DNA of 63,131 nt, filler included, from Reclinomonas americana ATCC 50394 (taxonomy: Eukaryota): assembly GCA_048213135.1 (NCBI GenBank). It is 5 parts of 3 records of this genome, joined end to end, with 100 filler letters (N's around TTAATTAATTAA, not from the genome) between each part and the next. Parts side by side here need not be neighbours in the genome. Positions count along the whole stretch, not along the records: positions 1 to 10,551 come from PS015103.1; positions 10,652 to 22,130 come from PS015104.1; positions 22,231 to 53,394 come from PS015104.1; positions 53,495 to 61,355 come from PS015104.1; 1 more part is not named here. One strand, 5' to 3'. The notes beneath the pieces are model-generated. The model made no database searches. It was not told the origin of the DNA and saw only the letters and a program-made list of their open reading frames with translations. Position 1 is the stretch's first letter. Each line of letters begins with the position of its first letter. The position numbers and the translations under genes were made by a program. Below are positions 1 through 63,131 of this stretch, piece after piece.

Positions 1-520
1 TCACGCTGGCATCTATCTCTCTCTCATCGACATCAACTGTCGCCTCCTGCTCGGCACCGGCACCCTTACTGAGTAACTGTGCTAGGTTTCCCATGATTGA
101 CGTCAAATCTTCAACCCCGGGTACTCCGCGCAGTTGAGACGGTACGACCAGTGTAGTGCGCATCAGCTCAAAGGCCTCTGAATGTCGATCCAGCAAACCC
201 AAGGCTTTGCTAACTTCACCCTTCGCAAGAATCGTCACCACGTGGTCATCGCCAAAATCACGACGGTATCGCGCCAAGAACTCCTCGAGAACTGGAAGCG
301 CGCTCGCAGGGTCTCGCGCATCCAGCACACACTTAACGTGAGCGCCCGCCGCTGGAATCGTCCACTGTGTGTTGTTGGGACCGAGCAGCTCCAAGAAGAC
401 GGGCACACAGTCGGCGAAGAGTGCAAACGCCGAATGAAAGTCTCCTGATTTGTAAGCTGCCATCGCCACACTGAAGCGTTCAGTCGCCGCCGCCAGTCGC
501 CGATTCTTTTGTTGATCCAT
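1..520 (-). CDS. TPR-repeat protein fragment (kinesin-light-chain-like TPR), open to window start
   Basis: Minus frame from ATG at 520 (MDQQKNRRLAAATERFSVAMAAYKSGDFHSAFALF...RDFGDDHVVTILAKGEVSKALGLLDRHSEAFELMRTT...) has no stop to position 1. The G-D-D-H-x-x-T motif is of the same TPR type as the ORF at 751. Confidence 0.55.
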   Translation of the reverse strand, partial: MDQQKNRRLAAATERFSVAMAAYKSGDFHSAFALFADCVPVFLELLGPNNTQWTIPAAGAHVKCVLDARDPASALPVLEEFLARYRRDFGDDHVVTILAKGEVSKALGLLDRHSEAFELMRTTLVVPSQLRGVPGVEDLTSIMGNLAQLLSKGAGAEQEATVDVDEREIDASV

Positions 521-750
521 GNNNNNNNNNNNNNNNNNNNNNNNNNNNNNNNNNNNNNNNNNNNNNNNNNNNNNNNNNNNNNNNNNNNNNNNNNNNNNNN
601 NNNNNNNNNNNNNNNNNNNNNNNNNNNNNNNNNNNNNNNNNNNNNNNNNNNNNNNNNNNNNNNNNNNNNNNNNNNNNNNNNNNNNNNNNNNNNNNNNNNN
701 NNNNNNNNNNNNNNNNNNNNNNNNNNNNNNNNNNNNNNNNNNNNNNNNTA

Positions 751-3700
751 ATGTGTACGCGTGCCCTTGAGATGAGCCGCAATCTTCTTGGTGCTGACCA
801 TCCGCAATCGCTGGACGTTGCTGCAAGTCTTGGGGAGGCACTATGCAAGATTGGTCGGGACGGGGAGGCCATTGATGTGTTACGCGACACGGTGCAGCGT
901 CAGAAACGGATGTTGCCAGAGAGTAGCACGGAGACAATGGTCACAATGACCTGCCTCGCCCAGGCTCTTCACAACACCGGCGACAGCAAGGCTGCAGTGG
1001 AGATTGGACGCGAGTTGCTTCTACGACGTCGCAAATTCTGCGGTGACGATGACAACAACACAGTCGAAAGCGCCTACCACCTAGGCGAGCATCTTCTTGC
1101 CGTCGGCGGCAAGCGCAATTTTGCGGAGGCCTTTAATTTGCTTACTGATACGCGCGAGCGGTGGACTCGGCTGCTTGGTTCTGACGCACGGAGCACACTT
1201 GCTGCGTCGTTCAGACTTGGGCACGCCCTGCGGCGACTCGGTCGACCTCAGGAAGCCGTTGAAGCGCAGTGTGATACACTGGAGCGGCTGAAACGGTTGC
1301 CTGTACCGGATAAGAGTCTCGAGGTGGCGGTTATGGTCGATCTTGCATACGGCTATGCGGAGTGCGAGAATTACGTAGCGGCAGTTCGAGTCGGTCGAGA
1401 ACTAATCCCTCTTGAACGACAGCAGCTTGGCGATGACAGCCCAGTCACGGTGAACAGTATTCGGACCTATGCGGCCAGTCTCGCGGCTGTTGGCGGGGTC
1501 GCGAACATCAAGGAAGCGGAGCGCCTAATGGTAGAAATCATGAGCAAGCGGGACCGATTGTCTGGTCCTGAATTTGGTGCAAAGGAAGACGATGAGAAGC
1601 TTATGTTTGTAATCCGTGTCGCACTTGAAGGAGTGCCGCGCGGTGAAGAAGAGGGGACAGAGACTAGCAAGAAGAAGCGGGACTCTTCTGCTGGTGAGTT
1701 TGTGCCTTGTCTCCTCTGATCACCGCCTTCTCTTACTCACTTTCTTCGTGTGCTTGTGGACGCAGCAGTGCCTGTCGACGCCACTCATTCGTCCTCTCGA
1801 TCATCGGTTTCGTTGCTGATCACGCAGGCCTCTCCTTCATGTGACGTGACCACTTAAACGGCATGCGTCCCCGCAGGCATCCGGAGCAACCTCCCCACCC
1901 GTCGTCGCCTCCTCTTCATCTCGCACACCAGCCGAGAAGGTTGACCCCGTCGGCCGGGCCGGAGGTGGTAAAGGACAAACTGTGGTCCAGCCTGATGCGC
2001 TGCAGCAAGATCTGGACGAACAGCGGCAGCGGGCAAGCGAATGGCAGGCGCGTGTGGAGCACCACGAACAAACCGCAGCTCAGTTGCGACAGGAAGTTGA
2101 GGCAGCGCAGCGTGGAAAGGAGGCATGGCGGCAGCGGACAAGCGAGTGGCAGGAGCGTGTGCGGCAGCAGGAGGAAACTGTGCAGCGGGTGCAACAGCAG
2201 ATGGCGGGACTGCAGCGACAACTGGACGAGCAGCAAGCACAGATGAGCGACTGGCAGCGGCGTGTGAAGCAGCAGGAAGCGACTATTGCTGAGCATGCCG
2301 CCTCGCTCCAACAGCACGAAACTGCGCGTACCGCGCTGCAGGAGGCGCTGGATCGTGTGGACGAACAGCGACAGCGCGAGCATGACCGAGCACAACGACT
2401 CGAGGCTGATTTGGCTGCCGTGCAGCGCGATCTCACCCACCGAGGTATGTGTGGCAGCAAGAGGGGAAGGAGGAAGAATGATGACTGCAGACTCACTTGT
2501 TTGATGATGATGTAGCGCCGTTGACTGCATTTTCTTGGGAACAAGTGGTGTCGATGAGCAACAATTTTGCGGAGCGACTCGGTGGCGATGGTGGACAGGG
2601 CAAGGTGTTTTGTGGGCAGTGGGCCGGACAGAGTGTGGCCATCAAGGTGTTTGACAGTGCGCTGCCGTGGTGCATTGAGTCGTTCTCCAATGAGGTGAGG
2701 GTGGTGGATGGGGGAAGGATGAGAGAAGGAAGTTATTTTCTTCTCATTCTCTTTCTGCTTGCATCTCAGTTGGAGAAGCTCAAGGCGGTGAGTGTGGCTG
2801 GCGTTGTACCGCTGATTGGATTTGCGGAGTCGGACGACGGCAAGCGATGTGTGGTGCTGGAGGCGATGAGGTGAGTGTGAAGAGAAGAGGGCGAGCAGAG
2901 ATGTAAGGGACGCAAGCGGGTTGAGTAAGACTTAATGAGAGAGCATGAACGTGGTTGCCAGCTCGTCTGTTGTAGATGCAGTTTTCCTGTCTTTCCGTCT
3001 GTCTTGATTGATGATCACCACCACGCCTCTTTGTCGTTCCCGAGAGAGGATGGGAGGTGTCATCTGTTCATGTGCACTCACTCCTTCGTGTTTCACAGTG
3101 AGCACAACTTGGAGCACCGACTGCTGCAGTGGGCGGAGCGTGGACTGCCGGCCATGTCGATTGAGGCACGAATGACGTGCATGCTGCGATGTGCCGAGGC
3201 TGTTGCTTCGCTGCACAAGTTGCGTGTCACATGTCTGTTGTTTCCTTCTTCATGGGTTTCGGGCTCACGTTGCTGATGATGCAGGCATGTGAGTGAGAGA
3301 TGTCATGCGTGTTGTCTGTGTGCGTTTGCTTCATTCTTCTCTTTATTGACTCACTCGTGCCTTTCTGTGCGCTTGTCTGGGTGCGCAGAATGGTACGTGT
3401 GTCTGTTCTGCGTCCTCTGCTCATTTTCTTCCATCCACTCACTTTCTCTCTCTCTTTTTTCTCAGTGATCCATCGCGACCTGAAGCCAGCCAACATTCTG
3501 TTCAACCACAGTGGAATGGCCTACATCGCGGACCTGGGAGTGGCACACTGGTTCCGCACCGAGGGGGTGAGTGACACTTTCCTGCCCTGTCACTCCCTTC
3601 CCCTTTCCTCCCCTCATCCCTTCCCTCTCCTTCTCCCTCTTCGTGCCACAGACGCACTTGTCTGTTCACTTTGCTGGCGACCCAAAGTACGCCGACCCCA

Positions 3701-4293
3701 AAGCCATGCACGGCCAGCTGCGGCTGAGTTCGGATGTGTTCTCGCTCGGTCTCGTCCTCCTGCAAGTGTTCAGCGGTCTGCCGATCGAGGAGGTGCATCG
3801 GCGAGTGGAGACACTGGAGGAGATGGACGATGTGGGTGGCGAATCACTGCTCAAAGCCGCGGTGGATCTGGCCGACGGTGGCGCTGGTCGACCGTGGCCG
3901 GCTCCTGTGTGTGAGAGGATTGTGCGATTGGCACTGAGGTACCTTGTGTGTTTCCAAGAGAGCGTTGCGAGGAGACACGCTGACTGTCGTACATGGCCAA
4001 TTTGTAGATGCCTGGATGGCCGCCCAGCACGCCGTCCGACGGCACAGCAACTGGCGAGCGAGTTGAGTGACCTGACGGTGCTGTCGTGCCGGCGGGCGTG
4101 CATGGTGTGCGACGGGCTGCGCGAGACGCGACTGCGTCCGTGCATGCACCAAGTGTTGTGTCGGGAGTGCGCAGAGCGGCTGGTGAGCAAGAACGGCGAA
4201 TGTCCAGTGTGTCGCGTGCGAGTGGAGGGTGTGGATGCGGGCGAAGGATACGGGTTCCACACGTATGTGGGTCTCCCGGCGCCGCGGCGGTGA
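751..4293 (+). CDS. Multi-exon TPR + coiled-coil + Pelle/IRAK/RLK-like Ser/Thr kinase + C3HC4 RING protein (5' end in gap)
   Basis: Phase-consistent GT-AG exons ~751-1693, 1766-1806, 1877-2444, 2516-2694, 2770-2870, 3099-3218, 3285-3288, 3389-3392, 3466-3566, 3652-3938, 4008-4293. Motifs: LLGADHPQSL TPRs; Q/E-rich coil; FSWEQVVSMSNNF..LGGDGGQGKVF, VAIK, HRDLKPANIL, ADLG, YADP, SDVFSLG, LALRCLD..P.RRP; RING CMVC..PCMHQVLCREC..CPVCR. Confidence 0.8.
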
Positions 4294-4988
4294 TGCGTGA
4301 GGGGAGAAGGTGTATTTTAGATGTAGGAGTTGCGTATAGAAGGAGAGTACAACCGCATGTCGTCAATAGTGTCGATGTTGTGTGTGGGAAAAGGTGTGTT
4401 GTAGATGCAGCAATCTTTTCTTGCGGACTTCACGGATCCGGACCCGGTTGTGCTTTGTTTGCCTGGCTATGGCCTTTTTCCCCGAGATTGGATACGCCGT
4501 GTACGATCGCAGAAAACGCAATGCGTCCATGCAAGTGCGTCAAGTCCACTGTTACGGCGAAGATCGCAGTTCTCGACATGTTCGGGGCTCCGCAGTGAGA
4601 GCGAACACACACACTGCTGCCTCAAGATTGGTGTCTGTGTTGATCGGTTGAACTAGGTCATCAAGACAGCTGTTGCTCGTTTGTTAGTGAATGAAGTGTT
4701 GCTGGTAAAGTACTGCTGCCGTCGAGATTGGTGTTTGTGAAGATGATGCTTGGATACGGGTGGTCTTGGCGCCGGCCATATGTATCGAAATCGCGATCAA
4801 GACGACGACTGCAGTTGGTGAATCAAATGTTAACGTTGCAACAGGGAGTGCAACCGTGGACTTCCTCTTTCGACCTCGACTATACACCCGCTTGTACTGC
4901 AAACTCCATTAGCATGGCTTACGCTTGTTGCGCGGTGTTCAGGAGGATACAGAAAGTCCTCTTGTCCTCGACATCATCAATCGCTTCA

Positions 4989-5284
4989 ATGGGCGACACT
5001 GCCACCTCCTCCAGCCGCTCCTGGTCTCTGCTTGAGGAGATTGCGCTGCTCGAGTGCATGGAGAACTTTGAGCCGCACTGTGAGCACATTCCGTGGTCGC
5101 TGGTCAACACCACGCACCAACTCAACGAGGTGTCGGCGTGGCTTGCCGCCAAGTATGGTGTTCCGCAGAGTGCGCCATCACAGTCAGTGGCAGTGTCGGT
5201 GCAGGCAACGGCGGCTGTGAGTGCGACTACTGCGGCGGCGGGGGCGGGTGGAGGGTGAGTGGAGGGAAGAGTGGGAGAGAGAGA

Positions 5285-5360
<76 letters not shown>

Positions 5361-6583
5361 NNNNNNNNNNNNNNNNNNNNNNNNNNNNNNNNNNNNNNNN
5401 NNNNNNNNNNNNNNNNNNNNNNNNNNNNNNNNNNNNNNNNNNNNNNNNNNNNNNNNNNNNNNNNNNNNNNNNNNNNNNNNNNNNNNNNNNNNNNNNNNNN
5501 NNNNNNNNNNNNNNNNNNNNNNNNNNNNNNNNNNNNNNNNNNNNNNNNNNNNNNNNNNNNNNNNNNNNNNNNNNNNNNNNNNNNNNNNNNNNNNNNNNNN
5601 NNNNNNNNNNNNNNNNNNNNNNNNNNNNNNNNNNNNNNNNNNNNNNNNNNNNNNNNNNNNNNNNNNNNNNNNNNNNNNNNNNNNNNNNNNNNNNNNNNNN
5701 NNNNNNNNNNNNNNNNNNNNNNNNNNNNNNNNNNNNNNNNNNNNNNNNNNNNNNNNNNNNNNNNNNNNNNNNNNNNNNNNNNNNNNNNNNNNNNNNNNNN
5801 NNNNNNNNNNNNNNNNNNNNNNNNNNNNNNNNNNNNNNNNNNNNNNNNNNNNNNNNNNNNNNNNNNNNNNNNNNNNNNNNNNNNNNNNNNNNNNNNNNNN
5901 NNNNNNNNNNNNNNNNNNNNNNNNNNNNNNNNNNNNNNNNNNNNNNNNNNNNNNNNNNNNNNNNNNNNNNNNNNNNNNNNNNNNNNNNNNNNNNNNNNNN
6001 NNNNNNNNNNNNNNNNNNNNNNNNNNNNNNNNNNNNNNNNNNNNNNNNNNNNNNNNNNNNNNNNNNNNNNNNNNNNNNNNNNNNNNNNNNNNNNNNNNNN
6101 NNNNNNNNNNNNNNNCTTCTTCTTCTTTCTTCTTTCCTTCTTTCTTTAATCTGTCTCTCTCTCTCTTCCCCCTCTCTGCTCTTCCCTCCCTTCCCCTCCA
6201 CTTCCCCTCCACTTCCCCTCCTCTTCCCCTCCACTCCCCCTCGTCCTTCCTCTTTGATTGCTCTCCACTGACTCTCTCGAGTTGTCTTCCTATCCTCGTC
6301 CAGTCGACCTCGTCGTTCCACCAGCGGCTCCTCATCAGCAACGCAAGCCGCTGCCGCCGCCGCTGCTGCTGCAGAGGTACCCACGTGCTACACAGCCGCG
6401 CAAGTGATCGCCAAGGTCGCGCAGTGGTACAACTTGGAGGACTCTGCGGTTGCGTTTTGCACTCATCTCTCTCCCACACAACGCTCACTCTCTCATTTTG
6501 CTGACCTCTCCCATTCGCAGAGTGACGATTTCGTGGCCACGGCCTCTCCTTTCGCTCTGCCGGCCACCTTTGATAAAGACTGA
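4989..6583 (+). CDS. Eaf7/MRGBP-like (NuA4 subunit-like) small protein, 3 visible exons
   Basis: Exons 4989-5254, 6304-6448 and 6521-6583 splice in frame: MGDT..SWSLLEEIALLECMENFEP...TAAQVIAKVAQWYNLEDSA-SDDFVATASPFALPATFDKD*. This resembles the W-x-x-x-E-x-x-L..P and Y-D/N-L...F-x-L-P pattern of the Eaf7 family. Confidence 0.55.
5273..5360 (+). repeat. (GA)n microsatellite in intron, running into gap
   Basis: Near-perfect GA dinucleotide run. Confidence 0.95.
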
Positions 6584-6615
6584 CTTATAAACAAAGATAA
6601 TTCATTGTTCCCGTG

Positions 6616-9600
6616 TCACTTGCGATTGCTGCTGTACGAGGCCGGTCCACGGGCCGGCCACGACGACGATGATTGAGCTGCTGCGGTGGCGCTGGTCGTC
6701 GTGGTGGTCGTGCTGCCACTGGAACCCATCTCCGTCCACTCGGCGAGCTCGGCGACAGAGACTCCTGATCCTAGTGGATCCATACCGGTGAGGCGAATGG
6801 TGTCGGGATCGTCGTCGGTGTCCACTGCACGCACGCCAGAGATGGCCAGTCGAGCCGATGTCGGTTTCTTGCCGGCCGATGGTGTGGACGGTGACACGGG
6901 GGAAGCAGCAGCAGCAGCAGCAGGCGACAATGGTGACTCTGCTTCCCTTGCTGGTGGTGGTGGTGGTGTTGGCGGTGGCGCTGGAGAAGCGGGCGGTGTG
7001 TCGACAACCGTCACAGTGGCGGCAGTTGTCGTCGTCGTCGTCGCCGTCGTTGTTGCAGCAGAAGCATCTGTCGCCGAGCCCGCCGCCGCTGTCTTCACCG
7101 CCACCGACGCCGCCGCCGCTGCCGTCGTCACGTGCATTGGGCGCGGCACCTTTTCGATCGGCGTGGTCTCACCAAGCGGAATGTAGTCCTTGTCCTGTAT
7201 CGCGCGCTATCGATGAACAAGGGCCCTCATTTGCCACACGCGCACGCGCACACGCAACTTCCAGATGAGAGACCAAGAACAGACCCACATCCTCCGAGCG
7301 CCAGTACCCAGTGTGCGCACCACGCAGCGACGACACGTACTCCGACACCGTCTGCAGAGTGCTCTCTTGCAGCACAAAATCGATGCGCGGGTATTCGGCT
7401 TTCGGCGCGCTGCCCGACGCTGCAGCGGCTGGCGCGGCGGCAGAGGCTGTGGTCGAACCGTCGCCCTCGGCCTCCATCGTCGACATTTGTGCCGCCACCT
7501 CGGTTGCCAGCTCCAGCATCTCCAACTCGCCACCACCAACATTGCCTCCTCCGGCTGCCGAGGCAGCAGCAGCCGTAGTTGCGGTCGTTGTCGTCGACGA
7601 CTGGGTCGCAGCGGCGGCGGCGGTCTCCTCAGCCGCCACTGCAGCCGCCACGGCCTCGGCTGTCAACACGTCCTCGTCGCGGCCGCGAGAAAAGAACTGC
7701 ACACGAGGGGTCAGACAAATTGCGCCTATTCCGGGCTTCCTCCGCATCAATACGCACCCTTTTGACGGCCACTGTCGCACGTGCGATTCGCTCCCGAAAG
7801 TTGCGGTGCCATCGCTTGCCGGTCGAGTGTCGCCAGAAACGCATCTCCACTGGCGGTCGCGCCTCTGCTCCACATCCCGGGAAGAACAGCGGCTCCAGCC
7901 GATAGGCCACGGCATCGTACGGGTGGAAAATGTTGAAGAAACCACGGTGCACCGGCGGCCACATGGGCGGCGTGTCGAGCGTGGACGCCATCTCCCCGCG
8001 ACCGGCCAGGAAGATGCCGAGCGGGGAGCCGAGCGCAAAAAAGTTGTCGGCCTGAAAATCGAGCGTGGGGAAGCCCGGCTGACCTTGCTTCGTCAGAATG
8101 TCGTATGCAATCACGGAGCCGAGGGAGTGGCCGACAATGGAGATGGCGCCCTTGTAGTTGTACTTGCGCTGGAGATCGCGATAGATTTCGTTCATCTTGG
8201 CCGTCACCGTCTCCACAATCACCGACGAGTAGTGCGGCGACAAGTAGAACATGACGTCGACGAGGGCCTTGTTGATGAGGTGGCGCAACTTGGCGACCTT
8301 TGGCAGCGTAATGCCCTCCACAATGTCGTCGACGCCCTCCTCCTTGTGAATCGCCGTCGACCACTCGACGCAAAACACGGCAATCTGGCTCTTTTCGTGA
8401 AACACTTGCTCCTGCGCCGTCATGAGGGTGGTGCGGAACATGTCGGCTGCAGGGGGCGGAAGGGGGGAAGGGAGATGAGAAGGAGCGAGAGGGGGAGAAC
8501 GGGGAGGAGAAGGAATGCGAAGGAGAGAAGGGGATGAGAAGGAACGCGAAGGGAAAAGGGGATGAGAAGGGAGAAGGGGAAGAGAAGGAGCGAGAGGGGG
8601 AGAAGGGGATGAGAAGGAATGCATAGGGAAGGGGATGAGAAGGTGTGCGAAGGAAGAAACAGGATGAGAAGGAGGAAGTAGATGCGTAAGGGGAAACATG
8701 GGGTCTCAGTGACTCTGGGTAGTCTCACGACAAAGGTGAGAGGTGTCTCCCTTGCGAGAGTCCCCACAACAGAGAATCACGGACTTGTAGAGACATTGCA
8801 AAAGAGAAGGGCATTGATGACAGTCCCCACAACAGATGAGATTCCAGTCTCTGTGCGTGCACTCTAGCATTCACACCAACGGAAGCGTGTTCATCATTGA
8901 AAAGAGTGAGAGAAAGGAAAAGCGAGGCAAGTGTGCACCGTTTTGCAAGGAGACGGACAGCAGAGAAAGAATCCGCCGTTGAATGAGCATCGTGTCCGTA
9001 TGAGAACTCGACACTCCGTAACTGACGAAAAAAAGAAAGAAACAAGAGCTGCGTCTCTGTGTGCGTCTCTGTAATTACCCCACTTCCCCCCCGTCGCCAC
9101 GCAACAAATCTCCTGCGCAGTCTTGAACCTCCCACCCTCCTCCCGACTCCCAATGCCCAACACCACAATAATCGCATGCGCTCTCCCCGTCATCACCGGA
9201 TCGCGTCGCCCACTCGCATGCACCGCCGGCACAGGCACCGCTGCCGCCTTGACCTTCTCCTTCTCCTTCTCCCTCGCCTGCTGCCTATGCGCGCGCCTGC
9301 GCAGCCTCCGCCTCTGCCTCCGCTCGCCCACCTCCACCAAGTCATCCTCCGCGCTGTTGTCACTGCTGCCTCCGCCCGCCTCCTGATCACTCGCATCGTC
9401 GTCGCTCTCGTGATCGCTCACCTCACTGCTCACAGTCGAGGTGGCAGTCAGAGTCGGCGATCGCTGCTCTCCCTCATTGTGATCGTTCTTGTCTGCGGCG
9501 GCGGCTGCGGCTGCTGCCTGAGGAGACATGATGCCTGAGCGCAAGGAACCGGTGGATCCGCCTCCACTGGACGATGACATGGGCATCATTGGTCGCTCGT

Positions 9601-9641
9601 GAGGAGGAGGCGGAGGAGGTGCCTGAGTGGCATTCGCGGGC
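6616..9641 (-). CDS. DDHD-domain phospholipase A1 (DDHD1/DDHD2/SEC23IP family); true 5' end uncertain
   Basis: Lipase motif GHSLGS, FFALGSPLGIFL, FNIFHPYDAVAYRLEPL and RIDFVLQES...AHTGYWRSEDV. Introns at ~9105-8446, ~7757-7697 and ~7258-7195 are in phase. Termini are low complexity. Confidence 0.9.
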
Positions 9642-10595
9642 TGTGTGAGGGGTGAGAGAGAGAGAGAGGGAGTGTGAGGTGTGGCTGAAGACAACTCCCG
9701 CGCAGTCTTTCTTGTGTGTGTGAGACGGAGAGAGAGACAACTCCCGCCTATCTCTCTCTCTCTCTCTCTTTGTGTGAGTGTGAGTGAGTGAGAGTGTATA
9801 GGTGACACGTAAGATCGTCTATCTTACAGATTAGGCGCGCGATCACTCCTCTCTCATTTCTCTCTCTCTCACACACACTCTGACTCTGTGAGAGAAAGAC
9901 AGACAGCGAAATGAGAGCATTTTTAACTCTCATTCTCACACACGCACTCTCTCTTTCTCTCTCTCTTTGTCTGTGAGTGCGCAAACCTTTCGCACAAGAT
10001 TCAACACACGCTGCATGGTGTGTGTGCGTTTTTCCCGCCTCCACTTTGCTCACACAATGCAATGAAAGCAGCGCGAGCGCGCCTGTCCACTGTCCGCTCC
10101 CGACGTCGACGCTGGCGAGATTGCAAAGAAAGCTGCACAAGCGGGAAGCACGTATGTGGATTGCCCCCAAGCTCATGCAAGGCGGCAGTCGTGAAAAGAA
10201 TGGTGCAAAAGGATTAATGCTAAGTAAGCAGGACGAGGCTTTGTCCCCGACGTCGTTCCGCTCTCACAGACAGTCAGTCTCCTTGCACAGAGAGAGGCTT
10301 TCCCTCTCTGTGTTGCGGCTTGACCATGTCGAGCTTCTTGGCAAATGCGATCACCAAGGCAAATGCGCGATTGTGTGTGTCTTTGTGTGAGTGTGACATC
10401 TCTCACTTTTGTTTGTGTGTTTGTGTTTGTGTTTGTGTTTGTGTGCAGAAACTCGAGTTGTATATGAAGGTTTGTGTGTGTGAGAGAGAGAGTGAGAGAA
10501 ATGCAGAGAGTTGGTGACTGAATGAGTGAGGAATTGTGTCACAGGGGGAGANNNNNNNNNNNNNNNNNNNNNNNNNNNNNNNNNNNNNNNNNNNN

Positions 10596-10607
10596 TTAAT
10601 TAATTAA
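10596..10607. other. Artificial scaffold linker TTAATTAATTAA (stop codons in all six frames)
   Basis: Identical 12-mer flanked by N runs; occurs four times in the window. Confidence 0.95.
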
Positions 10608-10656
10608 NNNNNNNNNNNNNNNNNNNNNNNNNNNNNNNNNNNNNNNNNNNNCGAAG

Positions 10657-10696
<40 letters not shown>

Positions 10697-10936
10697 TGTG
10701 TATGTGTGTTTGTGTGTGTGTGAGAGAGAGTGAGTTATTTGCATTGATATCGCGCGCTTTCGGTGATTGAATTTGTGAGTTGTGCGCAGAACTTCAAGCG
10801 GGATCAGATCGATGTCAATCTCATGAAGGGACGCTTTGAATTGCGTGATTTGGGTGAGTAGGAGAGAGATAGAGATTGTCAAACTGCACTGACTGCGTTT
10901 GTCAATTTCTTCTCTGTTTGTTTTTGAGTCTCTCTT

Positions 10937-11520
10937 CCTGTGAGCAGAAGAGAGTATGCAGATTCACTCTCCATCGCCTTGTACGCTGCTTACAGCAACA
11001 GCTTCTCTACCTCTTGCCATACTCCTCCTGTGCACAGAAGAGAGAATGCAGATTCACACTCCCCATCACCTTGAGCGCTGATTTGCAACAGCTTCTCTGT
11101 CGTTGGGCACAGTCGCACTCTCCATCACGTTCCCCCTCTGAAAGGCAGGCTGCGCCGATTGATTGTGTCGACAGCAGCTTCTTTGCTTCTTCTCACATGC
11201 TACCTGCGAACAGAAGAGAGAATGCAGATTCACACTCTTGAACGCTGATTTGCAACAGCTTCTCTACCTCTTGCTATACTCCTCCTGTGAGCAGAAGAGA
11301 GAATGCAGATTCACACTCTTCATCACGTTGTACGCTACTTAACAACAGCAACATCTTCTGTGCCTCTTGTCGTATCCAGAATGCATTTGCACCCTCTATT
11401 CCATGTTGCACTATGAGAGGCAGGCTGCACTGAGTGCCATCGTGAGCGACAGCAACAGCTTCTCTTGTCGCATTCTTCCTGTGAGCAGAAGAGAGAATGC
11501 AGATTCACACTCCCCATCTC
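10937..11520 (+). repeat. Degenerate ~90-bp minisatellite with conserved core CCTGTGAGCAGAAGAGAGAATGCAGATTCACACT
   Basis: Core copies at ~10937, 11027, 11203, 11284 and 11478. GCAACAGCTTCTCT recurs between them. Confidence 0.85.
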
Positions 11521-11571
11521 GTTGCACAGCAACAGTATCTCTTTGGACTCGCCCGCTCTGTTCCCTGTCGC

Positions 11572-11605
<34 letters not shown>

Positions 11606-11869
11606 ATGACTCGTCCGTTNNNNNNNNNNNNNNNNNNNNNNNNNNNNNNNNNNNNNNNNNNNNNNNNNNNNNNNNNNNNNNNNNNNNNNNNNNNNNNNNN
11701 NNNNNNNNNNNNNNNNNNNNNNNNNNNNNNNNNNNNNNNNNNNNNNNNNNNNNNNNNNNNNNNNNNNNNNNNNNNNNNNNNNNNNNNNNNNNNNNNNNNN
11801 NNNNNNNNNNNNNNNNNNNNNNNNNNNNNNNNNNNNNNNNNNNNNNNNNNNNNNNNNNNNNNNNNNNCT

Positions 11870-11901
<32 letters not shown>

Positions 11902-12012
11902 TGACTGCCCTTGTGTGTTCTTGCTCCTTCTCTCTTTTACACACTCAAGCCCTTCGCAAATTCGGCCCCTTCCCCCCCCACGCCCTTCCCCTCACACCCC
12001 CCTCCCCAACAG

Positions 12013-15000
12013 AAATCAAGGAAGAAGTCATTCAGCAGATTCTCGACATGCCCAACCTGGTGTGCCGACGATGTTTTGTGAAGACGGCCAAGATGAACGT
12101 ATGTGACGCACGCCACAATGCCTCCCTGCGACCATGAACTCACCTCTCTTCCGTTGTCGCGTAGATCTTCTACACCAGCATCAAAACCAAGCCCATTGAG
12201 GTCGACATTGACTTTGTCGAGGTGATTCTGGAGGAACCGGACGAGTTGTCGGCCGTGCCGCACATCCTGCCCTTGTTTCGTCACCCCTCCTTTGTTGGCC
12301 TCGTCCGTGCGCAACTTCTCCCCACTTATCTTACGCCTCTCCAGAGAAAACCTGGATGCGAAACGCGGCATTGCGGACAAGGTGCTGGATGGCATGACGG
12401 TGCGCATTGGTGAGATCCGCCTGCGCATCGCCACACTCGGCGATTACCACCAGACGGGCGAGCGACCGTGGCAGCTGGTCATGTCGCTCTTCAACGTCTC
12501 CGTCGTGTGCACCAACGCACAGTGGCAAGTGGGCAATCTGCAGACGAATCGCCGGCCCTACAAGAAGAAGCCGGATGTGCTCGTGCACAAGGTGGTGACA
12601 TGCCCGTCCACGGATTTGTGGATGGTCGGCCACCGTGGAGAGTTGTACCCGATCATTGAGGGCATGCCGTTTACCATGCGAGTTGCGTTGAGAGAGAGGG
12701 AGAGAGAATGCGCACAAGTGTGGTAGTTTTGTCACTTCTTCATCGCTCTTCTGATTGGCGTGTTGCCTCTGTCTTCTTCCCTTGGACGTGTCCGTGTATT
12801 GTGTGATACATCCCCGTACAACTCGTCATTCCTGAGCTGGCAATTCCCTCCCTCTTTGACTTTTCCCATCTCTCGCCTTCCTCCTGTATCTAAGCCTTCC
12901 TTTCCCTACCACAGATGGTCTCCAAAGTCCGCGTGCGTGGCTCCGTCCTGATGTACAGTGCCAAGGACCTCTACATCAACGACCTGCGCTTGACGCTGGA
13001 TCGCACGCACTACATGGCGCTGGTCAACGTGTTTGCCGGCATTGGTAAGGCCATGTCGCGCTCGCTGAAAGAGGATGTGGAGGTGTCGCTGCGCGCCGAG
13101 CAAATGGAGAAAGAGTCGGCGGAGAAGCGGCAAAAGGGCAAGCAAAACGTGCGCATTGCGGAGGGCGTCGGCATGCGTCCGACGTTGTGGAAGCGCTTCA
13201 AGACCGTCTTCCATGAGACCAAGACGCGGCAGGTGAGCTGAAGAGAGAGGGAGAAAAAGGCTGGGTGCATGACCGTGAAATTCTCATCCGTTCTCTCTTC
13301 CTCGCCGATGCAGCGCCGCATGGAGGAGGAGCTGGAGCGCGCACAAGCTGAGCATGACTCACGCACGGCGGCCACGCTGGCCAAGCGCACCGATTTGCGC
13401 ACTCCATCCTCATCGTCCAGCTCCCGTTCGAGTCTCGACAGTGAGTTGGACGACGATGATGACGATGGCGGCACCGAGTATCACGTCGACGAGATCCCCG
13501 CGGTGGAGGGCTTCGACAAGTCCGCCGACATTACCGACATTGGCACCGATGGCAGCAAGCTCACCATGAATGGTTTCGCGCTGCATCTGGGAACGGTGGA
13601 GTTGACACTGGTCGACGAGAACGTGAAGCAGGACGCGCTGTCGGCGATGCTCACCGGCATTCACTTTATCACGCGCGCCTCTGCCGCCAAGAGCATGGTG
13701 GCGCTGGTGCAGGAGTTGGTGCCGGAGAGATTCGGCGCGCAGAGTATTATGGAGGTGAGGTGGTGGGGACAGGAGGGGGATGGAGGGGCAGAGAGGAGAG
13801 GAAGGGAGAGGGAGAGAGAGAGATGGTGAGAGGGAGAGAGGGAGAGGGACAGAGAATGAAGGGGAGAAAGATGAGAAGAGAGCAAACAGAGAGAGAGAGA
13901 GAAAGGACTTTGTGCATTGGCACACTTTCATTGCATGGTGAGATGCACTCAACGTGGGGGAAAGCGATTCGCCTTCTGTCGTTTCTCTCGCATTGATGCA
14001 ATCTTCAGTCGGTGTGCAAACTTTGAGCTTGCACCAGCGTCCTGTCTCAATCAGGTCACGATCTACCCCGAAAGAGAAGTATCCGAGCACACAGCGACAT
14101 ATCACGCACTCACACAACAGATATCACATTGTACTCATGCTTGGTGTCTCTCTCAGTCGCTCTCCGCTCTTGTATTCTCTCTGGCTCTTGCACTTTCTCT
14201 CCTCTCCCTCTTCCCACTGACAGCTTCTTCCTCTTCGCCTCAATCACCTCCCCCTTCCCCCACTCCCTCCCCCCTCCACGCAGCTCCGCATCGCCAACGT
14301 CCTCGTCACCGACATGCGCACCGAGTGCCCCGAAGCACTCCGCACCGTCCTCCACTCCATCAACGTGCCTGTCAATGACGGCACCGATGATTCGTCGATG
14401 GTGGACACGGAGCATCCTCTCGACTGGGTGCGACTACGCAAAAACAGCTTCGTGCCGTGGAAGAGGGCCTCAGACTCCGCGCCGCAAACAAAGCAACAGG
14501 CGCGTGACGAGAGATTATGGGCGACGCTGGAGGCCAAGTTGGTGAGTTTGAAGTGCGGGCGGCGGTTGCGAGTGACATTGCAATCTTTCTCTTTCACTCG
14601 CTGACGTGCCTTGTCTGTCGAATGTTGTGTTTCTCATGACTGTCTTTGCATGTGTTTGTGCATGTCCCTGTCCCTCTCTCTGTCCTCCCCCTCTTTCTTT
14701 CCGTCTCTCTGTTTGCATGCCCACGCTCTTTGCCTTTCCCTCATGCCTCCATTTCCGTTCTATCGCGCTCTCTTTTCCGTTTCCCCGTCTCTCTTGTTCT
14801 CTCTCCTCCTCCTCCTCCTCTGTCCCTCCCATATCTTCCCATGTTCCCTCGTTTGCCCGCTTCTTTGTCCCATTGTTTTCTCTTTCTTTCTCGTCCTCTG
14901 TCCCTGTATTTTCCTTCTCCTCATCCCTCTCCCATTCCCTTTTCCCTCGCAGGCCCCGCTCGAGCTCGTCGTCAACCTCGACGCCGTCAAACTCCTCGTC

Positions 15001-18000
15001 AGTTTCTTCGCCTCACCCCCCGGCAATCCGTCGTCGCAAGAGTCGGCCGAGGCCACTGGCGAGCAGCGCGAGGGCGTCAATGGCGGCCTGGACAAGATTT
15101 TCTCGTGCGTCCACCCCCCTGGCATATCGCCTTTTTTCTTTTATTATTGCTGACACTCCCCCCACACAGTGCACTCGTAAACGAGGAGCTGCATGTGCAT
15201 TTGGATGCGCGCGGCTTCCTGATCCGCGTTCCCATGGTGGTGCCGCGAAACAGCTCGTCGTCGACGCCAACATCGGCTGCCGCCGGCAGCTCGCTGACCG
15301 TCGCCACCCCCGGCGCACCCACCACTGCCGCAGCGTCGCCGTCGAGTCCTTCGGTTGGCCGCCGAGAAGTGTGGACGCATGTGCATTTCGGGCGCTTCTT
15401 TGTGGCCAGCGATTACGACATGTTCTCGGCCGATCCGCTCAGTCCCGAACTGTTTCCGCACCTCACCAAGACCGACGCACCCGGCGGCTACGATGATTTC
15501 CTGTGTCGTAACGCCGTGGCGCGTGCGTCGTTGTCGCACCGCGCCGTGGTGATTCTGCGCGAGACCTACATTGACATTATCACCACGGAGAAGCGCTCGC
15601 GCGGTGGTATCAATGGCATTGGTGTGACGGTGGACACCAAGGAGTCGAGGTACTCGGTGCTGGAGCCGTTTTCGTTAAAGGTCGAGGCGCAGCTGCGTGA
15701 TTTGTCTGAGCTGGACCCGCTGATTGTGCCTGGGTTGGAGGCCATGGTTCGTTTCTGTCGCACTTTGTCTCCCTTCCTTGAGAATCTTCCCCTCATCTCT
15801 CTCTCTCTCTCCGCGCAGATCCACTGCTCGCAACTGCGTATCCACCTCATGAAAGAGGACTGCTCCATGTTCCTGCAAACCGTCAGCCACGCGCTGCACG
15901 AAATCGACCGTGTGATGACCCGCTACACACCCGACAGTCTTCCCGGCTCGTTGGCCACGTTGCGTCTTGTTTTTCGAGAGAGATATATATGTAGTTGCTG
16001 ACCTCACTCCTTCTCCTCACTCGACAGACCTGGTGTGAGTGGCTCGGGCACCGGCTACGTGGACTCGCCATCGCATCAAGAATCGCTCGGCTCCTTCCGC
16101 GACATGGACACCGAAGATCCCATGCTCATGTCGGTGGCCGAGCAAGGCCTCCAGATGACGGCGTGCGTTTCATTAGCGCTCAGCGACTTCCTCGTGCTGA
16201 TGGGTCGCAAGAAGGAGATTGCGTATCGCTTGCAAGTGCGCAACTTGGAAGCCAGTTTTGAGGTTTGTACCGGCGATGGGACTTTGTTTTTCTGTCGGTA
16301 TCATCATTTGACTGCTTGGCGTCGTCCAACAGCACCACGCCAACAAGGTGGTCGGCAAGGTGCATTTGGGATCGTTCTCGGCCAGCGACGTTCGTGAGCC
16401 GGTCGACTCAGTGCACGCGCTGCTGGTGTCGCACTCTACCACTGGTCAGTGTTCTTCGTTTCTGATATGTCGTTTGCATGTCGTCTTTCGACTCATTGAT
16501 GTCCTTTGCCCAAAGACCCGAATGTCCCCCTGCTGCAAATCCGCGCCGTCATTCCCAAGGCGGTGGATGCCGACGGTGGCATTGGTCAGCTCGATGGTGT
16601 GTGATGATGTTTTTGAATCACTGATTCCATACCCACCCATTTTTCCTCTCGCAGAGGCCGGAGAGCTGCGTGTTCGTCTCTCGTCGCTCCGCTTCGCATT
16701 GGTGGCGCGCAAGTTTGCGGAAATCCGAGTGCTGGCCATGGATGCGTGAGTACCAATGTGGAATGAGAGAAGAGGCTGTTTTCTGTCACCTCATTCTCCG
16801 CCCGATTGCTCTCGACTGTTCGTCTCCTTTTCGCTCCATGGCTCTCTTTTTCCTCTCACTTGTCCCCTCTCCTTCCACTTTCGTCTCACTCTCCCNNNNN
16901 NNNNNNNNNNNNNNNNNNNNNNNNNNNNNNNNNNNNNNNNNNNNNNNNNNNNNNNNNNNNNNNNNNNNNNNNNNNNNNNNNNNNNNNNNNNNNNNNNNNN
17001 NNNNNNNNNNNNNNNNNNNNNNNNNNNNNNNNNNNNNNNNNNNNNNNNNNNNNNNNNNNNNNNNNNNNNNNNNNNNNNNNNNNNNNNNNNNNNNNNNNNN
17101 NNNNNNNNNNNNNNNNNNNNNNNNNNNNNNNNNNNNNNNNNNNNNNNNNNNNNNNNNNNNNNNNNNNNNNNNNNNNNNNNNNNNNNNNNNNNNNNNNNNN
17201 NNNNNNNNNNNNNNNNNNNNNNNNNNNNNNNNNNNNNNNNNNNNNNNNNNNNNNNNNNNNNNNNNNNNNNNNNNNNNNNNNNNNNNNNNNNNNNNNNNNN
17301 NNNNNNNNNNNNNNNNNNNNNNNNNNNNNNNNNNNNNNNNNNNNNNNNNNNNNNNNNNNNNNNNNNNNNNNNNNNNNNNNNNNNNNNNNNNNNNNNNNNN
17401 NNNNNNNNNNNNNNNNNNNNNNNNNNNNNNNNNNNNNNNNNNNNNNNNNNNNNNNNNNNNNNNNNNNNNNNNNNNNNNNNNNNNNNNNNNNNNNNNNNNN
17501 NNNNNNNNNNNNNNNNNNNNNNNNNNNNNNNNNTTCTCCCTCTTATTTATCCAGCTTGGATGGCTGGAAGAAGCCGCCGCCGCCAACCGCCCGCCGCAGT
17601 GGCCTGCACCAGCGGAGATCGTCAAACCAGGATTTCGGCGAGTTGACGTCGACGGGCGAATCCGAGCTGACCATGGGCTCCGGCTCTGGCCACTCTCTCT
17701 CCCAAGCTCGCTCGGCGGCCTCGGTGGCTGAGAGCCTGACGCGCGGCTCGTCGGCGCCAAAGTCCGGCGCCTCGCTGTTCCCGCTCAGCAGTGTCAACGT
17801 GGACATTGTGGCGCGCGAGACCGAGGTGGTGATCCTGAGCAAGGTCGGCACGCGCAACTCCATTCCCATTACTGTGGGTGCCGTCAAGTTTTGGCGCGAG
17901 GTCGACATTTTCAACAAGCAGACCATCAACATTTACGCGCAAGATGTGGCCGTCACCACCGCGCTGTGGGAGCATGATCAGTTCGTGGCGCAGTACCTGG

Positions 18001-21000
18001 TCAAGCCGTTCAACATCGACTCCACCGTGCATCTCTTGCCGGACTCGCCGTCGGGGGCGCCTGGCAAGATGGAGGTCACCGTGCACTTGCCACGACTGTC
18101 TGTCAGCTTGAGTCGCCGCCAGTACCTCTTTGCGTTGGCCTTTATCGACAGTCAGTTGGACGACTTGCGGGACATTCTCGTGTCGTTTGGCAAGAAGCTG
18201 GTGGCGTCGCCCGGCGCCAGCGTGAATGCAGCTGCTGCAGCAGCTGCNNNNNNNNNNNNNNNNNNNNNNNNNNNNNNNNNNNNNNNNNNNNNNNNNNNNN
18301 NNNNNNNNNNNNNNNNNNNNNNNNNNNNNNNNNNNNNNNNNNNNNNNNNNNNNNNNNNNNNNNNNNNNNNNNNNNNNNNNNNNNNNNNNNNNNNNNNNNN
18401 NNNNNNNNNNNNNNNNNNNNNNNNNNNNNNNNNNNNNNNNNNNNNNNNNNNNNNNNNNNNNNNNNNNNNNNNNNNNNNNNNNNNNNNNNNNNNNNNNNNN
18501 NNNNNNNNNNNNNNNNNNNNNNNNNNNNNNNNNNNNNNNNNNNNNNNNNNNNNNNNNNNNNNNNNNNNNNNNNNNNNNGGCCGCCGCCGCTGCCGCCGCC
18601 TCTGGCACAGGTGGCCTGCCCACCAGCTCCAGTTTCCACACTGAATTTGACGCCGCCGATGTGCCCGCCGCGCCTGCCGCCGCGGGCGGTAGGGCACGCA
18701 AGCATCATCGAGAAGGAGATGCGCAGAAGGGCGGTGCGCGGCTGTCGGTCTCGTCGATGGATTCCGACAAGTTGGACTCGCTAGTGGAGGACGCGCTGGC
18801 GTGCAGCGTCAATCCCGACGAGGATGTCGAGTACATCCGACAGGCCTACATGGTGTACCGCAACTCTCGCACACCCGGACAGGGTCCGCATCAGGAGAAG
18901 CTGCCGCCTGCCAAGGTGCGGTGTGAGAGACGAGTGCCGTGCACTCGCCTTTTCTCTCGCCCCTTTTCTCATGCGTGCGTGCACTGCAGATTCCCACACG
19001 CGACAAGTGCTTCGTGTCGCTCGACGTCAAGGTCGACCGCATCAAGGTGTCACTGGTCGACGATGTGTATCAGCCGCTGGCCAACGTGATCATTCTCGAA
19101 AAGATGATCAGTCTGCATCTGCGCGACATTTCGTTCTCGTTCCTCGATTTCCACGTCATTCAGAATGTGTCGGCACGCATCAAGTGCTTCTTCATCGACG
19201 ACCACCGTGAGCAATCGCGTCGTGTACGCTTCCGCACGCTGGCCACGGTCAAGAGACCAAGCACAGTGGGTGCGTGTATTGTGTGGGCGTTGTTGTTTGT
19301 TTGCGCCAACTTGAGACTCATTGGTTGCTTGCTCCTGCTCCAGAGCCGCCGCCACCCACTGCGAGCGCAGCGGCTGCAGATCGGCCACGCAAGTGGCACC
19401 GCAAGCGCACGCCGACTGTCTCACGCGTGTCGAGTCTTCGTATGAACCTCAGCAGTTGCGTCGACATCCCCATCTTGTTTTGTTGGTCTCCCACTCACTC
19501 ACTCTGCCCCTACAAAAAAAACAGAGACTCAAGAGGTGCTACCGGCCACCTACAGCACCGAGTACGACGACGCATCGTCACCGACCGGATCGGGAAGTGC
19601 AAGTGGTGTGAGTTCCCACGTGTCTGCCGCTGCCGCAGCTGCCACGGCCGCCGCCGGAGGCGATGGTGCCACCGGTACAGGCCCGGGGGGTCGTCGCAAA
19701 CGCGGCTCCAGCTTCGCCATGCGGTCGATGCGCGCGGAGCGCGAGATTCAGCACCACGACGTCAACTTTATCATCCTCAATTTTTACATGCTGGATCACG
19801 GGCTCATGGATGAGCTGTTGGAGGCGGTGCATGAGCAGCGTGCCAAATCGCCCACACCCGTGTGGGAGCGCTTGCAGCAGACGGCGAGCTTCCGTTTGCG
19901 TGCCTCCGCGTCGGCTCCACAACTGCGACCAACCGGTCGCGGAGCTAGTGCCTCAGCCGCCGCCTCTGGTGCTTCTGGCGCCGGAGCCGAGTTGGACATG
20001 GAAGGCGGCGGTGGCGGTGACGAGGATTCGGATGTGTTGTCGGATTCGTGGGTTGCGTGCCTCTGGTTGTTGTGAGATACACGCACCCGCTTGCAACTAC
20101 GCACTCACACGTGATGGACGTGTGTGTGTGTGCAGACGCAGAAAATCTCTCGCTTCTCGCTCAAGGTGGCTCCGATGTACCTCGTCTACAGCCCCGAGGT
20201 CATCGAGGAGNNNNNNNNNNNNNNNNNNNNACGGCCAAGTTCTTCATCATTCCTGTGGAGCAGCGTGAGGTTGCGCAGACCTTGCACGTGTGCGTGCACT
20301 CTTCTTTTGCAACCTCCCTTCCTGATGTTTCGCACACAGGTGCTGTTGGGCAAGTTCATGGCACTCAAGGACGAACTGCAAAAGTTGCTGACGGAGAAGA
20401 TTGTTGGCAACGTCAACGACATTGAGGATCCGCTGTTGCCTGCTGGTGACGAGGAACTTGGCGCTGTGGAGGAGGCCAGCTCACTCTCGTCGGCTGGCGA
20501 ACGACCGCCGGGTTTGAGTCCGATCACGATTACCGTGGATGTGGCTGAGTTGCGTTGTTTGTGAAGTGTCCCTGTTGTCTCTCTCTCACACACCTCCTCT
20601 CACTTTGTACCTCTCTCGCAGAACCACCATCTTGCTCCCCGATCGCGTCACCGANNNNNNNNNNNNNNNNNNNNNNNNNNNNNNNNNNNNNNNNNNNNNN
20701 NNNNNNNNNNNNNNNNNNNNNNNNNNNNNNNNNNNNNNNNNNNNNNNNNNNNNNNNNNNNNNNNNNNNNNNNNNNNNNNNNNNNNNNNNNNNNNNNNNNN
20801 NNNNNNNNNNNNNNNNNNNNNNNNNNNNNNNNNNNNNNNNNNNNNNNNNNNNNNNNNNNNNNNNNNNNNNNNNNNNNNNNNNNNNNNNNNNNNNNNNNNN
20901 NNNNNNNNNNNNNNNNNNNNNNNNNNNNNNNNNNNNNNNNNNNNNNNNNNNNNNNNNNNNNNNNNNNNNNNNNNNNNNNNNNNNNNNNNNNNNNNNNNNN

Positions 21001-22130
21001 NNNNNNNNNNNNNNNNNNNNNNNNNNNNNNNNNNNNNNNNNNNNNNNNNNNNNNNNNNNNNNNNNNNNNNNNNNNNNNNNNNNNNNNNNNNNNNNNNNNN
21101 NNNNNNNNNNNNNNNNNNNNNNNNNNNNNNNNNNNNNNNNNNNNNNNNNNNNTGACCTGACGTTCCTCATGGAGCTCAACATCGGGCGCATCTTCTTCTC
21201 CAACGAGAACACGAGCGCCTACGACCCCTTCATCAAGCGTTCCGATTTGGAGGTGTGCGGTGTGGAGTTCTCGCTCGAGACCATTGACTCGTCGTCCGAG
21301 GCCATTCGCGAGACCATCGAAGTGGTGCAGCCGGTGAATGTGAAAGTGTGGGCCGTGGCGAAGCCGGCCTCGGTCCTCGGCTACCCGCACTTGCACGTCA
21401 GTGCCGACATTGACCGCATCCGAGGTACCTGGGTTGTGTTGGAAGTTCCGCTTTCTCTCGCTAGTCGCCTCTTCTCACTTTGCCATTCGACAAGGTGTGC
21501 TCTCCATTCAAGTCTACGAGCGCCTCACCCACTCGATCGGCGGCTACATCGACGCGCTGTCGATGGACCAGTCGAAGGCGCCGCAGGAGAAGAAGTCAAA
21601 GAGCGAAATGTCACTCGATGTGATGGTGCACTTTATCGACTTTTCTCTGTGGAGCGATTACGTGGCCGAGCTGGCGCTGTTCTACCTGCACACCAAAAAC
21701 ACGCATGCGTTTGCCAGTATTGGACCATGTTGCGTGGACGAGAAGCGAGAGAGACGAGAGAGAGAGAGAAGCATGCAAGAGTATGCAAGACAGTGGCAAG
21801 AGGCTGCGAGGTGCTCAGAAGAGGAGAGAGAGACTGTTGCGTGGACAAGAAGCGAGAGTGACGAGGGAGAGAGAGAAGAGTATGCGTGTGCTTCCCCCCC
21901 CTTTTCGTCACTCTCTCACTCCCACACTCTTCTCCCCCCGTTGCGCAGCCGGCATCAGCATCTCGGTGGACTCGAGCCTGGAGGTGCTGCTCAACAACCT
22001 CAACTTCAACATCCCGGAGCCGTTTATCGAGTCCTTCAATGTGGCGTTGGAGGTGAAGAAGATTTCGGCCGCCGATCGCTCTCATCGCGCGCACGGTATC
22101 GTCATCACGGACACGGAGTCGGAGAGTCTA
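12013..22130 (+). CDS. Bridge-like lipid transfer protein, UHRF1BP1/BLTP3 (chorein-N, VPS13-superfamily)-like; partial at both ends
   Basis: N-terminal exons give EEVIQQILDMPNL..IFYTSIKTKPIEVDIDFVEV..GIADKVLDGMTVRIGEIRLRI..SLFNVSVVCTNAQWQVGNL..VLVHKVVT, which matches the remembered UHRF1BP1L N-terminus. Long beta-rich segments follow across more than 20 GT-AG introns. Confidence 0.75.
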
Positions 22131-22174
22131 NNNNNNNNNNNNNNNNNNNNNNNNNNNNNNNNNNNNNNNNNNNN

Positions 22175-22186
22175 TTAATTAATTAA
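22175..22186. other. Artificial scaffold linker TTAATTAATTAA
   Basis: 12-mer between N runs. Confidence 0.95.
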
Positions 22187-22230
22187 NNNNNNNNNNNNNN
22201 NNNNNNNNNNNNNNNNNNNNNNNNNNNNNN

Positions 22231-23495
22231 GATGCGTGCGCTGCAGGCGAGTGTCGAGCGAATTGGCCCGTTCCTCCAGCGCCGCGCGCTCGTCACGCAG
22301 ACGGTCACGGTCGCGAGTGACGGCCGCCAACTCGCTCTGCAACTGGATCGTCGATGAGGTGAGGTCGGCCAGGCGGTCGTGGATTGCCTTGTTGCCTTCG
22401 GCGGAGCCCGAGGCCAGGAGCTGCGTGAGAGGGAAAGGGGTGAGAAGAGGGAAAGGGGAAAGGGGAAGGGAGGGGAAGGGAAGGAGAGGGAAAGGGGGAA
22501 GGGAGGAGAGGGGCAAGGGCACCGAGCGCTGACGAGGGCCAGGAGAAGAGCAGGCGGAGAATGAAGAAGGAGAGTGGTGGGCACAAGCGGAGAGTGGTGA
22601 CAAACAGGAAAACTTGCAGAGTTGACGGAGGCGGCAGACGACTAACGCAGGAGAGTGGAAGCAAGAGAAGAGTGCAGAGATGACAAAGGGGAGGAGGGAG
22701 TGACGAACTGTTTGATGCGCTGAGTTGGCGGAAGCGGCAGAGAAAAATGAGGCAGGAGAGTGCACAGACGTCAGGGTGGGATGGCTGACAACACAGATCT
22801 CTCTTTTCTCTCACACACTCCACACAACAAACGACAGCATCGTCACACACGCACTGCTCTTTCTTTCAATCTCACTCTCTGTGCCCTTCTCTCTTCGTAT
22901 CCTCACCTTGAGCGACGCATTCTCCTTGGTCAACCGCATAATCTGCTCCCGCAGCGTCAACATACTCGTATTCGCCGACAGCTCCGTGTCACTCAGCCGC
23001 CGATGCAGCGACTCGTTCTCCGTGAGAATCTCCGCCAGCTTCTCCTGCAACGCCGCAATGCCATGCGACGGCGACCGCGACCGCGTCACCATTGTCGACG
23101 ACGCCGGCGATGGCGACCGCTGCACCATCGACGGCAACACCTCCACATTCTCCTCGCCACCAGCCCCCATCGTCGTCGGCGCAATCACCTGCACCGTCGG
23201 CGTCACCGGCGACGCCAAATACCGAGGCTGCGGCTACACAATACAAACAGAATTAACTCCAAAAAATGCCGCAATCACCATGTCCGCCACGCTTACAACG
23301 TACCGAAAGCGAACGTGATTGCTGCTGCTGCTGGCCGGGGCTCACTGGGCGCGCGGGACTGGAGCCGACATGCTGCATCAACTCCCACGAACCCGCGCCC
23401 CCACCAGACGCATCCAACAACGACGACGACGTGGCCGAGGTATCGCGTGCGCGTGGAGTGATGCGCTCCAGTGGCTGCGAGTACTCGTCAAACGG
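22231..23495 (-). CDS. Coiled-coil exons, probably the mis-oriented 5' part of the adjacent MAP65-like gene
   Basis: Three minus-strand exons (PFDEYSQPLE..SRSLS / PQPRYLASPVTP..LTKENASLK / LLASGSAEGNKAIHDRL..LDTRLQRTH) are open at both contig ends. Confidence 0.6.
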
Positions 23496-23515
23496 NNNNN
23501 NNNNNNNNNNNNNNN

Positions 23516-26500
23516 AGGACATGCTGAGTCGCGCCAGCGAATCGTCGGATTTGGAACGGCTGCGACTGGAGAAGGCGCAGCTGGAGGACAAGGCGGCGTC
23601 GTTGGAGTTGAAGGTCAACCAGTTGTCGCAGCAGGTGCAGTCGGTGGCCAACAACCTGGCCGGTGTGTCGCGCGAGCGCGACGCGCTGCAGGAGAGCAAC
23701 CGACAGCTGCGCGACGACGTGGACAAGATGCGCGAGTCGTGCACCAAGGAGAGCAACCGGCTGCAGGACGAGTGGGAGCGCCTGAAGCACTTTGAGAAGG
23801 ACAGCCAGCAGCGAGTGGTGGAGGATCGCGAGTCGTTTGAGCGCGAGATTATCAAGCGTGCCGAGGAGATGGTGGAGGAGTACAAGCAGGTGGCGGCCAA
23901 TGCCACCGCCAAGGCTTCGCAAGAGGTGCGCAATGCGCAGGCACGCGAGCTGCAGGCGNNNNNNNNNNNNNNNNNNNNTTTCAGAATGCGGAGACGGCGC
24001 GCGCGGACATGGAGCGGCGAGTTCGTGCCGAGGTCGAGCAGGCGTCGGCGGTGGAGCGCAGCATGCTGCAGAAGCGTGTGGCCAGCTTGCAGCAGGAGAT
24101 TGAGGCGCTGCGCAAGACGGATCGTGACGGAAAGGAGCGCTTTGCGCAGGAGAATCGCGACGTGCGCGACGAGGTTTGTACGATTGACATGTGCTTTACT
24201 TTGATTTACAAAAATATCCTCACCTCCTCCTTTTCGCCAGTCGTCGCGTCGCCTGCAGGAGCAATCGGCCATGTTCATGGAGCAAGTTGCGGCGCTGAAT
24301 GCCGAACTCAATCAGGCTCGCGACGAGAACAAGCGACTGGAGTTGGAGCACATGCGCCGCCTCGATCAGATGCGCAAGGAGGTGGAGGACCACGGTGACC
24401 AGAAGGCGTCCAGCATCGCCGGCGAGTACAAGGCGCTGGCCGACGAGACGCTGGCCGAGTGCAACCGTCTGAAGGAGTCGCTGCGTGTGCGTGAGAACGA
24501 GCATCAGCGCCTGCTGGAGGACGTGAAGCGCGACGCCAATGCCAAGTGGTCTGACAAGCTGGCGCGCTCCGAGTCGGACTTCCGCGAGAAGCTCCGTGTG
24601 GCGCAAGTGGCGTTGGAGGAGCAGCGGTCGGCGGCTCACGAGCGCGAAGTCCAGTTCCTCTCGCAGTTGGAGGACGCACGCTCCGAGGTCGAGGCCGAGA
24701 GTGTGCGCAAGGCGCGCGAAATGATCGAGCACTACAAGCAGTTGCACGCCGAGGCCGACCGCGCATTGGCAGCGGTGAGTTTAATCATGGCGCATTCATC
24801 TCCTCCTTCCTCCCTGGTTTATTCACTCCTCACTCGTGCAGGAACGCGAAAAGCTGCGCCAGCAAGAAGTCATGCGCGTGCAGGAGGCCGACGAGGCACG
24901 CCTGCGCTACGAGCAGGAACTGAAGGTGCAGACGGAGAAGGCGATTGGCGAGTACCGCTCGGCCGCCTCGACAGCGCGCCAGGAGGCTGCGCAACTGCGC
25001 GAGGAGCTCAACAAGCGCACTGTGGCGAACGCCAAGGCACTGGAGGAGGCACGCCTGCGTATGCAGCAAGAGGCCACGGCCAAGGTGGAGAGCGTAATTC
25101 GCGAGTTCGAGGAGCTGTCGCACAAGAACACGGAGAACGTGTCGCGCGAGCACAGCGACTTGATGCGCAAGGTGGAGGAGCAAAAGGCGACGCTGGAGCG
25201 CCGTTTGCGCGTGGAGCACGCCGCAGTGATTGAGGTGTGGTTGGGCGAGATCGTTTGTGGAGACATTGGTATTCCGGTGCTGAACTTGTGCTCGCAGGAA
25301 ATGACGCAACGACTAATGGCCGCCGAGGAGAAGCTGGCGCACGAGCGCGAGGGTTCGGTGCAACGCGAGAAGGCCATGCTGGAGCGCATGGAGGCGGAGC
25401 GGAACTCTCGCATTGACGAGTACCGACAGCGGTTGGAGGAGGTGACGCAGCAGCACCGCAAGGATGTGGAGCTGATGTTGAGCCGGCTGGAGAGCATTGA
25501 GCGAGGTTTGGTTGGGGGGGAAACGCACGCGGCAATCGTGGAATGCGTCTCTCATTATTGTGGCACACACACGCAGATGGCTTTGCTCAGTCGGCTTCCA
25601 GCCGCCTGGAATTCGAGCGCGCAGTGATGCTGAAGGCCGAGGAGTTGGTGGCGCATCACCGCCACGTATCCGACGCCGCCGTGCGTGACGTGGAGAAGGC
25701 CAAGGCCGCCAATGCTGCCGCGGAGTTGGTGAGTGTTTGTGTGTCTTGGTCCCTTTTGTATCATTTTCTTGTACTCTTCACTGCCTTTTATTGTCCTTGT
25801 GCTCCCTCTTTTTCTTTTCCTTCTTCTCGCGGCCATTTTCCCATGTTCATTTCCTTCTCACTGTCTCTTTCTCTCCCTCCTTCCCTTTATCGCCCTCTTC
25901 CCTCTCCCTCTCCCCCTCCCTCTGCCTTGCCACTCTCTCATTTTCCCTCTCTCTCTCCCTCTCCCTCTCCTCTCTCCCCTTCCCTCTCCCCCTCTCCCCT
26001 CATTCGCCTTGCCCCCACAGGACGGCAAGCAACGCCTGCTGGAGGCCGTGTCGCGCGCCAAGGAGGAGTGCAACCGCCTGCTGGAGCTCAAGATCATGGA
26101 GCGCGACCGTCGCGAGGCCGACCTGCGTGACCAGATCCGCCAGCTGCATGAGCAAAAGGCAGTGGAGGTTGCGTGCATATTCTGTTGTGGTTGTGTGTTC
26201 TCCTCCGTGAGACAATTGTCGCTCATGTGTACCGTTGATCATCCGCAGATGGCCGCACTCACCGAGGAGCACACGCGCGAGGCGTCTGAGTTTGAGCGCA
26301 AGGTGTTTGATCGCAGTGCGCTGCTCATTGAGCAGTACCAGGCGTCGACGCGCAAGGCCAACCAGATGCTGGAGGAGGAGCGACTGGCGTGGGCGGAGCG
26401 TGAGCGTGCTCTTCTGTCCCAGATCGAGGCTATGCGTGTGGACATTTCCGCGCAGGCCGACGAAAAGTCACGACAGACGGTCGACTTTTACGCCAAGCAA

Positions 26501-29500
26501 CTGAAAAAGGCGGAGGAACGAGCGGCGGCGGCCGAGCAGCGCATGGCTTCTCGGGAGGCTGAGTTGCTGGACGAGGATGCGCGAGCGAAACACGAGGCGA
26601 TTGCCGAAACGCGCAAGGCGGTGGAGAAGGAGTACGAGGGCGCAGTGCGTCGTCTGGAGGAGACGATTACTCAGCTGCGCGCCGAGCTGCTGCAGCGCGA
26701 AGAGGTGTGTGTGTGTGTGTGTTTCTTTTCCTGTCGATATGATTTGTGCTTTCTGCCCTGCTCACTCGCGTATCCACCGCAGCGTCTCAACAAGGGCCTC
26801 GAAGAGGGTGCGGCGGCCAGCAGCGCTCGTGAGCAGGCGTTGCAGCGCAAGTTGGAGGAGCGCATGGCAGCGTATCGCGACAGCGTGTTGAAGGAGATTG
26901 CGGAGAAGGAGGCTCAGTTGCGAGTCGACAGGGCGCAGATTGACGAGCACCGCGCTCAGCTGGAGCGCGAAATGGTCGCCCACTTGCAGTCCGAGAAGCT
27001 CAAGAGTTGCGTTGTTGTTGTCAGGGGCGATGTTTGTTGACTGATCGTCCTGTTGTCTTACCGAGCGCGACATGAACAGTGGAAACGGATTTGCGATCGG
27101 CGGTGGACCAGGTGCGCCGCAAGATGGAGGAGTCGTTTGAGTCGAGACTAAAGGCCGACCGTGCGGCTCACAACAACGAGGTGGCGACGTACTTGGCTGA
27201 ACTTGTTGCGTACCTTGTCGTGAACATGCCGCCCACCGGAAAACGATGACTCGTTCTCACGCATTTTATTTTACTGCAGGATCGTCTGAGGGCAGCACTG
27301 GACGACCAGGAGGCTCAGTTGCACGCCAAGGATGCCGAGGTGTCCGACATTCGTCTGCAGACCAAGATGGACTTGCGCACGCTGGCTGGTGAGTTTTTTC
27401 CTTTTGCTGAGCACGCTCGAGAGTCCACGATTCGTGTCATGCTCACGTGCTTGTGTGTGCAGCGAAAGCGCAAGAGGAGATTGCAAACAAGCAGCGGGAG
27501 GTGGAAGCACGAGTGCAGCAGCTCATTGACGAGCACGCACATGAGCGCAGTCGCCTGGCGGAGGAGAACGACCGCCGCCACAATCAGCTCTTGTTGCAGG
27601 AGCAGCAGGTGCGATCACTGTGTCGTCTCTACTTGCAATGTGCGTTTACATGCCGTTGCTTACCCTGGATTTTTCTCACAGGCGCGCACCGAGTTTGAGC
27701 ACGCTGTCCGGCTCGAGTACGCCGGTGCCATCAAGCAAATCGAGGCCAAGTGGCAGGCCGAGTTTGATCGGTGAGTGAGTTGAAGGATGGGCAGAGAGAA
27801 TTGCTACTTCCAGAGACTTACCTTCCTCTCTCCGCAGTCTCCAAGCGCAGCTTCGTGAAGAGCAACTGGAGGGCGAGAAGCGTGAGGCCGCCCTGCGTGC
27901 ACAACTTGTGTCTGTGCGTCAGCGGGCGGAGGAGGAGGCACGACAGCGGTGGTTGGTGACCAAGAACGAGCTGACTGTTGCGTGCATTGCTGGATTGACG
28001 CTGTCATCATACCTTGTTTGTGTGAGCTTTGATACTCGTGTGCCACGTTGCCTTCGTCTTTCTTGCCGTAGTTCATGTCATTCGTCTTTAGAGTGCTCTT
28101 TGTTTATTTGTCTTACCAATGTCTGTGTGCTCTTCCTCTCTCTATGCTTACTGGTGGGTGACATGCAGGCCCTGCACGAGCAACGTGTGCAAGCGCTGGT
28201 GGTGCAAGCGGAGGAGAGCAAGCGTGCGTGGGAGATTGAGCGTGAATCGATGCGCACGGCCAAGGCCCGCGCTCTGGACCAGGTCACCGATGAGCTGAAG
28301 AGAGTGCACGAGAAGGAGAAGGCCGATTTGGAACGTGCCCGGGAGATGGAGCGATCGGCGTTGCGCGAGTCGCTGGAATCGGAGCGCCGACAGTGGGAGG
28401 AGCAGTACGTGGAGATTACGCGCCTGCATGAGCTCAGCTTGATTGAGCTGGAGGAGAAGAATCGCGCTGCGACGCGCGACTTTTTGGCTACCATGCGTGC
28501 CGACGAGGAGGGCCAGATTCGCAAGCTGAAGGACGAGGAGCTGAAGCTGCGCGAGCAGTTCATGGCCGCCTACCGCGAGCGTGAGGGTCGAATGTTGGAC
28601 GAGAAGTTGGCGCTGGAGAAGGACTTGCGTCGCAAGGTGAAAATAGAGAGAGAAAGACGATTTGACCTTGTGATTGTTTCTGATCGCTCACTCGCGCTTG
28701 CAGATGGAAGAGCATCTGGCCGCCGCAGAGGAGGCCGCCAAGTTGGAGTTGGAGCAACGCGAGACCTACTACCGATCCATGCTGCAGCAATTGGACGACG
28801 AGCGTATTCAGCTGAAGCGCTCCTCGGAGGCCGATCGCAAGCGGTTCGAGCAGGACATTTTGGAGCGCACGAACCGGCTGCTGGCGGAGCGCGAATCGGA
28901 CTACGAGGACCGTCTGCGGTCGCTCACCGAGACGCAGGACCGTGAGCGCACTCTGTGGACCGAGGAGAAGGAGACGATGCGGCAGCTGACGCACGACTGG
29001 CAGCTGAAGGTGGATGTGGCCGAGGAGCGTCTGGTCACGACGCGCTCGCACCTGGAAACGCAACTCCGGCAGCAGGAGCTGGCCTCATCCGACGCGCGAC
29101 GCAAGCTGGAGGACGACTTGCGCCGCAAGTACGAGACCGATCTGCAGCAGATTGGCAAGCGCCTGAAGGAGACCTACGACCTGGAGTACCAGGCCATGCG
29201 CGAGCAGGCGGAGAGCGACAAGAAGCACGAGATCAGCCTGGTCGAGTCGCGCGAGCAGGGTGCGCGGTTGGAGTTCCAGCGTGCCCTGGTCGAGAGACAC
29301 TCGGCCGACCTCACCGAGTTGGAGGAGCGGTGGCGCGGCGAGGTTGAGAAGCTCCACAAGGCGCTGCAGGAGGCGCACCACGAGCGCGAGTCCGAGGCAG
29401 TGCAAGCCGGCATTCGTGCGGAGAAGGAGCGGCAGCGACTTGTGAGTGAGTTTGCGAAGGAGGCGGAGCGCTCACGTGAATTGCTGGAGCAGACGCACGC

Positions 29501-31301
29501 CGAGTCGGCCAAGAGGCTCAAGTTGCGTAGCGCAGAGTGTGAAGAACCATGATGCGCGAGAAATGCTGACTGTGTGTATTTCCTTGAATATTGCTGCAGG
29601 ACACAAGCGGCAGAGGAGAGTGCGGCGGCGGAGGCGCGTCATGTGGCCGAAGTGGAGGCACTGCGGCTGCAATTGGATCTCGACAAGCGCAACTTCACCG
29701 ACAGTCTGCGCGCCCAGTACGAGGAGAAGCACGCTGCGTTGAAGGCCACCTACGACGAGTTGCTGTCGGACCGCGACAGCGGTGTGGAAGCGGAGCGTGT
29801 GCGGCTGCACGAGACGTTTGCGCAGCAGTCGCAGACTCTGCGCTCGCAGCTCGATCAGATTCTGCGCCAGAAGGACGACGATGTGAAGATCATGCTGCAG
29901 CAGGCCGAGGAGCGCTTTGCTCAGATTGACGCGGAGCGACAGGAACGGACTGCGCAGCAGCTGCACAAGTCGTTGGTGGAGCGCCGCGAATACGAGCAGC
30001 ATGTGCACGAGCAGGCGGAACAGCGCATCGAGGAGGTTCGCGACGGCCTGCGCAAGGAGCTTGCGGAGGCACTGAAGCGGGAGGAGGACGAGCGCGAGCA
30101 GCGGGATCGGGTGGCGACGGAGAAGGAGCACTTGGAGGCGCAAGTTCGCAAGTTGAAGCAGACGACATTCCGCTGGCGTGTCGACTACCAGCGGGAGACG
30201 CAGGAACGGTACAGCAACCTGCTGGCCGACATGGAGGCACGTCTGCAGGGCGAGTGCGAAGACTTGCGACGACAGATTCTGCAAATGCAGGAGTTGCACC
30301 GACAGGAGGTTCTCACGTGGCAGGAGAAGGTTTGTCGCCGCGGATTTTCTGCGNNNNNNNNNNNNNNNNNNNNNNNNNNNNNNNNTTGCGTTGGTTGATT
30401 GATGGATGACTTTACTGATCATCATGTCATTGCAGGAGGAGAAGCGGCAAGAGGAGGCTGCCGAACAGCTGCGACTGCGCATGGCCGAGGAGCGTCGCAA
30501 GGCGGTGGAGGACGCCGGTCGTGCTGAGGCCGAGGTGGAGAAGAAGCAACGACTCGGTCGCATGAAGATGCGACTGGTGGAGTTGTGGCAAATGTTGGAG
30601 AGCGATTCCGGCGATCGTGCGCGCTTCTTGCAAGAGTGCGAGACGGCACGCAACGATGCATTCACGGACACGGTGTTTGAGTTGTATCGACAGGAGGTGG
30701 CCAAGTTGACCGACCAGCTGCCGCTGGTGGAGACCATTACCCGGCGAGAATTCGTCAAGTTCCGCCTGAAGGAGTTCACCAAGTCAGCCTCCGATCCGCA
30801 GCGTCTCTTCCAGGGCGATCCACAGCGGTTGCTGCGCGAGGAAGCGCAGCGCAAGGAGCTGGACGTGGAGATTCGACGGCTAAACGACATTTTGCTGAAG
30901 GAGTTGCCGGCGTACGAGAAGAAGGTGTGTGTGTTTCTCCATTCACCAACCATAATTTCTTGGCTCGCTGTCCTCACATTTCTTCTCTTCTGCCCTCTGC
31001 AGCACAATTGCCGCTTCATGTACAAGGGCGAGTACTACCTGCAGCTCATGTCTCACGACGTCATTGACGAGACACGGCAAGTGGAACAGGTTTGTGCGCA
31101 GTTGTCTGTGAAACGTCGACATGATGGTGATGGTGATGCTTACTGGCGAGAGAGCAGGAGGTGCGAGCGAAGCAACAGGGAGCAATGACACCGTCGAGTG
31201 GACAACCCGAGTTTTTGTCACCAATGGCCAGTCCATTGTCGGCCACCAACGGCAGTGCTGCGTCAAGACGCCGTGCGACACCAACAGGACCGCGGGCATA
31301 A
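23516..31301 (+). CDS. Giant coiled-coil protein with C-terminal MAP65/Ase1/PRC1 microtubule-binding domain
   Basis: About 20 in-phase exons of E/R/Q/A-rich heptad sequence. C-terminal LVELWQML..EVAKL..KEFTKSASDPQRLFQGDPQRLLREEAQRKEL..LPAYEKKHNCRFMYKGEYYL resembles the PRC1 motif ASDPNRF..LLKEEKQR..WEQEH..FMVNG. Stop TAA at 31299-31301. Confidence 0.75.
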
Positions 31302-31385
31302 TATCGCAGCAATCGTCGAGTTCCCTTTTTTTATTCTTTGTGAGGGAGGAAATGTAACAATGATCATTTTGTCGCAGTATACTTT

Positions 31386-33117
31386 TCACGAGTGTTGCAC
31401 CTGCAGCGGTTCACGCCTCATTGGCGAGGCGTTTACGCCGGGAGGCACTGACGCGCCGCTGTTCTTCGGTGGCTCCGGTTTGACTGGCGGGGCAGGAGGG
31501 GGGTTNNNNNNNNNNNNNNNNNNNNNNNNNNNNNNNNNNNNNNNNNNNNNNNNNNNNNNNNNNNNNNNNNNNNNNNNNNNNNNNNNNNNNNNNNNNNNNN
31601 NNNNNNNNNNNNNNNNNNNNNNNNNNNNNNNNNNNNNNNNNNNNNNNNNNNNNNNNNNNNNNNNNNNNNNNNNNNNNNNNNNNNNNNNNNNNNNNNNNNN
31701 NNNNNNNNNNNNNNNNNNNNNNNNNNNNNNNNNNNNNNNNNNNNNNNNNNNNNNNNNNNNNNNNNNNNNNNNNNNNNNNNNNNNNNNNNNNNNNNNNNNN
31801 NNNNNNNNNNNNNNNNNNNNNNNNNNNNNNNNNNNNNNNNNNNNNNNNNNNNNNNNNNNNNNNNNNNNNNNNNNNNNNNNNNNNNNNNNNNNNNNNNNNN
31901 NNNNNNNNNNNNNNNNNNNNNNNNNNNNNNNNNNNNNNNNNNNNNNNNNNNNNNNNNNNNNNNNNNNNNNNNNNNNNNNNNNNNNNNNNNNNNNNNNNNN
32001 NNNNNNNNNNNNNNNNNNNNNNNNNNNNNNNNNNNNNNNNNNNNNNNNNNNNNNNNNNNNNNNNNNNNNNNNNNNNNNNNNNNNNNNNNNNNNNNNNNNN
32101 NNNNNNNNNNNNNNNNNNNNNNNNNNNNNNNNNNNNNNNNNNNNNNNNNNNNNNNNNNNNNNNNNNNNNNNNNNNNNNNNNNNNNNNNNNNNNNNNNNNN
32201 NNNNNNNNNNNNNNNNNNNCGCCCCTCCATTTGCGTTTGTCATGCGAGCAAAGGCGTCCAAGAGGCTGCGTTGCTCGGCGTCGGCTCCGTTGCCTCTGAC
32301 TTCGTCGTCACCGTCGTCGTCATCGTCACCTTCGTAGCGGCAGCAGCCTTTGACCTGTGGAATGGAGCTCTCGTCTGCCACTCCCACGCAGTCGCACTCG
32401 CAGTACAGATACCGGTCGCGAAAGGCGACTCGCCGCATGTCGTCCATGCAGGAGCACACGCGGGACGGCATGCAGCGCCAGCAGATGCAGCATACGGCCA
32501 GCGGCATCGTGCACGCTGTACGAACCATGGACGGCGTGCAGCGGCCGGGAATCACTGGCAATATCATGCACGGAATGCTGGCAATGCCGGCAACGAGCGA
32601 CAAGGCAAACAACGGCGGCGCCAGTGGTGCACACGAGATGCAATGGTAGCAACGAGCGCAGTGAGCACCGCCGCAGTGGCACGGTTGGGGGCAGCAGTAA
32701 AAGTCGCGCGCACAGCACCCGCAGCAGTGTTCGATGTACGGGCGGTAGCAGTCGCGCACGTGGCAGCAGCCGGCGGTGCAGAATCGAGTCGTCGACAAGT
32801 ACGGATGCCGCTCTCCACGAAAATGGAGCCCACCTCAACTTGGCGGCCGTTGGACGCCGTGCGAGTTCCAATGGCAGTCGTCGTGAACCTATGCATATGT
32901 GGGTCTATTTGCATCCTACGCAGGAGAAGTAGAAGGAGAAGGACGACGAGTTAGAAAACACGGCAGCTAATTTTCTGTACATGTGCACACCCAACACTCA
33001 CGTGATATCCGTCGCACCGAGAGAAGTCAAGTCATTGACTGCGTCCCGAATGCGCTCTTGTTGCAGTTCCTGGAGGAACGCACTCTTGGAAACAGAAGTG
33101 GATTTGTTCGTCGCCAT
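31386..33117 (-). CDS. Cysteine-rich putative membrane protein (one apparent frameshift near 32800; gap inside)
   Basis: Exon 33117-33002 (MATNKSTSVSKSAFLQELQQERIRDAVNDL) splices to 32888. The CC-rich frame (FCTAGCCHVRDCY..CCGCC..YCCPQPC) with a hydrophobic stretch needs a 1-nt shift. Confidence 0.5.
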
Positions 33118-33590
33118 CTCTCCGCTCACCAACGTGGCACAAATCAGTTGGTGTTGTCAGAGCCGATGGTGCTGTCGCAAATGATGCATGCGGAGTGTTT
33201 GTCAGGCGGAGTGTGCCTGTTTGCAGTGAAGAGGAGCAATTCGGCCAATCCGCCGACATCCCTCCGCCGACATTGGTGATGCGACATTACCTTGTCGACT
33301 GCAACAACAACAACAACAGCAACGTTCATTTCTCTCTCTCATTTCTTTAGATGATAATAGTGATCGTACAGGAAGAGCAGACGAACCCGAGCCAGCTCAC
33401 GTAAAAAAGAACGAGACAACGAACAAGAGCACTGCACTCTATTCGTCTCTCGACAGATAAGGGGGGAACAGATTATGATCAACAACACAGCAGATAAAGG
33501 CGACAACAGCAACAGCAACAGCAACAACAGCAACAACATCAACAGCACAATTGGACACAGCACGAACACGAACGCACGCGTGTGTGCGTG

Positions 33591-36500
33591 TTACGAAGGT
33601 AACCGCCGACCACTGTCACCGACGCCTCCCAATGTCCGTGCGTCGAGTTCACGATTCAAGTCATCGATTCTACGCAGAGGTGCGGCCACTCGCCCTGCAC
33701 GATGCTGGTGAGCACGGGAAAAGATTGATGGACAATCGCAGTGTGCAGTCTTACCTATGCTCTCGGTTAACCGCAATCCCAGCGCGTCGCGCCCACTGGC
33801 CACACTCGCGGGTCCTGCAGACTGACTGCGGACCTCAAGCATGCGCTGTTGTCGTTCGCGTTGTACCTGTGCGGGAGAGGGGGTTGAGTGAAAGGGGGGA
33901 AAAGGGAAGGGGGTAAAAAGGAAAGGGAGGGGGAAAGTGAAGGAAGGGAGGAGAAGGAGAAAGAAAGGGGTAGACAGAAAGGGAAGGAGGGGAAGAGAAA
34001 GCAAAGGCGGTGGCGGGAGAGTAGGGAGGGAAAAACAGGAGGACCGGGAGGGAAAGCGATGGAGAGAGAAGGAAAGGAGGGGAAGAGAGAGAGGAGCGGA
34101 AGGAGACAAAGCGCTTTCATTGTAGAGAGAGAAAGAGGGCCAAGGAAAGAGAGAGAAGGGCGAGAAGGAGGAGAAGAAGAGTAAGCAAAGACGGGAAGTG
34201 AGAGGCAGGGAGGAAAGACATAATGGAGTAGGGGGCAAAGGAAGGAAAGCAAGAGAGAGTGAGAAGGAAGGAATCAGAAGAGAGAAAGAGAAAGAGACAA
34301 GAGCTCACAAAGGAAAGGGAGAGAATGAGATTTCATAGAAAGGGATGGGAACAGAGAAAGAACAGAAGGGAAACAGGGAGAGGAAAGAGACCCAACAGTA
34401 AGGAGAGAAAGAGTTTCTGTGCTGTGATGCCTCCCTCATCTCGCAATCAGAGTCGGAGCAAAATAATCTCTCACTCTCTCTAAGTGGACTCACCGATCGC
34501 CTTGATCGCGACGCCGTGCTCTCCAAACTGTTCAATCGCTGTTCCAGTGCGTCTGCGCAAAATATAATAGCCGTGAGAATCATCAGTGCAACTCTCTCGC
34601 TCAGTCTCTCTCCACACAAACCTCTTGTCAGCTGCAACTCCAGCGTCTTCGTCGCGTGTGAGCTCTTTTCCGCGCGCAAATCGTCTAGTTGCTGCTGCAG
34701 TGAGCGCTTCTCACGCTTGAATCTCCTCCGCAAATCCATCAAATCCTTCTCCGCCTGTCCTTTTTCTACTTTTAGTGCCTCGATAATGGTTTTGAAGGCG
34801 CTCCGCATGTTGAGCATCTTGTGCTGCACGAGGAACACACAATCAGCAACTGCAAGCCACGGTGGCCACAGCGACAACCACCACGCACCGCAGTCTCGTC
34901 ACGCATTTTCCGTTGCCGTACAGATTCGGCCTGCGCCTCATCAATCTCCTTGTGTACCACCGCAAGCTCCGCCGCCAAACGATCTCGTTCTCGCCTGTAT
35001 GCCCATCGATTATTAGCAACTGCTCCCTTCACCGAGCACACACACACGAGTAGTGTACGCACTGCACTTGTTCGAGCGACTGCTCGCTGCCCGACGCCTT
35101 GCCGCTGAGATCCTCGGCACGCCTCTTGTGATGCTCCATCTCCTCCTCAGCACGAGCAGCCACCCGCTTCGCCTCAGCCGCCGTCCTCTCCGCCTCGTCG
35201 GCCACCAACTGCACGTGCATCGCGAATGAGACACGCAAAGAATCCTGTGACGATTCGCTCGACTCGCCGCCCACACCTGCTTCTTTAACAACTCCTCACG
35301 CAGTGTGGTCACCTCCTTGCGGCTCGAATCGGCATCGCTCTGCATGGACTCGCGATGCCGATCGGTTTCGGCACGCAGTTCCTCGTTTTTTCGCAGCAGC
35401 TGGTCGTGCTTCTCTTGCAGCGCCCGTTTCTGGTTCTTCAGATCCGATATCTCCGACTGGAACAGCTCCTTGGTGCGCTCCACTCGCTCCTGCGCACGCT
35501 GCTCGGCCTCGACGACCTGCGCACGACTGTCTTCTAGCCGCTTTGACAGCTCGNNNNNNNNNNNNNNNNNNNNNNNNNNNNNNNNNNNNNNNNNNNNNNN
35601 NNNNNNNNNNNNNNNNNNNNNNNNNNNNNNNNNNNNNNNNNNNNNNNNNNNNNNNNNNNNNNNNNNNNNNNNNNNNNNNNNNNNNNNNNNNNNNNNNNNN
35701 NNNNNNNNNNNNNNNNNNNNNNNNNNNNNNNNNNNNNNNNNNNNNNTCTCGCCTCCTGCGCGGAGTGGGTGTGAGCATCTCGACAGGAGCACCAGCAACG
35801 CAGCACGCACCTCGTCAACTGCTCCAACTGCGACTCCAGCGTGGCTCTCTCACGACCCGCCTGCCTCGTCGCCTCCTCTCGCAATTCACGCTCGGCACGA
35901 CACTTGGACTCCGCCGCCCGAATCTGCTCTTGCGTCTGCATTCGCAAGTCGTCCATGCGCTGCTCGGTGGCCAGTCGGCTCTGATCGGCCTGCTCGGCCA
36001 CACGCGCACTCCGCTGCACCTCGGTCTCCAAGAACTCGACCTGCTTCCGCAACCGGTCGCGCTCAATCTCCAACGACTTGACCATTCCCATTTGCTCGCT
36101 GACTTCGGCGCCGAGTGCGCGCGCCTGATTCTCCTTCTCTACACGCATGAAACGCAGCTCGCCACGCACTTCCTCAATCTCCTCCCNNNNNNNNNNNNNN
36201 NNNNNNNNNNNNNNNNNNNNNNNNNNNNNNNNNNNNNNNNNNNNNNNNNNNNNNNNNNNNNNNNNNNNNNNNNNNNNNNNNNNNNNNNNNNNNNNNNNNN
36301 NNNNNNNNNNNNNNNNNNNNNNNNNNNNNNNNNNNNNNNNNNNNNNNNNNNNNNNNNNNNNNNNNNNNNNNNNNNNNNNNNNNNNNNNNNNNNNNNNNNN
36401 NNNNNNNNNNNNNNNNNNNNNNNNNNNNNNNNNNNNNNNNNNNNNNNNNNNNNNNNNNNNNNNNNNNNNNNNNNNNNNNNNNNNNNNNNNNNNNNNNNNN

Positions 36501-36986
36501 NNNNNNNNNNNNNNNNNNNNNNNNNNNNNNNNNNNNNNNNNNNNNNNNNNNNNNNNNNNNNNNNNNNNNNNNNNNNNNNNNNNNNNNNNNNNNNNNNNNN
36601 NNNNNNNNNNNNNNNNNNNNNNNNNNNNNNNNNNNNNNNNNNNNNNNNNNNNNNNNNNNNNNNNNNNNNNNNNNNNNNNNNNNNNNNNNNNNNNNNNNNN
36701 NNNNNNNNNNNNNNNNNNNNNNNNNNNNNNNNNNNNNNNNNNNNNNNNNNNNNNNNNNNNNNNNNNNNNNNNNNNNNNNNNNNNNNNNNNNNNNNNNNNN
36801 NNNNNNNNNNNNNNNNNNNNNNNNNNNNNNNNNNNNNNNNNNNNNNNNNNNNNNNNNNNNNNNNNNNNNNNNNNNNNNNNNNNNNNNNNNNNNNNNNNNN
36901 NNNNNNNNNNNNNNNNNNNNNNNNNNNNNNNNNNNNNNNNNNNNNNNNNNNNNNNNNNNNNNNNNNNNNNNNNNNNNNNNNNNTCG

Positions 36987-37075
<89 letters not shown>

Positions 37076-37332
37076 TGAGTGTGTGGAATCTATTGTCAAG
37101 TTCACGGCGATGATGATGTGATTGTTGGAGTGCGACTTGGTCAGTTTGCTTCCTGCCTTACCTTGTCTCTCCCATTTAGCCTCCTTTCCGTCTTCTCTCT
37201 CTCTCCTCGGTTCCTCGTTGTTCTCGACGATATTCATCCATTGTTCTCCCTCCTCTTGATTCTCAAGTCTCTTCTTCTTCACCCTTCCACCTTGGTTTCG
37301 TCTCCCTCTTTCTTCTCGCCTCTTTCTCGTAT

Positions 37333-37371
<39 letters not shown>

Positions 37372-38447
37372 TCCTCATGCGTATTCTTCCATTATTGTTT
37401 CATTCGTCGCCACCCTTCCTCCTCCTGCATCTTCTTGTTTAGTCGTCCTCTTCTTCTTTTTTCTTCTTCTTTTTCTCCCTTTCCCTGTTTTCTCTTTCCC
37501 CTTCCCTTGCCCTGCTTTCTCACCCTTTCCCTCTCTCGCAGCCAAATCGAATCACTCGAAGCGAAGCTGCTAGAACAACTGGAGAACCAGCGCGCGATGA
37601 AAGAGGTTGAGTGCGACGGCGATTGCCACTTTGCTTTCCCTCATCGCGATTCTCACTCCTGCGACTTCCAGACCATTGCCAGTCTCGACGAGGTGGCCGC
37701 CAAGTACTCGGAGCTGAAGAAGCAGCACGAATCGCAGAGAACGCAGTTTGAGAATGCGGTTCGTGTTGCTCCCACTCTCTCCCTCCCCTCTCTTCTCCCT
37801 CACCTACCCCCGTTCTCCAGATGGACGACATGCGCGCGGAGCTCAAGGAGCTTCGAGATGGCGAAACGCGCATCAACAATCAGATTATCGCGTCGGAGCA
37901 CGAGCGCGTGGTGGCCGAGGAGAATGAGCGCAAGGCACGCAATTACACACCCAAACTCTCCTCGCGCCCACTGTCTCACTCACTCATCTCGTGCGCAACA
38001 GGCTCGGGAGCGTGCTGCGCTGTCCGAGAAGCAGGCGGCCAGCCTGAGTGCACAGTTGGCGCGTGCGCNNNNNNNNNNNNNNNNNNNNNNNNNNNNNNNN
38101 NNNNNNNNNNNNNNNNNNNNNNNNNNNNNNNNNNNNNNNNNNNNNNNNNNNNNNNNNNNNNNNNNNNNNNNNNNNNNNNNNNNNNNNNNNNNNNNNNNNN
38201 NNNNNNNNNNNNNNNNNNNNNNNNNNNNNNNNNNNNNNNNNNNNNNNNNNNNNNNNNNNNNNNNNNNNNNNNNNNNNNNNNNNNNNNNNNNNNNNNNNNN
38301 NNNNNNNNNNNNNNNNNNNNNNNNNNNNNNNNNGCGCGTCGCCTCCTCCACAGCTGCTGAGCCAGCCGCCAGCTCGGCTTGAAGGTCCAGTGGACCGGCG
38401 AATTGTGGCGAGGGTGGTCGCAGGAAGCGTGTCTCGCCCGCACTCAT
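33591..38447 (-). CDS. Long coiled-coil protein of unknown family (internal contig 36984-38068 apparently inverted)
   Basis: Minus exons run from MSAGETRFLRPPSPQF (38447) through EEIEEVRGELRFMRVEKE.., ELSKRLEDSRAQ.. and HKMLNMRSAFK.. to TAA at 33591, with canonical splice sites. Confidence 0.65.
36990..37059 (+). repeat. (GT)n microsatellite
   Basis: Perfect TG run at the contig edge. Confidence 0.95.
37542..38068 (+). CDS. Four coiled-coil exons on + strand, probably part of the surrounding minus-strand gene
   Basis: QIESLEAKLLEQLENQRAMKE / TIASLDEVAAKYSELKKQHE..NA / MDDMRAELKEL..ENERK / ARERAALSEKQAASL splice in phase. The contig contains no start or stop. Confidence 0.6.
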
Positions 38448-38852
38448 CTCTACTGTGTGAGATGAAAAATATGACCGTTGCGTGCCGTGGTGAATTTTCA
38501 CTTCCGTATCTGCATGCTCGGATGGAGCGTCTTCTGCTGCGATGTGTGATGAGAGAGGGCGTGGGGGAGGGTTGATGGAGAAGGAAACGCGATGCTGGTG
38601 TGGGACCTTTTGGCCTCTTTTGGCGAGTGAGGTCCGGATCCGATATTGGCCAAAAAATAAGAGTCTATTAATGCAGCGAGCTCCGCTGCATGCACACAGA
38701 CAAGTTAAAGGCAAGCCACAGATCCATCGTTGCAACTTTCCTCGCGCCAACGAGCATTGCGAAACGAAGCAGCAAGAGAGGCTCTATTTCTGGCCCCTTC
38801 CGGACATAAATAGTCGCAAAGTTGTCCGTTCTATTCATTTTCCCCTCAACAC

Positions 38853-39407
38853 ATGAGCAAGCGCAACAGCCCGAGAAAGTCCGATCAGCGCAAGAGTGCC
38901 GCAGCCACTGCCACTGCAGCTGCAGCCGGATCGAGCTCTGAGGATCGTCGTTTTGTGACCATCGGGTGTGACATTGGCGGTGTGGTTCGCGACAACGTCT
39001 CTGGGCAGCCGATTGTGGGCTCCGTGGAGGCGCTCGCGGAGTTGCAGGCTGCCGGCCACACCGTGGTCTTCATCTCCAAGTGCAAGGCGGAGATGGCGGG
39101 TCGCAGCCGGGCGTGGCTGGCCACCCACGGCTTGGACGTTTACCCGGTGCATTTCTGTCTCGAGTACGCGGACAAGGTGGAGCTCGCTGCCAAGGTGGGC
39201 GCCACCGTCATGATCGACGACAAGGTGCAGGTGCTGCAGCACTTCTCGGCTGAGGTGCGACGCGTCTGGCTCTGTGACGACGAGCAGAAGATCCGTGGAA
39301 TGCAGAGACACACTCCGCACTTGCTGGTGGAGTTTGAGCATGTCCGAAGCTGGGCCGACATTCTCGCCCTGTTTGCAGCCGGTGCTGCCGCAGAAGAGGA
39401 GGAATGA
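38853..39407 (+). CDS. Intronless HAD-superfamily hydrolase-like protein
   Basis: Motif I-like IGCDIGGVV, GSVEALAEL..GHTVVFISK (motif II), K, VMIDDKVQVL (motif IV) and C-terminal VRSWADI. Confidence 0.7.
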   Translation: MSKRNSPRKSDQRKSAAATATAAAAGSSSEDRRFVTIGCDIGGVVRDNVSGQPIVGSVEALAELQAAGHTVVFISKCKAEMAGRSRAWLATHGLDVYPVHFCLEYADKVELAAKVGATVMIDDKVQVLQHFSAEVRRVWLCDDEQKIRGMQRHTPHLLVEFEHVRSWADILALFAAGAAAEEEE

Positions 39408-39874
39408 AGTTGAAGTCAACAGTTGTTTGTACCCGTCGTCACGCGATCGAGGGTGCTTGAAAAGAGAAAAGAGGAAAGGAGAAAAGTCCGGTCAGTCGGT
39501 GTGCACGTGGCGAATTCGAACGAGCTCGATCGCGACGTACGCGTTGCCATACTGCAGTACCTTATGTTGCTGTGCATGCCATATGTTTCGCGGACTCCCT
39601 CGCGGTGGTGATAACGGTGCTGCTGCAGCAGCTCAGATCGTCTGACCGGAAGAATATCGATACCCAACAATATCTTCCGGATGCATTGCTGCATCACTTT
39701 CTCTCAAAACCACTCCACCTGCAATTGCATGCTCACCGCAGCGACATCATGTTGCCATCCAGTGACCACCTCCGTCTGCATCACCTGACAGCCGGAAGAG
39801 GTCCGAACTTTTGGTTAGTTTTCGTCGATCGCAGCGCGGCGCCGCGGATTATTATTCCGCGGTCATGACGGATG

Positions 39875-39881
39875 ATATAAG
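39875..39881 (+). promoter_or_regulatory. Possible TATA-like box upstream of the EGF-like gene
   Basis: ATATAAG about 100 nt upstream of ATG 39980, followed by a pyrimidine-rich leader. Confidence 0.3.
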
Positions 39882-39979
39882 CCGAGGGTGCTGCAAGCTG
39901 CTGCATTCACATCGCCCTCCAAGAGCCAAGAGAACCTCCTCCTCCTCTTCCCTCAATCCGTCCATCCCACTCTCTCACC

Positions 39980-40612
39980 ATGAAGATCATCATCGCCGTT
40001 GTGGCTTTCACCGCCCTCTTCGCCCTCGCCCTCGCCGCTCCTCCGGCCATTATCGGCGGCGGCAAGTGTTCCACCGACGCCAACTGTCTGGGTGGCAACT
40101 TCCGTGACTCGGCCGGTGCGGCCGTCGACTCCAACGCCAAGTGTGTGTCGGGCAAGTGCCAGGCGACCGCCAGCGGCAACTGGGGCTCGCACTACCAGTG
40201 CCGCCAGGCTTCCCACACCGCTTGCCCCGCCGCCATTGGCACCCCGTGCACCCTGCAGTGGAGCGCCGTGTCACCCAACAACGCCCCTGTCGCCAACGCC
40301 AATGGCGTCTGCAACGACTGCCCCAAGAACTGCTCTGGCCCCAGCAACGGCGACTGCAACCCCGACCTGACCTGCACCTGCAAGCCGGGCTGGACTGGTG
40401 CCGACTGCAGCGTGCCGGCTGAGATCCCGTGCAAGCTCGGCAAGGAGCAGGTGTGCGGCCTGTACGGCAACTGCGTCGGTGCCACGGCGTCGGTCGACGG
40501 CGTGTGCAAGTGCCACACCAACTGCCAGTGCGACGGCAACAACATCTGCACCTGCAACAAGTGGGTGAACGACAACGGCATCGCCTGCACCAAGAAGGTC
40601 CCGGCCAACTAA
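39980..40612 (+). CDS. Secreted cysteine-rich protein with EGF-like module
   Basis: Signal peptide MKIIIAVVAFTALFALALA; CPKNCSGPSNGDCNPDLTCTCKPGWTGADCS; intronless, with strong C-ending codon bias. Confidence 0.85.
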   Translation: MKIIIAVVAFTALFALALAAPPAIIGGGKCSTDANCLGGNFRDSAGAAVDSNAKCVSGKCQATASGNWGSHYQCRQASHTACPAAIGTPCTLQWSAVSPNNAPVANANGVCNDCPKNCSGPSNGDCNPDLTCTCKPGWTGADCSVPAEIPCKLGKEQVCGLYGNCVGATASVDGVCKCHTNCQCDGNNICTCNKWVNDNGIACTKKVPAN

Positions 40613-41157
40613 GTTGAGAGCTCGTCAAACAGCGCGCTTTCCTTGTATAGCATGCAGCACTTGCATGTGTTAACTTCCCTACTAATCCAAACAATAATGA
40701 TGACGAGCTCGAGAGAATGTGTTGACGATAATGAAAAACTCGTTGTCTGTCCTCTTGCAACTCAACAACTGTCTGTGGGGGGGAAGGAAGATGAGGAGAG
40801 ACAAGGGAATTGAGGTGACNNNNNNNNNNNNNNNNNNNNNNNNNNNNNNNNNNNNNNNNNNNNNNNNNNNNNNNNNNNNNNNNNNNNNNNNNNNNNNNNN
40901 NNNNNNNNNNNNNNNNNNNNNNNNNNNNNNNNNNNNNNNNNNNNNNNNNNNNNNNNNNNNNNNNNNNNNNNNNNNNNNNNNNNNNNNNNNNNNNNNNNNN
41001 NNNNNNNNNNNNNNNNNNNNNNNNNNNNNNNNNNNNNNNNNNNNNNNNNNNNNNNNNNNNNNNNNNNNNNNNNNNNNNNNNNNNNNNNNNNNNNNNNNNN
41101 NNNNNNNNNNNNNNNNNNNNNNNNNNNNNNNNNNNNNNNNNNNNNNNNNNNNNNNNN

Positions 41158-41251
<94 letters not shown>

Positions 41252-41540
41252 CACTCACTCACTTACTCTCTCTCTCTCTCACTCTTTCTCTCTCACACTC
41301 ACTCACACACACACTCTCTCTCTCACTCACTCACTCACTCACTCACACTATCTCCCTCCCTCCCTCATACACAATCACTCACTACCTCCCTCATACTCAC
41401 TCACTCCCTCACTCACTCCCTCCCTCCCTCCCTCCCTCCCTCCCTCCCTCCCTCCCTCACACACTCACTCACTCACTCACACTCACTCGCTCACTCACTC
41501 CCTCCCTCACACACTCACTCACTCACTCTGTCTCTCTCTC
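41158..41540 (+). repeat. (CT)n / (CACT)n / (CCCT)n compound microsatellite
   Basis: Direct reading. Confidence 0.9.
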
Positions 41541-41634
41541 CCCGCTCACCTCCCATCTTCTTTACCATCCCTCCCATGCTTTCCCCCTTTCACTGTCTCC
41601 TTTATTATTCACGACAATCCCTTCTCCACGCCAG

Positions 41635-42663
41635 CTACCTCTTCATCGACCCCTCCGACGGCTCCATGAAGCGCGACTGCAAGTACGCGCAGATCAAGCG
41701 CATTGAGCCGATTCGCGGCAAGGATCGCGACTTCAACCTCGACCATCGCTCCGTCGACAAGCACGTGATTAGCGATTTTCGACCGTACGTCCTCTGTCGC
41801 TGCTACCTGGTGACCAATTACGGGCAGCCGCAGCCGTTCAATGTGTCGAAACTCAATAAGAATGGATCAGTTGCGTGGCGTGTTTTGGAGAGGGAGTGAA
41901 GTAGTGGGAGCCTGAAATCCTCACCCGTCCCGTTGCGTGCAGCAAACCGAGGTCATTCTGCGCGTGTATCCTGGCCACTTGGAAGAGGTGGAGAGCATGA
42001 CGCAGCGGCGCGTGCGCTGCGACGAGCTGATGGCGCTCCGTGGCTATGCGGTGTGCTCCGACAACCCGCAGCTGCTGATGATTGCCATGCCAGGTGGCCG
42101 CTATCGGCTGTACAGCTGCCCGGATCGTGATGGACTGGCGCGGTGAGTTTTGGAGTTTTTTTTGATGAACACTGCGGCACACGATTACGGACACCAGAGT
42201 GGGAACAGACAGACGTAGTGTGCGGTGTTATTCTGCGTTCGTGTGCTTGTGTTCTCAGTGTCCTTCCTCCGCATACCCCCCTTTCTGTCTCGCACGCGCT
42301 CTTGTGTCGTAATCTTGCACCGATCTTTCTTGCCTCTGACTCACTTGCCTAGTTGTCTCTCCATCTCTCTCCCTCTCTTTCTATCCCTTCTCTCTCTCCC
42401 ACTCTCTCTCTCTCTCTCTCTCTCTCGNNNNNNNNNNNNNNNNNNNNNNNNNNNNNNNNNNNNNNNNNNNNNNNNNNNNNNNNNNNNNNNNNNNNNNNNN
42501 NNNNNNNNNNNNNNNNNNNNNNNNNNNNNNNNNNNNNNNNNNNNNNNNNNNNNNNNNNNNNNNNNNNNNNNNNNNNNNNNNNNNNNNNNNNNNNNNNNNN
42601 NNNNNNNNNNNNNNNNNNNNNNNNNNNNNNCGCAATCTTGCCACTGCCTATTGTTCCCTCTTA

Positions 42664-42704
<41 letters not shown>

Positions 42705-45445
42705 TGTTTTCCCCTTCCCCTTCCTCCCCCCTCCCCCTTCTCCTCCCCCCTCCCCCCTCCCCCCTTTCCCTTTTCCCCCTTCCCACCTTCCCCCTCCCAG
42801 ATTCCTGGCCGACACCTACGTCAACCGCCTCGGCACCAAAGTCCGCGATCTCCCCCCGGAGCCCGCACAGCAACTCCTGGCCAAGTGCAGCAAGCAACGC
42901 ACTGTGGACTTGCGTCCGATCCACCGCTGGCACGCCGTGAAGCTGTGCGCGCCGCGGAACCCGCGCGAGTCGCCGAACGCAGGTCCCGCTGGTGCCCCCA
43001 AGCCGCGACCCCTCTCCACCCTGGCCACTGGCCTGTGCGAGTCCGACGGACAGACCGATGTCGCGCTCTCGGTGCACTCGTACGACGACATCTACTGCAT
43101 TGTGCGACCGCCAACCGATCCCACAGTGCTAATCATCCAGTACACCAACGACTACACGCACCGCTACGCGTGCGAGCAGCGTGAGGAGGTGGTGTCGTCG
43201 CTCATTGCCATGTGCGATCGGTCGGGGAGGCGCAGCTGGGTGCGCGCGTCGATGGTGCCCGCGGGTGCCGCTCTGCTGCCACTCCAACTGACATCGCACG
43301 AGCTGCTGTCGGATCTGGAGGAGTATCTGGTGAAGCAGCTGACGCTGTCGTCGACCAAGGGACCGCAGGAGTGGAGGTGGGTGTTGGGAGGTTGGTGGGA
43401 GAGGGAAAAGCGCGTGATATGCTCATCGACACCGTGTGTACACACAGACGTGCGGCCGACGAATTTAACGCGTCGTGCAACGTCGGTGCATGCGTCACCA
43501 AGGATAAGAAGGCCTTTATGTTGGTGCTGGATTTGCTGTCGCGAGCCATGGGCGACAAGGACCCCGAGGTGCTCACCGCGCTTCTCAATTGTGTGGAGAG
43601 GTTCCTGGGCTCCAAGGGTGAGTGCTGAGGGCAGAGTATAGAGGGAAGGAGGTCATTGAGAAAAGACAGGACAGGGTGAAGTTTAATGACGGCAACGCGT
43701 TTCGTAGGCGACAATGAGATGTCACTCGTTTTCATTGTTTTCTCGAACCTCGCCCTCTTCATTGTTATCTATTCTCAATTCCTCTCCTCCACAGCCTGCT
43801 TCACCGCTGTTCCACAACTGCAATCGGCATTCTCGGTTGTCTATCAATTGGTCACCACCTCGATGGACCAGGAAGTCGTGTATGCGGCCACGCGAGTGCT
43901 TCGCCAGGCTGCCGAGCAGGCGTTTGAGACGGACAAGACCCGCTATGAGCAGGCCAACAAGCAGGTAAATAGACGTGTGTCAGTTTTCCTGGCACGCCAA
44001 CCGCGTGGCACTCAATCAGCGCGGCGCAGGCTATTTTTGACGAGAGCTCAGTCAACACGCTCATCGACCAGGCCTTCCGTCGGCTTGAGAATCAGCAGGT
44101 TCTGAGCGCCACCGGCATTTTTCAGCTGCTGTCGTCGCTGCTGCACTGGAACTACGGCTCGACGCCGAACAATGTGCTGCAGTCGGCTCTGCGTGCGCTG
44201 CAAACGCGATGGGTTGCGTCTTAATTGGAGCTGGCACTTGTTCCTTGTGTTTCCTCTCACTGTTTTTTTGGTGCTCCGCGCAGCTGCAGCTTGTGGAGCT
44301 GTCGCTCTCACCCGCTCTGGGCATTGCCGAGAACGCCGCGTGTCTGGTGAAGGTGCGCAGCGAGAGTTGTGGGTTTCGAAGTTGTTGATTCTTATCTATT
44401 GTGGCATGCAGTCCCTGTTGTCGCTGGTTCGTCGCGATNNNNNNNNNNNNNNNNNNNNNNNNNNNNNNNNNNNNNNNNNNNNNNNNNNNNNNNNNNNNNN
44501 NNNNNNNNNNNNNNNNNNNNNNNNNNNNNNNNNNNNNNNNNNNNNNNNNNNNNNNNNNNNNNNNNNNNNNNNNNNNNNNNNNNNNNNNNNNNNNNNNNNN
44601 NNNNNNNNNNNNNNNNNNNNNNNNNNNNNNNNNNNNNNNNNNNNNNNNNNNNNNNNNNNNNNNNNNNNNNNNNNNNNNNNNNNNNNNNNNNNNNNNNNNN
44701 NNNNNNNNNNNNNNNNNNNNNNNNNNNNNNNNNNNNNNNNNNNNNNNNNNNNNNNNNNNNNNNNNNNNNNNNNNNNNNNNNNNNNNNNNNNNNNNNNNNN
44801 NNNNNNNNNNNNNNNNNNNNNNNNNNNNNNNNNNNNNNNNNNNNNNNNNNNNNNNNNNNNNNNNNNNNNNNNNNNNNNNNNNNNNNNNNNNNNNNNNNNN
44901 NNNNNNNNNNNNNNNNNNNNNNNNNNNNNNNNNNNNNNNNNNNNNNNNNNNNNNNNNNNNNNNNNNNNNNNNNNNNNNNNNNNNNNNNNNNNNNNNNNNN
45001 NNNNNNNNNNNNNNNNNNNNNNNNNNNNNNNNNNNNNNNNNNNNNNNNNNNNNNNNNNNNNNNNNNNNNNNNNNNNNNNNNNNNNNNNNNACCCGTCGCG
45101 AGATCCAAGATGCAGTGCGTGCCAACGCAGCGTACTTGCCACTGCTCGCTCACGCCGCGACCGTGGGCTCCGCCTTCCTTCGTGATCTGTACGCCTCGGT
45201 AAGTTGGTTGTGAGGACAGGCGATGTGATTTACTCTCTGCTCATCACTTGCAAATTGTAGGTCCTCGGACTGCTCTGTGAGGGCGTCACGGAGACCATGG
45301 ATGTGTTGCAGCGCATTTTCCCGCGCCCTCTGTTCAAGGCGTTGGTGTCGGACGATGTGACCAGACGGTTTGTTCAGAAGAAGGCAGGAGATGTTGCAGA
45401 GTTGACTGTCGCTATGCGTTGTCACACGCACATGGACGCAATTGC

Positions 45446-45483
<38 letters not shown>

Positions 45484-48400
45484 TCTGTTTGTTTTCGTTC
45501 TCTCTCACTCTCTCTGTTTCTGTCTCTCTCTCTGTTCTGTCTCTCTCTCTCTGTGTCCCTCTCTCTCTCTCTCGCTCACTCACTCACACCACTCTCAAAA
45601 CACACACGCTGCATGTCGCTGAAGACTGCCTGCTTATTCTTGCACTTTTCCTTCGAGAGCGTCATCGTCCAATCGTTCTTTTTCCTTGAAACGCCTCCCT
45701 CAGTGCTCTCGCTTGCGCTTTGCCTCTATTACCCGTCCCCCAGTTTCTCCTCCTCCTGCCTCCTCTGTTGGTCTACTCTTTGTATCTCATTATCCATTTC
45801 TGCACATCCTTCTTCTCTCCTCGTCCCTTGCATCATTCCTTCGTTTCCCCTTATCGTCGTCATCCAATCTTTCGTTCTCTTTCAACTCCCTGTTCACCCT
45901 TTCCCTTCAATCTTTTGTTCTCCACTTGTCATCTCCCCATATCCTTATCTTTGTCGCTTCCCCCCTCATCTCCCCTTCTCCTTCTCCTTTCCCTCCCCTC
46001 CCCCCTCATTCCCTTTACCTTCCCCTTTCCTTCCATCTTGTGTTCTCCTCATATATCCGACTTCTCATCCTCTTCCCTTCCCCTTTTGCTCCCCTCCCTT
46101 CCGTCGTTCCCTTTACCTTCGCCTTTCCTTCCTCTCCTTCCCGTCACTCCCCCCTCTCCCCCCTCACTCCCCCCTTCTCCCCCCTCACTCCCCCCTTCTC
46201 CCCCCTCCCTTCCCCTTCCGCTTCCCTTTCCCTCCCCTTCCCCTCCCTTCTCCTTCCCTTCTCCTTCCCATTCCCCTCACCTCCCCCTTTACCCTTGTCG
46301 CAGCGCCCCAAGCCTCTGGCGCAAACGCGGCCCGCGCATGGGCGACGCCGGTCCGCCACTCCCCCTCGAGCTCAAGTGGCAGAATATGTTCGAGCACGTG
46401 AGTGACGACCACCAGCGTGGCGAAGTGATTTGGAATGACCAGACGCGCGCCGAGTTTCGACACGCGTTGCTCACCGAGTACGCCGCGTTCCGCGAAGACC
46501 TGGTTTGCGCTCCCCGCATGATGTTTAGCTCCTTTGCGGTGCTCCTTCTCACTCCCCGCTCCCCGGCAGGCCAAATTCCCGGGCTCGGTGGTGGAGTGGA
46601 ACTCGGACGAATTCACGGTGCGCTACGAGAGTCTGGAGAACGAGCTGCGAGTCGGCGGTTTCTACCTCGGCAACTACCTGCGCGAGGTGGAACGCATGGG
46701 CTTTGGCAAGGAGAGTGAGGTCGACGACCCCATGGCCTTCCTGGACGACCTGCATCACCGCCTGCTGTTTGACACTCGCCCGGAGACGCAAATGCTCTGC
46801 CTGAAGACCATGGTCATTGTGTACACGATGTACCGGCAGAAAGTCGGCGTGTACCCCTTTATTAATCACCTGTGCCAGGCACTGGTCAAGTTGCGTCACC
46901 CCCTGCCACTCACACTTTTTTCTTGCTTGGTGTGCTGATGGGGGAAAGTACACTGTACAGCTGGGAGTACTTGCCGGCCAAGATCCAGCTGCTTACCTTC
47001 CTGCAGCAGTCGTTCTCCAGCGAGCAGAACGTGAAGCTGTTTGTCGACAATGGCGGTGTCGATTTTTGCATCTCGGTGCTGCCGCTGGTGCACTCGCTGC
47101 CGCCACCATCGCCCGACGGCGTGGTCTCTGAACGTTGCGGCCTCGTCCGACGCTGTCACAGTCTCTTTGGGTGGTTGCTCACCGTTGTGTCGCGCGCGTG
47201 TGATTGTTTGTCGCAGACACGGAGTTGGTGATTCTGGTGCTCCGTTTGCTCATTCGCGCCGCCTCGTTCCACCCGAGCCTCGACGAGGACGGCAATGTGC
47301 TGGTGCCGCTGCCGCGTGTCAAGCGACTCCTCAGCTCGGAACGCCTGCTGCCACACATTGCGCAGTTGCTGTTCACCACCAACGACACGGTGCTGTCGCT
47401 GGTATCGCAGCTGCTGGAGACACTGATTGAGCACAATCACGAAATTGGTATGAGCGAGAGCCGCGCGCGCTGTGCCTGATCTCTCTCTCACCCGCTGACG
47501 CATTTCTCTCTCTCTCTCTCTCACGTGACAGGGCATCGTCTGTACCGCACCGGCATCTTCTTCTTCCCGTTCCTGCACGACGGCAAGCGATTCGCCGCCG
47601 TCGCACCGATCCTCTACGCAGCCCACATGGTGCAGAAGCGTGTGCCGCCGGTGGCCCTGGAAGAGATCATGCCGTACAATCTGGTGCGCCTGCTGGAGGA
47701 GAGTGGAGCGGCGACGTTTGTGGCCAGTTTCCAGTCGGACATGGAGAGTCCGTCGCTCATCTGGAACCAGGTGAGAGCGCGGGCGCTTGTTGTTTCATGC
47801 TGAGAAAACAGCATGATCTGACATTGTCTCTCTTTCCTCTCTCACGTCGCAGACCATGCGACAGTCGTTGGTGGCGCACATGCGCGCGCACTTGGCGCCC
47901 TTTTATCACCAGCTGTCGGCGGCTCCCGGCACCAGCGTCTACAGCCTGTCGACCAGCTTCACGCGCATGGAATACGGCCATCTCACGCAGGAGCCGCGCT
48001 GCGGCAAGTACTTTTTGCGGTATCTGTTGGACCAGAGCCGCTGGCCCGCCGGCTTCCAGATCGCCCCCGTGTCCGAATTCCTGGCCGAGGCCACGGATCT
48101 GATGCAGCAGCTCATTGTGATTCACGCTCAAAGCAATGTCGACATTTTCATGCTGATCGACGCCATTAACATTGTGTGGCCGCGGTACGCCGAAGATGCC
48201 GCTGTGCGCAACTTTGCGTACTTTGCGCCGTTGATTCCGTGCATGGCGGTGAGTGAAGGATGGAGGAAGAGGGAGGTGGAGAGGGAGAAGGGATTGGGGC
48301 CTCATCTTTCTCCTCTTCTATTTCCCCTTTTCTCTCCCGCTCTTCTCTAACACTTTATCCTTGTTTGGCTGTCTCGATTCCTCATCATTCTTCTCTCTCT

Positions 48401-51400
48401 GCTGTCACTTCTTCTTCTTCCTCTTCTTCTTCTTCTTTTGTTTGTCTCTCTCTCTCTCTCTTATCCTTCTCTCTCTTCCGTACCCCTTCCCCTTTTTCTC
48501 CCTCATTCCTTGCCCAACGCGCAGGTCGCTGTGCAAGAACAACAAATCACCCTCCTGGAGCGCCTCCTTGCGCTCCTCATGACGGCCACGCGAGTCAATC
48601 CGCACGGCAACCTCAACGCGCTGGCGCAGACGTTCCAGAGCGTGGAGACGCTGTGCCAGGTGGTCGATGCTCTGACACCGCTCCGCGACGTTTTCGTGCC
48701 GTCGCTCACCACTCTGATGAGGTTTGGACATTATGCTCTCCTCGTCGCGCAAGTATCTCATCCTTGCACTGCAGTCTGCTGGCCGAGATGACGGGTATCG
48801 ACAGCGTCGCATCGGTTGTCTCCAACCAAATCACCGCACTCAAATCCATGGTCGGCCTGACTGCGCTCACCGTCGGCAGTCCGAACACCATGGTTTAATT
48901 TCATTTCCGCACTTTTGCCTTCCCCTTTCCCTCACCCTTCACCTCTGCGTACAGCTGCTGGAGGCCACGTTGAAGACACTCCTCAACTGCGCCGGCGTCA
49001 GCTCTGCTGTGGACTTGTACCTGACCAGTGGCATGCTGCCGGTGTTGATCGTGCTCATTTCGTCGGCGCACGACGACGGCGAGAGCCGGCATGAGGCACG
49101 CGCCCTGGCTACCCTCGGCGCCTCGCTGCTCTCGCGCATGTACCGCACCTCGAACAATGGCGGTGTGGCGCAGGTCATTTCACGCCTGCTGCCGGCGCAT
49201 GTCATCGACCGTCTGCGCTCTGGTGTGCAAGGCTCGGAAGTTGTCGCCGCCTTCCAGGCGGAGACCGAGTCGGCGAATGCTGTGTGGAATGCCAACACGC
49301 GCGCCGAGCTCACCTCGGCCATGCGTCACCAGGTGAGAGGGAGGGATGGAGGGGGATATATAGAGAGGAGGTGATTTGGGGTGCTGATTCTTGTTTCGTT
49401 TTGGTACAGGTTGCCGACATTCAGCAAGGCTTCATGAGCGGCCGGCAAGACTTTGATCCGCAGCCACTGGCGCAGTTCGAGTTCGATTCCTTCAAGGTTC
49501 ATTTTATTGTTGCTGCATTCGTTTCATGTCTGCAAGACACCGTGTGCTCACCTCTCGCGTCGCAGTCGGAGCTCAAGGTCGCCGGCGTCTTTGTGCGCCA
49601 ATTCAACAAAGATCCGCGCACCGGCATTGAGCGTCCGGCCGAGTTCTTCAAGGGCCTGCTCTACGAACTGAGTGTGCAGGACGAGCCGGGGTATGTCGCG
49701 CCGTGTTTGCTCGTGGCGTGTATCATGGGTTGCTGATCATGTCGACATGGGATTGCAGATGCTCGTTGCTGATTCTGGAGGCCCTCAACAACGTGCTGGT
49801 GGCCAATCGAAGTCTGGCGGCACAATTGTATGGCGAAGTGTCGGCGCTGCATGCAGTGCTCGGGTCGGCGTTCCGTCACACCGACTGCGCCATTCGTGCG
49901 CTGTTTATTTTCTTTGCCACGGCCCGCGATCGGCAGTACACCGAGGCTCTGGTGCAGGTTTGTCATGCGTGGGAGAGTGGGTTATGTTGCGCGATAATGC
50001 TGACGATAGCACTTGTTGGCAGGCCGGCGCTGTGCGCGAGTTGCAAAAGTTGCTAAAGATGTATGAGAATTCGTCCATCATTCAACAACTTGCCAATGGT
50101 GAGTGGAAGGGGAAAGCAAAGGAAAAGGGGGAAGGGGAGTGGAGAAGGGACAGGGGAGAAACGTGCTTTGTTCGATGTATTGTCTGTGCATGGGAGGAAA
50201 ACTGGGAGAAGGTAGAATGGACTGTGAATTAGCATGTCATCTGTTGTGCGTTCCTTAGTTTGCTCTGTGTATTCATATGCGTGCGTACTGCGTGTGCTCG
50301 AGTATGTGAGTGAGAGGAAGGGACTGATCGCGCTGTTTATCTTACCGTGGTTCTGCGCCTTCGCTCTTAATTTCTGTCTGTCTCTGTGTGCTTGAGTGCG
50401 TGTATGAGCGCCAGAGCATCTGTTTGAGTTAGATTTGCACGAGATCGAGGGCATGTTGGGAGAGTCAGAACAGGTTGAGATTGCATAATTCGGTGTGTTG
50501 AGGCATGTTGAGCACACGGTTAGTTTTCTGTATGCGAGCTCACTCTTTGTGGGAAAGAGAGAGGACGCATCTCGATTTCAGTCGCCATTGTACTCACGGA
50601 TGATGGCACAGGCGTCCTGTTCTTTGTCATTGCCGAGTGTCCGTCCGGCGCTGCACAATTTGTGGCTCTCGGTGGCCACTTCCAGTCCCTGGTCTCGTTT
50701 GTCAACACACAGGAGAGCGTTGCGTACGAGCGTGCGTGTCAGCTGCAACATTTTCCTTTGCTGATGTAGCTTCCTTTGTTGTGTTGCAGGAGACCGCGCG
50801 TCGCATCGCTGCCGTGCTGTTGTGTGCTACGTTGCAGAGCGAGTCAGGCCCACAAGTGCGTGCGGACATGCTGCGGTATTTGCCGCCGATTTTCGTTCGC
50901 AAGGTGTTTGAAGAGCCGACGGCTGCAGTGGCGTTTTACGACACGGTGCGTTGCTGCCCTCCCCCCCCCCCCCCCCCCCCCTCCGTCGCCTATCACTCAT
51001 TCATTTTCTCTCGAGCGCAGCTGCAAGAGTCGGCCGAGGTGATTTGGACCGACAGCTTGCGGTTCGAGTTGCGACAGGCGCTGTCGGACACGGTGATTCC
51101 ACAGCATGCCGCGTACATGCAGAGCAATCCGTCGTCGCCGTTTGCTATCCAGCCTGCCGACTACAAGCTGGTGTACCGGGCACTGGCGCACGAGATGGCG
51201 GTCTGTTTCGATCTTTTCCGCTGTGCTTTACTCGTGCGCTCACTCCTCTGTTTGGTGGACGACAGATTGATGGAGTGTTTTTGCGCAAGTTTGTGGAGAA
51301 TCCGAACCAGCACATGTTTTTGGTGGAGGACCCGGCACGCTTTGTGGAGACTTGTCTCACGCAATTGCATGCCATGATTTCAGGTGTGTGTGTGTGTGTA

Positions 51401-52982
51401 NNNNNNNNNNNNNNNNNNNNNNNNNNNNNNNNNNNNNNNNNNNNNNNNNNNNNNNNNNNNNNNNNNNNNNNNNNNNNNNNNNNNNNNNNNNNNNNNNNNN
51501 NNNNNNNNNNNNNNNNNNNNNNNNNNNNNNNNNNNNNNNNNNNNNNNNNNNNNNNNNNNNNNNNNNNNNNNNNNNNNNNNNNNNNNNNNNNNNNNNNNNN
51601 NNNNNNNNNNNNNNNNNNNNNNNNNNNNNNNNNNNNNNNNNNNNNNNNNNNNNNNNNNNNNNNNNNNNNNNNNNNNNNNNNNNNNNNNNNNNNNNNNNNN
51701 NNNNNNNNNNNNNNNNNNNNNNNNNNNNNNNNNNNNNNNNNNNNNNNNNNNNNNNNNNNNNNNNNNNNNNNNNNNNNNNNNNNNNNNNNNNNNNNNNNNN
51801 NNNNNNNNNNNNNNNNNNNNNNNNNNNNNNNNNNNNNNNNNNNNNNNNNNNNNNNNNNNNNNNNNNNNNNNNNNGTGAGGGGGGAAGGAAAAGAGAGTAA
51901 GGAGAAGGGGAAATGACGAGACGAAAGAGAGAGCATCATAGAGAAGAGAGAGATTGAGAGAGAAAGAACATGAGGTGAGTGCAAGCATGAGAGATAAATA
52001 GAAAATGTGTGTATGTCTGTGTTAACACGTGCATGACTGAAGTGTTTGTTCTTGTACTGTACGTATGCCTGAGTCTTTTCGTGTCAGCGCATGTGTGGTG
52101 GCGTGTTTGTACTGCATGTACGCGCGCGTCTCTCGCGTGTGCATTGGTGGTTGTAAGTTTGTGGGTCGCTACACAAATGTCTTGCTGTGGGGAGTTCTTG
52201 TCTGTTGAGAAGCTGTCTGTTAGACGTCTCCCAGTGCACGTACGCAGTTGAGAAAGAGCAATGGTAAACACACTGCGTTTCAAGAGGCGTGCCTACTTGA
52301 TGTAACACTGTGTGCTCACCATATCCCGCTTCCCTCTCACAGTGGTATCAGCGAGCGATTGCGGTTATCACTGATTTTGACTGCCACGCACTTTTTGTGG
52401 AGCCCCATTGGCCGTCAGTGCATCGATCGCAATCCGTGCTGTGCTTACTTGTTGCGAGTTTCGTCCTTGGTGGTGCTGTTCGATTGGTGAACAGGAACTC
52501 ATGTTCTCTCTCGATACACTTCCGCATAGGCGTTGGGGCAAATGGGCGATCATCTGGACCAGGGTCTGCTGGCATTGGCGCGGTTGTTGCGACATTCGCC
52601 GCAGAATCTGCTGCGTGCAGTTGTTGCGTTGGTTGTGAAGGCTCAATTACGCTTCCGGTTGCTTGTGTGCTCACGAAGTGCTCGCAGAGCGACGGCGTCA
52701 TTCCCTTCTGTCTCGGTGTTATGGAGAGCGCACGACCACCGCAAGTCAAGGACCGCGCGGCGCACGTCATCAAGATGTTGGTCGCTGATGGCCGGTGAGT
52801 GTGCAACTGCACACGTTCCTCATGCGACTGTGTGTCGCTGACTGCGCCTTTGCCACAGGACATCGGAGGGTGCTCGCAGTGCGGTGTCGACGAGTGGCAT
52901 TTGGTTGCAGTACACGCAGGCACCGGTACAGCCGCAGCCTCTTGACGATTCCACCATTCCGAATGCGCCACCGCAGGCACAG
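41635..52982 (+). CDS. RME-8/DNAJC13-like protein lacking J and GYF domains; partial ends
   Basis: Four IWN-type repeats (EVIWNDQTR ~46425, SLIWNQTMR ~47755, AVWNANTR ~49280, VIWTDSLR ~51040) plus SLDEDGNVLVPLPRVKRLLS..LPHIAQLL, LYRTGIFFF, ELRVGGFYL and ELKVAGVFVRQFNKDP, all typical of RME-8. About 30 in-phase exons. Confidence 0.85.
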
Positions 52983-53074
52983 GTTCGTGAACTACATTCC
53001 GGGGTGCGCAGTTTGCAACATGAATGCTTTCGTGGAGATCGTTTGTGAAGAGAAGGAGTGTTGCTGATGCTCTC

Positions 53075-53076
<2 letters not shown>

Positions 53077-53121
<45 letters not shown>
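53077..53121 (+). repeat. (CTGT)n microsatellite
   Basis: Direct reading. Confidence 0.9.
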
Positions 53122-53127
<6 letters not shown>

Positions 53128-53438
53128 CTCTCTCCTCTCTCTCTCTCTCTCTCGCATTCTTCACTCTCTCCCTGTCTCTCTGCCCGTCTGTCTGTCAGTG
53201 TATCTGTCTGTCTGTCTGTCTGTCTGTCTACAGACAGTCTGCCTGTCTCTCTATCTCATTCTCTTTCCCTTTCCTGTTTATGAAAATGAGAGAGAGAGAG
53301 AGCAAGTCAGAGGATTCAGTGATCACATCGAGAACACATCTGCTGAGAGTGATCGGATATACTCTCTCCTTCTCCATCTCCGTCTCATCCCTGANNNNNN
53401 NNNNNNNNNNNNNNNNNNNNNNNNNNNNNNNNNNNNNN

Positions 53439-53450
53439 TTAATTAATTAA
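53439..53450. other. Artificial scaffold linker TTAATTAATTAA
   Basis: 12-mer between N runs. Confidence 0.95.
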
Positions 53451-53541
53451 NNNNNNNNNNNNNNNNNNNNNNNNNNNNNNNNNNNNNNNNNNNNAGAGAG
53501 CGACAGAGAGAGAGAGAGAGAGAGCGGGAGAGACACTCAAC

Positions 53542-54358
53542 ATCGGAAATGTAGATGACGTTGTTCCCAGCATCGTATGCAAGTCCAATTGGATTGTTGA
53601 AGCGGGCAGCCGTTCCTGGTACGCATCGATCAGCACGCAGGCAAAGGATGACACTGGGTTGCCCATAATCATAAACTCACCCGTAGCATCCGTGGATCCA
53701 GCGACGCCACTTGTTGAGCCAGCCACTGTCGTCACCGTCATCGCCACCGTGTCAATCGCGCGAATAGAGTTGTTCGCACGGTCGGCTGCAGAGGCACACC
53801 GAGCAGGAGGGGAGGATGAGGATGGGAGGAAGGGCATCTCTCTCTCGCTCACACAGCGCTCACCAACATACAGCGTGGATCCGACGAGCTGCATACTGTT
53901 GGGACCACCGAATCGTGCCGTTCCCGCACACGCACCATCGGCAGTGCCACTCACGCCCGTCGACCCACAAAAGGTCGTCACCGCACCGGCATAGGTCACT
54001 CGTCGAATGGTTTTGTTGATATACTCGCCCACATACACCACTTGGTTCGCGGCATCCACTGCGATGCCCACAGGCTGATTAAAGGAGGCAGCTGCGCCAG
54101 AGGCATTGGCACTCCCCGGCGCCCCATTGCCTGCTAGTGTGGTGACCACGGCTGCTGCGGTGACAGCGCGCACGGCGTGGTTTGTCAGCTGTGTGAGAGA
54201 GACAACACACAAGGGTCAGAGTCAGAAGAGCGTCAAGCTGTGATTCATGCACGCCACCACACACTCACATCGGCGACATACATCGTTCCCGTGGTTTGGT
54301 CGATGGCCAAATTGGCAACACTATGCCCGCGAGTGAGTGAGTGTGAAGAGAGAGAGAA

Positions 54359-54408
<50 letters not shown>

Positions 54409-54787
54409 GAGAGAGAGGAGGAGAGAGTACGTACGTACGTACGTCGTCGCCACCTCCTCGTGCGACACCGACGAACGACGCCGTGTGGTGCGACGACGAA
54501 CGGTAAGGTCGTACTGTGGTCGTCGTCGACGGTAGGTGTAGTCGGTCGGNNNNNNNNNNNNNNNNNNNNNNNNNNNNNNNNNNNNNNNNNNNNNNNNNNN
54601 NNNNNNNNNNNNNNNNNNNNNNNNNNNNNNNNNNNNNNNNNNNNNNNNNNNNNNNNNNNNNNNNNNNNNNNNNNNNNNNNNNNNNNNNNNNNNNNNNNNN
54701 NNNNNNNNNNNNNNNCGTACGTACGTACGTACGTACGTACGTACGTACGTACGTACGTACGACGACGTAGACGACGACGAGAGAGAG

Positions 54788-54858
<71 letters not shown>

Positions 54859-55619
54859 GAGAGAGAGGGGAGAGAGATACCCTTGGAACTTCGCTGCCAC
54901 TCCTGTGCCATCCGCAAAGCCGCATGTGGTGCCAGCAAAGGTGGTCACTGTGGCTGCAGGTGTGATGCGTCGAATGCGACAGTTGCTGCCATCATTATCA
55001 TCGCGCGAACGAGTGTGTGAGAAAGAAGCGATCAACAGACAGACTGCGCATAGTCGTCATGACACAACTTGTAATCGCCCACGTACACGTTGCCCACGGC
55101 GTCAAAGGTTAGTCCCTGTGAGGAGAGCACTCACACTCAGTGCATGGCAAGCGGCGCCCTCTGTCGACGTCACACACGCACCAATGGTGCATTGAATCGT
55201 GCACTCACACCCACGCCGTCGGTCGTTCCTGATGAGCCAGCCGTGCCCGCAAAGGTGGAGACAGTGGCAGAGGAGACGCCCAGAGTGACAGAGTATGGCG
55301 ACCACTCGAAGGAGTTGCTTATGCCGCCGGCGACATTGTTGGGATTGACCCATGCGTTGAGAGTGGCGGTCGTGCCAGTGATGTTGTTGGCAACGGCGGT
55401 GGTCACTGTCTGCGCGTCTGCGGAGGATGTTGTACATGAGTGCGTGTGCACGTATACGTAAGGGAGAGGGAGAAAGAGAGACACTTGGCGTAAGATCAGC
55501 GCACGGCCCGTACACACGCAACTCGCAGTGCCAGCGAGTAAGTTGACGAGCAAGGAGACGATTGCCGTAATGCACAGGAGTGTGCGGGCGACAGCGAGTC
55601 CGGTGCGCGAGTGAGGCAT
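53542..55619 (-). CDS. Secreted NHL-repeat (beta-propeller) protein; 3' end truncated at scaffold end
   Basis: Signal peptide exon 55619-55523. Repeated VTTFAG..G..DG.G.AARFN.P.G(L/I)..D..G.VYV(A/G)D..N..IRRI units span about 7 in-phase exons. Confidence 0.85.
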
Positions 55620-55688
55620 GTAACAACTCGCACAACAAAAAAGAAACGGTTAAAACTCCAATTCTGGCGCGAAAAATACAAACTTCAT

Positions 55689-56888
55689 TCATATCTTCAA
55701 CCCCGACGTGCAGTCGCCGCTCGTCGCACACGCGGTCATTGTGGATGTCGCCACCACGCCACTCTTCGGCACACACTGCTTGGTCGACGCCGCGAATGTC
55801 CACGAGCCGCACGCAGTCAACTGCGAGCACCACAGCGAACATGCTGGCGGTCCGGTTGTTGTTTTGATGGCCCACGTGAGGTCGCCACCAGGTCGATCTG
55901 CATACAAGCACCCAACGCATCAGCCACGATTCTCTCACTCTGCAACCCTGCGAGGACTCACCCGTGAACAACCACTATCCGACGCTGTAAAACACATCCA
56001 ATCATCGTCAGCATTTCCCACACATGCAGGTTACGCTAATACGTGAAGAGAAAGAGAGCTCGAGCGACAGAATCCGAACTTGATCTGCTCCTCACTCTTC
56101 CCACAGCTCTTCCCCTTCCCGCCACTCAAAGCCTGACCCTGGACTCGTGCATTGCTGCCCCTTGTTGCACGTGCACTCTTCACCAGTCCAGTAACCCACT
56201 CCGGATCCTCTCTCCTGTCATGAATATCGCTGCTGTGCTCCTAGGCCTCGCACTCAGAAGAAGAACAAGGGCAAGAAGGCAGCGGCGGCTCCGCAGCGGT
56301 GGAGGAGAGTGACGAGGATGACGTACGAGGAGGCGCCGGCCACTGCTGCTGCTGCTAGCGCTGGTGGTGGCAAGGAGAAGAAGAACAAGGGCAAAAAGGC
56401 AGCGGCGGCTCTAGTGGAGGAAAGCGATAAAGACTGACCTTGGGACTCTGGCATCGCTGCCTTGTCTCACTTTCAGCCCGTTCACTCCTCAACCTCACCC
56501 TCGCGATCGGTGCCTCTGCTTGTCTTCCCTTCATACTTTGCCCTCTACCTCTGCCCACTTTACATCCCTCCCCTTTCTTGCCACTCCCTGCTCACCTCCT
56601 GGTTCACAGTCTACCCTCCACACTCGAAAGAGTTGGTGGTGCCGCAGCGCCGTCGACAATGTTGTGATTGACCCACGAATTGAGCTCGAGAGTGACAGAC
56701 GTGCCAGCGATGTTGCTGGCGACAGCGGTGAGCACTGTCTGCGCGTCTGTGGAGGATAATGTACCATGCGTGCGCGCGTAAGGGAGAGAGAGAAAGAAAG
56801 ATGAAAGAAAACAGTCATTCGGAGACACGCAACTCGCAGTACCAACGAGCACGCAGAAAACGAGCACAACGCTCAACAATGCACGCAT
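55689..56888 (-). pseudogene. Decayed tandem paralog of the NHL gene: signal peptide + N-terminal exon + terminal PAN/apple-like exon
   Basis: First intron in the same position (TA|NAQTV). TAVASNIAGTSVTL..WVN matches TAVANNITGTTATL..WVN, then a frameshift before NSFE. In-frame TAG in the exon near 55965. Last exon 55897-55689 DRPGGDL..CSLWCSQLTACGSWTF..C.PK..TSG is PAN-like. Confidence 0.6.
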
Positions 56889-57240
56889 GGCACCCACTCG
56901 GGTGAACACGCGCGGAGAGTTGCCATCTCGCACAAAAAACCCAGATGGAAACGGCTAAAACTCCGGATTTGGCGCCAAATAAAGTTGGACGGATTCTTCG
57001 CGATTCCCAGCCCGCTTCTTCACTCGCAGCGCTTGTGCCTGCCTCATACACAGTGCCCTCGGCAGATGTGCTGCAGTCGTCAAACGTCCCCCGACTGTGT
57101 ACGGTTGGCGAAATGGCGTGCAAATTCGCCGGAGTCCCATTCCCGCCGAAAAGCGATTTTCTTCGCAGCACACACACACGCGCACTGATCAGAATCGCGC
57201 TTCACGGGAGAGCTTCCCTCACCGGCGCACGACAAAACGA

Positions 57241-60200
57241 ATGAGCGACGCAGCAGCAGCGAGCGCAAGTGACGAGCGAGATGGCCAGATGGCCACCTCA
57301 GGTTCAACCTCACACAAACACACACACTCGCACACACGCACGCACTCTGTCTCTCTCTCTGTCAGTTCTCGTTCTCTCACTCTCTCACACACTCACGCAC
57401 ACGCGCACGCCTGACGATTCGCTCACACTCACACTCACACACACAGCGTCACCGACTTCATCCTCGACAGGCTCCTCGGGAGTGCCTCCGCCTCCCGCGC
57501 AATCGGCATCGGCGGCGGGTGCGGCGAGCACTGTACCAGCGACGGTTGTTGTCGCGGCGCAGTCGATTCATCATCCTCGTTGTCATCATCATCATCGTCG
57601 CAATTGGCAGTCGGGGGAGCAGAGGTGACGGGGGAGAAGGCATCTGCTGGTGGTGGGACAGGAGTGTCCTCTACGGCGGCAGCAGCAGCAGCTGCGGGAA
57701 GCGGTGCGAGTGGAGTCGCGACGGGCGNNNNNNNNNNNNNNNNNNNNNNNNNNNNNNNNNNNNNNNNNNNNNNNNNNNNNNNNNNNNNNNNNNNNNNNNN
57801 NNNNNNNNNNNNNNNNNNNNNNNNNNNNNNNNNNNNNNNNNNNNNNNNNNNNNNNNNNNNNNNNNNNNNNNNNNNNNNNNNNNNNNNNNNNNNNNNNNNN
57901 NNNNNNNNNNNNNNNNNNNNNNNNNNNNNNNNNNNNNNNNNNNNNNNNNNNNNNNNNNNNNNNNNNNNNNNNNNNNNNNNNNNNNNNNNNNNNNNNNNNN
58001 NNNNNNNNNNNNNNNNNNNNNNNNNNNNNNNNNNNNNNNNNNNNNNNNNNNNNNNNNNNNNNNNNNNNNNAAGTTGGGTGGAATGAGAGATTGAGGAGAG
58101 GGAGAGAGAGAGAGAAGGGGAAGGGTAAGGGAGAGCCTCGTGTGGCGCACAGGCTCTGACAGAGGAAGACGCTCTCCATCTCCGCTAGTTTCTCGTGTTG
58201 TGAGCGAGAAAAAACTCATGGGGACGCACGAAAACGCTCTCCATCTCCTCTCGATTCTCGCGCACAGAGAGAGAGAGAGAGAGAGAAAAGAGAGGGTGTA
58301 AACAGGAGTTCATGGGGCGCTCGTACGCTTCTGTAACGTCGCTCTCAGTCTCCGCTCACTTCTCGCGCTGAGAGAGAGAGGCAGAGAATGGTAGCACAAG
58401 AAAGTGACATACTGCTGCTCACCTTTGCATTGAGAAGGAGCAGTGAGTGGGGGAGAGAGAGGTGGAGAATTGGTCACCGTTCAGGCTCTTGCCTCTCTCC
58501 ACCCTTGCTCGTTTGTTGTGTCGAGAGACAGTGGACGAGTGGGGAGGCAGAGAATAGCACCTCTCAGGCTCTTGTCCAGGCGGAGAAGGCCACTTTGCCG
58601 CTCCACCCGCGGTCGCTTGTTGCACAGGGTGGCAGAGGAGGGGAGAAGATAGAGACGCAGAATAGGAGCTCCATTGCGCATTGCAGTGCTTCTCCAGGAG
58701 AAGGTGGTCCATCACTCTTTACCATCGCGCTCGCAGAGAAAGACGGACTGAGAACAATAGTTCCTCAGCAGATATTCTCCATCGCGGCTCTCGGCGCTCG
58801 TTTCTGTGAGGGCCAACACACGTGGTCTCTCTTCTGTTTCTCGTTCCATGTTCTCTCTCTCGCTCAGCATGTTGCACACAGCTCAGCATGTTGCACACAA
58901 TGCTCATATATCATGACACCGCATTTTGACTTGGTGGACAGTGAGATGTGCTCAACTCACCTTCCTTCTCCCTTCGCGTCTAAGCATGTCCTTCTCCTTG
59001 ATTCTGTCATTCTACGACGATTTCTCTTGCTCGAGTCGTCTCATCGCTCTCCCGCACAGTTGGTCCCGCTGTCGACATTCCTCGAAAGGTTCCAGTATCT
59101 GGAGAAGGGTGGCCGTGAGAAATCCCCAGTGGTGTGCGTGGAGGGTGCGTCGGAGATCACTTGTCCACGAATTGCATGTTCGATATTGCATTTGACTGTA
59201 GACCTGTGCGCAGGCATTGTCGTTCGCAAGCGGTCAAATAATCGTTGCGCGTTGGTTGTGTTTCCTCCCTTGCATGGTTCCTCGTGTAGCTGACGAGTGG
59301 GTTGGTGTGTGAAACGCAGCGCGATTGCACTTTGTGGACATTGGAGGAGATGGTGCGTGATGACTGTACTATTTTTGTCTCGCTGATTCTCGTGCTCACT
59401 TCGATGTGCGCGGGCGCAGGAGTCGAGAAGTTCCAGCTGATGTGCGATCAAAGGTGGGAAAGAAGAGAGAGAAAGGGGAGAGAGGGGAAGGGTGGAAAAG
59501 GAGTGGGAAAAGGAGTGGGAAAATCCTGTTATCTCTGCGTTTGTGTTTCTGTCTCACTTTGCTTTCTCTCTCTCGAATTCCGACGTCCTTCTCGTTAGTG
59601 CATGTGCTATTTTCTCGATTAGCGAAAGGAATGAGGAGAAGGGGAAAGATAGATGAGGAGCAGTGCAGTGGAAAAGCTGATAGACGAGGGAGAATGCGAC
59701 ATGGGGATAGGAGGGAATGGAGGGCTCACTCTCCAGTGAACTGTCGTCTCTCCCGTGCTCCCCCTCTTTCCCCCTCTTTNNNNNNNNNNNNNNNNNNNNC
59801 CCTTCCCCTCCTCCCTTCCCCCCTTTCCCCCCCTTCCCCCCCTTTCCCCCCCTTCCCCCTCTTTCCCCCTCTATCCCCCTCTCTTACCCCCTCCGCTCAC
59901 CTCCCCTTGTCCATGCGCAGAGAATTCGACGGCCAGCTGGCCGACTTTGTGCAGTCGCTGCAAGTTGGAGATCACCTGCGAGTCGAGGGCGTGGCAGGTA
60001 CAGAGACCCCCCTTCTCCCATTACCCCCTCTCTCCCTCCTTCTCTCCTTCTCAATCTTCTCCCCCAACGACAGCCCGCACCATGGCCGGCGAGGTCTCCC
60101 TCGTACCCCACCGCGTCCTCCACCATCGACCGGCACCGGCCGACGCCAACGGCATCGGACACCTCGTGCAACAAAAGTCGCATCCGAACTACTCGCTGCC

Positions 60201-61355
60201 GCAGCCGACGATTTCGCTCTCCGAGTTCCGTGCAAGATACGAGAAGCTCGAGGCCGGAGTGGACTGCACGCAGCACAAGATGGAGGTGATTCAGGGTGTG
60301 GTCGTGCGCAAGCGCACACTGAATGCCCGCCTGCACTTTGTCGACGTTCACGGAGACGGCGTCGAAAAGTTCCAGTTGCTGTGCGACCAAAAGTGCGTTG
60401 CTGTTTTGTGGGCCCTGCGGGGCGGGGTGAGGGTGACACGTCTCTCATTGCACCACGCGCGCGCAGTGTGTACCGCGGCAACGTCTCCTTTGCCGTGTCG
60501 GCTCTGCGCTTCGGGTACATGGTGCACGTTCAGGGCTTCCCAATAATGAGTGGCTCTGGTGAGTTGAGTCTGGCGCCGATCAAGATCACGGTGATTGCCA
60601 CGAATGGATTGGTGAGTCTGGTAGTGCGAGGGAGGAGGCGTTCTGTTTGGTCACGTTCCCACCGCCTCCTTGTGTTGGCAGGGCGCACCGGTGTTCCCCG
60701 GTGGCCACGTGCCCAGCCACCTGCAGCCGACCATGAATCTCAGCGACTTCAAGGCGGCGTTCGACGACAAACTGCAAGCCAACGACCGCCTGAAAGGCGA
60801 AGTGCACCGTGTGGTGGGCATGGTGCGCCAGAAGAGATGTATCAACACTCGACTCTTTTTTGTGGACATTGCCAGCCTGTCACGCAATCAGACCGCCATG
60901 GTCGACAAGCTGCAGTTGATGGCGGATCAAAAGTGCGCACTCTCATCACCTTCCATTGTCTCTCTTCCCCGTTGTTTCTCAACACACCTCGCAGCGACTA
61001 CCCCGGCCAACTGCCCGACCTCATGGAGTCGATCGAGCCGGGCGATGTGGTGTTCGCTCAGGGCTACCCCGCCAAGTCGAACACGGGCGAGCTCAGTCTT
61101 GTACCGGCCTCCATTGTTATTTGCCCGAATCACACACGCCACGCGTCGCCGATGGTGCCGTCGGGAGTGGCCGCCACAGTACCTACGGGTGGCGTCCCGC
61201 TACCAGTCGGCGTCGCCTTGTCGCCGCGTCTGAATCACGCGGCAGGCGGCGCACCTCATCCGCACCCACATCACCACCACCCACACCCGCACCCTCATCA
61301 CCCTCACCCCCACATGCCGCATCCTCACGCACACCTGCCGGGCCAGCCACCAGCA
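57241..61355 (+). CDS. Protein with three tandem LysRS anticodon-binding-like OB folds, low-complexity N-terminus and His/Pro-rich tail; 3' end truncated
   Basis: Exons 59060-59144, 59214-59243, 59320-59352, 59420-59453, 59921-59997, 60074-60392, 60467-60611, 60682-60932 and 60995-61355 give three repeats of [SL.(E/D)F...Y/F..L..G...V.G.V..KR..N.RL(H/F)FVD....(E/D)K(F/L)QL..DQ......G....V/AQG.P..S..GELSL.P]. Linkage to the 57241 exons across the gap is inferred. Confidence 0.7.
58165..58380 (+). repeat. Three degenerate intronic tandem units (CGCTCTCCATCTCC..TTCTCG..GAGA..TCATGGGG)
   Basis: Copies near 58168, 58233 and 58339. Confidence 0.55.
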
Positions 61356-61399
61356 NNNNNNNNNNNNNNNNNNNNNNNNNNNNNNNNNNNNNNNNNNNN

Positions 61400-61411
61400 T
61401 TAATTAATTAA
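61400..61411. other. Artificial scaffold linker TTAATTAATTAA
   Basis: 12-mer between N runs. Confidence 0.95.
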
Positions 61412-61455
61412 NNNNNNNNNNNNNNNNNNNNNNNNNNNNNNNNNNNNNNNNNNNN

Positions 61456-63131
61456 GAGTGAGCGAGAGAGAGAGAGAGAGAATTCTTCTCGCAGTGTGCA
61501 TTGATCGCAGAAATGATTCCTTCTCTCCTCTGAGTGAACATTGCTCCGCGTGTGCATGTGTGTGTGCTTCTCGTTGATTTACCTGTGTGCGTGTGCGCTG
61601 CATTCTTAATGTGAATGATTCTCGCGCCCATCTGCGTCACATTCTCGCGCTCTCTGCTCTCTTTCTCTCTCTCATTTCCCTCCTCAACGTGTATGTATGC
61701 GTGTCATTGATTAGTGTGAGTGTACCGCATGTGTGACGTGGTTGATCAACACCCTCATCCGTTTTACATTTTCTCTCTCTCGCTCTCCTCTCTTCCTTCT
61801 TGGAGTGCTCATCATCTCGCGTGTGCTTGTTTGTCTGTGTGCCTTGTGCGAATCGCATCCGTGTGTGCGAATCACTCACATCGTCCTTTTCTTCCTCCGC
61901 TTCCCTCATCTCCCGTATTTCATGCGTACTTGCTGCTTATCCTCCTCGCATCCATTCTCATTCACTCACATTCTCCTCTCGTCCTGCTCTTTCCGCATGC
62001 GTGTGCCTCTTTCTCACTCTTTGCCTGTTGTCTTGCATTGTTTTCACATGTGTTCCCTGCCTTCATTCCCCATGTGTGTACCTCTCCATCCTGATCCTAC
62101 TCTCTCTTCCCCACCCACACAGACATCATTTGTTCATTGTCCCTCTCCACTCTCCTCTCTCTCTCTCTCCTTCTCTCTCTCGTACTCGCCCCTTCTTCTT
62201 CCCTCCCTTCGTCTTGCATCTCCGTCTCTGCGAATCACCATTGCCACACATGCTTGTCGCGTGAGCAGCTCTCTGTCAGGCTTGTTCTTGTAGGGTTCCC
62301 CCCTCTCTCACACTCCTCTCTCCGTCTCTTTTCACCTCATTTGTGATGCTGCCTGAACACGCACACGTGCTTCTCCTTCTCCACCCTCTCCTCTCTCCTC
62401 TCTCTCTCTTTCCTCCTCATCTTTTGTTTTCTTTCCTCCGTCATTTTCGAGTGCTTGCTGTCGAGTGTACGCATGTGTACGTGCCGTTGATTCGTCTCTT
62501 TCTGTATATCGCCTTCACCGTCTCCATCACCGTGCATATCGTGCTGACATCCTGTCCTTTTTTCCCTTCTCCTTCCCCTCTCATCCCTTCTATCTCCTCC
62601 TGAATCTTCCCCCCCCCCCTCTCTCTCCTAGCGTGAGAAAGCAGTCTTTTGTATCTCCCTCCATTTCCATCCGTTGCATTCTCCTTCCCGTCTTTCCCTT
62701 ATTGCCTCCCTTTCCCTGGTTATCGTCATCGACTCTCACCTCCTTGTTCTTGGGAGTGTGAGCGTCGTCTATGTGCGCGTATTCTTGCTCATTTTTTCGT
62801 GTTCTGTCATGTGTATCTCTGCATCCTCCATCGGTGTCTGATTGTCTCTCTTCTTCTCATCGCCGTCGCTCTCGTGCACTCATGCTTTCGTTTCTCTCGT
62901 TTCCGCTGCTCTCTGTTCGTCTCTCTTAGTCATCTCCGTGTTTCTCTCTTGTATCCACCCATCCATCCACACCCAGTGTTCCTTCTCCTTCACTCTCTTT
63001 TCCACCACAATATCTCTCTATCCACTTTTCTTGATCACATTTCATGGTGTGCGTTCTCACTTCAACGGCGTGCTTGGATGATGAGCGTGATACACGGGAA
63101 TTCAGAGAGAGAGAGAGAGAGAGAGAGAGCG
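61456..63131 (+). other. Pyrimidine-rich low-complexity non-coding (intron-like) sequence
   Basis: C/T-rich throughout; ORFs are L/S/P/F compositional artefacts. Confidence 0.6.

Follow-up and report, generated by a model that had tools for sequence, protein, structure and literature searches.

How are introns recognized in Reclinomonas americana when their 5' splice donors carry G at +6 and not at +5? The question was raised by 27 donors listed in an initial annotation of the window, the whole stretch of 63,131 nucleotides (filler included) from strain ATCC 50394 that we analyzed. All 27 listed coordinates open with GTT and carry G at +6 on the strand assigned to them, and 24 fit the pattern GTTNNGT; the exceptions read GTTGCGC (20270 and 59244) and GTTGCGG (47134). 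The description of these donors as ordinary words with an extra T does not hold, as the class amounts to approximately one word. Among the 21 class donors used in our gene model, 17 are GTTGCGT, with two each of GTTTCGT and GTTGAGT. GTTGCGT is present in 29 copies on the two strands of the window and exceeds chance, with 12.6 ± 3.7 copies expected from an order-3 Markov simulation (200 runs, maximum 22) and 16.5 from a maximal-order Markov estimate.

All junctions are predictions of our own gene model, which spans 55.8 kb. A donor-blind version, which knew GT and AG only, hits 9 of the 27 listed donors exactly, and 17 are used once GTNNGT and GTTNNGT score equally (Table 1). Where a copy of GTTGCGT lies no more than 45 nt from a predicted donor, the two agree in phase in 11 of 12 cases; the corresponding counts are 13 of 17 for GTG[AC]GT and, for GT words lacking G at +5, 97 of 263. 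Allowing GTT-N-notG-GT as a donor gains 94.3 bits and 21 donors, while decoy patterns in which +3 is A, C, or G gain 6.7, 22.5, and 15.8 bits and 3, 6, and 8 donors, respectively. The class makes up 16 of the 89 modelled donors, bearing out the claim that donors with G at +6 are routine, and 10 of 35 among high-confidence introns. In this model, about one intron in five would begin with the fixed word GTTGCGT and not with GTnnGT. Two class donors, 21729 and 52623, lie beyond the earlier list. The claimed spread over four scaffold pieces is supported for three, with no supported donor on the piece at 53495-61355.

Table 1. GTT-type donors and the introns that they open in the gene model (exon end before the bar; exon scores in bits, upstream then downstream).
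Donor	Intron or site	Strand	Length (nt)	Status	Remarks
GTTGCGT 6449	6449..6520	+	72	candidate intron	final model, exons just 6.3 and 3.3
GTTGCGT 7258 (gaa|GTTGCGTG)	7195..7258	-	64	intron	DDHD gene; in phase with blind model
GTTGCGT 9105 (ttt|GTTGCGTG)	8447..9105	-	659	intron	DDHD gene; CAG acceptor; final model, flanking exons 26 and 82; ordinary-only model uses GTGGGC 108 nt upstream
GTTTCGT 12275	12275..12344	+	70	intron	in final model (exons 21 and 38); GTGCGC at 12307 and a 40-nt intron in ordinary-only model
GTTGCGT 12682 (cga|)	12682..12914	+	233	intron	blind model exact; survives word penalty; read-through stop 42 nt past donor
GTTGCGT 15959 (cac|)	15959..16027	+	69	intron	blind model exact; exons 4.2 (weak) and 16.7
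GTTGCGT 20052	20052..20058	+		ambiguous word	overlaps ordinary GTGGGT at 20048; forced use costs 0.3 bits (near tie with 20048); acceptor falls in N gap
GTTGCGC 20270	20270..20339	+	70	candidate intron	+1.9 bits given class score; would be compatible with the class, not independent support
GTTGCGT 20549 (tga|)	20549..20621	+	73	intron	blind model exact; upstream exon 26, downstream exon cut by N gap
GTTGCGT 21729 (cat|)	21729..21948	+	220	intron	in phase; final model, exons 29 and 28; sole in-phase alternative listed is non-consensus GTATTG
GTTGCGT 26168 (gag|)	26168..26248	+	81	intron	large coiled-coil gene; blind model exact; survives penalty; read-through stop at +40 nt
GTTGCGT 27006 (aga|)	27006..27079	+	74	intron	blind model exact; survives penalty; read-through stop at +32 nt
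GTTGCGT 27205 (ctt|)	27205..27279	+	75	intron	in phase; 24 nt off blind-model donor, acceptor identical; no G at +5 among in-phase candidates checked
GTTGCGT 27977 (act|)	27977..28168	+	192	intron	blind model exact; ordinary-only model shifts to GTTTGT at 28016
GTTGCGT 29522 (caa|)	29522..29599	+	78	intron	in phase; exons 177 and 141; in-phase GTGTGA 15 nt downstream, choice between them ambiguous
GTTGAGT 37606 (gag|)	37606..37671	+	66	intron	blind model exact; exons 4.3 (weak) and 18.7
GTTGCGT 41870 (tca|)	41870..41942	+	73	intron	RME-8 gene; in phase, acceptor as in blind model; alternatives without G at +5; weak RME-8_N match begins at about 41940, agreeing with acceptor
GTTGCGT 44213 (tgg|)	44213..44283	+	71	intron	RME-8 gene; blind model exact; survives penalty; read-through stop at +9 nt
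GTTGCGT 46890 (caa|)	46890..46948	+	59	intron	RME-8 gene; AAG acceptor; blind model exact; survives penalty; read-through stop at +46 nt
GTTGCGG 47134	47134..47216	+	83	candidate intron	CAG acceptor; +4.5 bits when allowed; free model uses GTCCGA at 47145, GAG acceptor at 47224
GTTTCGT 52458	52458..52529	+	72	candidate intron	final model, weak exons (-1.9, 7.1)
GTTGCGT 52623	52623..52726	+	104	candidate intron	final model, weak exons (7.1, 3.0)

As predictions of a gene model, the class junctions could be misplaced. Splicing would then fall at different GTs close by, or at a GC donor shifted 3 nt into the intron (GTT|GCGT, frame kept), and GTTGCGT would be an exon-end or enhancer word. Seven of the 27 listed sites have no support from the model (1807, 3219, 50719, 59244, 53541, 55068, and 55522, the use of which costs 15.6 bits), 5 of 13 class donors have an alternative that is in phase and carries G at +5, and a 3-nt shift is compatible with both frame and the DDHD alignment. 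Such an alternative is absent for the other 8 of 13, however, and homology excludes one of the five. DDHD homologue alignments extend to 7259/7262, right up to donor 7258, so the in-phase alternatives 7288 and 7273 are excluded; the Pfam DDHD match in the open reading frame at 7172-8092 ends at residue 276, profile position 256 of 258. Under an 8-bit penalty, 5 of 13 class donors survive, and for a further 3 the in-phase alternatives are all non-consensus. Reading through the class introns meets an in-frame stop in 10 of 13, and the lengths of 9 of 13 are not divisible by 3. Further arguments against misplacement are the phase agreement (11/12) and the orientation of GTTGCGT relative to the modelled gene strand, with 20 copies sense and 3 antisense (6 could not be assigned); of those 20, 14 serve as donors at modelled exon ends, compared with 10 of 25 for GTGAGT. 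A GTT fixed in the exon over three intron phases (6, 2, and 5 of 13) would also be an odd codon constraint, and GTT|GCGT would fit no known GC-AG consensus. We consider misplaced junctions improbable and, as judged from the gene model, the GTTGCGT donor observation in this window is confirmed as real.

Apart from their donors, class introns match ordinary ones and appear to be of the same spliceosome type. Both have a median length of 75 nt, branch-like YTNAY motifs occur in 12 of 13 class and 38 of 44 ordinary introns, CAG acceptors in 12 of 13 and 37 of 44, and branch-to-acceptor distances are alike. In the large coiled-coil gene, 5 of 15 introns belong to the class and are interspersed with ordinary ones. 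Like U12-type introns, those of the class form a sizeable minority whose donor word is rigid and rich in information, set among loose major-type donors, and in Physarum minor-type introns can expand to thousands, a precedent for a divergent minor-spliceosome-like class with its own U11/U6atac-type RNAs. Such an origin is nevertheless highly improbable, given a donor unrelated to RTATCCTT, the absence from the class of a distinct or extended branch consensus, and the ordinary branch motifs, distances, and acceptors. Nor are class introns repeat copies: in an all-against-all comparison of the 13 with 47 others, donor-anchored matches span 10 to 11 nt and the remaining matches are short or low-complexity. 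Introner elements of Micromonas and others likewise share an identical donor word among many introns, but their copies are alike along the full length (Verhelst et al. 2013, PMC3879977).

The exon side was compared between 16 class donors and 70 ordinary donors. G at -1 is found in 3 of 16 class and 46 of 70 ordinary donors (P = 0.0014), and A at -1 in 7 of 16 and 3 of 70 (P = 0.0002). The latter class frequency equals that of A at -2 in ordinary donors (31/70), and G at +8 in the class (7/16) is like G at +7 in ordinary donors (30/70). Because G at -1 falls and A at -1 rises to the ordinary -2 level, the exon side fits a shifted register and speaks against a bulge, and so decides between the two registers left open in the initial proposal. 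That proposal is partly supported. Aligned in this way, A|GTTGCGTG and AG|GTGCGTG differ by a single base, one G replaced by T.

Our best explanation, to which we assign a probability of roughly 0.45, is that the GTTGCGT words mark the true 5' splice sites of short GT-AG introns of the ordinary kind, read in a shifted register. In the gene model the class shows in-phase donor behavior, otherwise ordinary introns, and exon-side and +8 frequencies displaced by one base. The RNA that reads ordinary donors (consensus AG|GTGnGTG) would pair one base further downstream on GTTGCGT sites. The intron's first G would take the part of the exon's last G, leaving U at +2 unpaired, and the cut would fall before the first G of GTTGCGT, set by later spliceosome steps at the sole available GU. 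This reader would probably be U1. If a helix broken at +2 accepts just one word, its partner would therefore carry ...ACGCA..., and the U1 5' end would differ from ACUUAC.

A shifted (+1) U1 register was reportedly described by Roca and Krainer in 2009 for atypical human 5' splice sites. The human register, exemplified by ACA/GUCAAGUAUA, is like that proposed here in having G at +6, U at +7, an exon ending in A, cleavage at GU, and an intron whose first G replaces the exon's last G, as set out by Tan et al. 2016 (PMC4856993). According to the same paper, all validated non-canonical registers together make up only about 1.5% of 201,541 human sites, compared with 16 of 89 modelled donors for the class (PMC4856993). 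On our reading, a mode that human genes use very rarely would thus be common in the R. americana window. The class also differs from the human sites, insofar as these are described there, in its single fixed word, with a C at +5 that mismatches standard U1, and in its lack of predicted stability.

Retention of the standard U1 on GU-(U)-GCGU, with one U of +2/+3 flipped out and pairing at G+1 and -1 kept, is quite improbable. The intron side does read as GTGCGT plus one T, and human bulge +2/+3 registers, which likewise have an extra U after GU and G moved to +6, are validated, with 68 sites predicted and 54 curated among 201,541 (PMC4856993). Those registers keep G at -1 paired, whereas here it is depleted in favor of A. 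Under a bulge, GTTGAGT should also be no rarer than GTTGCGT, and it accounts for just 2 of 21 donors. Even given G at -1, GUUGCGU is predicted to pair with standard U1 only poorly (-4.2 kcal/mol), and the fold is in a register other than this one.

The shifted register itself meets a difficulty in U1, the 5' end of which is, to our knowledge, almost universally conserved. The standard end reads ACUUAC (ACUUACCU end). With it, predicted mean energies are -1.8 kcal/mol for GTT donors, -2.3 for random GT, and -6.4 for ordinary donors; the invariant C at +5 is predicted to pair poorly, and the best predicted fold of GUUGCGU is not in the shifted register. A hypothetical ...ACGCAC... end gives predicted means of -7.7 kcal/mol for ordinary donors, -7.5 for GTT donors (in the shifted register), and -4.9 for random GT, although the standard end discriminates better between ordinary donors and random GT. 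Were the U1 end altered, enrichment of GTGCGT among ordinary donors would be expected; it is present but not dominant, with GC at +3/+4 in 10 of 70 and GA in 20 of 70. The near-fixed C at +5 (15 of 16 class donors) has a counterpart in only 14 of 70 ordinary donors, and the class is therefore not simply shifted ordinary donors.

These features could instead reflect a second reader devoted to the class: a variant U1-like snRNA whose 5' end, ...ACGCAAC..., would complement GUUGCGU in its own normal register, while standard U1 serves ordinary donors. It would account for the near-invariance of the class (T+3 16/16, G+4 15/16, C+5 15/16, G+6 16/16, T+7 16/16, with +3, +6, and +7 fixed by the class definition itself) beside ordinary donors that are loose at +3 and +4, and for the inability of the standard end to tell the class from random GT. 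The complementary end would discriminate the class (-11.0 versus -4.2 kcal/mol), and standard U1 would keep the ordinary donors (-6.4 versus -2.3). However, the match of A at -1 and G at +8 to ordinary -2 and +7 would then be a coincidence, and the classes are intermixed within genes (5/15 in the coiled-coil gene) with identical branch and acceptor signals. We regard a second reader as rather unlikely, though well above negligible. No snRNA genes lie within the window. Given the near-fixed C at +5 and the pairing predictions, the initial suggestion of variant U1 or U6 snRNAs keeps some weight, and an altered or a second U1 may be involved.

A similar idea was raised for the atypical GTGCGTG donor consensus of Ostreococcus, for which Irimia and Roy 2008 considered changed snRNAs or a second spliceosome (PMC2483917), and Micromonas has the donor consensus AG|GTGCGT (Verhelst et al. 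2013, PMC3879977). These Mamiellophyceae donors share the GCGTG core with the class, AG|GTGCGTG being one base from A|GTTGCGTG. In those algae, whose genomes are intron-poor, the word is the main consensus and stands in the normal register, +5 being G, whereas in R. americana the word is displaced by one base and stands beside loose GTnnGT donors in intron-rich genes.

The initial annotation had proposed 27 donors with a GTT start and G at +6, one base beyond the +5 G of ordinary donors (GTNNGT). All 27 coordinates do show both features, and 24 read GTTNNGT, the word type of the GTT class (mostly GTTGCGT); the remaining three read GTTGCGC or GTTGCGG. GTTGCGT is present in 29 copies on both strands. 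Order-3 Markov simulations give 12.6 +/- 3.7 (no more than 22 in any of 200), and a maximal-order Markov estimate gives 16.5.

Junctions throughout are predictions from the window sequence by a small, purpose-written Viterbi gene model that learned codon usage iteratively from the window itself. It tracked three intron phases, left ends free where N gaps occur, and allowed no intron shorter than 40 nt. GT and AG were the sole splice knowledge in version 1; version 2 added an acceptor matrix from the model's own output, with donor knowledge still limited to GT. Nine of the 27 proposed donors came out at the exact base in the donor-blind model, and several of the model's misses are in-phase neighbors with the same acceptor. 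Among copies no more than 45 nt from a predicted donor whose two flanking exons each score at least 8 bits, GTTGCGT is in phase in 11 of 12 cases, compared with 13 of 17 for GTG[AC]GT and 97 of 263 for GT words that lack the +5 G. Scoring GTT-N-notG-GT as equal to GTNNGT changed the total by +94.3 bits and brought in 21 donors, versus +6.7, +22.5, and +15.8 bits (3, 6, and 8 donors) for decoy patterns with A, C, and G at +3. When GTTGCGT was penalized by 8 bits, 5 of the 13 complete introns of the class kept the word, 3 switched to non-consensus GTs, and 5 moved to a word carrying the +5 G.

Left unspliced, these introns introduce a read-through stop in 10 of 13 cases and have a length that is not a multiple of 3 in 9 of 13. 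Their removal restores the reading frame in the model, with homology support for one junction: DDHD homologues align to 7259/7262, right before the donor at 7258, and therefore exclude an alternative donor for that intron at 7288. Relative to the modeled genes, 20 copies of GTTGCGT are sense and 3 are antisense; 14 of those 20 serve as donors. The GTT-donor observation is real. Not every proposed site fared equally: the final model uses 17 of the 27 and favors 2 more when they are allowed, while 7 are unsupported or untestable and 1 is a tie. Two donors were found beyond those proposed.

Features placed along the window, with the outcome for each proposed GTT donor
Feature	Position	Strand	Basis or number
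DDHD lipase gene	piece 1 (1-10,551)	minus	Pfam
Kinase/RING gene			Pfam
Very large coiled-coil gene, MAP65/ASE1-like stretch near 3' end	23516-31185	plus	Pfam
RME-8 (DNAJC13) gene, large, many short introns	41159-52800	plus	Pfam
GTT donors used by the final model	6449, 12275, 12682, 15959, 20549, 26168, 27006, 27205, 27977, 29522, 37606, 41870, 44213, 46890, 52458	plus	15
GTT donors used by the final model	7258, 9105	minus	2
GTT donors favored when allowed	20270, 47134		2
GTT donor tied with an overlapping GTGGGT	20052		1
GTT donors unsupported or untestable	1807, 3219, 50719, 59244, 53541, 55068, 55522		7
GTT donors beyond those first proposed	21729, 52623		2
N44-TTAATTAATTAA-N44 spacers	10552-10651, 22131-22230, 53395-53494, 61356-61455		

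The annotation had also described such donors as numerous in the window, and this is borne out. The GTT class accounts for 16 of 89 modeled donors, 13 of 60 complete introns, and 10 of 35 introns with both flanking exons at 15 bits or more, and GTTGCGT is the commonest single donor word in the last set (9 of 35); these shares depend on the Viterbi model, and the counts include some false ordinary donors. An ambiguous GTTTGGT at 25506, which also has G at +5, may open a 14th class intron. In the coiled-coil gene, 5 of about 15 introns begin with GTTGCGT.

Except for the donor, GTT-class introns are ordinary. All 13 complete ones run from GT to AG, which indicates compatibility and not proof, as the model permitted GT..AG introns only. 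Their acceptor is CAG in 12 of 13 (ordinary introns, 37 of 44), a YTNAY branch-like motif is present in 12 of 13 (ordinary, 38 of 44) over an equal distance range, and the median length is 75 nt in both groups. Window-wide, introns are short (median 75 nt), end in CAG, and have a CTCAY/CTGAY branch-like motif roughly 10 to 30 nt upstream of the acceptor. Ordinary donors have G fixed at +5 and are loose at +3 and +4 (GTGAG, GTTTG, GTGCG, GTGTG, GTATG), and GTAAGT is rare among them.

We considered two special origins for these introns. The U12-type donor is RTATCCTT, accompanied by a rigid branch site near the acceptor; this identity was rejected, the donor here being GTTGCGT and the branch-like motifs those of ordinary introns. 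No extended branch word common to the class introns emerged when their sequences were compared. Descent from a common ancestor, as in introners, was likewise rejected, with no similarity along the introns in an all-versus-all blastn of 60 introns. Donor-anchored matches among class members span only 10 to 11 nt, and other matches are short or of low complexity; with motifs that are ordinary as well, the class introns are therefore neither introner copies nor carriers of a minor-spliceosome-like branch word.

Individual introns show further features. The donor word is repeated right before the acceptor in 41870-41942 (..CCGTTGCGTGCAG) and 21729-21948 (..CCGTTGCGCAG). At 21836, the latter also repeats, nearly unchanged, the opening 20 bases of donor 21729; TRF found neither a 107-nt tandem repeat nor a long tandem repeat in this intron. 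Two well-supported plus-strand introns, 28637-28703 (exons of 114 and 177 bits) and 21425-21494 (40 and 29 bits), open with GTGAAAAT and GTACCTGG, respectively, and have no G at +5 or +6, so some donors belong to neither class.

The bases around the cut distinguish between the two pairing registers, bulged or shifted, that the annotation had offered together. At -1, G is found in 3 of 16 class donors versus 46 of 70 ordinary ones (P = 0.0014; small sample), and A in 7 of 16 versus 3 of 70 (P = 0.0002; small sample). This -1 A parallels the ordinary -2 A (31 of 70), and +8 G in the class (7 of 16) parallels ordinary +7 G (30 of 70). Positions +3 to +7 of the class read T, G, (C), G, T, and ordinary +2 to +6 read T, G (41 of 70), n, G, T (49 of 70). 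By its base composition, the GTT class looks like the ordinary consensus displaced by a single base, A/GTTGCGTG versus AG/GTGnGTG. In a bulge +2/+3 register, with one U flipped out, the exon side should look ordinary and -1 G would be kept, but -1 G is lost and -1 A gained. The exon side therefore decides for the shifted register, in which U1 pairing moves one base downstream, and the bulged half of the proposal was rejected. The shifted register of rare human sites follows the same logic, with ACA/GUCAAGUAUA as a published example; validated noncanonical registers together make up about 1.5% of 201,541 human donors, and 68 sites predicted and 54 curated belong to the human bulge +2/+3 register (PMC4856993).

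A simple shift does not account for everything, as the class is rigid and close to a single word. C occupies +5 in 15 of 16 class donors versus 14 of 70 at the matching ordinary position (P = 5e-8), and G occupies +4 in 15 of 16 versus 41 of 70. GTTGAGT, which should be common under a simple shift or bulge, makes up only 2 of 21 class donors. We calculated pairing with simple nearest-neighbor energies, taking the standard U1 5' end from PMC4856993 (AUACUUACCUG) and adding ACGCAC and ACGCAAC as invented partners, which indicate the type of end able to account for the GTT word but whose existence is not implied. Paired with the standard end, the class consensus reaches -1.4 kcal/mol in a fold other than the shifted register, so that no shifted pairing stabler than the normal one was obtained for it; mean energies are -1.8 kcal/mol for the 16 class sites, -2.3 for 400 random GT sites, and -6.4 for ordinary donors. 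The hypothetical ACGCAC end brings the class consensus to -8.3 kcal/mol and is the only one with which a stable shifted register was found. With ...ACGCAC..., the means are -7.7 kcal/mol for ordinary donors, -7.5 for the class (in the shifted register), and -4.9 for random sites. The hypothetical ...ACGCAAC... binds the class alone, at -11.0 kcal/mol versus -4.6 for ordinary donors and -4.2 for random sites.

Donor rigidity suggests a pairing partner unlike the textbook U1 end. This lineage may possess a second reader of 5' splice sites, in the form of a U1 end changed to ...ACGCA... or of an extra U1-like snRNA complementary to GUUGCGU; we hold this reading tentatively, at a probability of roughly 0.3. 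A single U1 with ACUUACCU would instead favor a pure shifted register and would leave C at +5 unexplained. No snRNA turned up in the window with Rfam models, whether at gathering thresholds or at E <= 1. If a second reader exists, the GTT introns would form a distinct major-type class, comprising at least one fifth of introns, that is cut one base off the place given by the ordinary consensus.

After GU, the donor base that matters most in well-studied spliceosomes is the +5 G; pairing out of register is exceptional and rare, and the U1 5' end is almost universal. A genome whose commonest donor word has no +5 G would lend itself naturally to the study of two open questions: how the cut site is set when U1 pairs out of register, and whether the almost universal U1 5' end can change or be duplicated. 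Gene finders trained on one donor matrix alone would put about 1 in 5 exon boundaries of this organism in the wrong place.

The GCGTG core of the class recalls two other consensus donors, the atypical GTGCGTG in Ostreococcus (PMC2483917) and AG/GTGCGT in Micromonas (PMC3879977); unlike the GTT class, those words sit in the normal register in the donors these papers describe. For Ostreococcus, Irimia and Roy asked whether snRNAs had changed or a second spliceosome was present (PMC2483917). A tunicate paper raises the shifted register only as a possibility (PMC13326754). No lineage with frequent GTTGCGT or shifted-register donors was found in the literature searched; supplements, which lay outside the search, may hold donor logos. 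Among the matches listed, those for GTTGCGT were unrelated to splicing by title and abstract, those for GUUGCGU held no splicing work, and those for a shifted register together with protists and introns held no lineage-wide case.

Relatives were sought for checks of the junctions. The RME-8 N-terminal ORF had 5 matches among 1.84 billion representative proteins, the best being an unnamed 193-aa fragment with 66% identity, and a search for homologous proteins of greater length gave nothing for two RME-8 ORFs. DDHD had 88 homologous proteins, every one at 45% identity or less, which served for the one junction. A PDB sequence search gave no match, the ESM Atlas gave only coiled-coil look-alikes, and the 15 pattern stretches matched in a metagenome scan included no relative. 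With no close relative in the protein collections searched, the organism is, by these comparisons, from a poorly sampled lineage. Pfam matches spanning the RME-8 junctions were weak or absent, and those of ORFs near unsupported sites were weak or unrelated.

The window itself is made of five scaffold pieces and is not a single locus; genes and introns cannot be traced across its four spacers. It contains 7,306 N, with numerous additional gaps, and 55.8 kb of real sequence. Third-codon-position G+C in coding segments is about 60 to 82%, compared with about 50% overall. Little coding signal is visible to the codon model on piece 4 (53,495-61,355), and genes there may therefore differ in composition or be mis-modeled. 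The minus strand of this piece holds an ORF with a PAN/apple domain at 55692-55919 (E = 1.9e-6) and weak NHL/arylesterase-like matches at 53496-54215. Judged by language-model features, the only likeness of the coiled-coil gene product is to centrosomal coiled-coil proteins. Microsatellites of the (CT)n/(GA)n and (GT)n types occur in very large numbers across the window (for example, at 10660-10700 and 45400-45690) and fill many introns and gap edges; CTCTCTC alone has 460 copies on both strands.

What the first reader, a model, noticed from the sequence alone, without database searches (positions are those of the whole stretch)
3219..3465. Two consecutive 4-nt micro-exons complete the segment before the kinase catalytic loop
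Seen: CAG|GCAT|GTGAGT (3285-3288) and CAG|AATG|GTACGT (3389-3392) each have strong splice signals. Joining ...CAC AA + GCAT + AATG + TG ATC CAT CGC GAC gives L-H-K-H-N-V-I-H-R-D-L-K, the canonical spacing before HRD. Skipping one or both with the 3219 donor breaks the frame. Tandem non-multiple-of-three 4-nt exons are very rare, are missed by annotators and could act as an on/off splicing switch.
Basis: partly seen in the sequence, partly recalled or inferred. Interest (0 to 1): 0.7.

Follow-up and report, generated by a model that had tools for sequence, protein, structure and literature searches.

The report
Two tandem 4-base exons in kinase gene
A kinase gene of an unidentified intron-rich eukaryote very probably needs two neighbouring exons of only four bases each to keep its reading frame just before the catalytic loop, an extreme example of a known and often mis-annotated kind of gene structure, so far unconfirmed by RNA.

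Summary
CAG|GCAT|GTGAGT (3285-3288) and CAG|AATG|GTACGT (3389-3392) lie on the coding strand, between exon 3099-3218 and the HRD exon 3466-3566 of an RLK/Pelle-like kinase-RING gene.

Support for both 4-nt exons being spliced in:
- Each of the three resulting introns (66, 100, 73 nt) has its own CTCAC branch-like motif, and its acceptor is the first AG after that motif. Their lengths match the gene's other short introns.
- I enumerated 560 GT-AG paths across the gap; 74 are in frame and stop-free. The path using both 4-nt exons scores best against an HMM of 57 homologous kinase segments, though margins over the next paths are small.
- It gives LHKHNVIHRD. The nearest relatives (Closterium proteins) read IHAHNIVHRD and LHGQNIIHRD.
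- The rival single intron gives LHKLLIHRD, a spacing seen in 0 of 57 homologous segments.

Limits: no RNA run, whole genome or orthologous DNA was available, so inclusion is inferred, not shown. The first donor (GTTGCG) is weak. The on/off-switch idea is untested.

Exons of 1-15 nt and adjacent 5+12-nt microexons are already published, so this is a new member of a known kind. Confidence in the model about 0.7; interest modest.

The parts
2516..2694 (+). Kinase exon (N-lobe: glycine-rich loop, VAIK lysine)
   Evidence: In frame in the spliced model; aligns without gap to the homologue HMM. Flanked by TAG| and |GTGAGG.
2770..2870 (+). Kinase exon (ends ...VVLEAM)
   Evidence: It contains an unused GTGAGT at 2788.
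3099..3218 (+). Kinase exon ending ...AEAVASLH + AA (first two bases of the Lys codon)
   Evidence: Aligns to the 'argLeylH' part of the homologue HMM.
3219..3284 (+). Intron IA, 66 nt, with weak donor CAA|GTTGCG. The branch-like motif CTCAC lies at 3264-3268. The acceptor CAG at 3282-3284 is the only AG in the intron.
   Evidence: Its 3' end resembles that of the homology-supported intron 2445-2515 (CTCAC..TGATGATG..YAG), seen by reading.
3224..3229 (+). Alternative weak donor GTGTCA (rival single-intron model B, exon end 3223)
   Evidence: in frame with 3466, giving LHKLLIHRD.
3285..3288 (+). Micro-exon 1, GCAT (third base of Lys plus His codon CAT)
3289..3388 (+). Intron IB, 100 nt, with donor GTGAGT and ACTCAC at 3349-3354. 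The acceptor CAG at 3386-3388 is the first AG after the motif.
3389..3392 (+). Micro-exon 2, AATG (Asn codon AAT plus first base of Val)
3393..3465 (+). Intron IC, 73 nt, with donor GTACGT, ACTCAC at 3437-3442 and a CT-rich tract. The acceptor CAG at 3463-3465 is the only AG in the intron.
3466..3566 (+). Catalytic-loop exon: TG + IHRDLKPANILF...ADLG...
   Evidence: Pfam Pkinase profile positions 120-149, 31.0 bits for this exon alone against a cut-off of 31.7. The TGA at 3466-3468 comes into frame if one micro-exon is skipped.
3652..3938 (+). Kinase C-lobe exon (95 codons)
   Evidence: Query (46 hits).
4008..4293 (+). Last exon: end of the kinase domain plus a RING finger (zf-C3HC4_3), with the stop at 4291-4293
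   Evidence: 41 bits, cut-off 27.

Best explanation
The 247 bases 3219-3465 are not one intron. They are three short spliceosomal GT-AG introns (66, 100 and 73 nt) separated by two constitutive coding exons of four bases each, GCAT (3285-3288) and AATG (3389-3392).

The eight bases complete Lys and encode His, Asn and the first base of Val. The mRNA then reads LHKHNVIHRD at the junction of helix E and the catalytic loop of an RLK/Pelle(IRAK)-like kinase with a C-terminal RING finger.

Mechanism (inferred). This organism has short introns, each with its own branch-like CTCAC motif, so splice sites are probably paired across introns rather than across exons. On that view a 4-nt exon is no obstacle. 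An acceptor and a donor 4 nt apart cannot plausibly be occupied at the same time. The introns are therefore probably removed one after the other, most likely the two with strong donors (IB, IC) first and the weak-donor intron IA last. Omission of one 4-nt exon puts the TGA at the start of the next exon in frame. Only the doubly included form can make a kinase.
For: Shown by sequence:
- Both modules are exact. Two CAG-N4-GTRHGT modules in one 242-nt gap are far beyond the shuffle density (estimate about 2e-5). 2 of the 5 full branch/YAG/short-exon/donor modules in the whole window are these two.
- Each sub-intron has a CTCAC or ACTCAC motif whose branch A lies 17, 35 and 24 nt from the intron's last base, and the acceptor is the first AG after it. 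The same motif lies 18-26 nt from the 3' end of introns 1694-1765, 2445-2515 and 2871-3098 of the same locus.
- Sub-intron lengths of 66, 100 and 73 nt match the gene's other short introns (71, 75, 85, 69 nt).
- The whole 247 nt holds only 6 AG: three are the acceptors and three lie in GTGAGTGAGAG.

Frame and homology:
- Of 560 enumerated GT-AG paths, 74 are in frame and stop-free. The two-4-nt path ranks 1st of 74 against an HMM built from 57 kinase segments of 54 homologues (174.8 bits). It is also the only path that uses both strongest donors. Model B ranks 24th with 165.7 bits.
- Residues between the LH histidine and HRD in the 57 segments: 4 in 0, 5 in 14, 6 in 2, 7 in 5, 8 in 11, 10 in 23, 11 in 2. 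Among the 14 with five residues, the third residue before HRD is N in 5, G in 7, K in 2 and never V.
- The closest relatives (Closterium proteins, 38% identity in the C-lobe) read IHAHNIVHRD, IHAHKFIHRD and LHGQNIIHRD.
- BLASTP to P0016, P0004, P0001: model A 79.3, 77.4, 77.8 bits; model B 72.0, 69.3, 69.7 bits.

Precedent: 1-nt exons and an RT-PCR/RNA-seq-validated adjacent 5+12-nt pair (passages read in PMC8831610 and PMC11096116).
Against: - No transcript evidence of any kind is available here.
- The first donor, CAA|GTTGCG, matches none of positions +3 to +6 of GTRAGT. It is the weakest donor in the gene. The homology-supported donor GAG|GTACCT at 3939 also lacks G at +5.
- The HMM margins over other in-frame paths are small: 172.3, 171.5, 171.3, 171.2 and 170.0 bits against 174.8. 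Homology alone does not exclude them.
- A perfect GTGAGT sits unused inside exon 2770-2870 at 2788, so a strong hexamer is not proof of use.
- The relatives are distant (31-38% identity over the aligned stretches), and their loop length varies from 5 to 11 residues.
- No orthologous or paralogous DNA could be compared.
Confidence: 0.7

Rival explanations
1. Model B. One 242-nt intron runs from the weak donor TGC|GTGTCA (3224) to the acceptor at 3465, and the two CAG-N4-GT modules are unused decoys. The protein reads LHKLLIHRD.
For: It is in frame and stop-free. The gene does hold one long intron of 228 nt (2871-3098). An unused GTGAGT exists at 2788. The donor of the favoured model is just as weak.
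Against: - A 4-residue spacing is seen in 0 of 57 homologous kinase segments.
- It has the lowest score of the four named models (165.7 against 174.8 bits) and ranks 24th of 74 in-frame paths.
- It is 7-8 bits lower than model A against each of the three closest relatives.
- It needs two complete intron-like units to be ignored, each with a strong donor, a branch-like motif and a first-AG acceptor. It also leaves their joint occurrence to chance.
Confidence: 0.1
2. Only one small exon is used. The options are an 8-nt exon GCATGTGA (3285-3292, donor GTGAGA, LHKHVMIHRD), an 8-nt exon AATGGTAC (3389-3396, donor GTGTGT, LHKMVLIHRD), or one 4-nt exon combined with the donor GTCACA at 3226 (LHKLRNVIHRD or LHKLRALIHRD). 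These forms might also exist as minor alternative isoforms beside the main one.
For: All are in frame and stop-free, with 5 or 6 residues before HRD and HMM scores of 171.5, 171.2, 170.0 and 167.9 bits. GTGAGTGAGA holds two overlapping donors 4 nt apart.
Against: - Each option skips one complete strong module and uses a weaker donor than the one 4 nt away.
- V at the third position before HRD (the two 8-nt options) occurs in 0 of the 14 homologues with five-residue spacing.
- All score below the two-4-nt path.
Confidence: 0.1
3. Both 4-nt exons are used, but the first intron starts further downstream at the weak donors GTTGTT (3237) or GTTTCC (3240). This gives a longer loop (LHKLRVTCLHNVIHRD or LHKLRVTCLLHNVIHRD), as in plant-type relatives.
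For: Both are in frame, at 171.3 and 168.0 bits. Homologues have up to 11 residues in this loop.
Against: The first intron would be only 48 or 45 nt, shorter than any of the gene's nine modelled introns (66-228 nt). The donors are no better than GTTGCG. The closest relatives have the 5-residue loop.
Confidence: 0.04
4. The locus is not a working gene here: a pseudogene, or a local assembly error in a very gappy scaffold. On that view the frame arguments carry no weight.
For: The scaffold holds 29 runs of N, 7306 of 63131 bases. No public protein matches this gene closely.
Against: - Six further exons stay open and align to kinase and RING profiles without frame breaks.
- HRD, DLG and the VAIK lysine are intact.
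- There is no N within 1800 nt of the site.
Confidence: 0.05

Closest known systems
Ultra-short coding microexons (1-15 nt) of plants and streptophyte algae. Examples are the 1-nt exons of APC11 and VPS55 and the adjacent 5-nt + 12-nt exons of a Peptidase M1 gene (PMC8831610; PMC11096116; passages read).
   Same: Internal coding exons far below the size that aligners and gene finders handle. They are flanked by ordinary GT-AG introns with strong GTRAGT donors, are often not a multiple of three, are needed to keep the frame and a conserved domain, and are frequently missing from annotation. PMC8831610 also states that Pkinase is among the top domains encoded by microexons in Chlamydomonas.
   Different: Here both neighbours are only 4 nt, so three introns fall within 8 coding bases. 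Neither is a multiple of three on its own; only the pair restores the frame. There is no RNA or cross-species support yet, and the organism is unidentified and not shown to be a plant.
Earlier findings of this scan: a 2-nt exon in Naegleria Zn2Cys6 genes (e1-636783) and a 6-nt exon supplying the AP of the kinase APE motif (e1-635319).
   Same: Tiny constitutive exons in short-intron protists, inferred from frame plus a conserved motif.
   Different: Those are single microexons in another genome. They are AI notes that I did not re-test.
Recursive splice sites (zero-length exons, AG|GT) of long Drosophila introns (PMC6110457; search listing and abstract only).
   Same: An acceptor directly followed by a regenerated strong donor inside what looks like one intron, with stepwise removal.
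   Different: Here 4 nt stay between AG and GT and must remain in the mRNA for the frame. The introns are short, so no stepwise removal of a long intron is needed.
Micro-exon genes (MEGs) of schistosomes, with long runs of tandem microexons
   Same: Several very small exons in a row.
   Different: As I recall, MEG exons are 6-36 nt, symmetric (multiples of three) and used for protein variation. Here the exons are 4 nt, asymmetric and obligatory.
RLK/Pelle/IRAK-type protein kinases. The nearest library proteins are hypothetical Closterium proteins P0001, P0004 and P0016.
   Same: N-terminal FSWEQV..NNF..LG.GG.G motif, VAIK, HRDLKPAN and a 5-residue LH-to-HRD spacing with H/N.
   Different: Only 31-38% identity over the aligned stretches. 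DLG replaces DFG, and YADPK sits where relatives have Y..PE. The protein has a C-terminal zf-C3HC4_3 RING and possibly an N-terminal TPR/coiled-coil part.

Membership tests
Ultra-short internal coding microexon (15 nt or less) between spliceosomal GT-AG introns | AG acceptor directly upstream and GT donor directly downstream of the short segment, on the coding strand | tested here: met
   CAG|GCAT|GTGAGT and CAG|AATG|GTACGT.
Ultra-short internal coding microexon (15 nt or less) between spliceosomal GT-AG introns | Each flanking intron is a complete intron in its own right (branch site, first-AG acceptor, length usual for the genome) | tested here: met
   Lengths are 66, 100 and 73 nt. The branch A of CTCAC or ACTCAC lies 17, 35 and 24 nt from the intron's last base. 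The acceptor is the first AG after the motif. The gene's other short introns are 69-85 nt. The branch sites are inferred from the motif, not mapped.
Ultra-short internal coding microexon (15 nt or less) between spliceosomal GT-AG introns | Inclusion is needed for the reading frame and restores a conserved protein segment | tested here: met
   In frame only with both exons when the 3219 donor is used. Best of 74 in-frame paths. Spacing and H/N residues match relatives.
Ultra-short internal coding microexon (15 nt or less) between spliceosomal GT-AG introns | Junction-spanning RNA reads or cDNA | not testable with these tools
   No usable run was listed and no whole genome is held. RT-PCR is needed.
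Ultra-short internal coding microexon (15 nt or less) between spliceosomal GT-AG introns | Conservation of the microexon in orthologues or paralogues | not testable with these tools
   There is no second kinase in the window. The one metagenome locus was a spurious GC-rich match. No look-alike window exists in the scan.
Recursive splice site (zero-length exon) | AG and GT directly juxtaposed, so that nothing remains in the mRNA | tested here: not met
   Four bases lie between AG and GT at both sites, and they are needed for the frame.
Spliceosomal twin intron (stwintron) | An internal intron interrupts the donor, branch or acceptor signal of an outer intron, which is rebuilt after the first splicing step | tested here: not met
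   By inspection, removing any one of the three introns creates no new donor, branch motif or acceptor. All signals are already contiguous in the DNA.
Eukaryotic protein kinase domain (Pfam Pkinase), RLK/Pelle/IRAK-like | Profile match over the domain, with the VAIK lysine, HRD catalytic loop and DFG/DLG | tested here: met
   The catalytic exon alone scores 31.0 bits against a cut-off of 31.7 on Pkinase. The spliced model scores 174.8 bits over positions 26-318 of a 351-position HMM of homologues. VAIK, HRDLKPAN and DLG were read directly. Subfamily placement rests on the nearest hits being Closterium and plant receptor-like kinases, not on a tree.

The most novel reading that the evidence does not exclude
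The pair of frame-breaking 4-nt exons is a built-in splicing checkpoint or switch. Leaving out either one puts the TGA at the first bases of the catalytic-loop exon in frame. The cell could then shut off this kinase-RING protein by changing the efficiency of three closely packed splicing events. A predicted 12-bp stem (3227-3238 with 3281-3292) that covers the first acceptor, micro-exon 1 and the next donor might tune this. It would also be the most densely interrupted piece of coding sequence that I saw reported in my two literature searches (three introns in 8 coding bases).
Probability: 0.1. Interest if true: 0.6.

Novelty: new member of a known kind. Interest (0 to 1): 0.35.

Why it matters
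If confirmed, this is an extreme and clean test case for how a spliceosome handles an acceptor and a donor only four bases apart, twice in a row. It is also a warning for annotation. Any gene finder or RNA-seq aligner that ignores exons this small will either frameshift this kinase or choose the weak GTGTCA donor and delete a residue next to the catalytic loop. It adds a non-plant-model example to the published evidence that ultra-short exons sit in conserved domains and are systematically missed. It does not reveal a new mechanism.

Tried and rejected
- RNA evidence: the look-up of sequencing runs for 780-4400, kind rna, listed no RNA holder, so read laying could not be used.
- Whole genome: none is held, so paralogues could not be searched.
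- The search for homologous proteins with the 95-aa C-lobe exon and with an RME-8 ORF gave nothing at E <= 0.001. The longer-protein search is limited to 2000 residues.
- Metagenome scan with the C-lobe exon gave 1 locus (L001, 32% identity). Its ORFs are those of a GC-rich, apparently bacterial contig with no kinase, so I dropped it as spurious.
- Earlier findings of the scan, searched by place, sequence and specific words: nothing.
- Pfam on the upstream 40-aa exon alone gave no hit, so its profile position could not be read off. I used my own HMM instead.
- Introner or repeat origin: blastn of the three introns against the window found only low-complexity (CT)n matches of 21 nt or less, and no similarity among the three.
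- Rfam on 1700-4400: two matches at E 0.37 and 0.6, far below the gathering scores, so no intronic RNA gene.
- Taxon: DDHD-domain hits are 29-53% identical, mostly animal SEC23IP/DDHD2. The nearest kinase hits are Closterium and plants. The organism stays unidentified.
- An unsupervised list of donor/branch/AG units (144 units) was too noisy for a donor weight matrix. I used it only to see that many candidate introns are 61-75 nt, and to find the unused GTGAGT at 2788.
- tblastn with 12 DDHD proteins gave only two exon blocks, too few introns to enlarge the splice-site sample.
- The first regex census of spacing mis-counted double-His cases. It was replaced by the hmmalign census.
- GC-AG donor at 3222 (would give LHKLHNVIHRD): considered by hand and set aside as a poor GC donor; not scored.
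Full report
**What is there**

The window is a gappy eukaryotic scaffold: 29 runs of N, 7306 of 63131 bases. Exons are GC-rich and introns are short and CT-rich.

On the + strand lies a multi-exon gene. The exons I could fix by frame and homology are 2516-2694, 2770-2870, 3099-3218, 3466-3566, 3652-3938 and 4008-4293. Pfam sees Pkinase in the 3466-3566 exon (31.0 bits, profile positions 120-149) and a zf-C3HC4_3 RING finger in the last exon (41 bits). Upstream lie a coiled-coil ORF (from about 1877) and a TPR_12/TPR_10 ORF (751-1716, 89.7 bits). I could not resolve the splice link between these two. It is the only kinase in the window.

**Check of the observation**

- The exon ends ...CTG CAC AA at 3218 and is followed by GTTGCG.
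- CAG|GCAT|GTGAGT has GCAT at 3285-3288.
- CAG|AATG|GTACGT has AATG at 3389-3392.
- CAG|TG ATC CAT CGC GAC has the exon starting at 3466.

Joining by coordinates gives ...AEAVASLHKHNVIHRDLKPANILF..., open through to the stop at 4291-4293. With the 3219 donor, leaving out either 4-nt exon brings the TGA at 3466-3468 into frame (LHKM*, LHKH*). Leaving out both shifts the frame, with a stop 121 codons later. Retaining any one of the three introns also ends in a stop.

**Is it more than chance?**

CAGNNNNGTRHGT occurs 7 times in the window on both strands against 3.43 expected, and 6 of 100 shuffles reach 7. The window-wide count is therefore unremarkable. Two of the seven, however, lie 104 nt apart on the coding strand in the single gap where the kinase frame needs 2 mod 3 extra bases. 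From the shuffle density I estimate about 0.007 such modules per 242 nt, so two is of order 2e-5 (my arithmetic).

A stricter module is a branch-like CT[ACG]A[CT] motif, no AG, YAG, 1-15 nt, then a strong donor. It occurs 5 times (4 places) against 1.98 +/- 1.59 in 200 Markov simulations, and 2 of the 5 are these two.

**Intron anatomy**

Split at the two modules, the 247 nt become introns of 66, 100 and 73 nt.
- The gene's other modelled introns are 72, 71, 75, 228, 85 and 69 nt.
- Each sub-intron has CTCAC or ACTCAC (3264-3268, 3349-3354, 3437-3442) with the branch A 17, 35 and 24 nt from the intron's last base. In each case the acceptor is the first AG after the motif.
- IA and IC contain no other AG at all. 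IB has only the three in GTGAGTGAGAG.
- The same ACTCAC lies 18-26 nt from the 3' end of introns 1694-1765, 2445-2515 and 2871-3098.
- The 3' end of IA (CTCAC G TTGC TGATGATG CAG) closely resembles that of the homology-supported intron 2445-2515 (CTCAC TTGTT TGATGATGATG TAG).
- The three introns are not copies of each other or of anything else in the window beyond (CT)n, so I see no sign of a repeat or introner origin.

**Weak point**

The donor of IA, CAA|GTTGCG, matches none of positions +3 to +6 of GTRAGT. But the upstream exon must run at least through LH, and every GT between 3214 and 3275 is weak. Every model, including B, therefore needs a weak donor. The homology-supported donor GAG|GTACCT at 3939 shows that this gene uses donors without G at +5. 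Conversely, a perfect GTGAGT at 2788 inside an exon is evidently not used, so hexamer strength alone proves nothing.

**Homology test**

An exhaustive HMMER search with the 95-aa C-lobe exon found 46 proteins at E <= 0.001 among 1.84 billion representatives. The best was 1.2e-17 at 38% identity. The top ones are hypothetical proteins of Closterium strains; most others are plant receptor-like kinases (8 of the 46 looked up).

From these 46 proteins and 8 further members of their 90%-identity clusters, 54 in all, I cut 63 segments around HRD-type motifs. Motifs within 100 residues of the N-terminus or 120 of the C-terminus were skipped. I removed 6 duplicates, aligned the 57 that remained and built an HMM.

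| Model | Description | HMM score (bits) |
|---|---|---|
| A | Two 4-nt exons | 174.8 |
| C1 | One 8-nt exon GCATGTGA | 171.2 |
| C2 | One 8-nt exon AATGGTAC | 170.0 |
| B | Single intron from GTGTCA | 165.7 |

I then enumerated 560 GT-AG paths. These combined all GT donors in 3214-3275 with optional exons starting at 3285 and/or 3389 and ending before any GT in the next 40-55 nt. Of these, 74 are in frame and stop-free. Model A ranks first and B ranks 24th.

The margins at the top are small (172.3, 171.5, 171.3, 171.2 bits), so homology alone does not settle it. What carries weight is that the path picked beforehand by splice signals, which is the only one using both GTGAGT and GTACGT, is also the best by homology.

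**Spacing and residues**

By hmmalign, the number of residues between the LH histidine and HRD in the 57 segments is 4 in 0, 5 in 14, 6 in 2, 7 in 5, 8 in 11, 10 in 23 and 11 in 2. Model B's spacing of 4 is therefore unseen.

Among the 14 with five residues, the third residue before HRD is N (5), G (7) or K (2), and never V. That fits model A (KHNVI) and not C1 (KHVMI) or C2 (KMVLI). The Closterium relatives read IHAHNIVHRD, IHAHKFIHRD and LHGQNIIHRD, so the very residues encoded by the two micro-exons (H, N) recur there. BLASTP of the four models against P0016, P0004 and P0001 gives A 79.3, 77.4, 77.8 bits and B 72.0, 69.3, 69.7 bits. C1 and C2 fall between the two or tie with A.

**How it most likely works**

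Shown: the signals, the frame and the fit to relatives.

Inferred: three independent short introns, recognised intron by intron and removed one after another. A donor and an acceptor 4 nt apart can hardly be bound at once. The strong-donor introns IB and IC probably go first and IA last. The 8 retained bases complete Lys-His-Asn-Val at the turn before the catalytic loop. Inclusion is probably constitutive, since every partial form is truncated.

RNA folding of 3200-3480 predicts a 12-bp stem pairing 3227-3238 with 3281-3292. It covers the acceptor of IA, micro-exon 1 and the start of the IB donor. The region's z-score is -2.52. However, 14 of 300 composition-matched controls contain a stem as good, so this is only a lead.

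**Comparison with what is known**

Passages read in PMC8831610 report:
- more than 2000 plant microexons of 1-15 nt;
- 1-nt exons in APC11 and VPS55;
- an RT-PCR-validated adjacent pair of 5 and 12 nt;
- about half of plant microexons not being multiples of three;
- Pkinase among the top microexon-encoded domains in Chlamydomonas.

PMC11096116 (passages read) confirms the 5+12-nt pair by RNA-seq in Zygnema and notes that de novo annotation missed it. RPS24 has consecutive 3-, 18- and 22-bp microexons (abstract of PMC12207440, in the search listing).

In my two full-text searches I saw no report of two adjacent exons both of 4 nt or less. That is not proof that none exists. Earlier notes of this scan describe a 2-nt and a 6-nt exon in Naegleria (not re-tested). 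The site is not a recursive splice site, because 4 nt remain between AG and GT. It is not a stwintron either, because no signal is split.

**Verdict**

The two-micro-exon model is the best explanation (about 0.7, plus about 0.04 for a variant with the same two exons and another first donor). It is unproven without RNA. The switch idea is untested. It is a new, rather extreme member of a known kind, of modest interest.

Noticed in passing
window 2-520 (- strand) and 751-1716 (+ strand), N gap 522-748: Two TPR_12/TPR_10 ORFs face away from each other across a 227-N gap. The minus-strand one begins with a Met. This is either a divergent pair of TPR genes or a contig placed in inverted orientation in the scaffold.
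   Followed up: no
window-wide; in the gene at 1735, 2491, 3076, 3349, 3437 (+): The branch-like motif ACTCAC is the exact reverse complement of the commonest donor GTGAGT. The hexamer occurs 96 times on both strands against 40.8 expected, and 0 of 100 shuffles reach that. Part of the excess is an (ACTC)n microsatellite at 41253-41526. Every intron with both signals therefore also looks intron-like on the opposite strand, and its two ends could pair.
   Followed up: partly
window 2788-2793 (+): A perfect GCG|GTGAGT lies inside the homology-supported exon 2770-2870 and is evidently not used as a donor.
   Followed up: partly
window 3227-3238 with 3281-3292 (+): A predicted 12-bp stem (2 G-U pairs) covers the acceptor of the first intron, micro-exon 1 and the first 4 nt of the next donor. 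The z-score of the 281-nt fold is -2.52. 14 of 300 controls contain an equal stem.
   Followed up: partly
window 1694-1876 (+): The link between the TPR ORF (donor GTGAGT at 1694, phase 1) and the coiled-coil ORF (open from 1850, acceptor CAG|GCA at 1877) is unresolved. The only in-frame paths I found by hand need a 31-nt intron (1846-1876) or a 2-nt exon CA (1766-1767). There is no homology to decide between them.
   Followed up: partly
window 7196-8444 (- strand): A DDHD-domain phospholipase gene (SEC23IP/DDHD2-like), with a long exon 41-44% identical to animal proteins and a second block at 7196-7387.
   Followed up: partly
window about 42997-46500 (+ strand): Exons of an RME-8 (DNAJC13-like) gene, separated by very CT-rich introns and N gaps.
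   Followed up: no
window 30403-31185 (+ strand): An ORF with a MAP65/ASE1 match exactly at Pfam's cut-off (26.9 bits).
   Followed up: no
window 15998-16040 and 61671-61721 (+ strand): Two further branch/YAG/short-segment/strong-donor modules: CAG|ACCTGGT|GTGAGT and TAG|T|GTGAGT. At the first, the sequence after GTGAGT looks coding, so it is probably chance. The second lies in CT-rich sequence with no gene model.
   Followed up: partly
window 3466-3468 (+): The catalytic-loop exon begins with TGA. This is read as a stop only when exactly one of the two 4-nt exons is missing.
   Followed up: yes

Follow-up and report, generated by a model that had tools for sequence, protein, structure and literature searches.

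Proteins derived from aminoacyl-tRNA synthetases that no longer charge tRNA mostly retain the catalytic core, as do PoxA, AsnA, and HisZ (PMC3532385), or make use of the unrelated TRBD-type OB fold, as do Trbp111, Arc1p, and AIMP1. Among the former, PoxA/EpmA (GenX) is a truncated paralogue of lysyl-tRNA synthetase (LysRS) that has taken on a new role other than tRNA charging (PMC3532385, PMC3950694). Trbp111, Arc1p, AIMP1/EMAPII, and MCP1 of T. brucei are non-synthetase OB-fold proteins that bind tRNA and aid synthetases (PMC11286949, PMC12021450). In addition, the LysRS precursors preMSK1p and preKARS2 carry tRNA-Lys without charging it during mitochondrial import (PMC3683045). In human LysRS, the anticodon bases U35 and U36 are contacted by stacking and hydrogen bonding with R136, F144, Q155, and E195, and the catalytic core follows the OB barrel via a short linker (residues 208-220) that contacts base 37 (PMC11878792).

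In this work, we found a gene with three tandem copies of the LysRS-type anticodon-binding domain (ABD). We found no description in open-access full text of a protein that consists only of LysRS ABDs or that has them in tandem, in agreement with the sequence-only reading that preceded this analysis, which did not recognize the architecture as described. The three-barrel array would be a novel arrangement of an already known LysRS domain. Our preferred explanation is that the product is an apparently non-catalytic protein of three LysRS-derived barrels that, as predicted from its sequence, may act as a trivalent reader of xUU anticodon loops of the tRNA-Lys type. We assign this reading a probability of about 0.5.

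Gene Structure

The window, i.e., the whole stretch of 63,131 nucleotides analyzed here, comes from the draft assembly of a GC-rich eukaryote and contains 29 runs of N, one of them within intron 4 of the gene. The locus is a real, spliced protein-coding gene with nine exons at positions 59060-61355 on the + strand, and all eight introns have GT..AG boundaries. When joined, these exons form a single open frame of 445 codons with zero stops, and the alternative frames contain 11 and 3 stops. The joined coding sequence has a strong third-position GC bias (GC3 of 0.73 versus GC2 of 0.41).

Exon 1 (59060..59144) encodes the start of repeat 1, including its N-terminal helix. An AG at 59058-59059, adjacent to its upstream edge, is a possible 3′ splice site; alternatively, translation may start at an ATG in the same frame, at position 58946 or 58913, and read through into this exon. 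Exons 2-4 (59214-59243, 59320-59352, and 59420-59453) encode the first three strands of the OB barrel of repeat 1, which are split by three short GT-AG introns. Upstream of exon 5 (59921..59997; C-half of repeat 1) lies intron 4, which is a phase 2 intron of 467 nt with a 20-N gap inside it (59780-59799). Exon 6 (60074..60392) encodes the last strand of repeat 1, a linker, and then repeat 2 from its helix to its third strand, and exon 7 (60467..60611) encodes the C-half of repeat 2. Exon 8 (60682..60932) encodes a linker followed by the helix and first three strands of repeat 3.

Exon 9 as a whole occupies 60995-61355, with the last position set by the contig end and not by a stop codon. Its first part (60995..61130) encodes the C-half of repeat 3 and a remnant that resembles the linker between the ABD and the core of LysRS. 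The rest (61131..61355) is a His/Pro-rich low-complexity tract that continues to the contig end, which falls inside the gene. An artificial contig joiner (N44-TTAATTAATTAA-N44) occupies 61356..61455 and has no strand; the 3′ end of the gene is missing from here on. The tail after repeat 3 is at least 75 residues long and has 19 Pro and 18 His among the 75 residues. The span proposed by the sequence-only reading, 59060-61130, corresponds to exon 1 through the end of repeat 3, and the His/Pro-rich tract that it placed after the repeats is confirmed by this composition. It had also proposed disordered flanks; a low-complexity flank is present at the C-terminus, but an N-terminal one is not visible.

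Three Tandem Repeats and Their Relatives

The repeats are 132, 126, and 112 residues long and share pairwise identities of 41.6, 41.0, and 39.0%; the initial description had given three spliced repeats of approximately 100 amino acids. In comparisons of unspliced exon pieces from repeats 2 and 3, BLASTP aligned the N-halves with an E-value of 4e-10 and the C-halves with an E-value of 1e-9. All three repeats have a phase 2 intron at the equivalent site, just past a conserved D-Q. No fourth copy was found when a repeat profile was searched against the six-frame translation of the window. The array, with its three diverged copies, probably originated through tandem duplication of an exon pair.

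An exhaustive phmmer search of 1.84 billion representative proteins with exon 6 identified only two relatives, P0001 and P0003, which within the aligned region are 46 and 56% identical to this exon, respectively. Both are short metagenome fragments that form single-member clusters and originate from short ENA contigs. P0003 contains the end of one repeat and then another repeat, which indicates that a further organism also has these repeats in tandem. The other two of the four phmmer rows (P0002 and P0004) were found on reading to be unrelated repeat proteins. Word-index searches with exon 6 and profile A1 for longer proteins, and with residues 1-60 of exon 9, found no full-length relatives. 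Scans of metagenome contigs with profile A2 and P0003 found no further relatives.

Homology to the LysRS Anticodon-Binding Domain

Profile A1 is a shallow profile built from the two metagenome relatives and six unspliced exon pieces of the window. When this profile was searched against 177,635 distinct PDB sequences with E-values up to 10, LysRS accounted for 18 of the 20 rows, and every LysRS row had an E-value of 0.0082 or lower. The best match was human LysRS (6ilh/4dpg/3bju; E-values from 6.5e-10 to 9.3e-10), and the LysRS of Plasmodium and Entamoeba were matched with E-values of 2.7e-6 and 8.9e-6, respectively. The alignment to human LysRS spans chain residues 33-131, which correspond to residues 101-199 of full-length 6chd_A and comprise the helix and the OB barrel. 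Chains of AsnRS, AspRS, RPA, SSB, and telomere proteins were all absent from this search at E-values up to 10, as were all other OB proteins apart from LysRS. Exon 9 alone gave a similar picture, with LysRS in 17 of 18 rows (best E-value of 8.2e-4) and an alignment to LysRS chain 8s0v_A that extends to query residue 57. Judged by these profile and exon matches, the repeats are homologues specifically of the LysRS ABD of eukaryote-type class IIb. The origin from LysRS put forward by the sequence-only reading is thus supported, and RPA or SSB OB folds, which it had considered as possibly better matches, are not so by sequence.

Other searches were less specific. The Pfam scans took unspliced pieces and not joined repeats; the best piece, exon 9, is similar to PF01336 (tRNA_anti-codon, the family named in the initial description) with an E-value of 0.013, but its 15.9 bits are below the curated cutoff of 27. 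No Pfam family was found in the N-half exon pieces, or at E-values up to 10 in P0003, which covers almost a whole repeat. The tRNA_bind family had no match in the exon pieces, P0001, or P0003. In a language-model search, clusters of PF01336 made up 27 of 30 hits with a score of 0.90, which we treat as a lead only. A phmmer search of PDB with P0003 alone gave nothing meaningful. Alignments of profile A1 to LysS, AsnS, and AspS of E. coli by hhalign had probabilities of 0.3, 0.8, and 5.8%, partly in wrong regions, and these values do not rank the three synthetases.

The AlphaFold2 model of P0003 is weak (mean pLDDT of 57), with helices at residues 47-57 and 133-138 and strands at 69-80, 85-92, 118-123, and 145-150. 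The order of elements (helix, three strands, helix, and strand) fits an OB fold, and the last strand is absent because P0003 is truncated. With this model, the best Foldseek rows were LysRS, but these were weak (E-values of 4.8e-3 and above). VIA-align gave a tie at the top, with Z-scores of 5.1-5.8 for LysRS, AsnRS, AspRS, MCM10, Teb1, Stn1, PolD DP1, and others. Structure alone, as modeled, is that of a generic OB fold for which LysRS is indistinguishable from other OB proteins.

Conservation of Anticodon-Contact Residues

Residues of the repeats were compared with human LysRS using a numbering offset of +68, which was verified on 11 residues. In these alignments, every repeat has the human residue at the positions of R136, F144, Q155, and E195 (12 of 12 positions), and the R, F, and Q are also present in P0001 and P0003. 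K141 is replaced by R and N159 by D in every repeat, and L142 is unchanged. At the equivalent of K193, the three repeats have A, S, and T, with loss of this wobble-base contact, and the equivalent of R161 survives in repeat 1 only. As read from these alignments, few of the contacts to the modified wobble base remain in the repeats, such that the specificity may differ from that of LysRS. Because the residues that contact U35 and U36 are kept, it is reasonable to infer binding of tRNA or U-rich RNA, which the sequence-only reading had also predicted.

Absence of a Catalytic Core in the Visible Gene

When E. coli LysS was searched against the whole window by tblastn, the sole match was the barrel of repeat 3 (E-value of 0.05), and residues 160-505, which include the class II catalytic core, had no match in the window. 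Neither Rfam models nor a tRNA scan had any match in the window. Repeat 3 runs into the His/Pro-rich tract and not into an aminoacylation core. The earlier observation that no catalytic domain is in view is correct for the 63 kb window, but the gene model is truncated at 61355. Because this contig end lies inside the gene, the absence of the core holds only for the visible part, and its absence past the break is inferred. Judged on the part upstream of the break, the gene product is apparently non-catalytic.

Proposed Function and Alternative Explanations

In the proposed mechanism, each copy would consist of an N-terminal helix and a five-stranded OB barrel, and each barrel would hold either a U-rich single strand or an xUU-type anticodon loop in its unstacked state, such as that of tRNA-Lys and perhaps that of tRNA-Asn. 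One molecule of the protein could then engage as many as three tRNAs, or attach with high avidity to a single RNA, and would not charge them. It may carry, chaperone, or sequester tRNA-Lys, and the low-complexity tail may serve in partner binding. We also put forward, only tentatively, a broader version of this reading: a stand-alone anticodon reader with three barrels that would capture up to three tRNA-Lys (or xUU loops or U-rich RNA), and that would represent an undescribed class of synthetase-derived tRNA carriers or sequestering proteins present only in a barely sampled protist lineage.

An alternative explanation is that the visible exons encode the N-terminal region of a LysRS with catalytic activity, in which the three barrels are extra tRNA-binding modules and a fourth ABD with the class II core lies past the break. 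This is compatible with the missing 3′ end of the gene and with the linker-like remnant that repeat 3 retains, to which the alignment with 8s0v_A extends. However, the gene has at least 75 Pro/His-rich residues where LysRS has a short linker and the core, the window is without core-like sequence, and no long protein with these repeats was found among the 1.84 billion representatives or in the word-index searches. We consider this explanation unlikely. The possibility of a decaying LysRS duplicate (pseudogene) or an assembly artifact may be raised by the draft state of the assembly, with its runs of N in the window and in intron 4, but appears highly improbable given the 445 codons that stay open across eight canonical introns, the difference between GC3 and GC2, the functional residues that are invariant across the copies, and the relatives on two other metagenome contigs. 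Moreover, the copies are only approximately 40% identical and therefore are not assembly duplicates.

The protein may also be a tandem-OB binder of ssDNA or other nucleic acids of the RPA/Teb1/CST/POT1 kind, with only distant OB-fold kinship to the synthetases. Three OB folds in tandem match the layout of RPA70 and Teb1, and in the structure search with the weak model, rows of Teb1, Stn1, MCM10, and RPA tie with the synthetases (Z-scores of 4.4-5.4). By sequence, however, zero rows of RPA, SSB, or telomere proteins stand against the 18 rows of LysRS, and the repeats retain a LysRS-type helix before the barrel as well as the four U35/U36 contact residues, and we regard this explanation as improbable.

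If the reading as a non-catalytic array of LysRS-derived barrels is true, a protein of anticodon-reading modules alone would be a missing counterpart, with tRNAs that are chosen by their anticodon and not acted on. A series of three such modules points to a role in which tRNA-Lys is sequestered, channelled, or transported, and LysRS precursors already have such roles in mitochondrial tRNA import. The array would also be a compact scaffold of natural origin with which tRNAs could be captured according to their anticodon. How valuable the finding is hinges on recovery of the missing 3′ end of the gene.

Comparison With Known Systems

Compared with the eukaryotic cytosolic class IIb LysRS (KARS1; 6ilh, 4dpg, 3bju, and 6chd), the repeats have the helix and OB barrel in common, with approximately 99 residues aligned. 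The differences are that three copies are in tandem here and one is present in KARS1, that no core is in view and a His/Pro low-complexity tail is present, and that the wobble-base contacts are gone (K193 in all copies and R161 in two of three). PoxA, which lacks the anticodon-binding domain, is the mirror case: the core is kept in PoxA, whereas the gene described here has anticodon-binding barrels and no core in view. RPA70, Teb1, and CST also have several OB folds per chain, and their structural Z-scores are tied with those of the synthetases; however, these proteins bind ssDNA, have no sequence similarity to the repeats, and are without the LysRS helix or contact residues.

Among the non-charging proteins, Trbp111, Arc1p, AIMP1/EMAPII, and T. 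brucei MCP1 likewise bind tRNA through an OB fold, which is predicted for the array (PMC11286949, PMC12021450). Unlike the LysRS-type repeats, to which it is unrelated, the OB fold of these proteins is of the TRBD type, which recognizes tRNA at its elbow or CCA end and does not read the anticodon. A precedent for the proposed role is found in preMSK1p and preKARS2, which are LysRS-family escorts of tRNA-Lys that act without charging it (PMC3683045). Those proteins are full-length enzymes with a presequence, whereas the gene described here encodes an array of three barrels.

Gene Structure and Repeat Organization

In this draft eukaryotic assembly, we found a spliced gene on the + strand with nine exons (59060-59144, 59214-59243, 59320-59352, 59420-59453, 59921-59997, 60074-60392, 60467-60611, 60682-60932, and 60995-61355), which were called by reading the sequence for GT..AG introns. 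When joined, these exons form one open frame of 445 codons; the remaining two frames contain 11 and 3 stops. Seven of the introns are 62-76 nt in length, and intron 4 (467 nt) includes a 20-N gap. The GC content is 0.73 at third vs. 0.41 at second codon positions, a pattern expected of genuine coding sequence when the genome is GC-rich.

The product contains three units of 132, 126, and 112 residues (repeats 1-3; pairwise identity 41.6, 41.0, and 39.0%), followed by a tail of 75 residues that includes 19 Pro and 18 His before the contig ends. The sequence-only reading had placed three such repeats at 59060-61130, followed by a His/Pro-rich tract, and the open frame, the 39.0-41.6% identity, and the tail bear this out. 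Between repeats 2 and 3, the N-halves match with an E-value of 4e-10 and the C-halves with 1e-9, both for unspliced exon pieces only. In all three repeats, a phase-2 intron splits a codon right after a conserved D-Q, and this shared position suggests that they arose when an exon pair was duplicated in tandem. Repeat 1 has gained three additional introns. A search of the six-frame translation of the window with the repeat profile found no fourth repeat.

Exon 1 has a good 3′ splice site directly ahead of it, and the frame is also open upstream, reaching in-frame ATGs at 58946 and 58913. Starting from these ATGs, 38-49 extra Leu/Ser/Arg-rich residues precede repeat 1 (58913-59059, +); this stretch may be a candidate presequence, or it may be intron or UTR sequence. 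The upstream neighbor is a Lys-rich + strand ORF whose end (56256-56440, stop near 56437) has a duplicated KKNKGKKAAAA unit, which places the start of the gene between this ORF and 59060. At the 3′ side, the contig end cuts the gene after these 75 tail residues.

The window contains 29 N runs and four N44-TTAATTAATTAA-N44 joiners (10552-10651, 22131-22230, 53395-53494, and 61356-61455, the last adjoining this gene). It is therefore a chain of separate contigs, and adjoining pieces need not be genome neighbors. Elsewhere in the window, we found exons of an RME-8 (DNAJC13-like) endosomal protein (42631-43638 and 46302-46715, +; PF19432, E-values 1.4e-9 and 1.1e-7), a DDHD domain exon of a phospholipase-type protein (7632-8705, -; PF02862, 2.8e-20), and a protein with TPR_12/TPR_10 repeats (751-1716, +; 1.4e-25 and 1.7e-20). 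A run of long E/R/K/L/Q-rich ORFs (23257-31188, +) looks like one large coiled-coil protein divided by introns and gaps; neither of the two scanned pieces reached the curated cutoff of any Pfam family.

Assignment to Lysyl-tRNA Synthetase

Taken singly, the exon pieces lack the length or have diverged too far for a Pfam assignment: exon 9 scored highest, against PF01336 (tRNA_anti-codon; E-value 0.013, 15.9 bits, cutoff 27), and two other pieces matched no family. An exhaustive phmmer search of 1.84 billion representative proteins with exon 6 returned four rows, of which two are unrelated repetitive proteins. The genuine relatives are P0003 (171 aa, 56% identity) and P0001 (122 aa, 46%), each a singleton from a short ENA metagenome contig. 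A single exon of P0003 carries a near-complete repeat, preceded by a linker and the closing part of another repeat. Residues 1-20 of P0001, immediately before its repeat, are Arg/Gly-rich (RGG-like); provided that the protein truly begins there, this hints at an additional RNA-binding element for the family. Longer relatives were not found in protein searches with exon 6, exon 9, or profile A1 (which combines six unspliced pieces of the window with P0001 and P0003), and two metagenome contig scans yielded no relative. In a language-model search with P0003 residues 41-155, 27 of 30 matches were to PF01336 clusters (score 0.90), which serves as a lead only.

Profile A1 was searched against all PDB sequences at E-values up to 10. 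Lysine-tRNA ligase (LysRS) accounts for 18 of the 20 rows, each at 0.0082 or below, and both non-LysRS rows exceed 1. The best matches are human LysRS chains (6.5e-10 to 1.3e-9), followed by LysRS of Plasmodium falciparum (2.7e-6) and Entamoeba (8.9e-6). Profile positions 31-120 align with human chain positions 33-131 (full-length chain 101-199), namely, the OB barrel of the anticodon-binding domain and the helix ahead of it. No AsnRS, AspRS, RPA, SSB, or telomere OB protein appeared in this search, and the earlier attribution of the repeats to LysRS over generic OB folds is thus upheld. Exon 9 alone gave LysRS in 17 of 18 PDB rows (best E-value 8.2e-4), and one alignment extends into the stretch that joins barrel to catalytic core in LysRS. 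The assignment rests on sequence, not structure.

Conservation of Anticodon Contacts

In a cryo-EM study of human LysRS with tRNA-Lys3, U35 and U36 are stacked by F144 and bonded by R136, Q155, and E195; U33 is held by K141, N159, and R161, and the modified wobble base by R161, T191, and K193 (PMC11878792). We mapped these residues by adding 68 to the chain numbering of the A1 search; all 11 residue identities were reproduced, so the mapping is sound. In the alignments, every repeat has the human residue at R136, F144, Q155, and E195, and the R, F, and Q are also retained in P0001 and P0003. L142 is retained in the repeats, and K141 and N159 are replaced by Arg and Asp in every copy. The R161 position, whose codon is the one split by the phase-2 intron, is Arg in repeat 1 only and Asn in repeats 2 and 3; the K193 position is Ala, Ser, and Thr. 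Thus, where the pocket reads the lysine anticodon's two invariant uridines, every copy is under constraint; the wobble-base contacts are not.

Alternative Explanations

A structure model was built for P0003 only, with profile A1 as its alignment (mean pLDDT 57; 64-85 across most of the repeat). Its elements follow the OB order: a helix, strands 1-3, a short helix, and strand 4. Strand 5 is absent because P0003 runs into an intron. Foldseek placed LysRS chains on top, but only weakly (E-values 4.8e-3 and above). In an independent structure search (Z up to 5.8), the N-domains of LysRS, AsnRS, and AspRS tied with MCM10, Teb1, Stn1, RPA, and a DNA polymerase subunit, so the predicted model supports an OB fold and nothing more specific. 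This tie speaks for a tandem-OB protein binding ssDNA, but such a protein is improbable given that LysRS fills 18 of the 20 A1 rows and RPA, SSB, and telomere OB proteins fill none. A pseudogene or artefact is more improbable still.

It is somewhat less unlikely, though still doubtful, that the gene encodes an expanded LysRS with its core beyond the contig break. In LysRS, the class II core comes after the barrel via a short linker that touches base 37 (PMC11878792). Here, repeat 3 is followed by a linker-like remnant and then low-complexity sequence instead of a core. This speaks against repeat 3 acting as the anticodon domain in a functional enzyme, although further domains may follow beyond the break. 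Furthermore, tblastn with E. coli LysS matched only the repeat 3 barrel (E-value 0.05), and nothing of the LysRS catalytic part was found anywhere in the 63 kb.

Proposed Role and Comparison With Known Systems

We favor, with a probability of about 0.5, a LysRS-derived putative non-charging module. Its three anticodon-loop readers would bind xUU anticodons, and the product would serve tRNA-Lys as a carrier, chaperone, or sequestering factor. The LysRS anticodon-binding domain is well known, and the triple-repeat architecture appears to be new: in open-access full text (main articles), we found neither a protein described as consisting only of this domain nor a eukaryotic one with tandem copies. 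For the proposed role, preMSK1p and preKARS2 offer a precedent within the LysRS family, as these precursors accompany tRNA-Lys to mitochondria but do not charge it (PMC3683045). Trbp111, Arc1p, and MCP1 are a further precedent as non-synthetase OB cofactors, but their OB domains belong to another family rather than the LysRS type (PMC11286949; PMC12021450).
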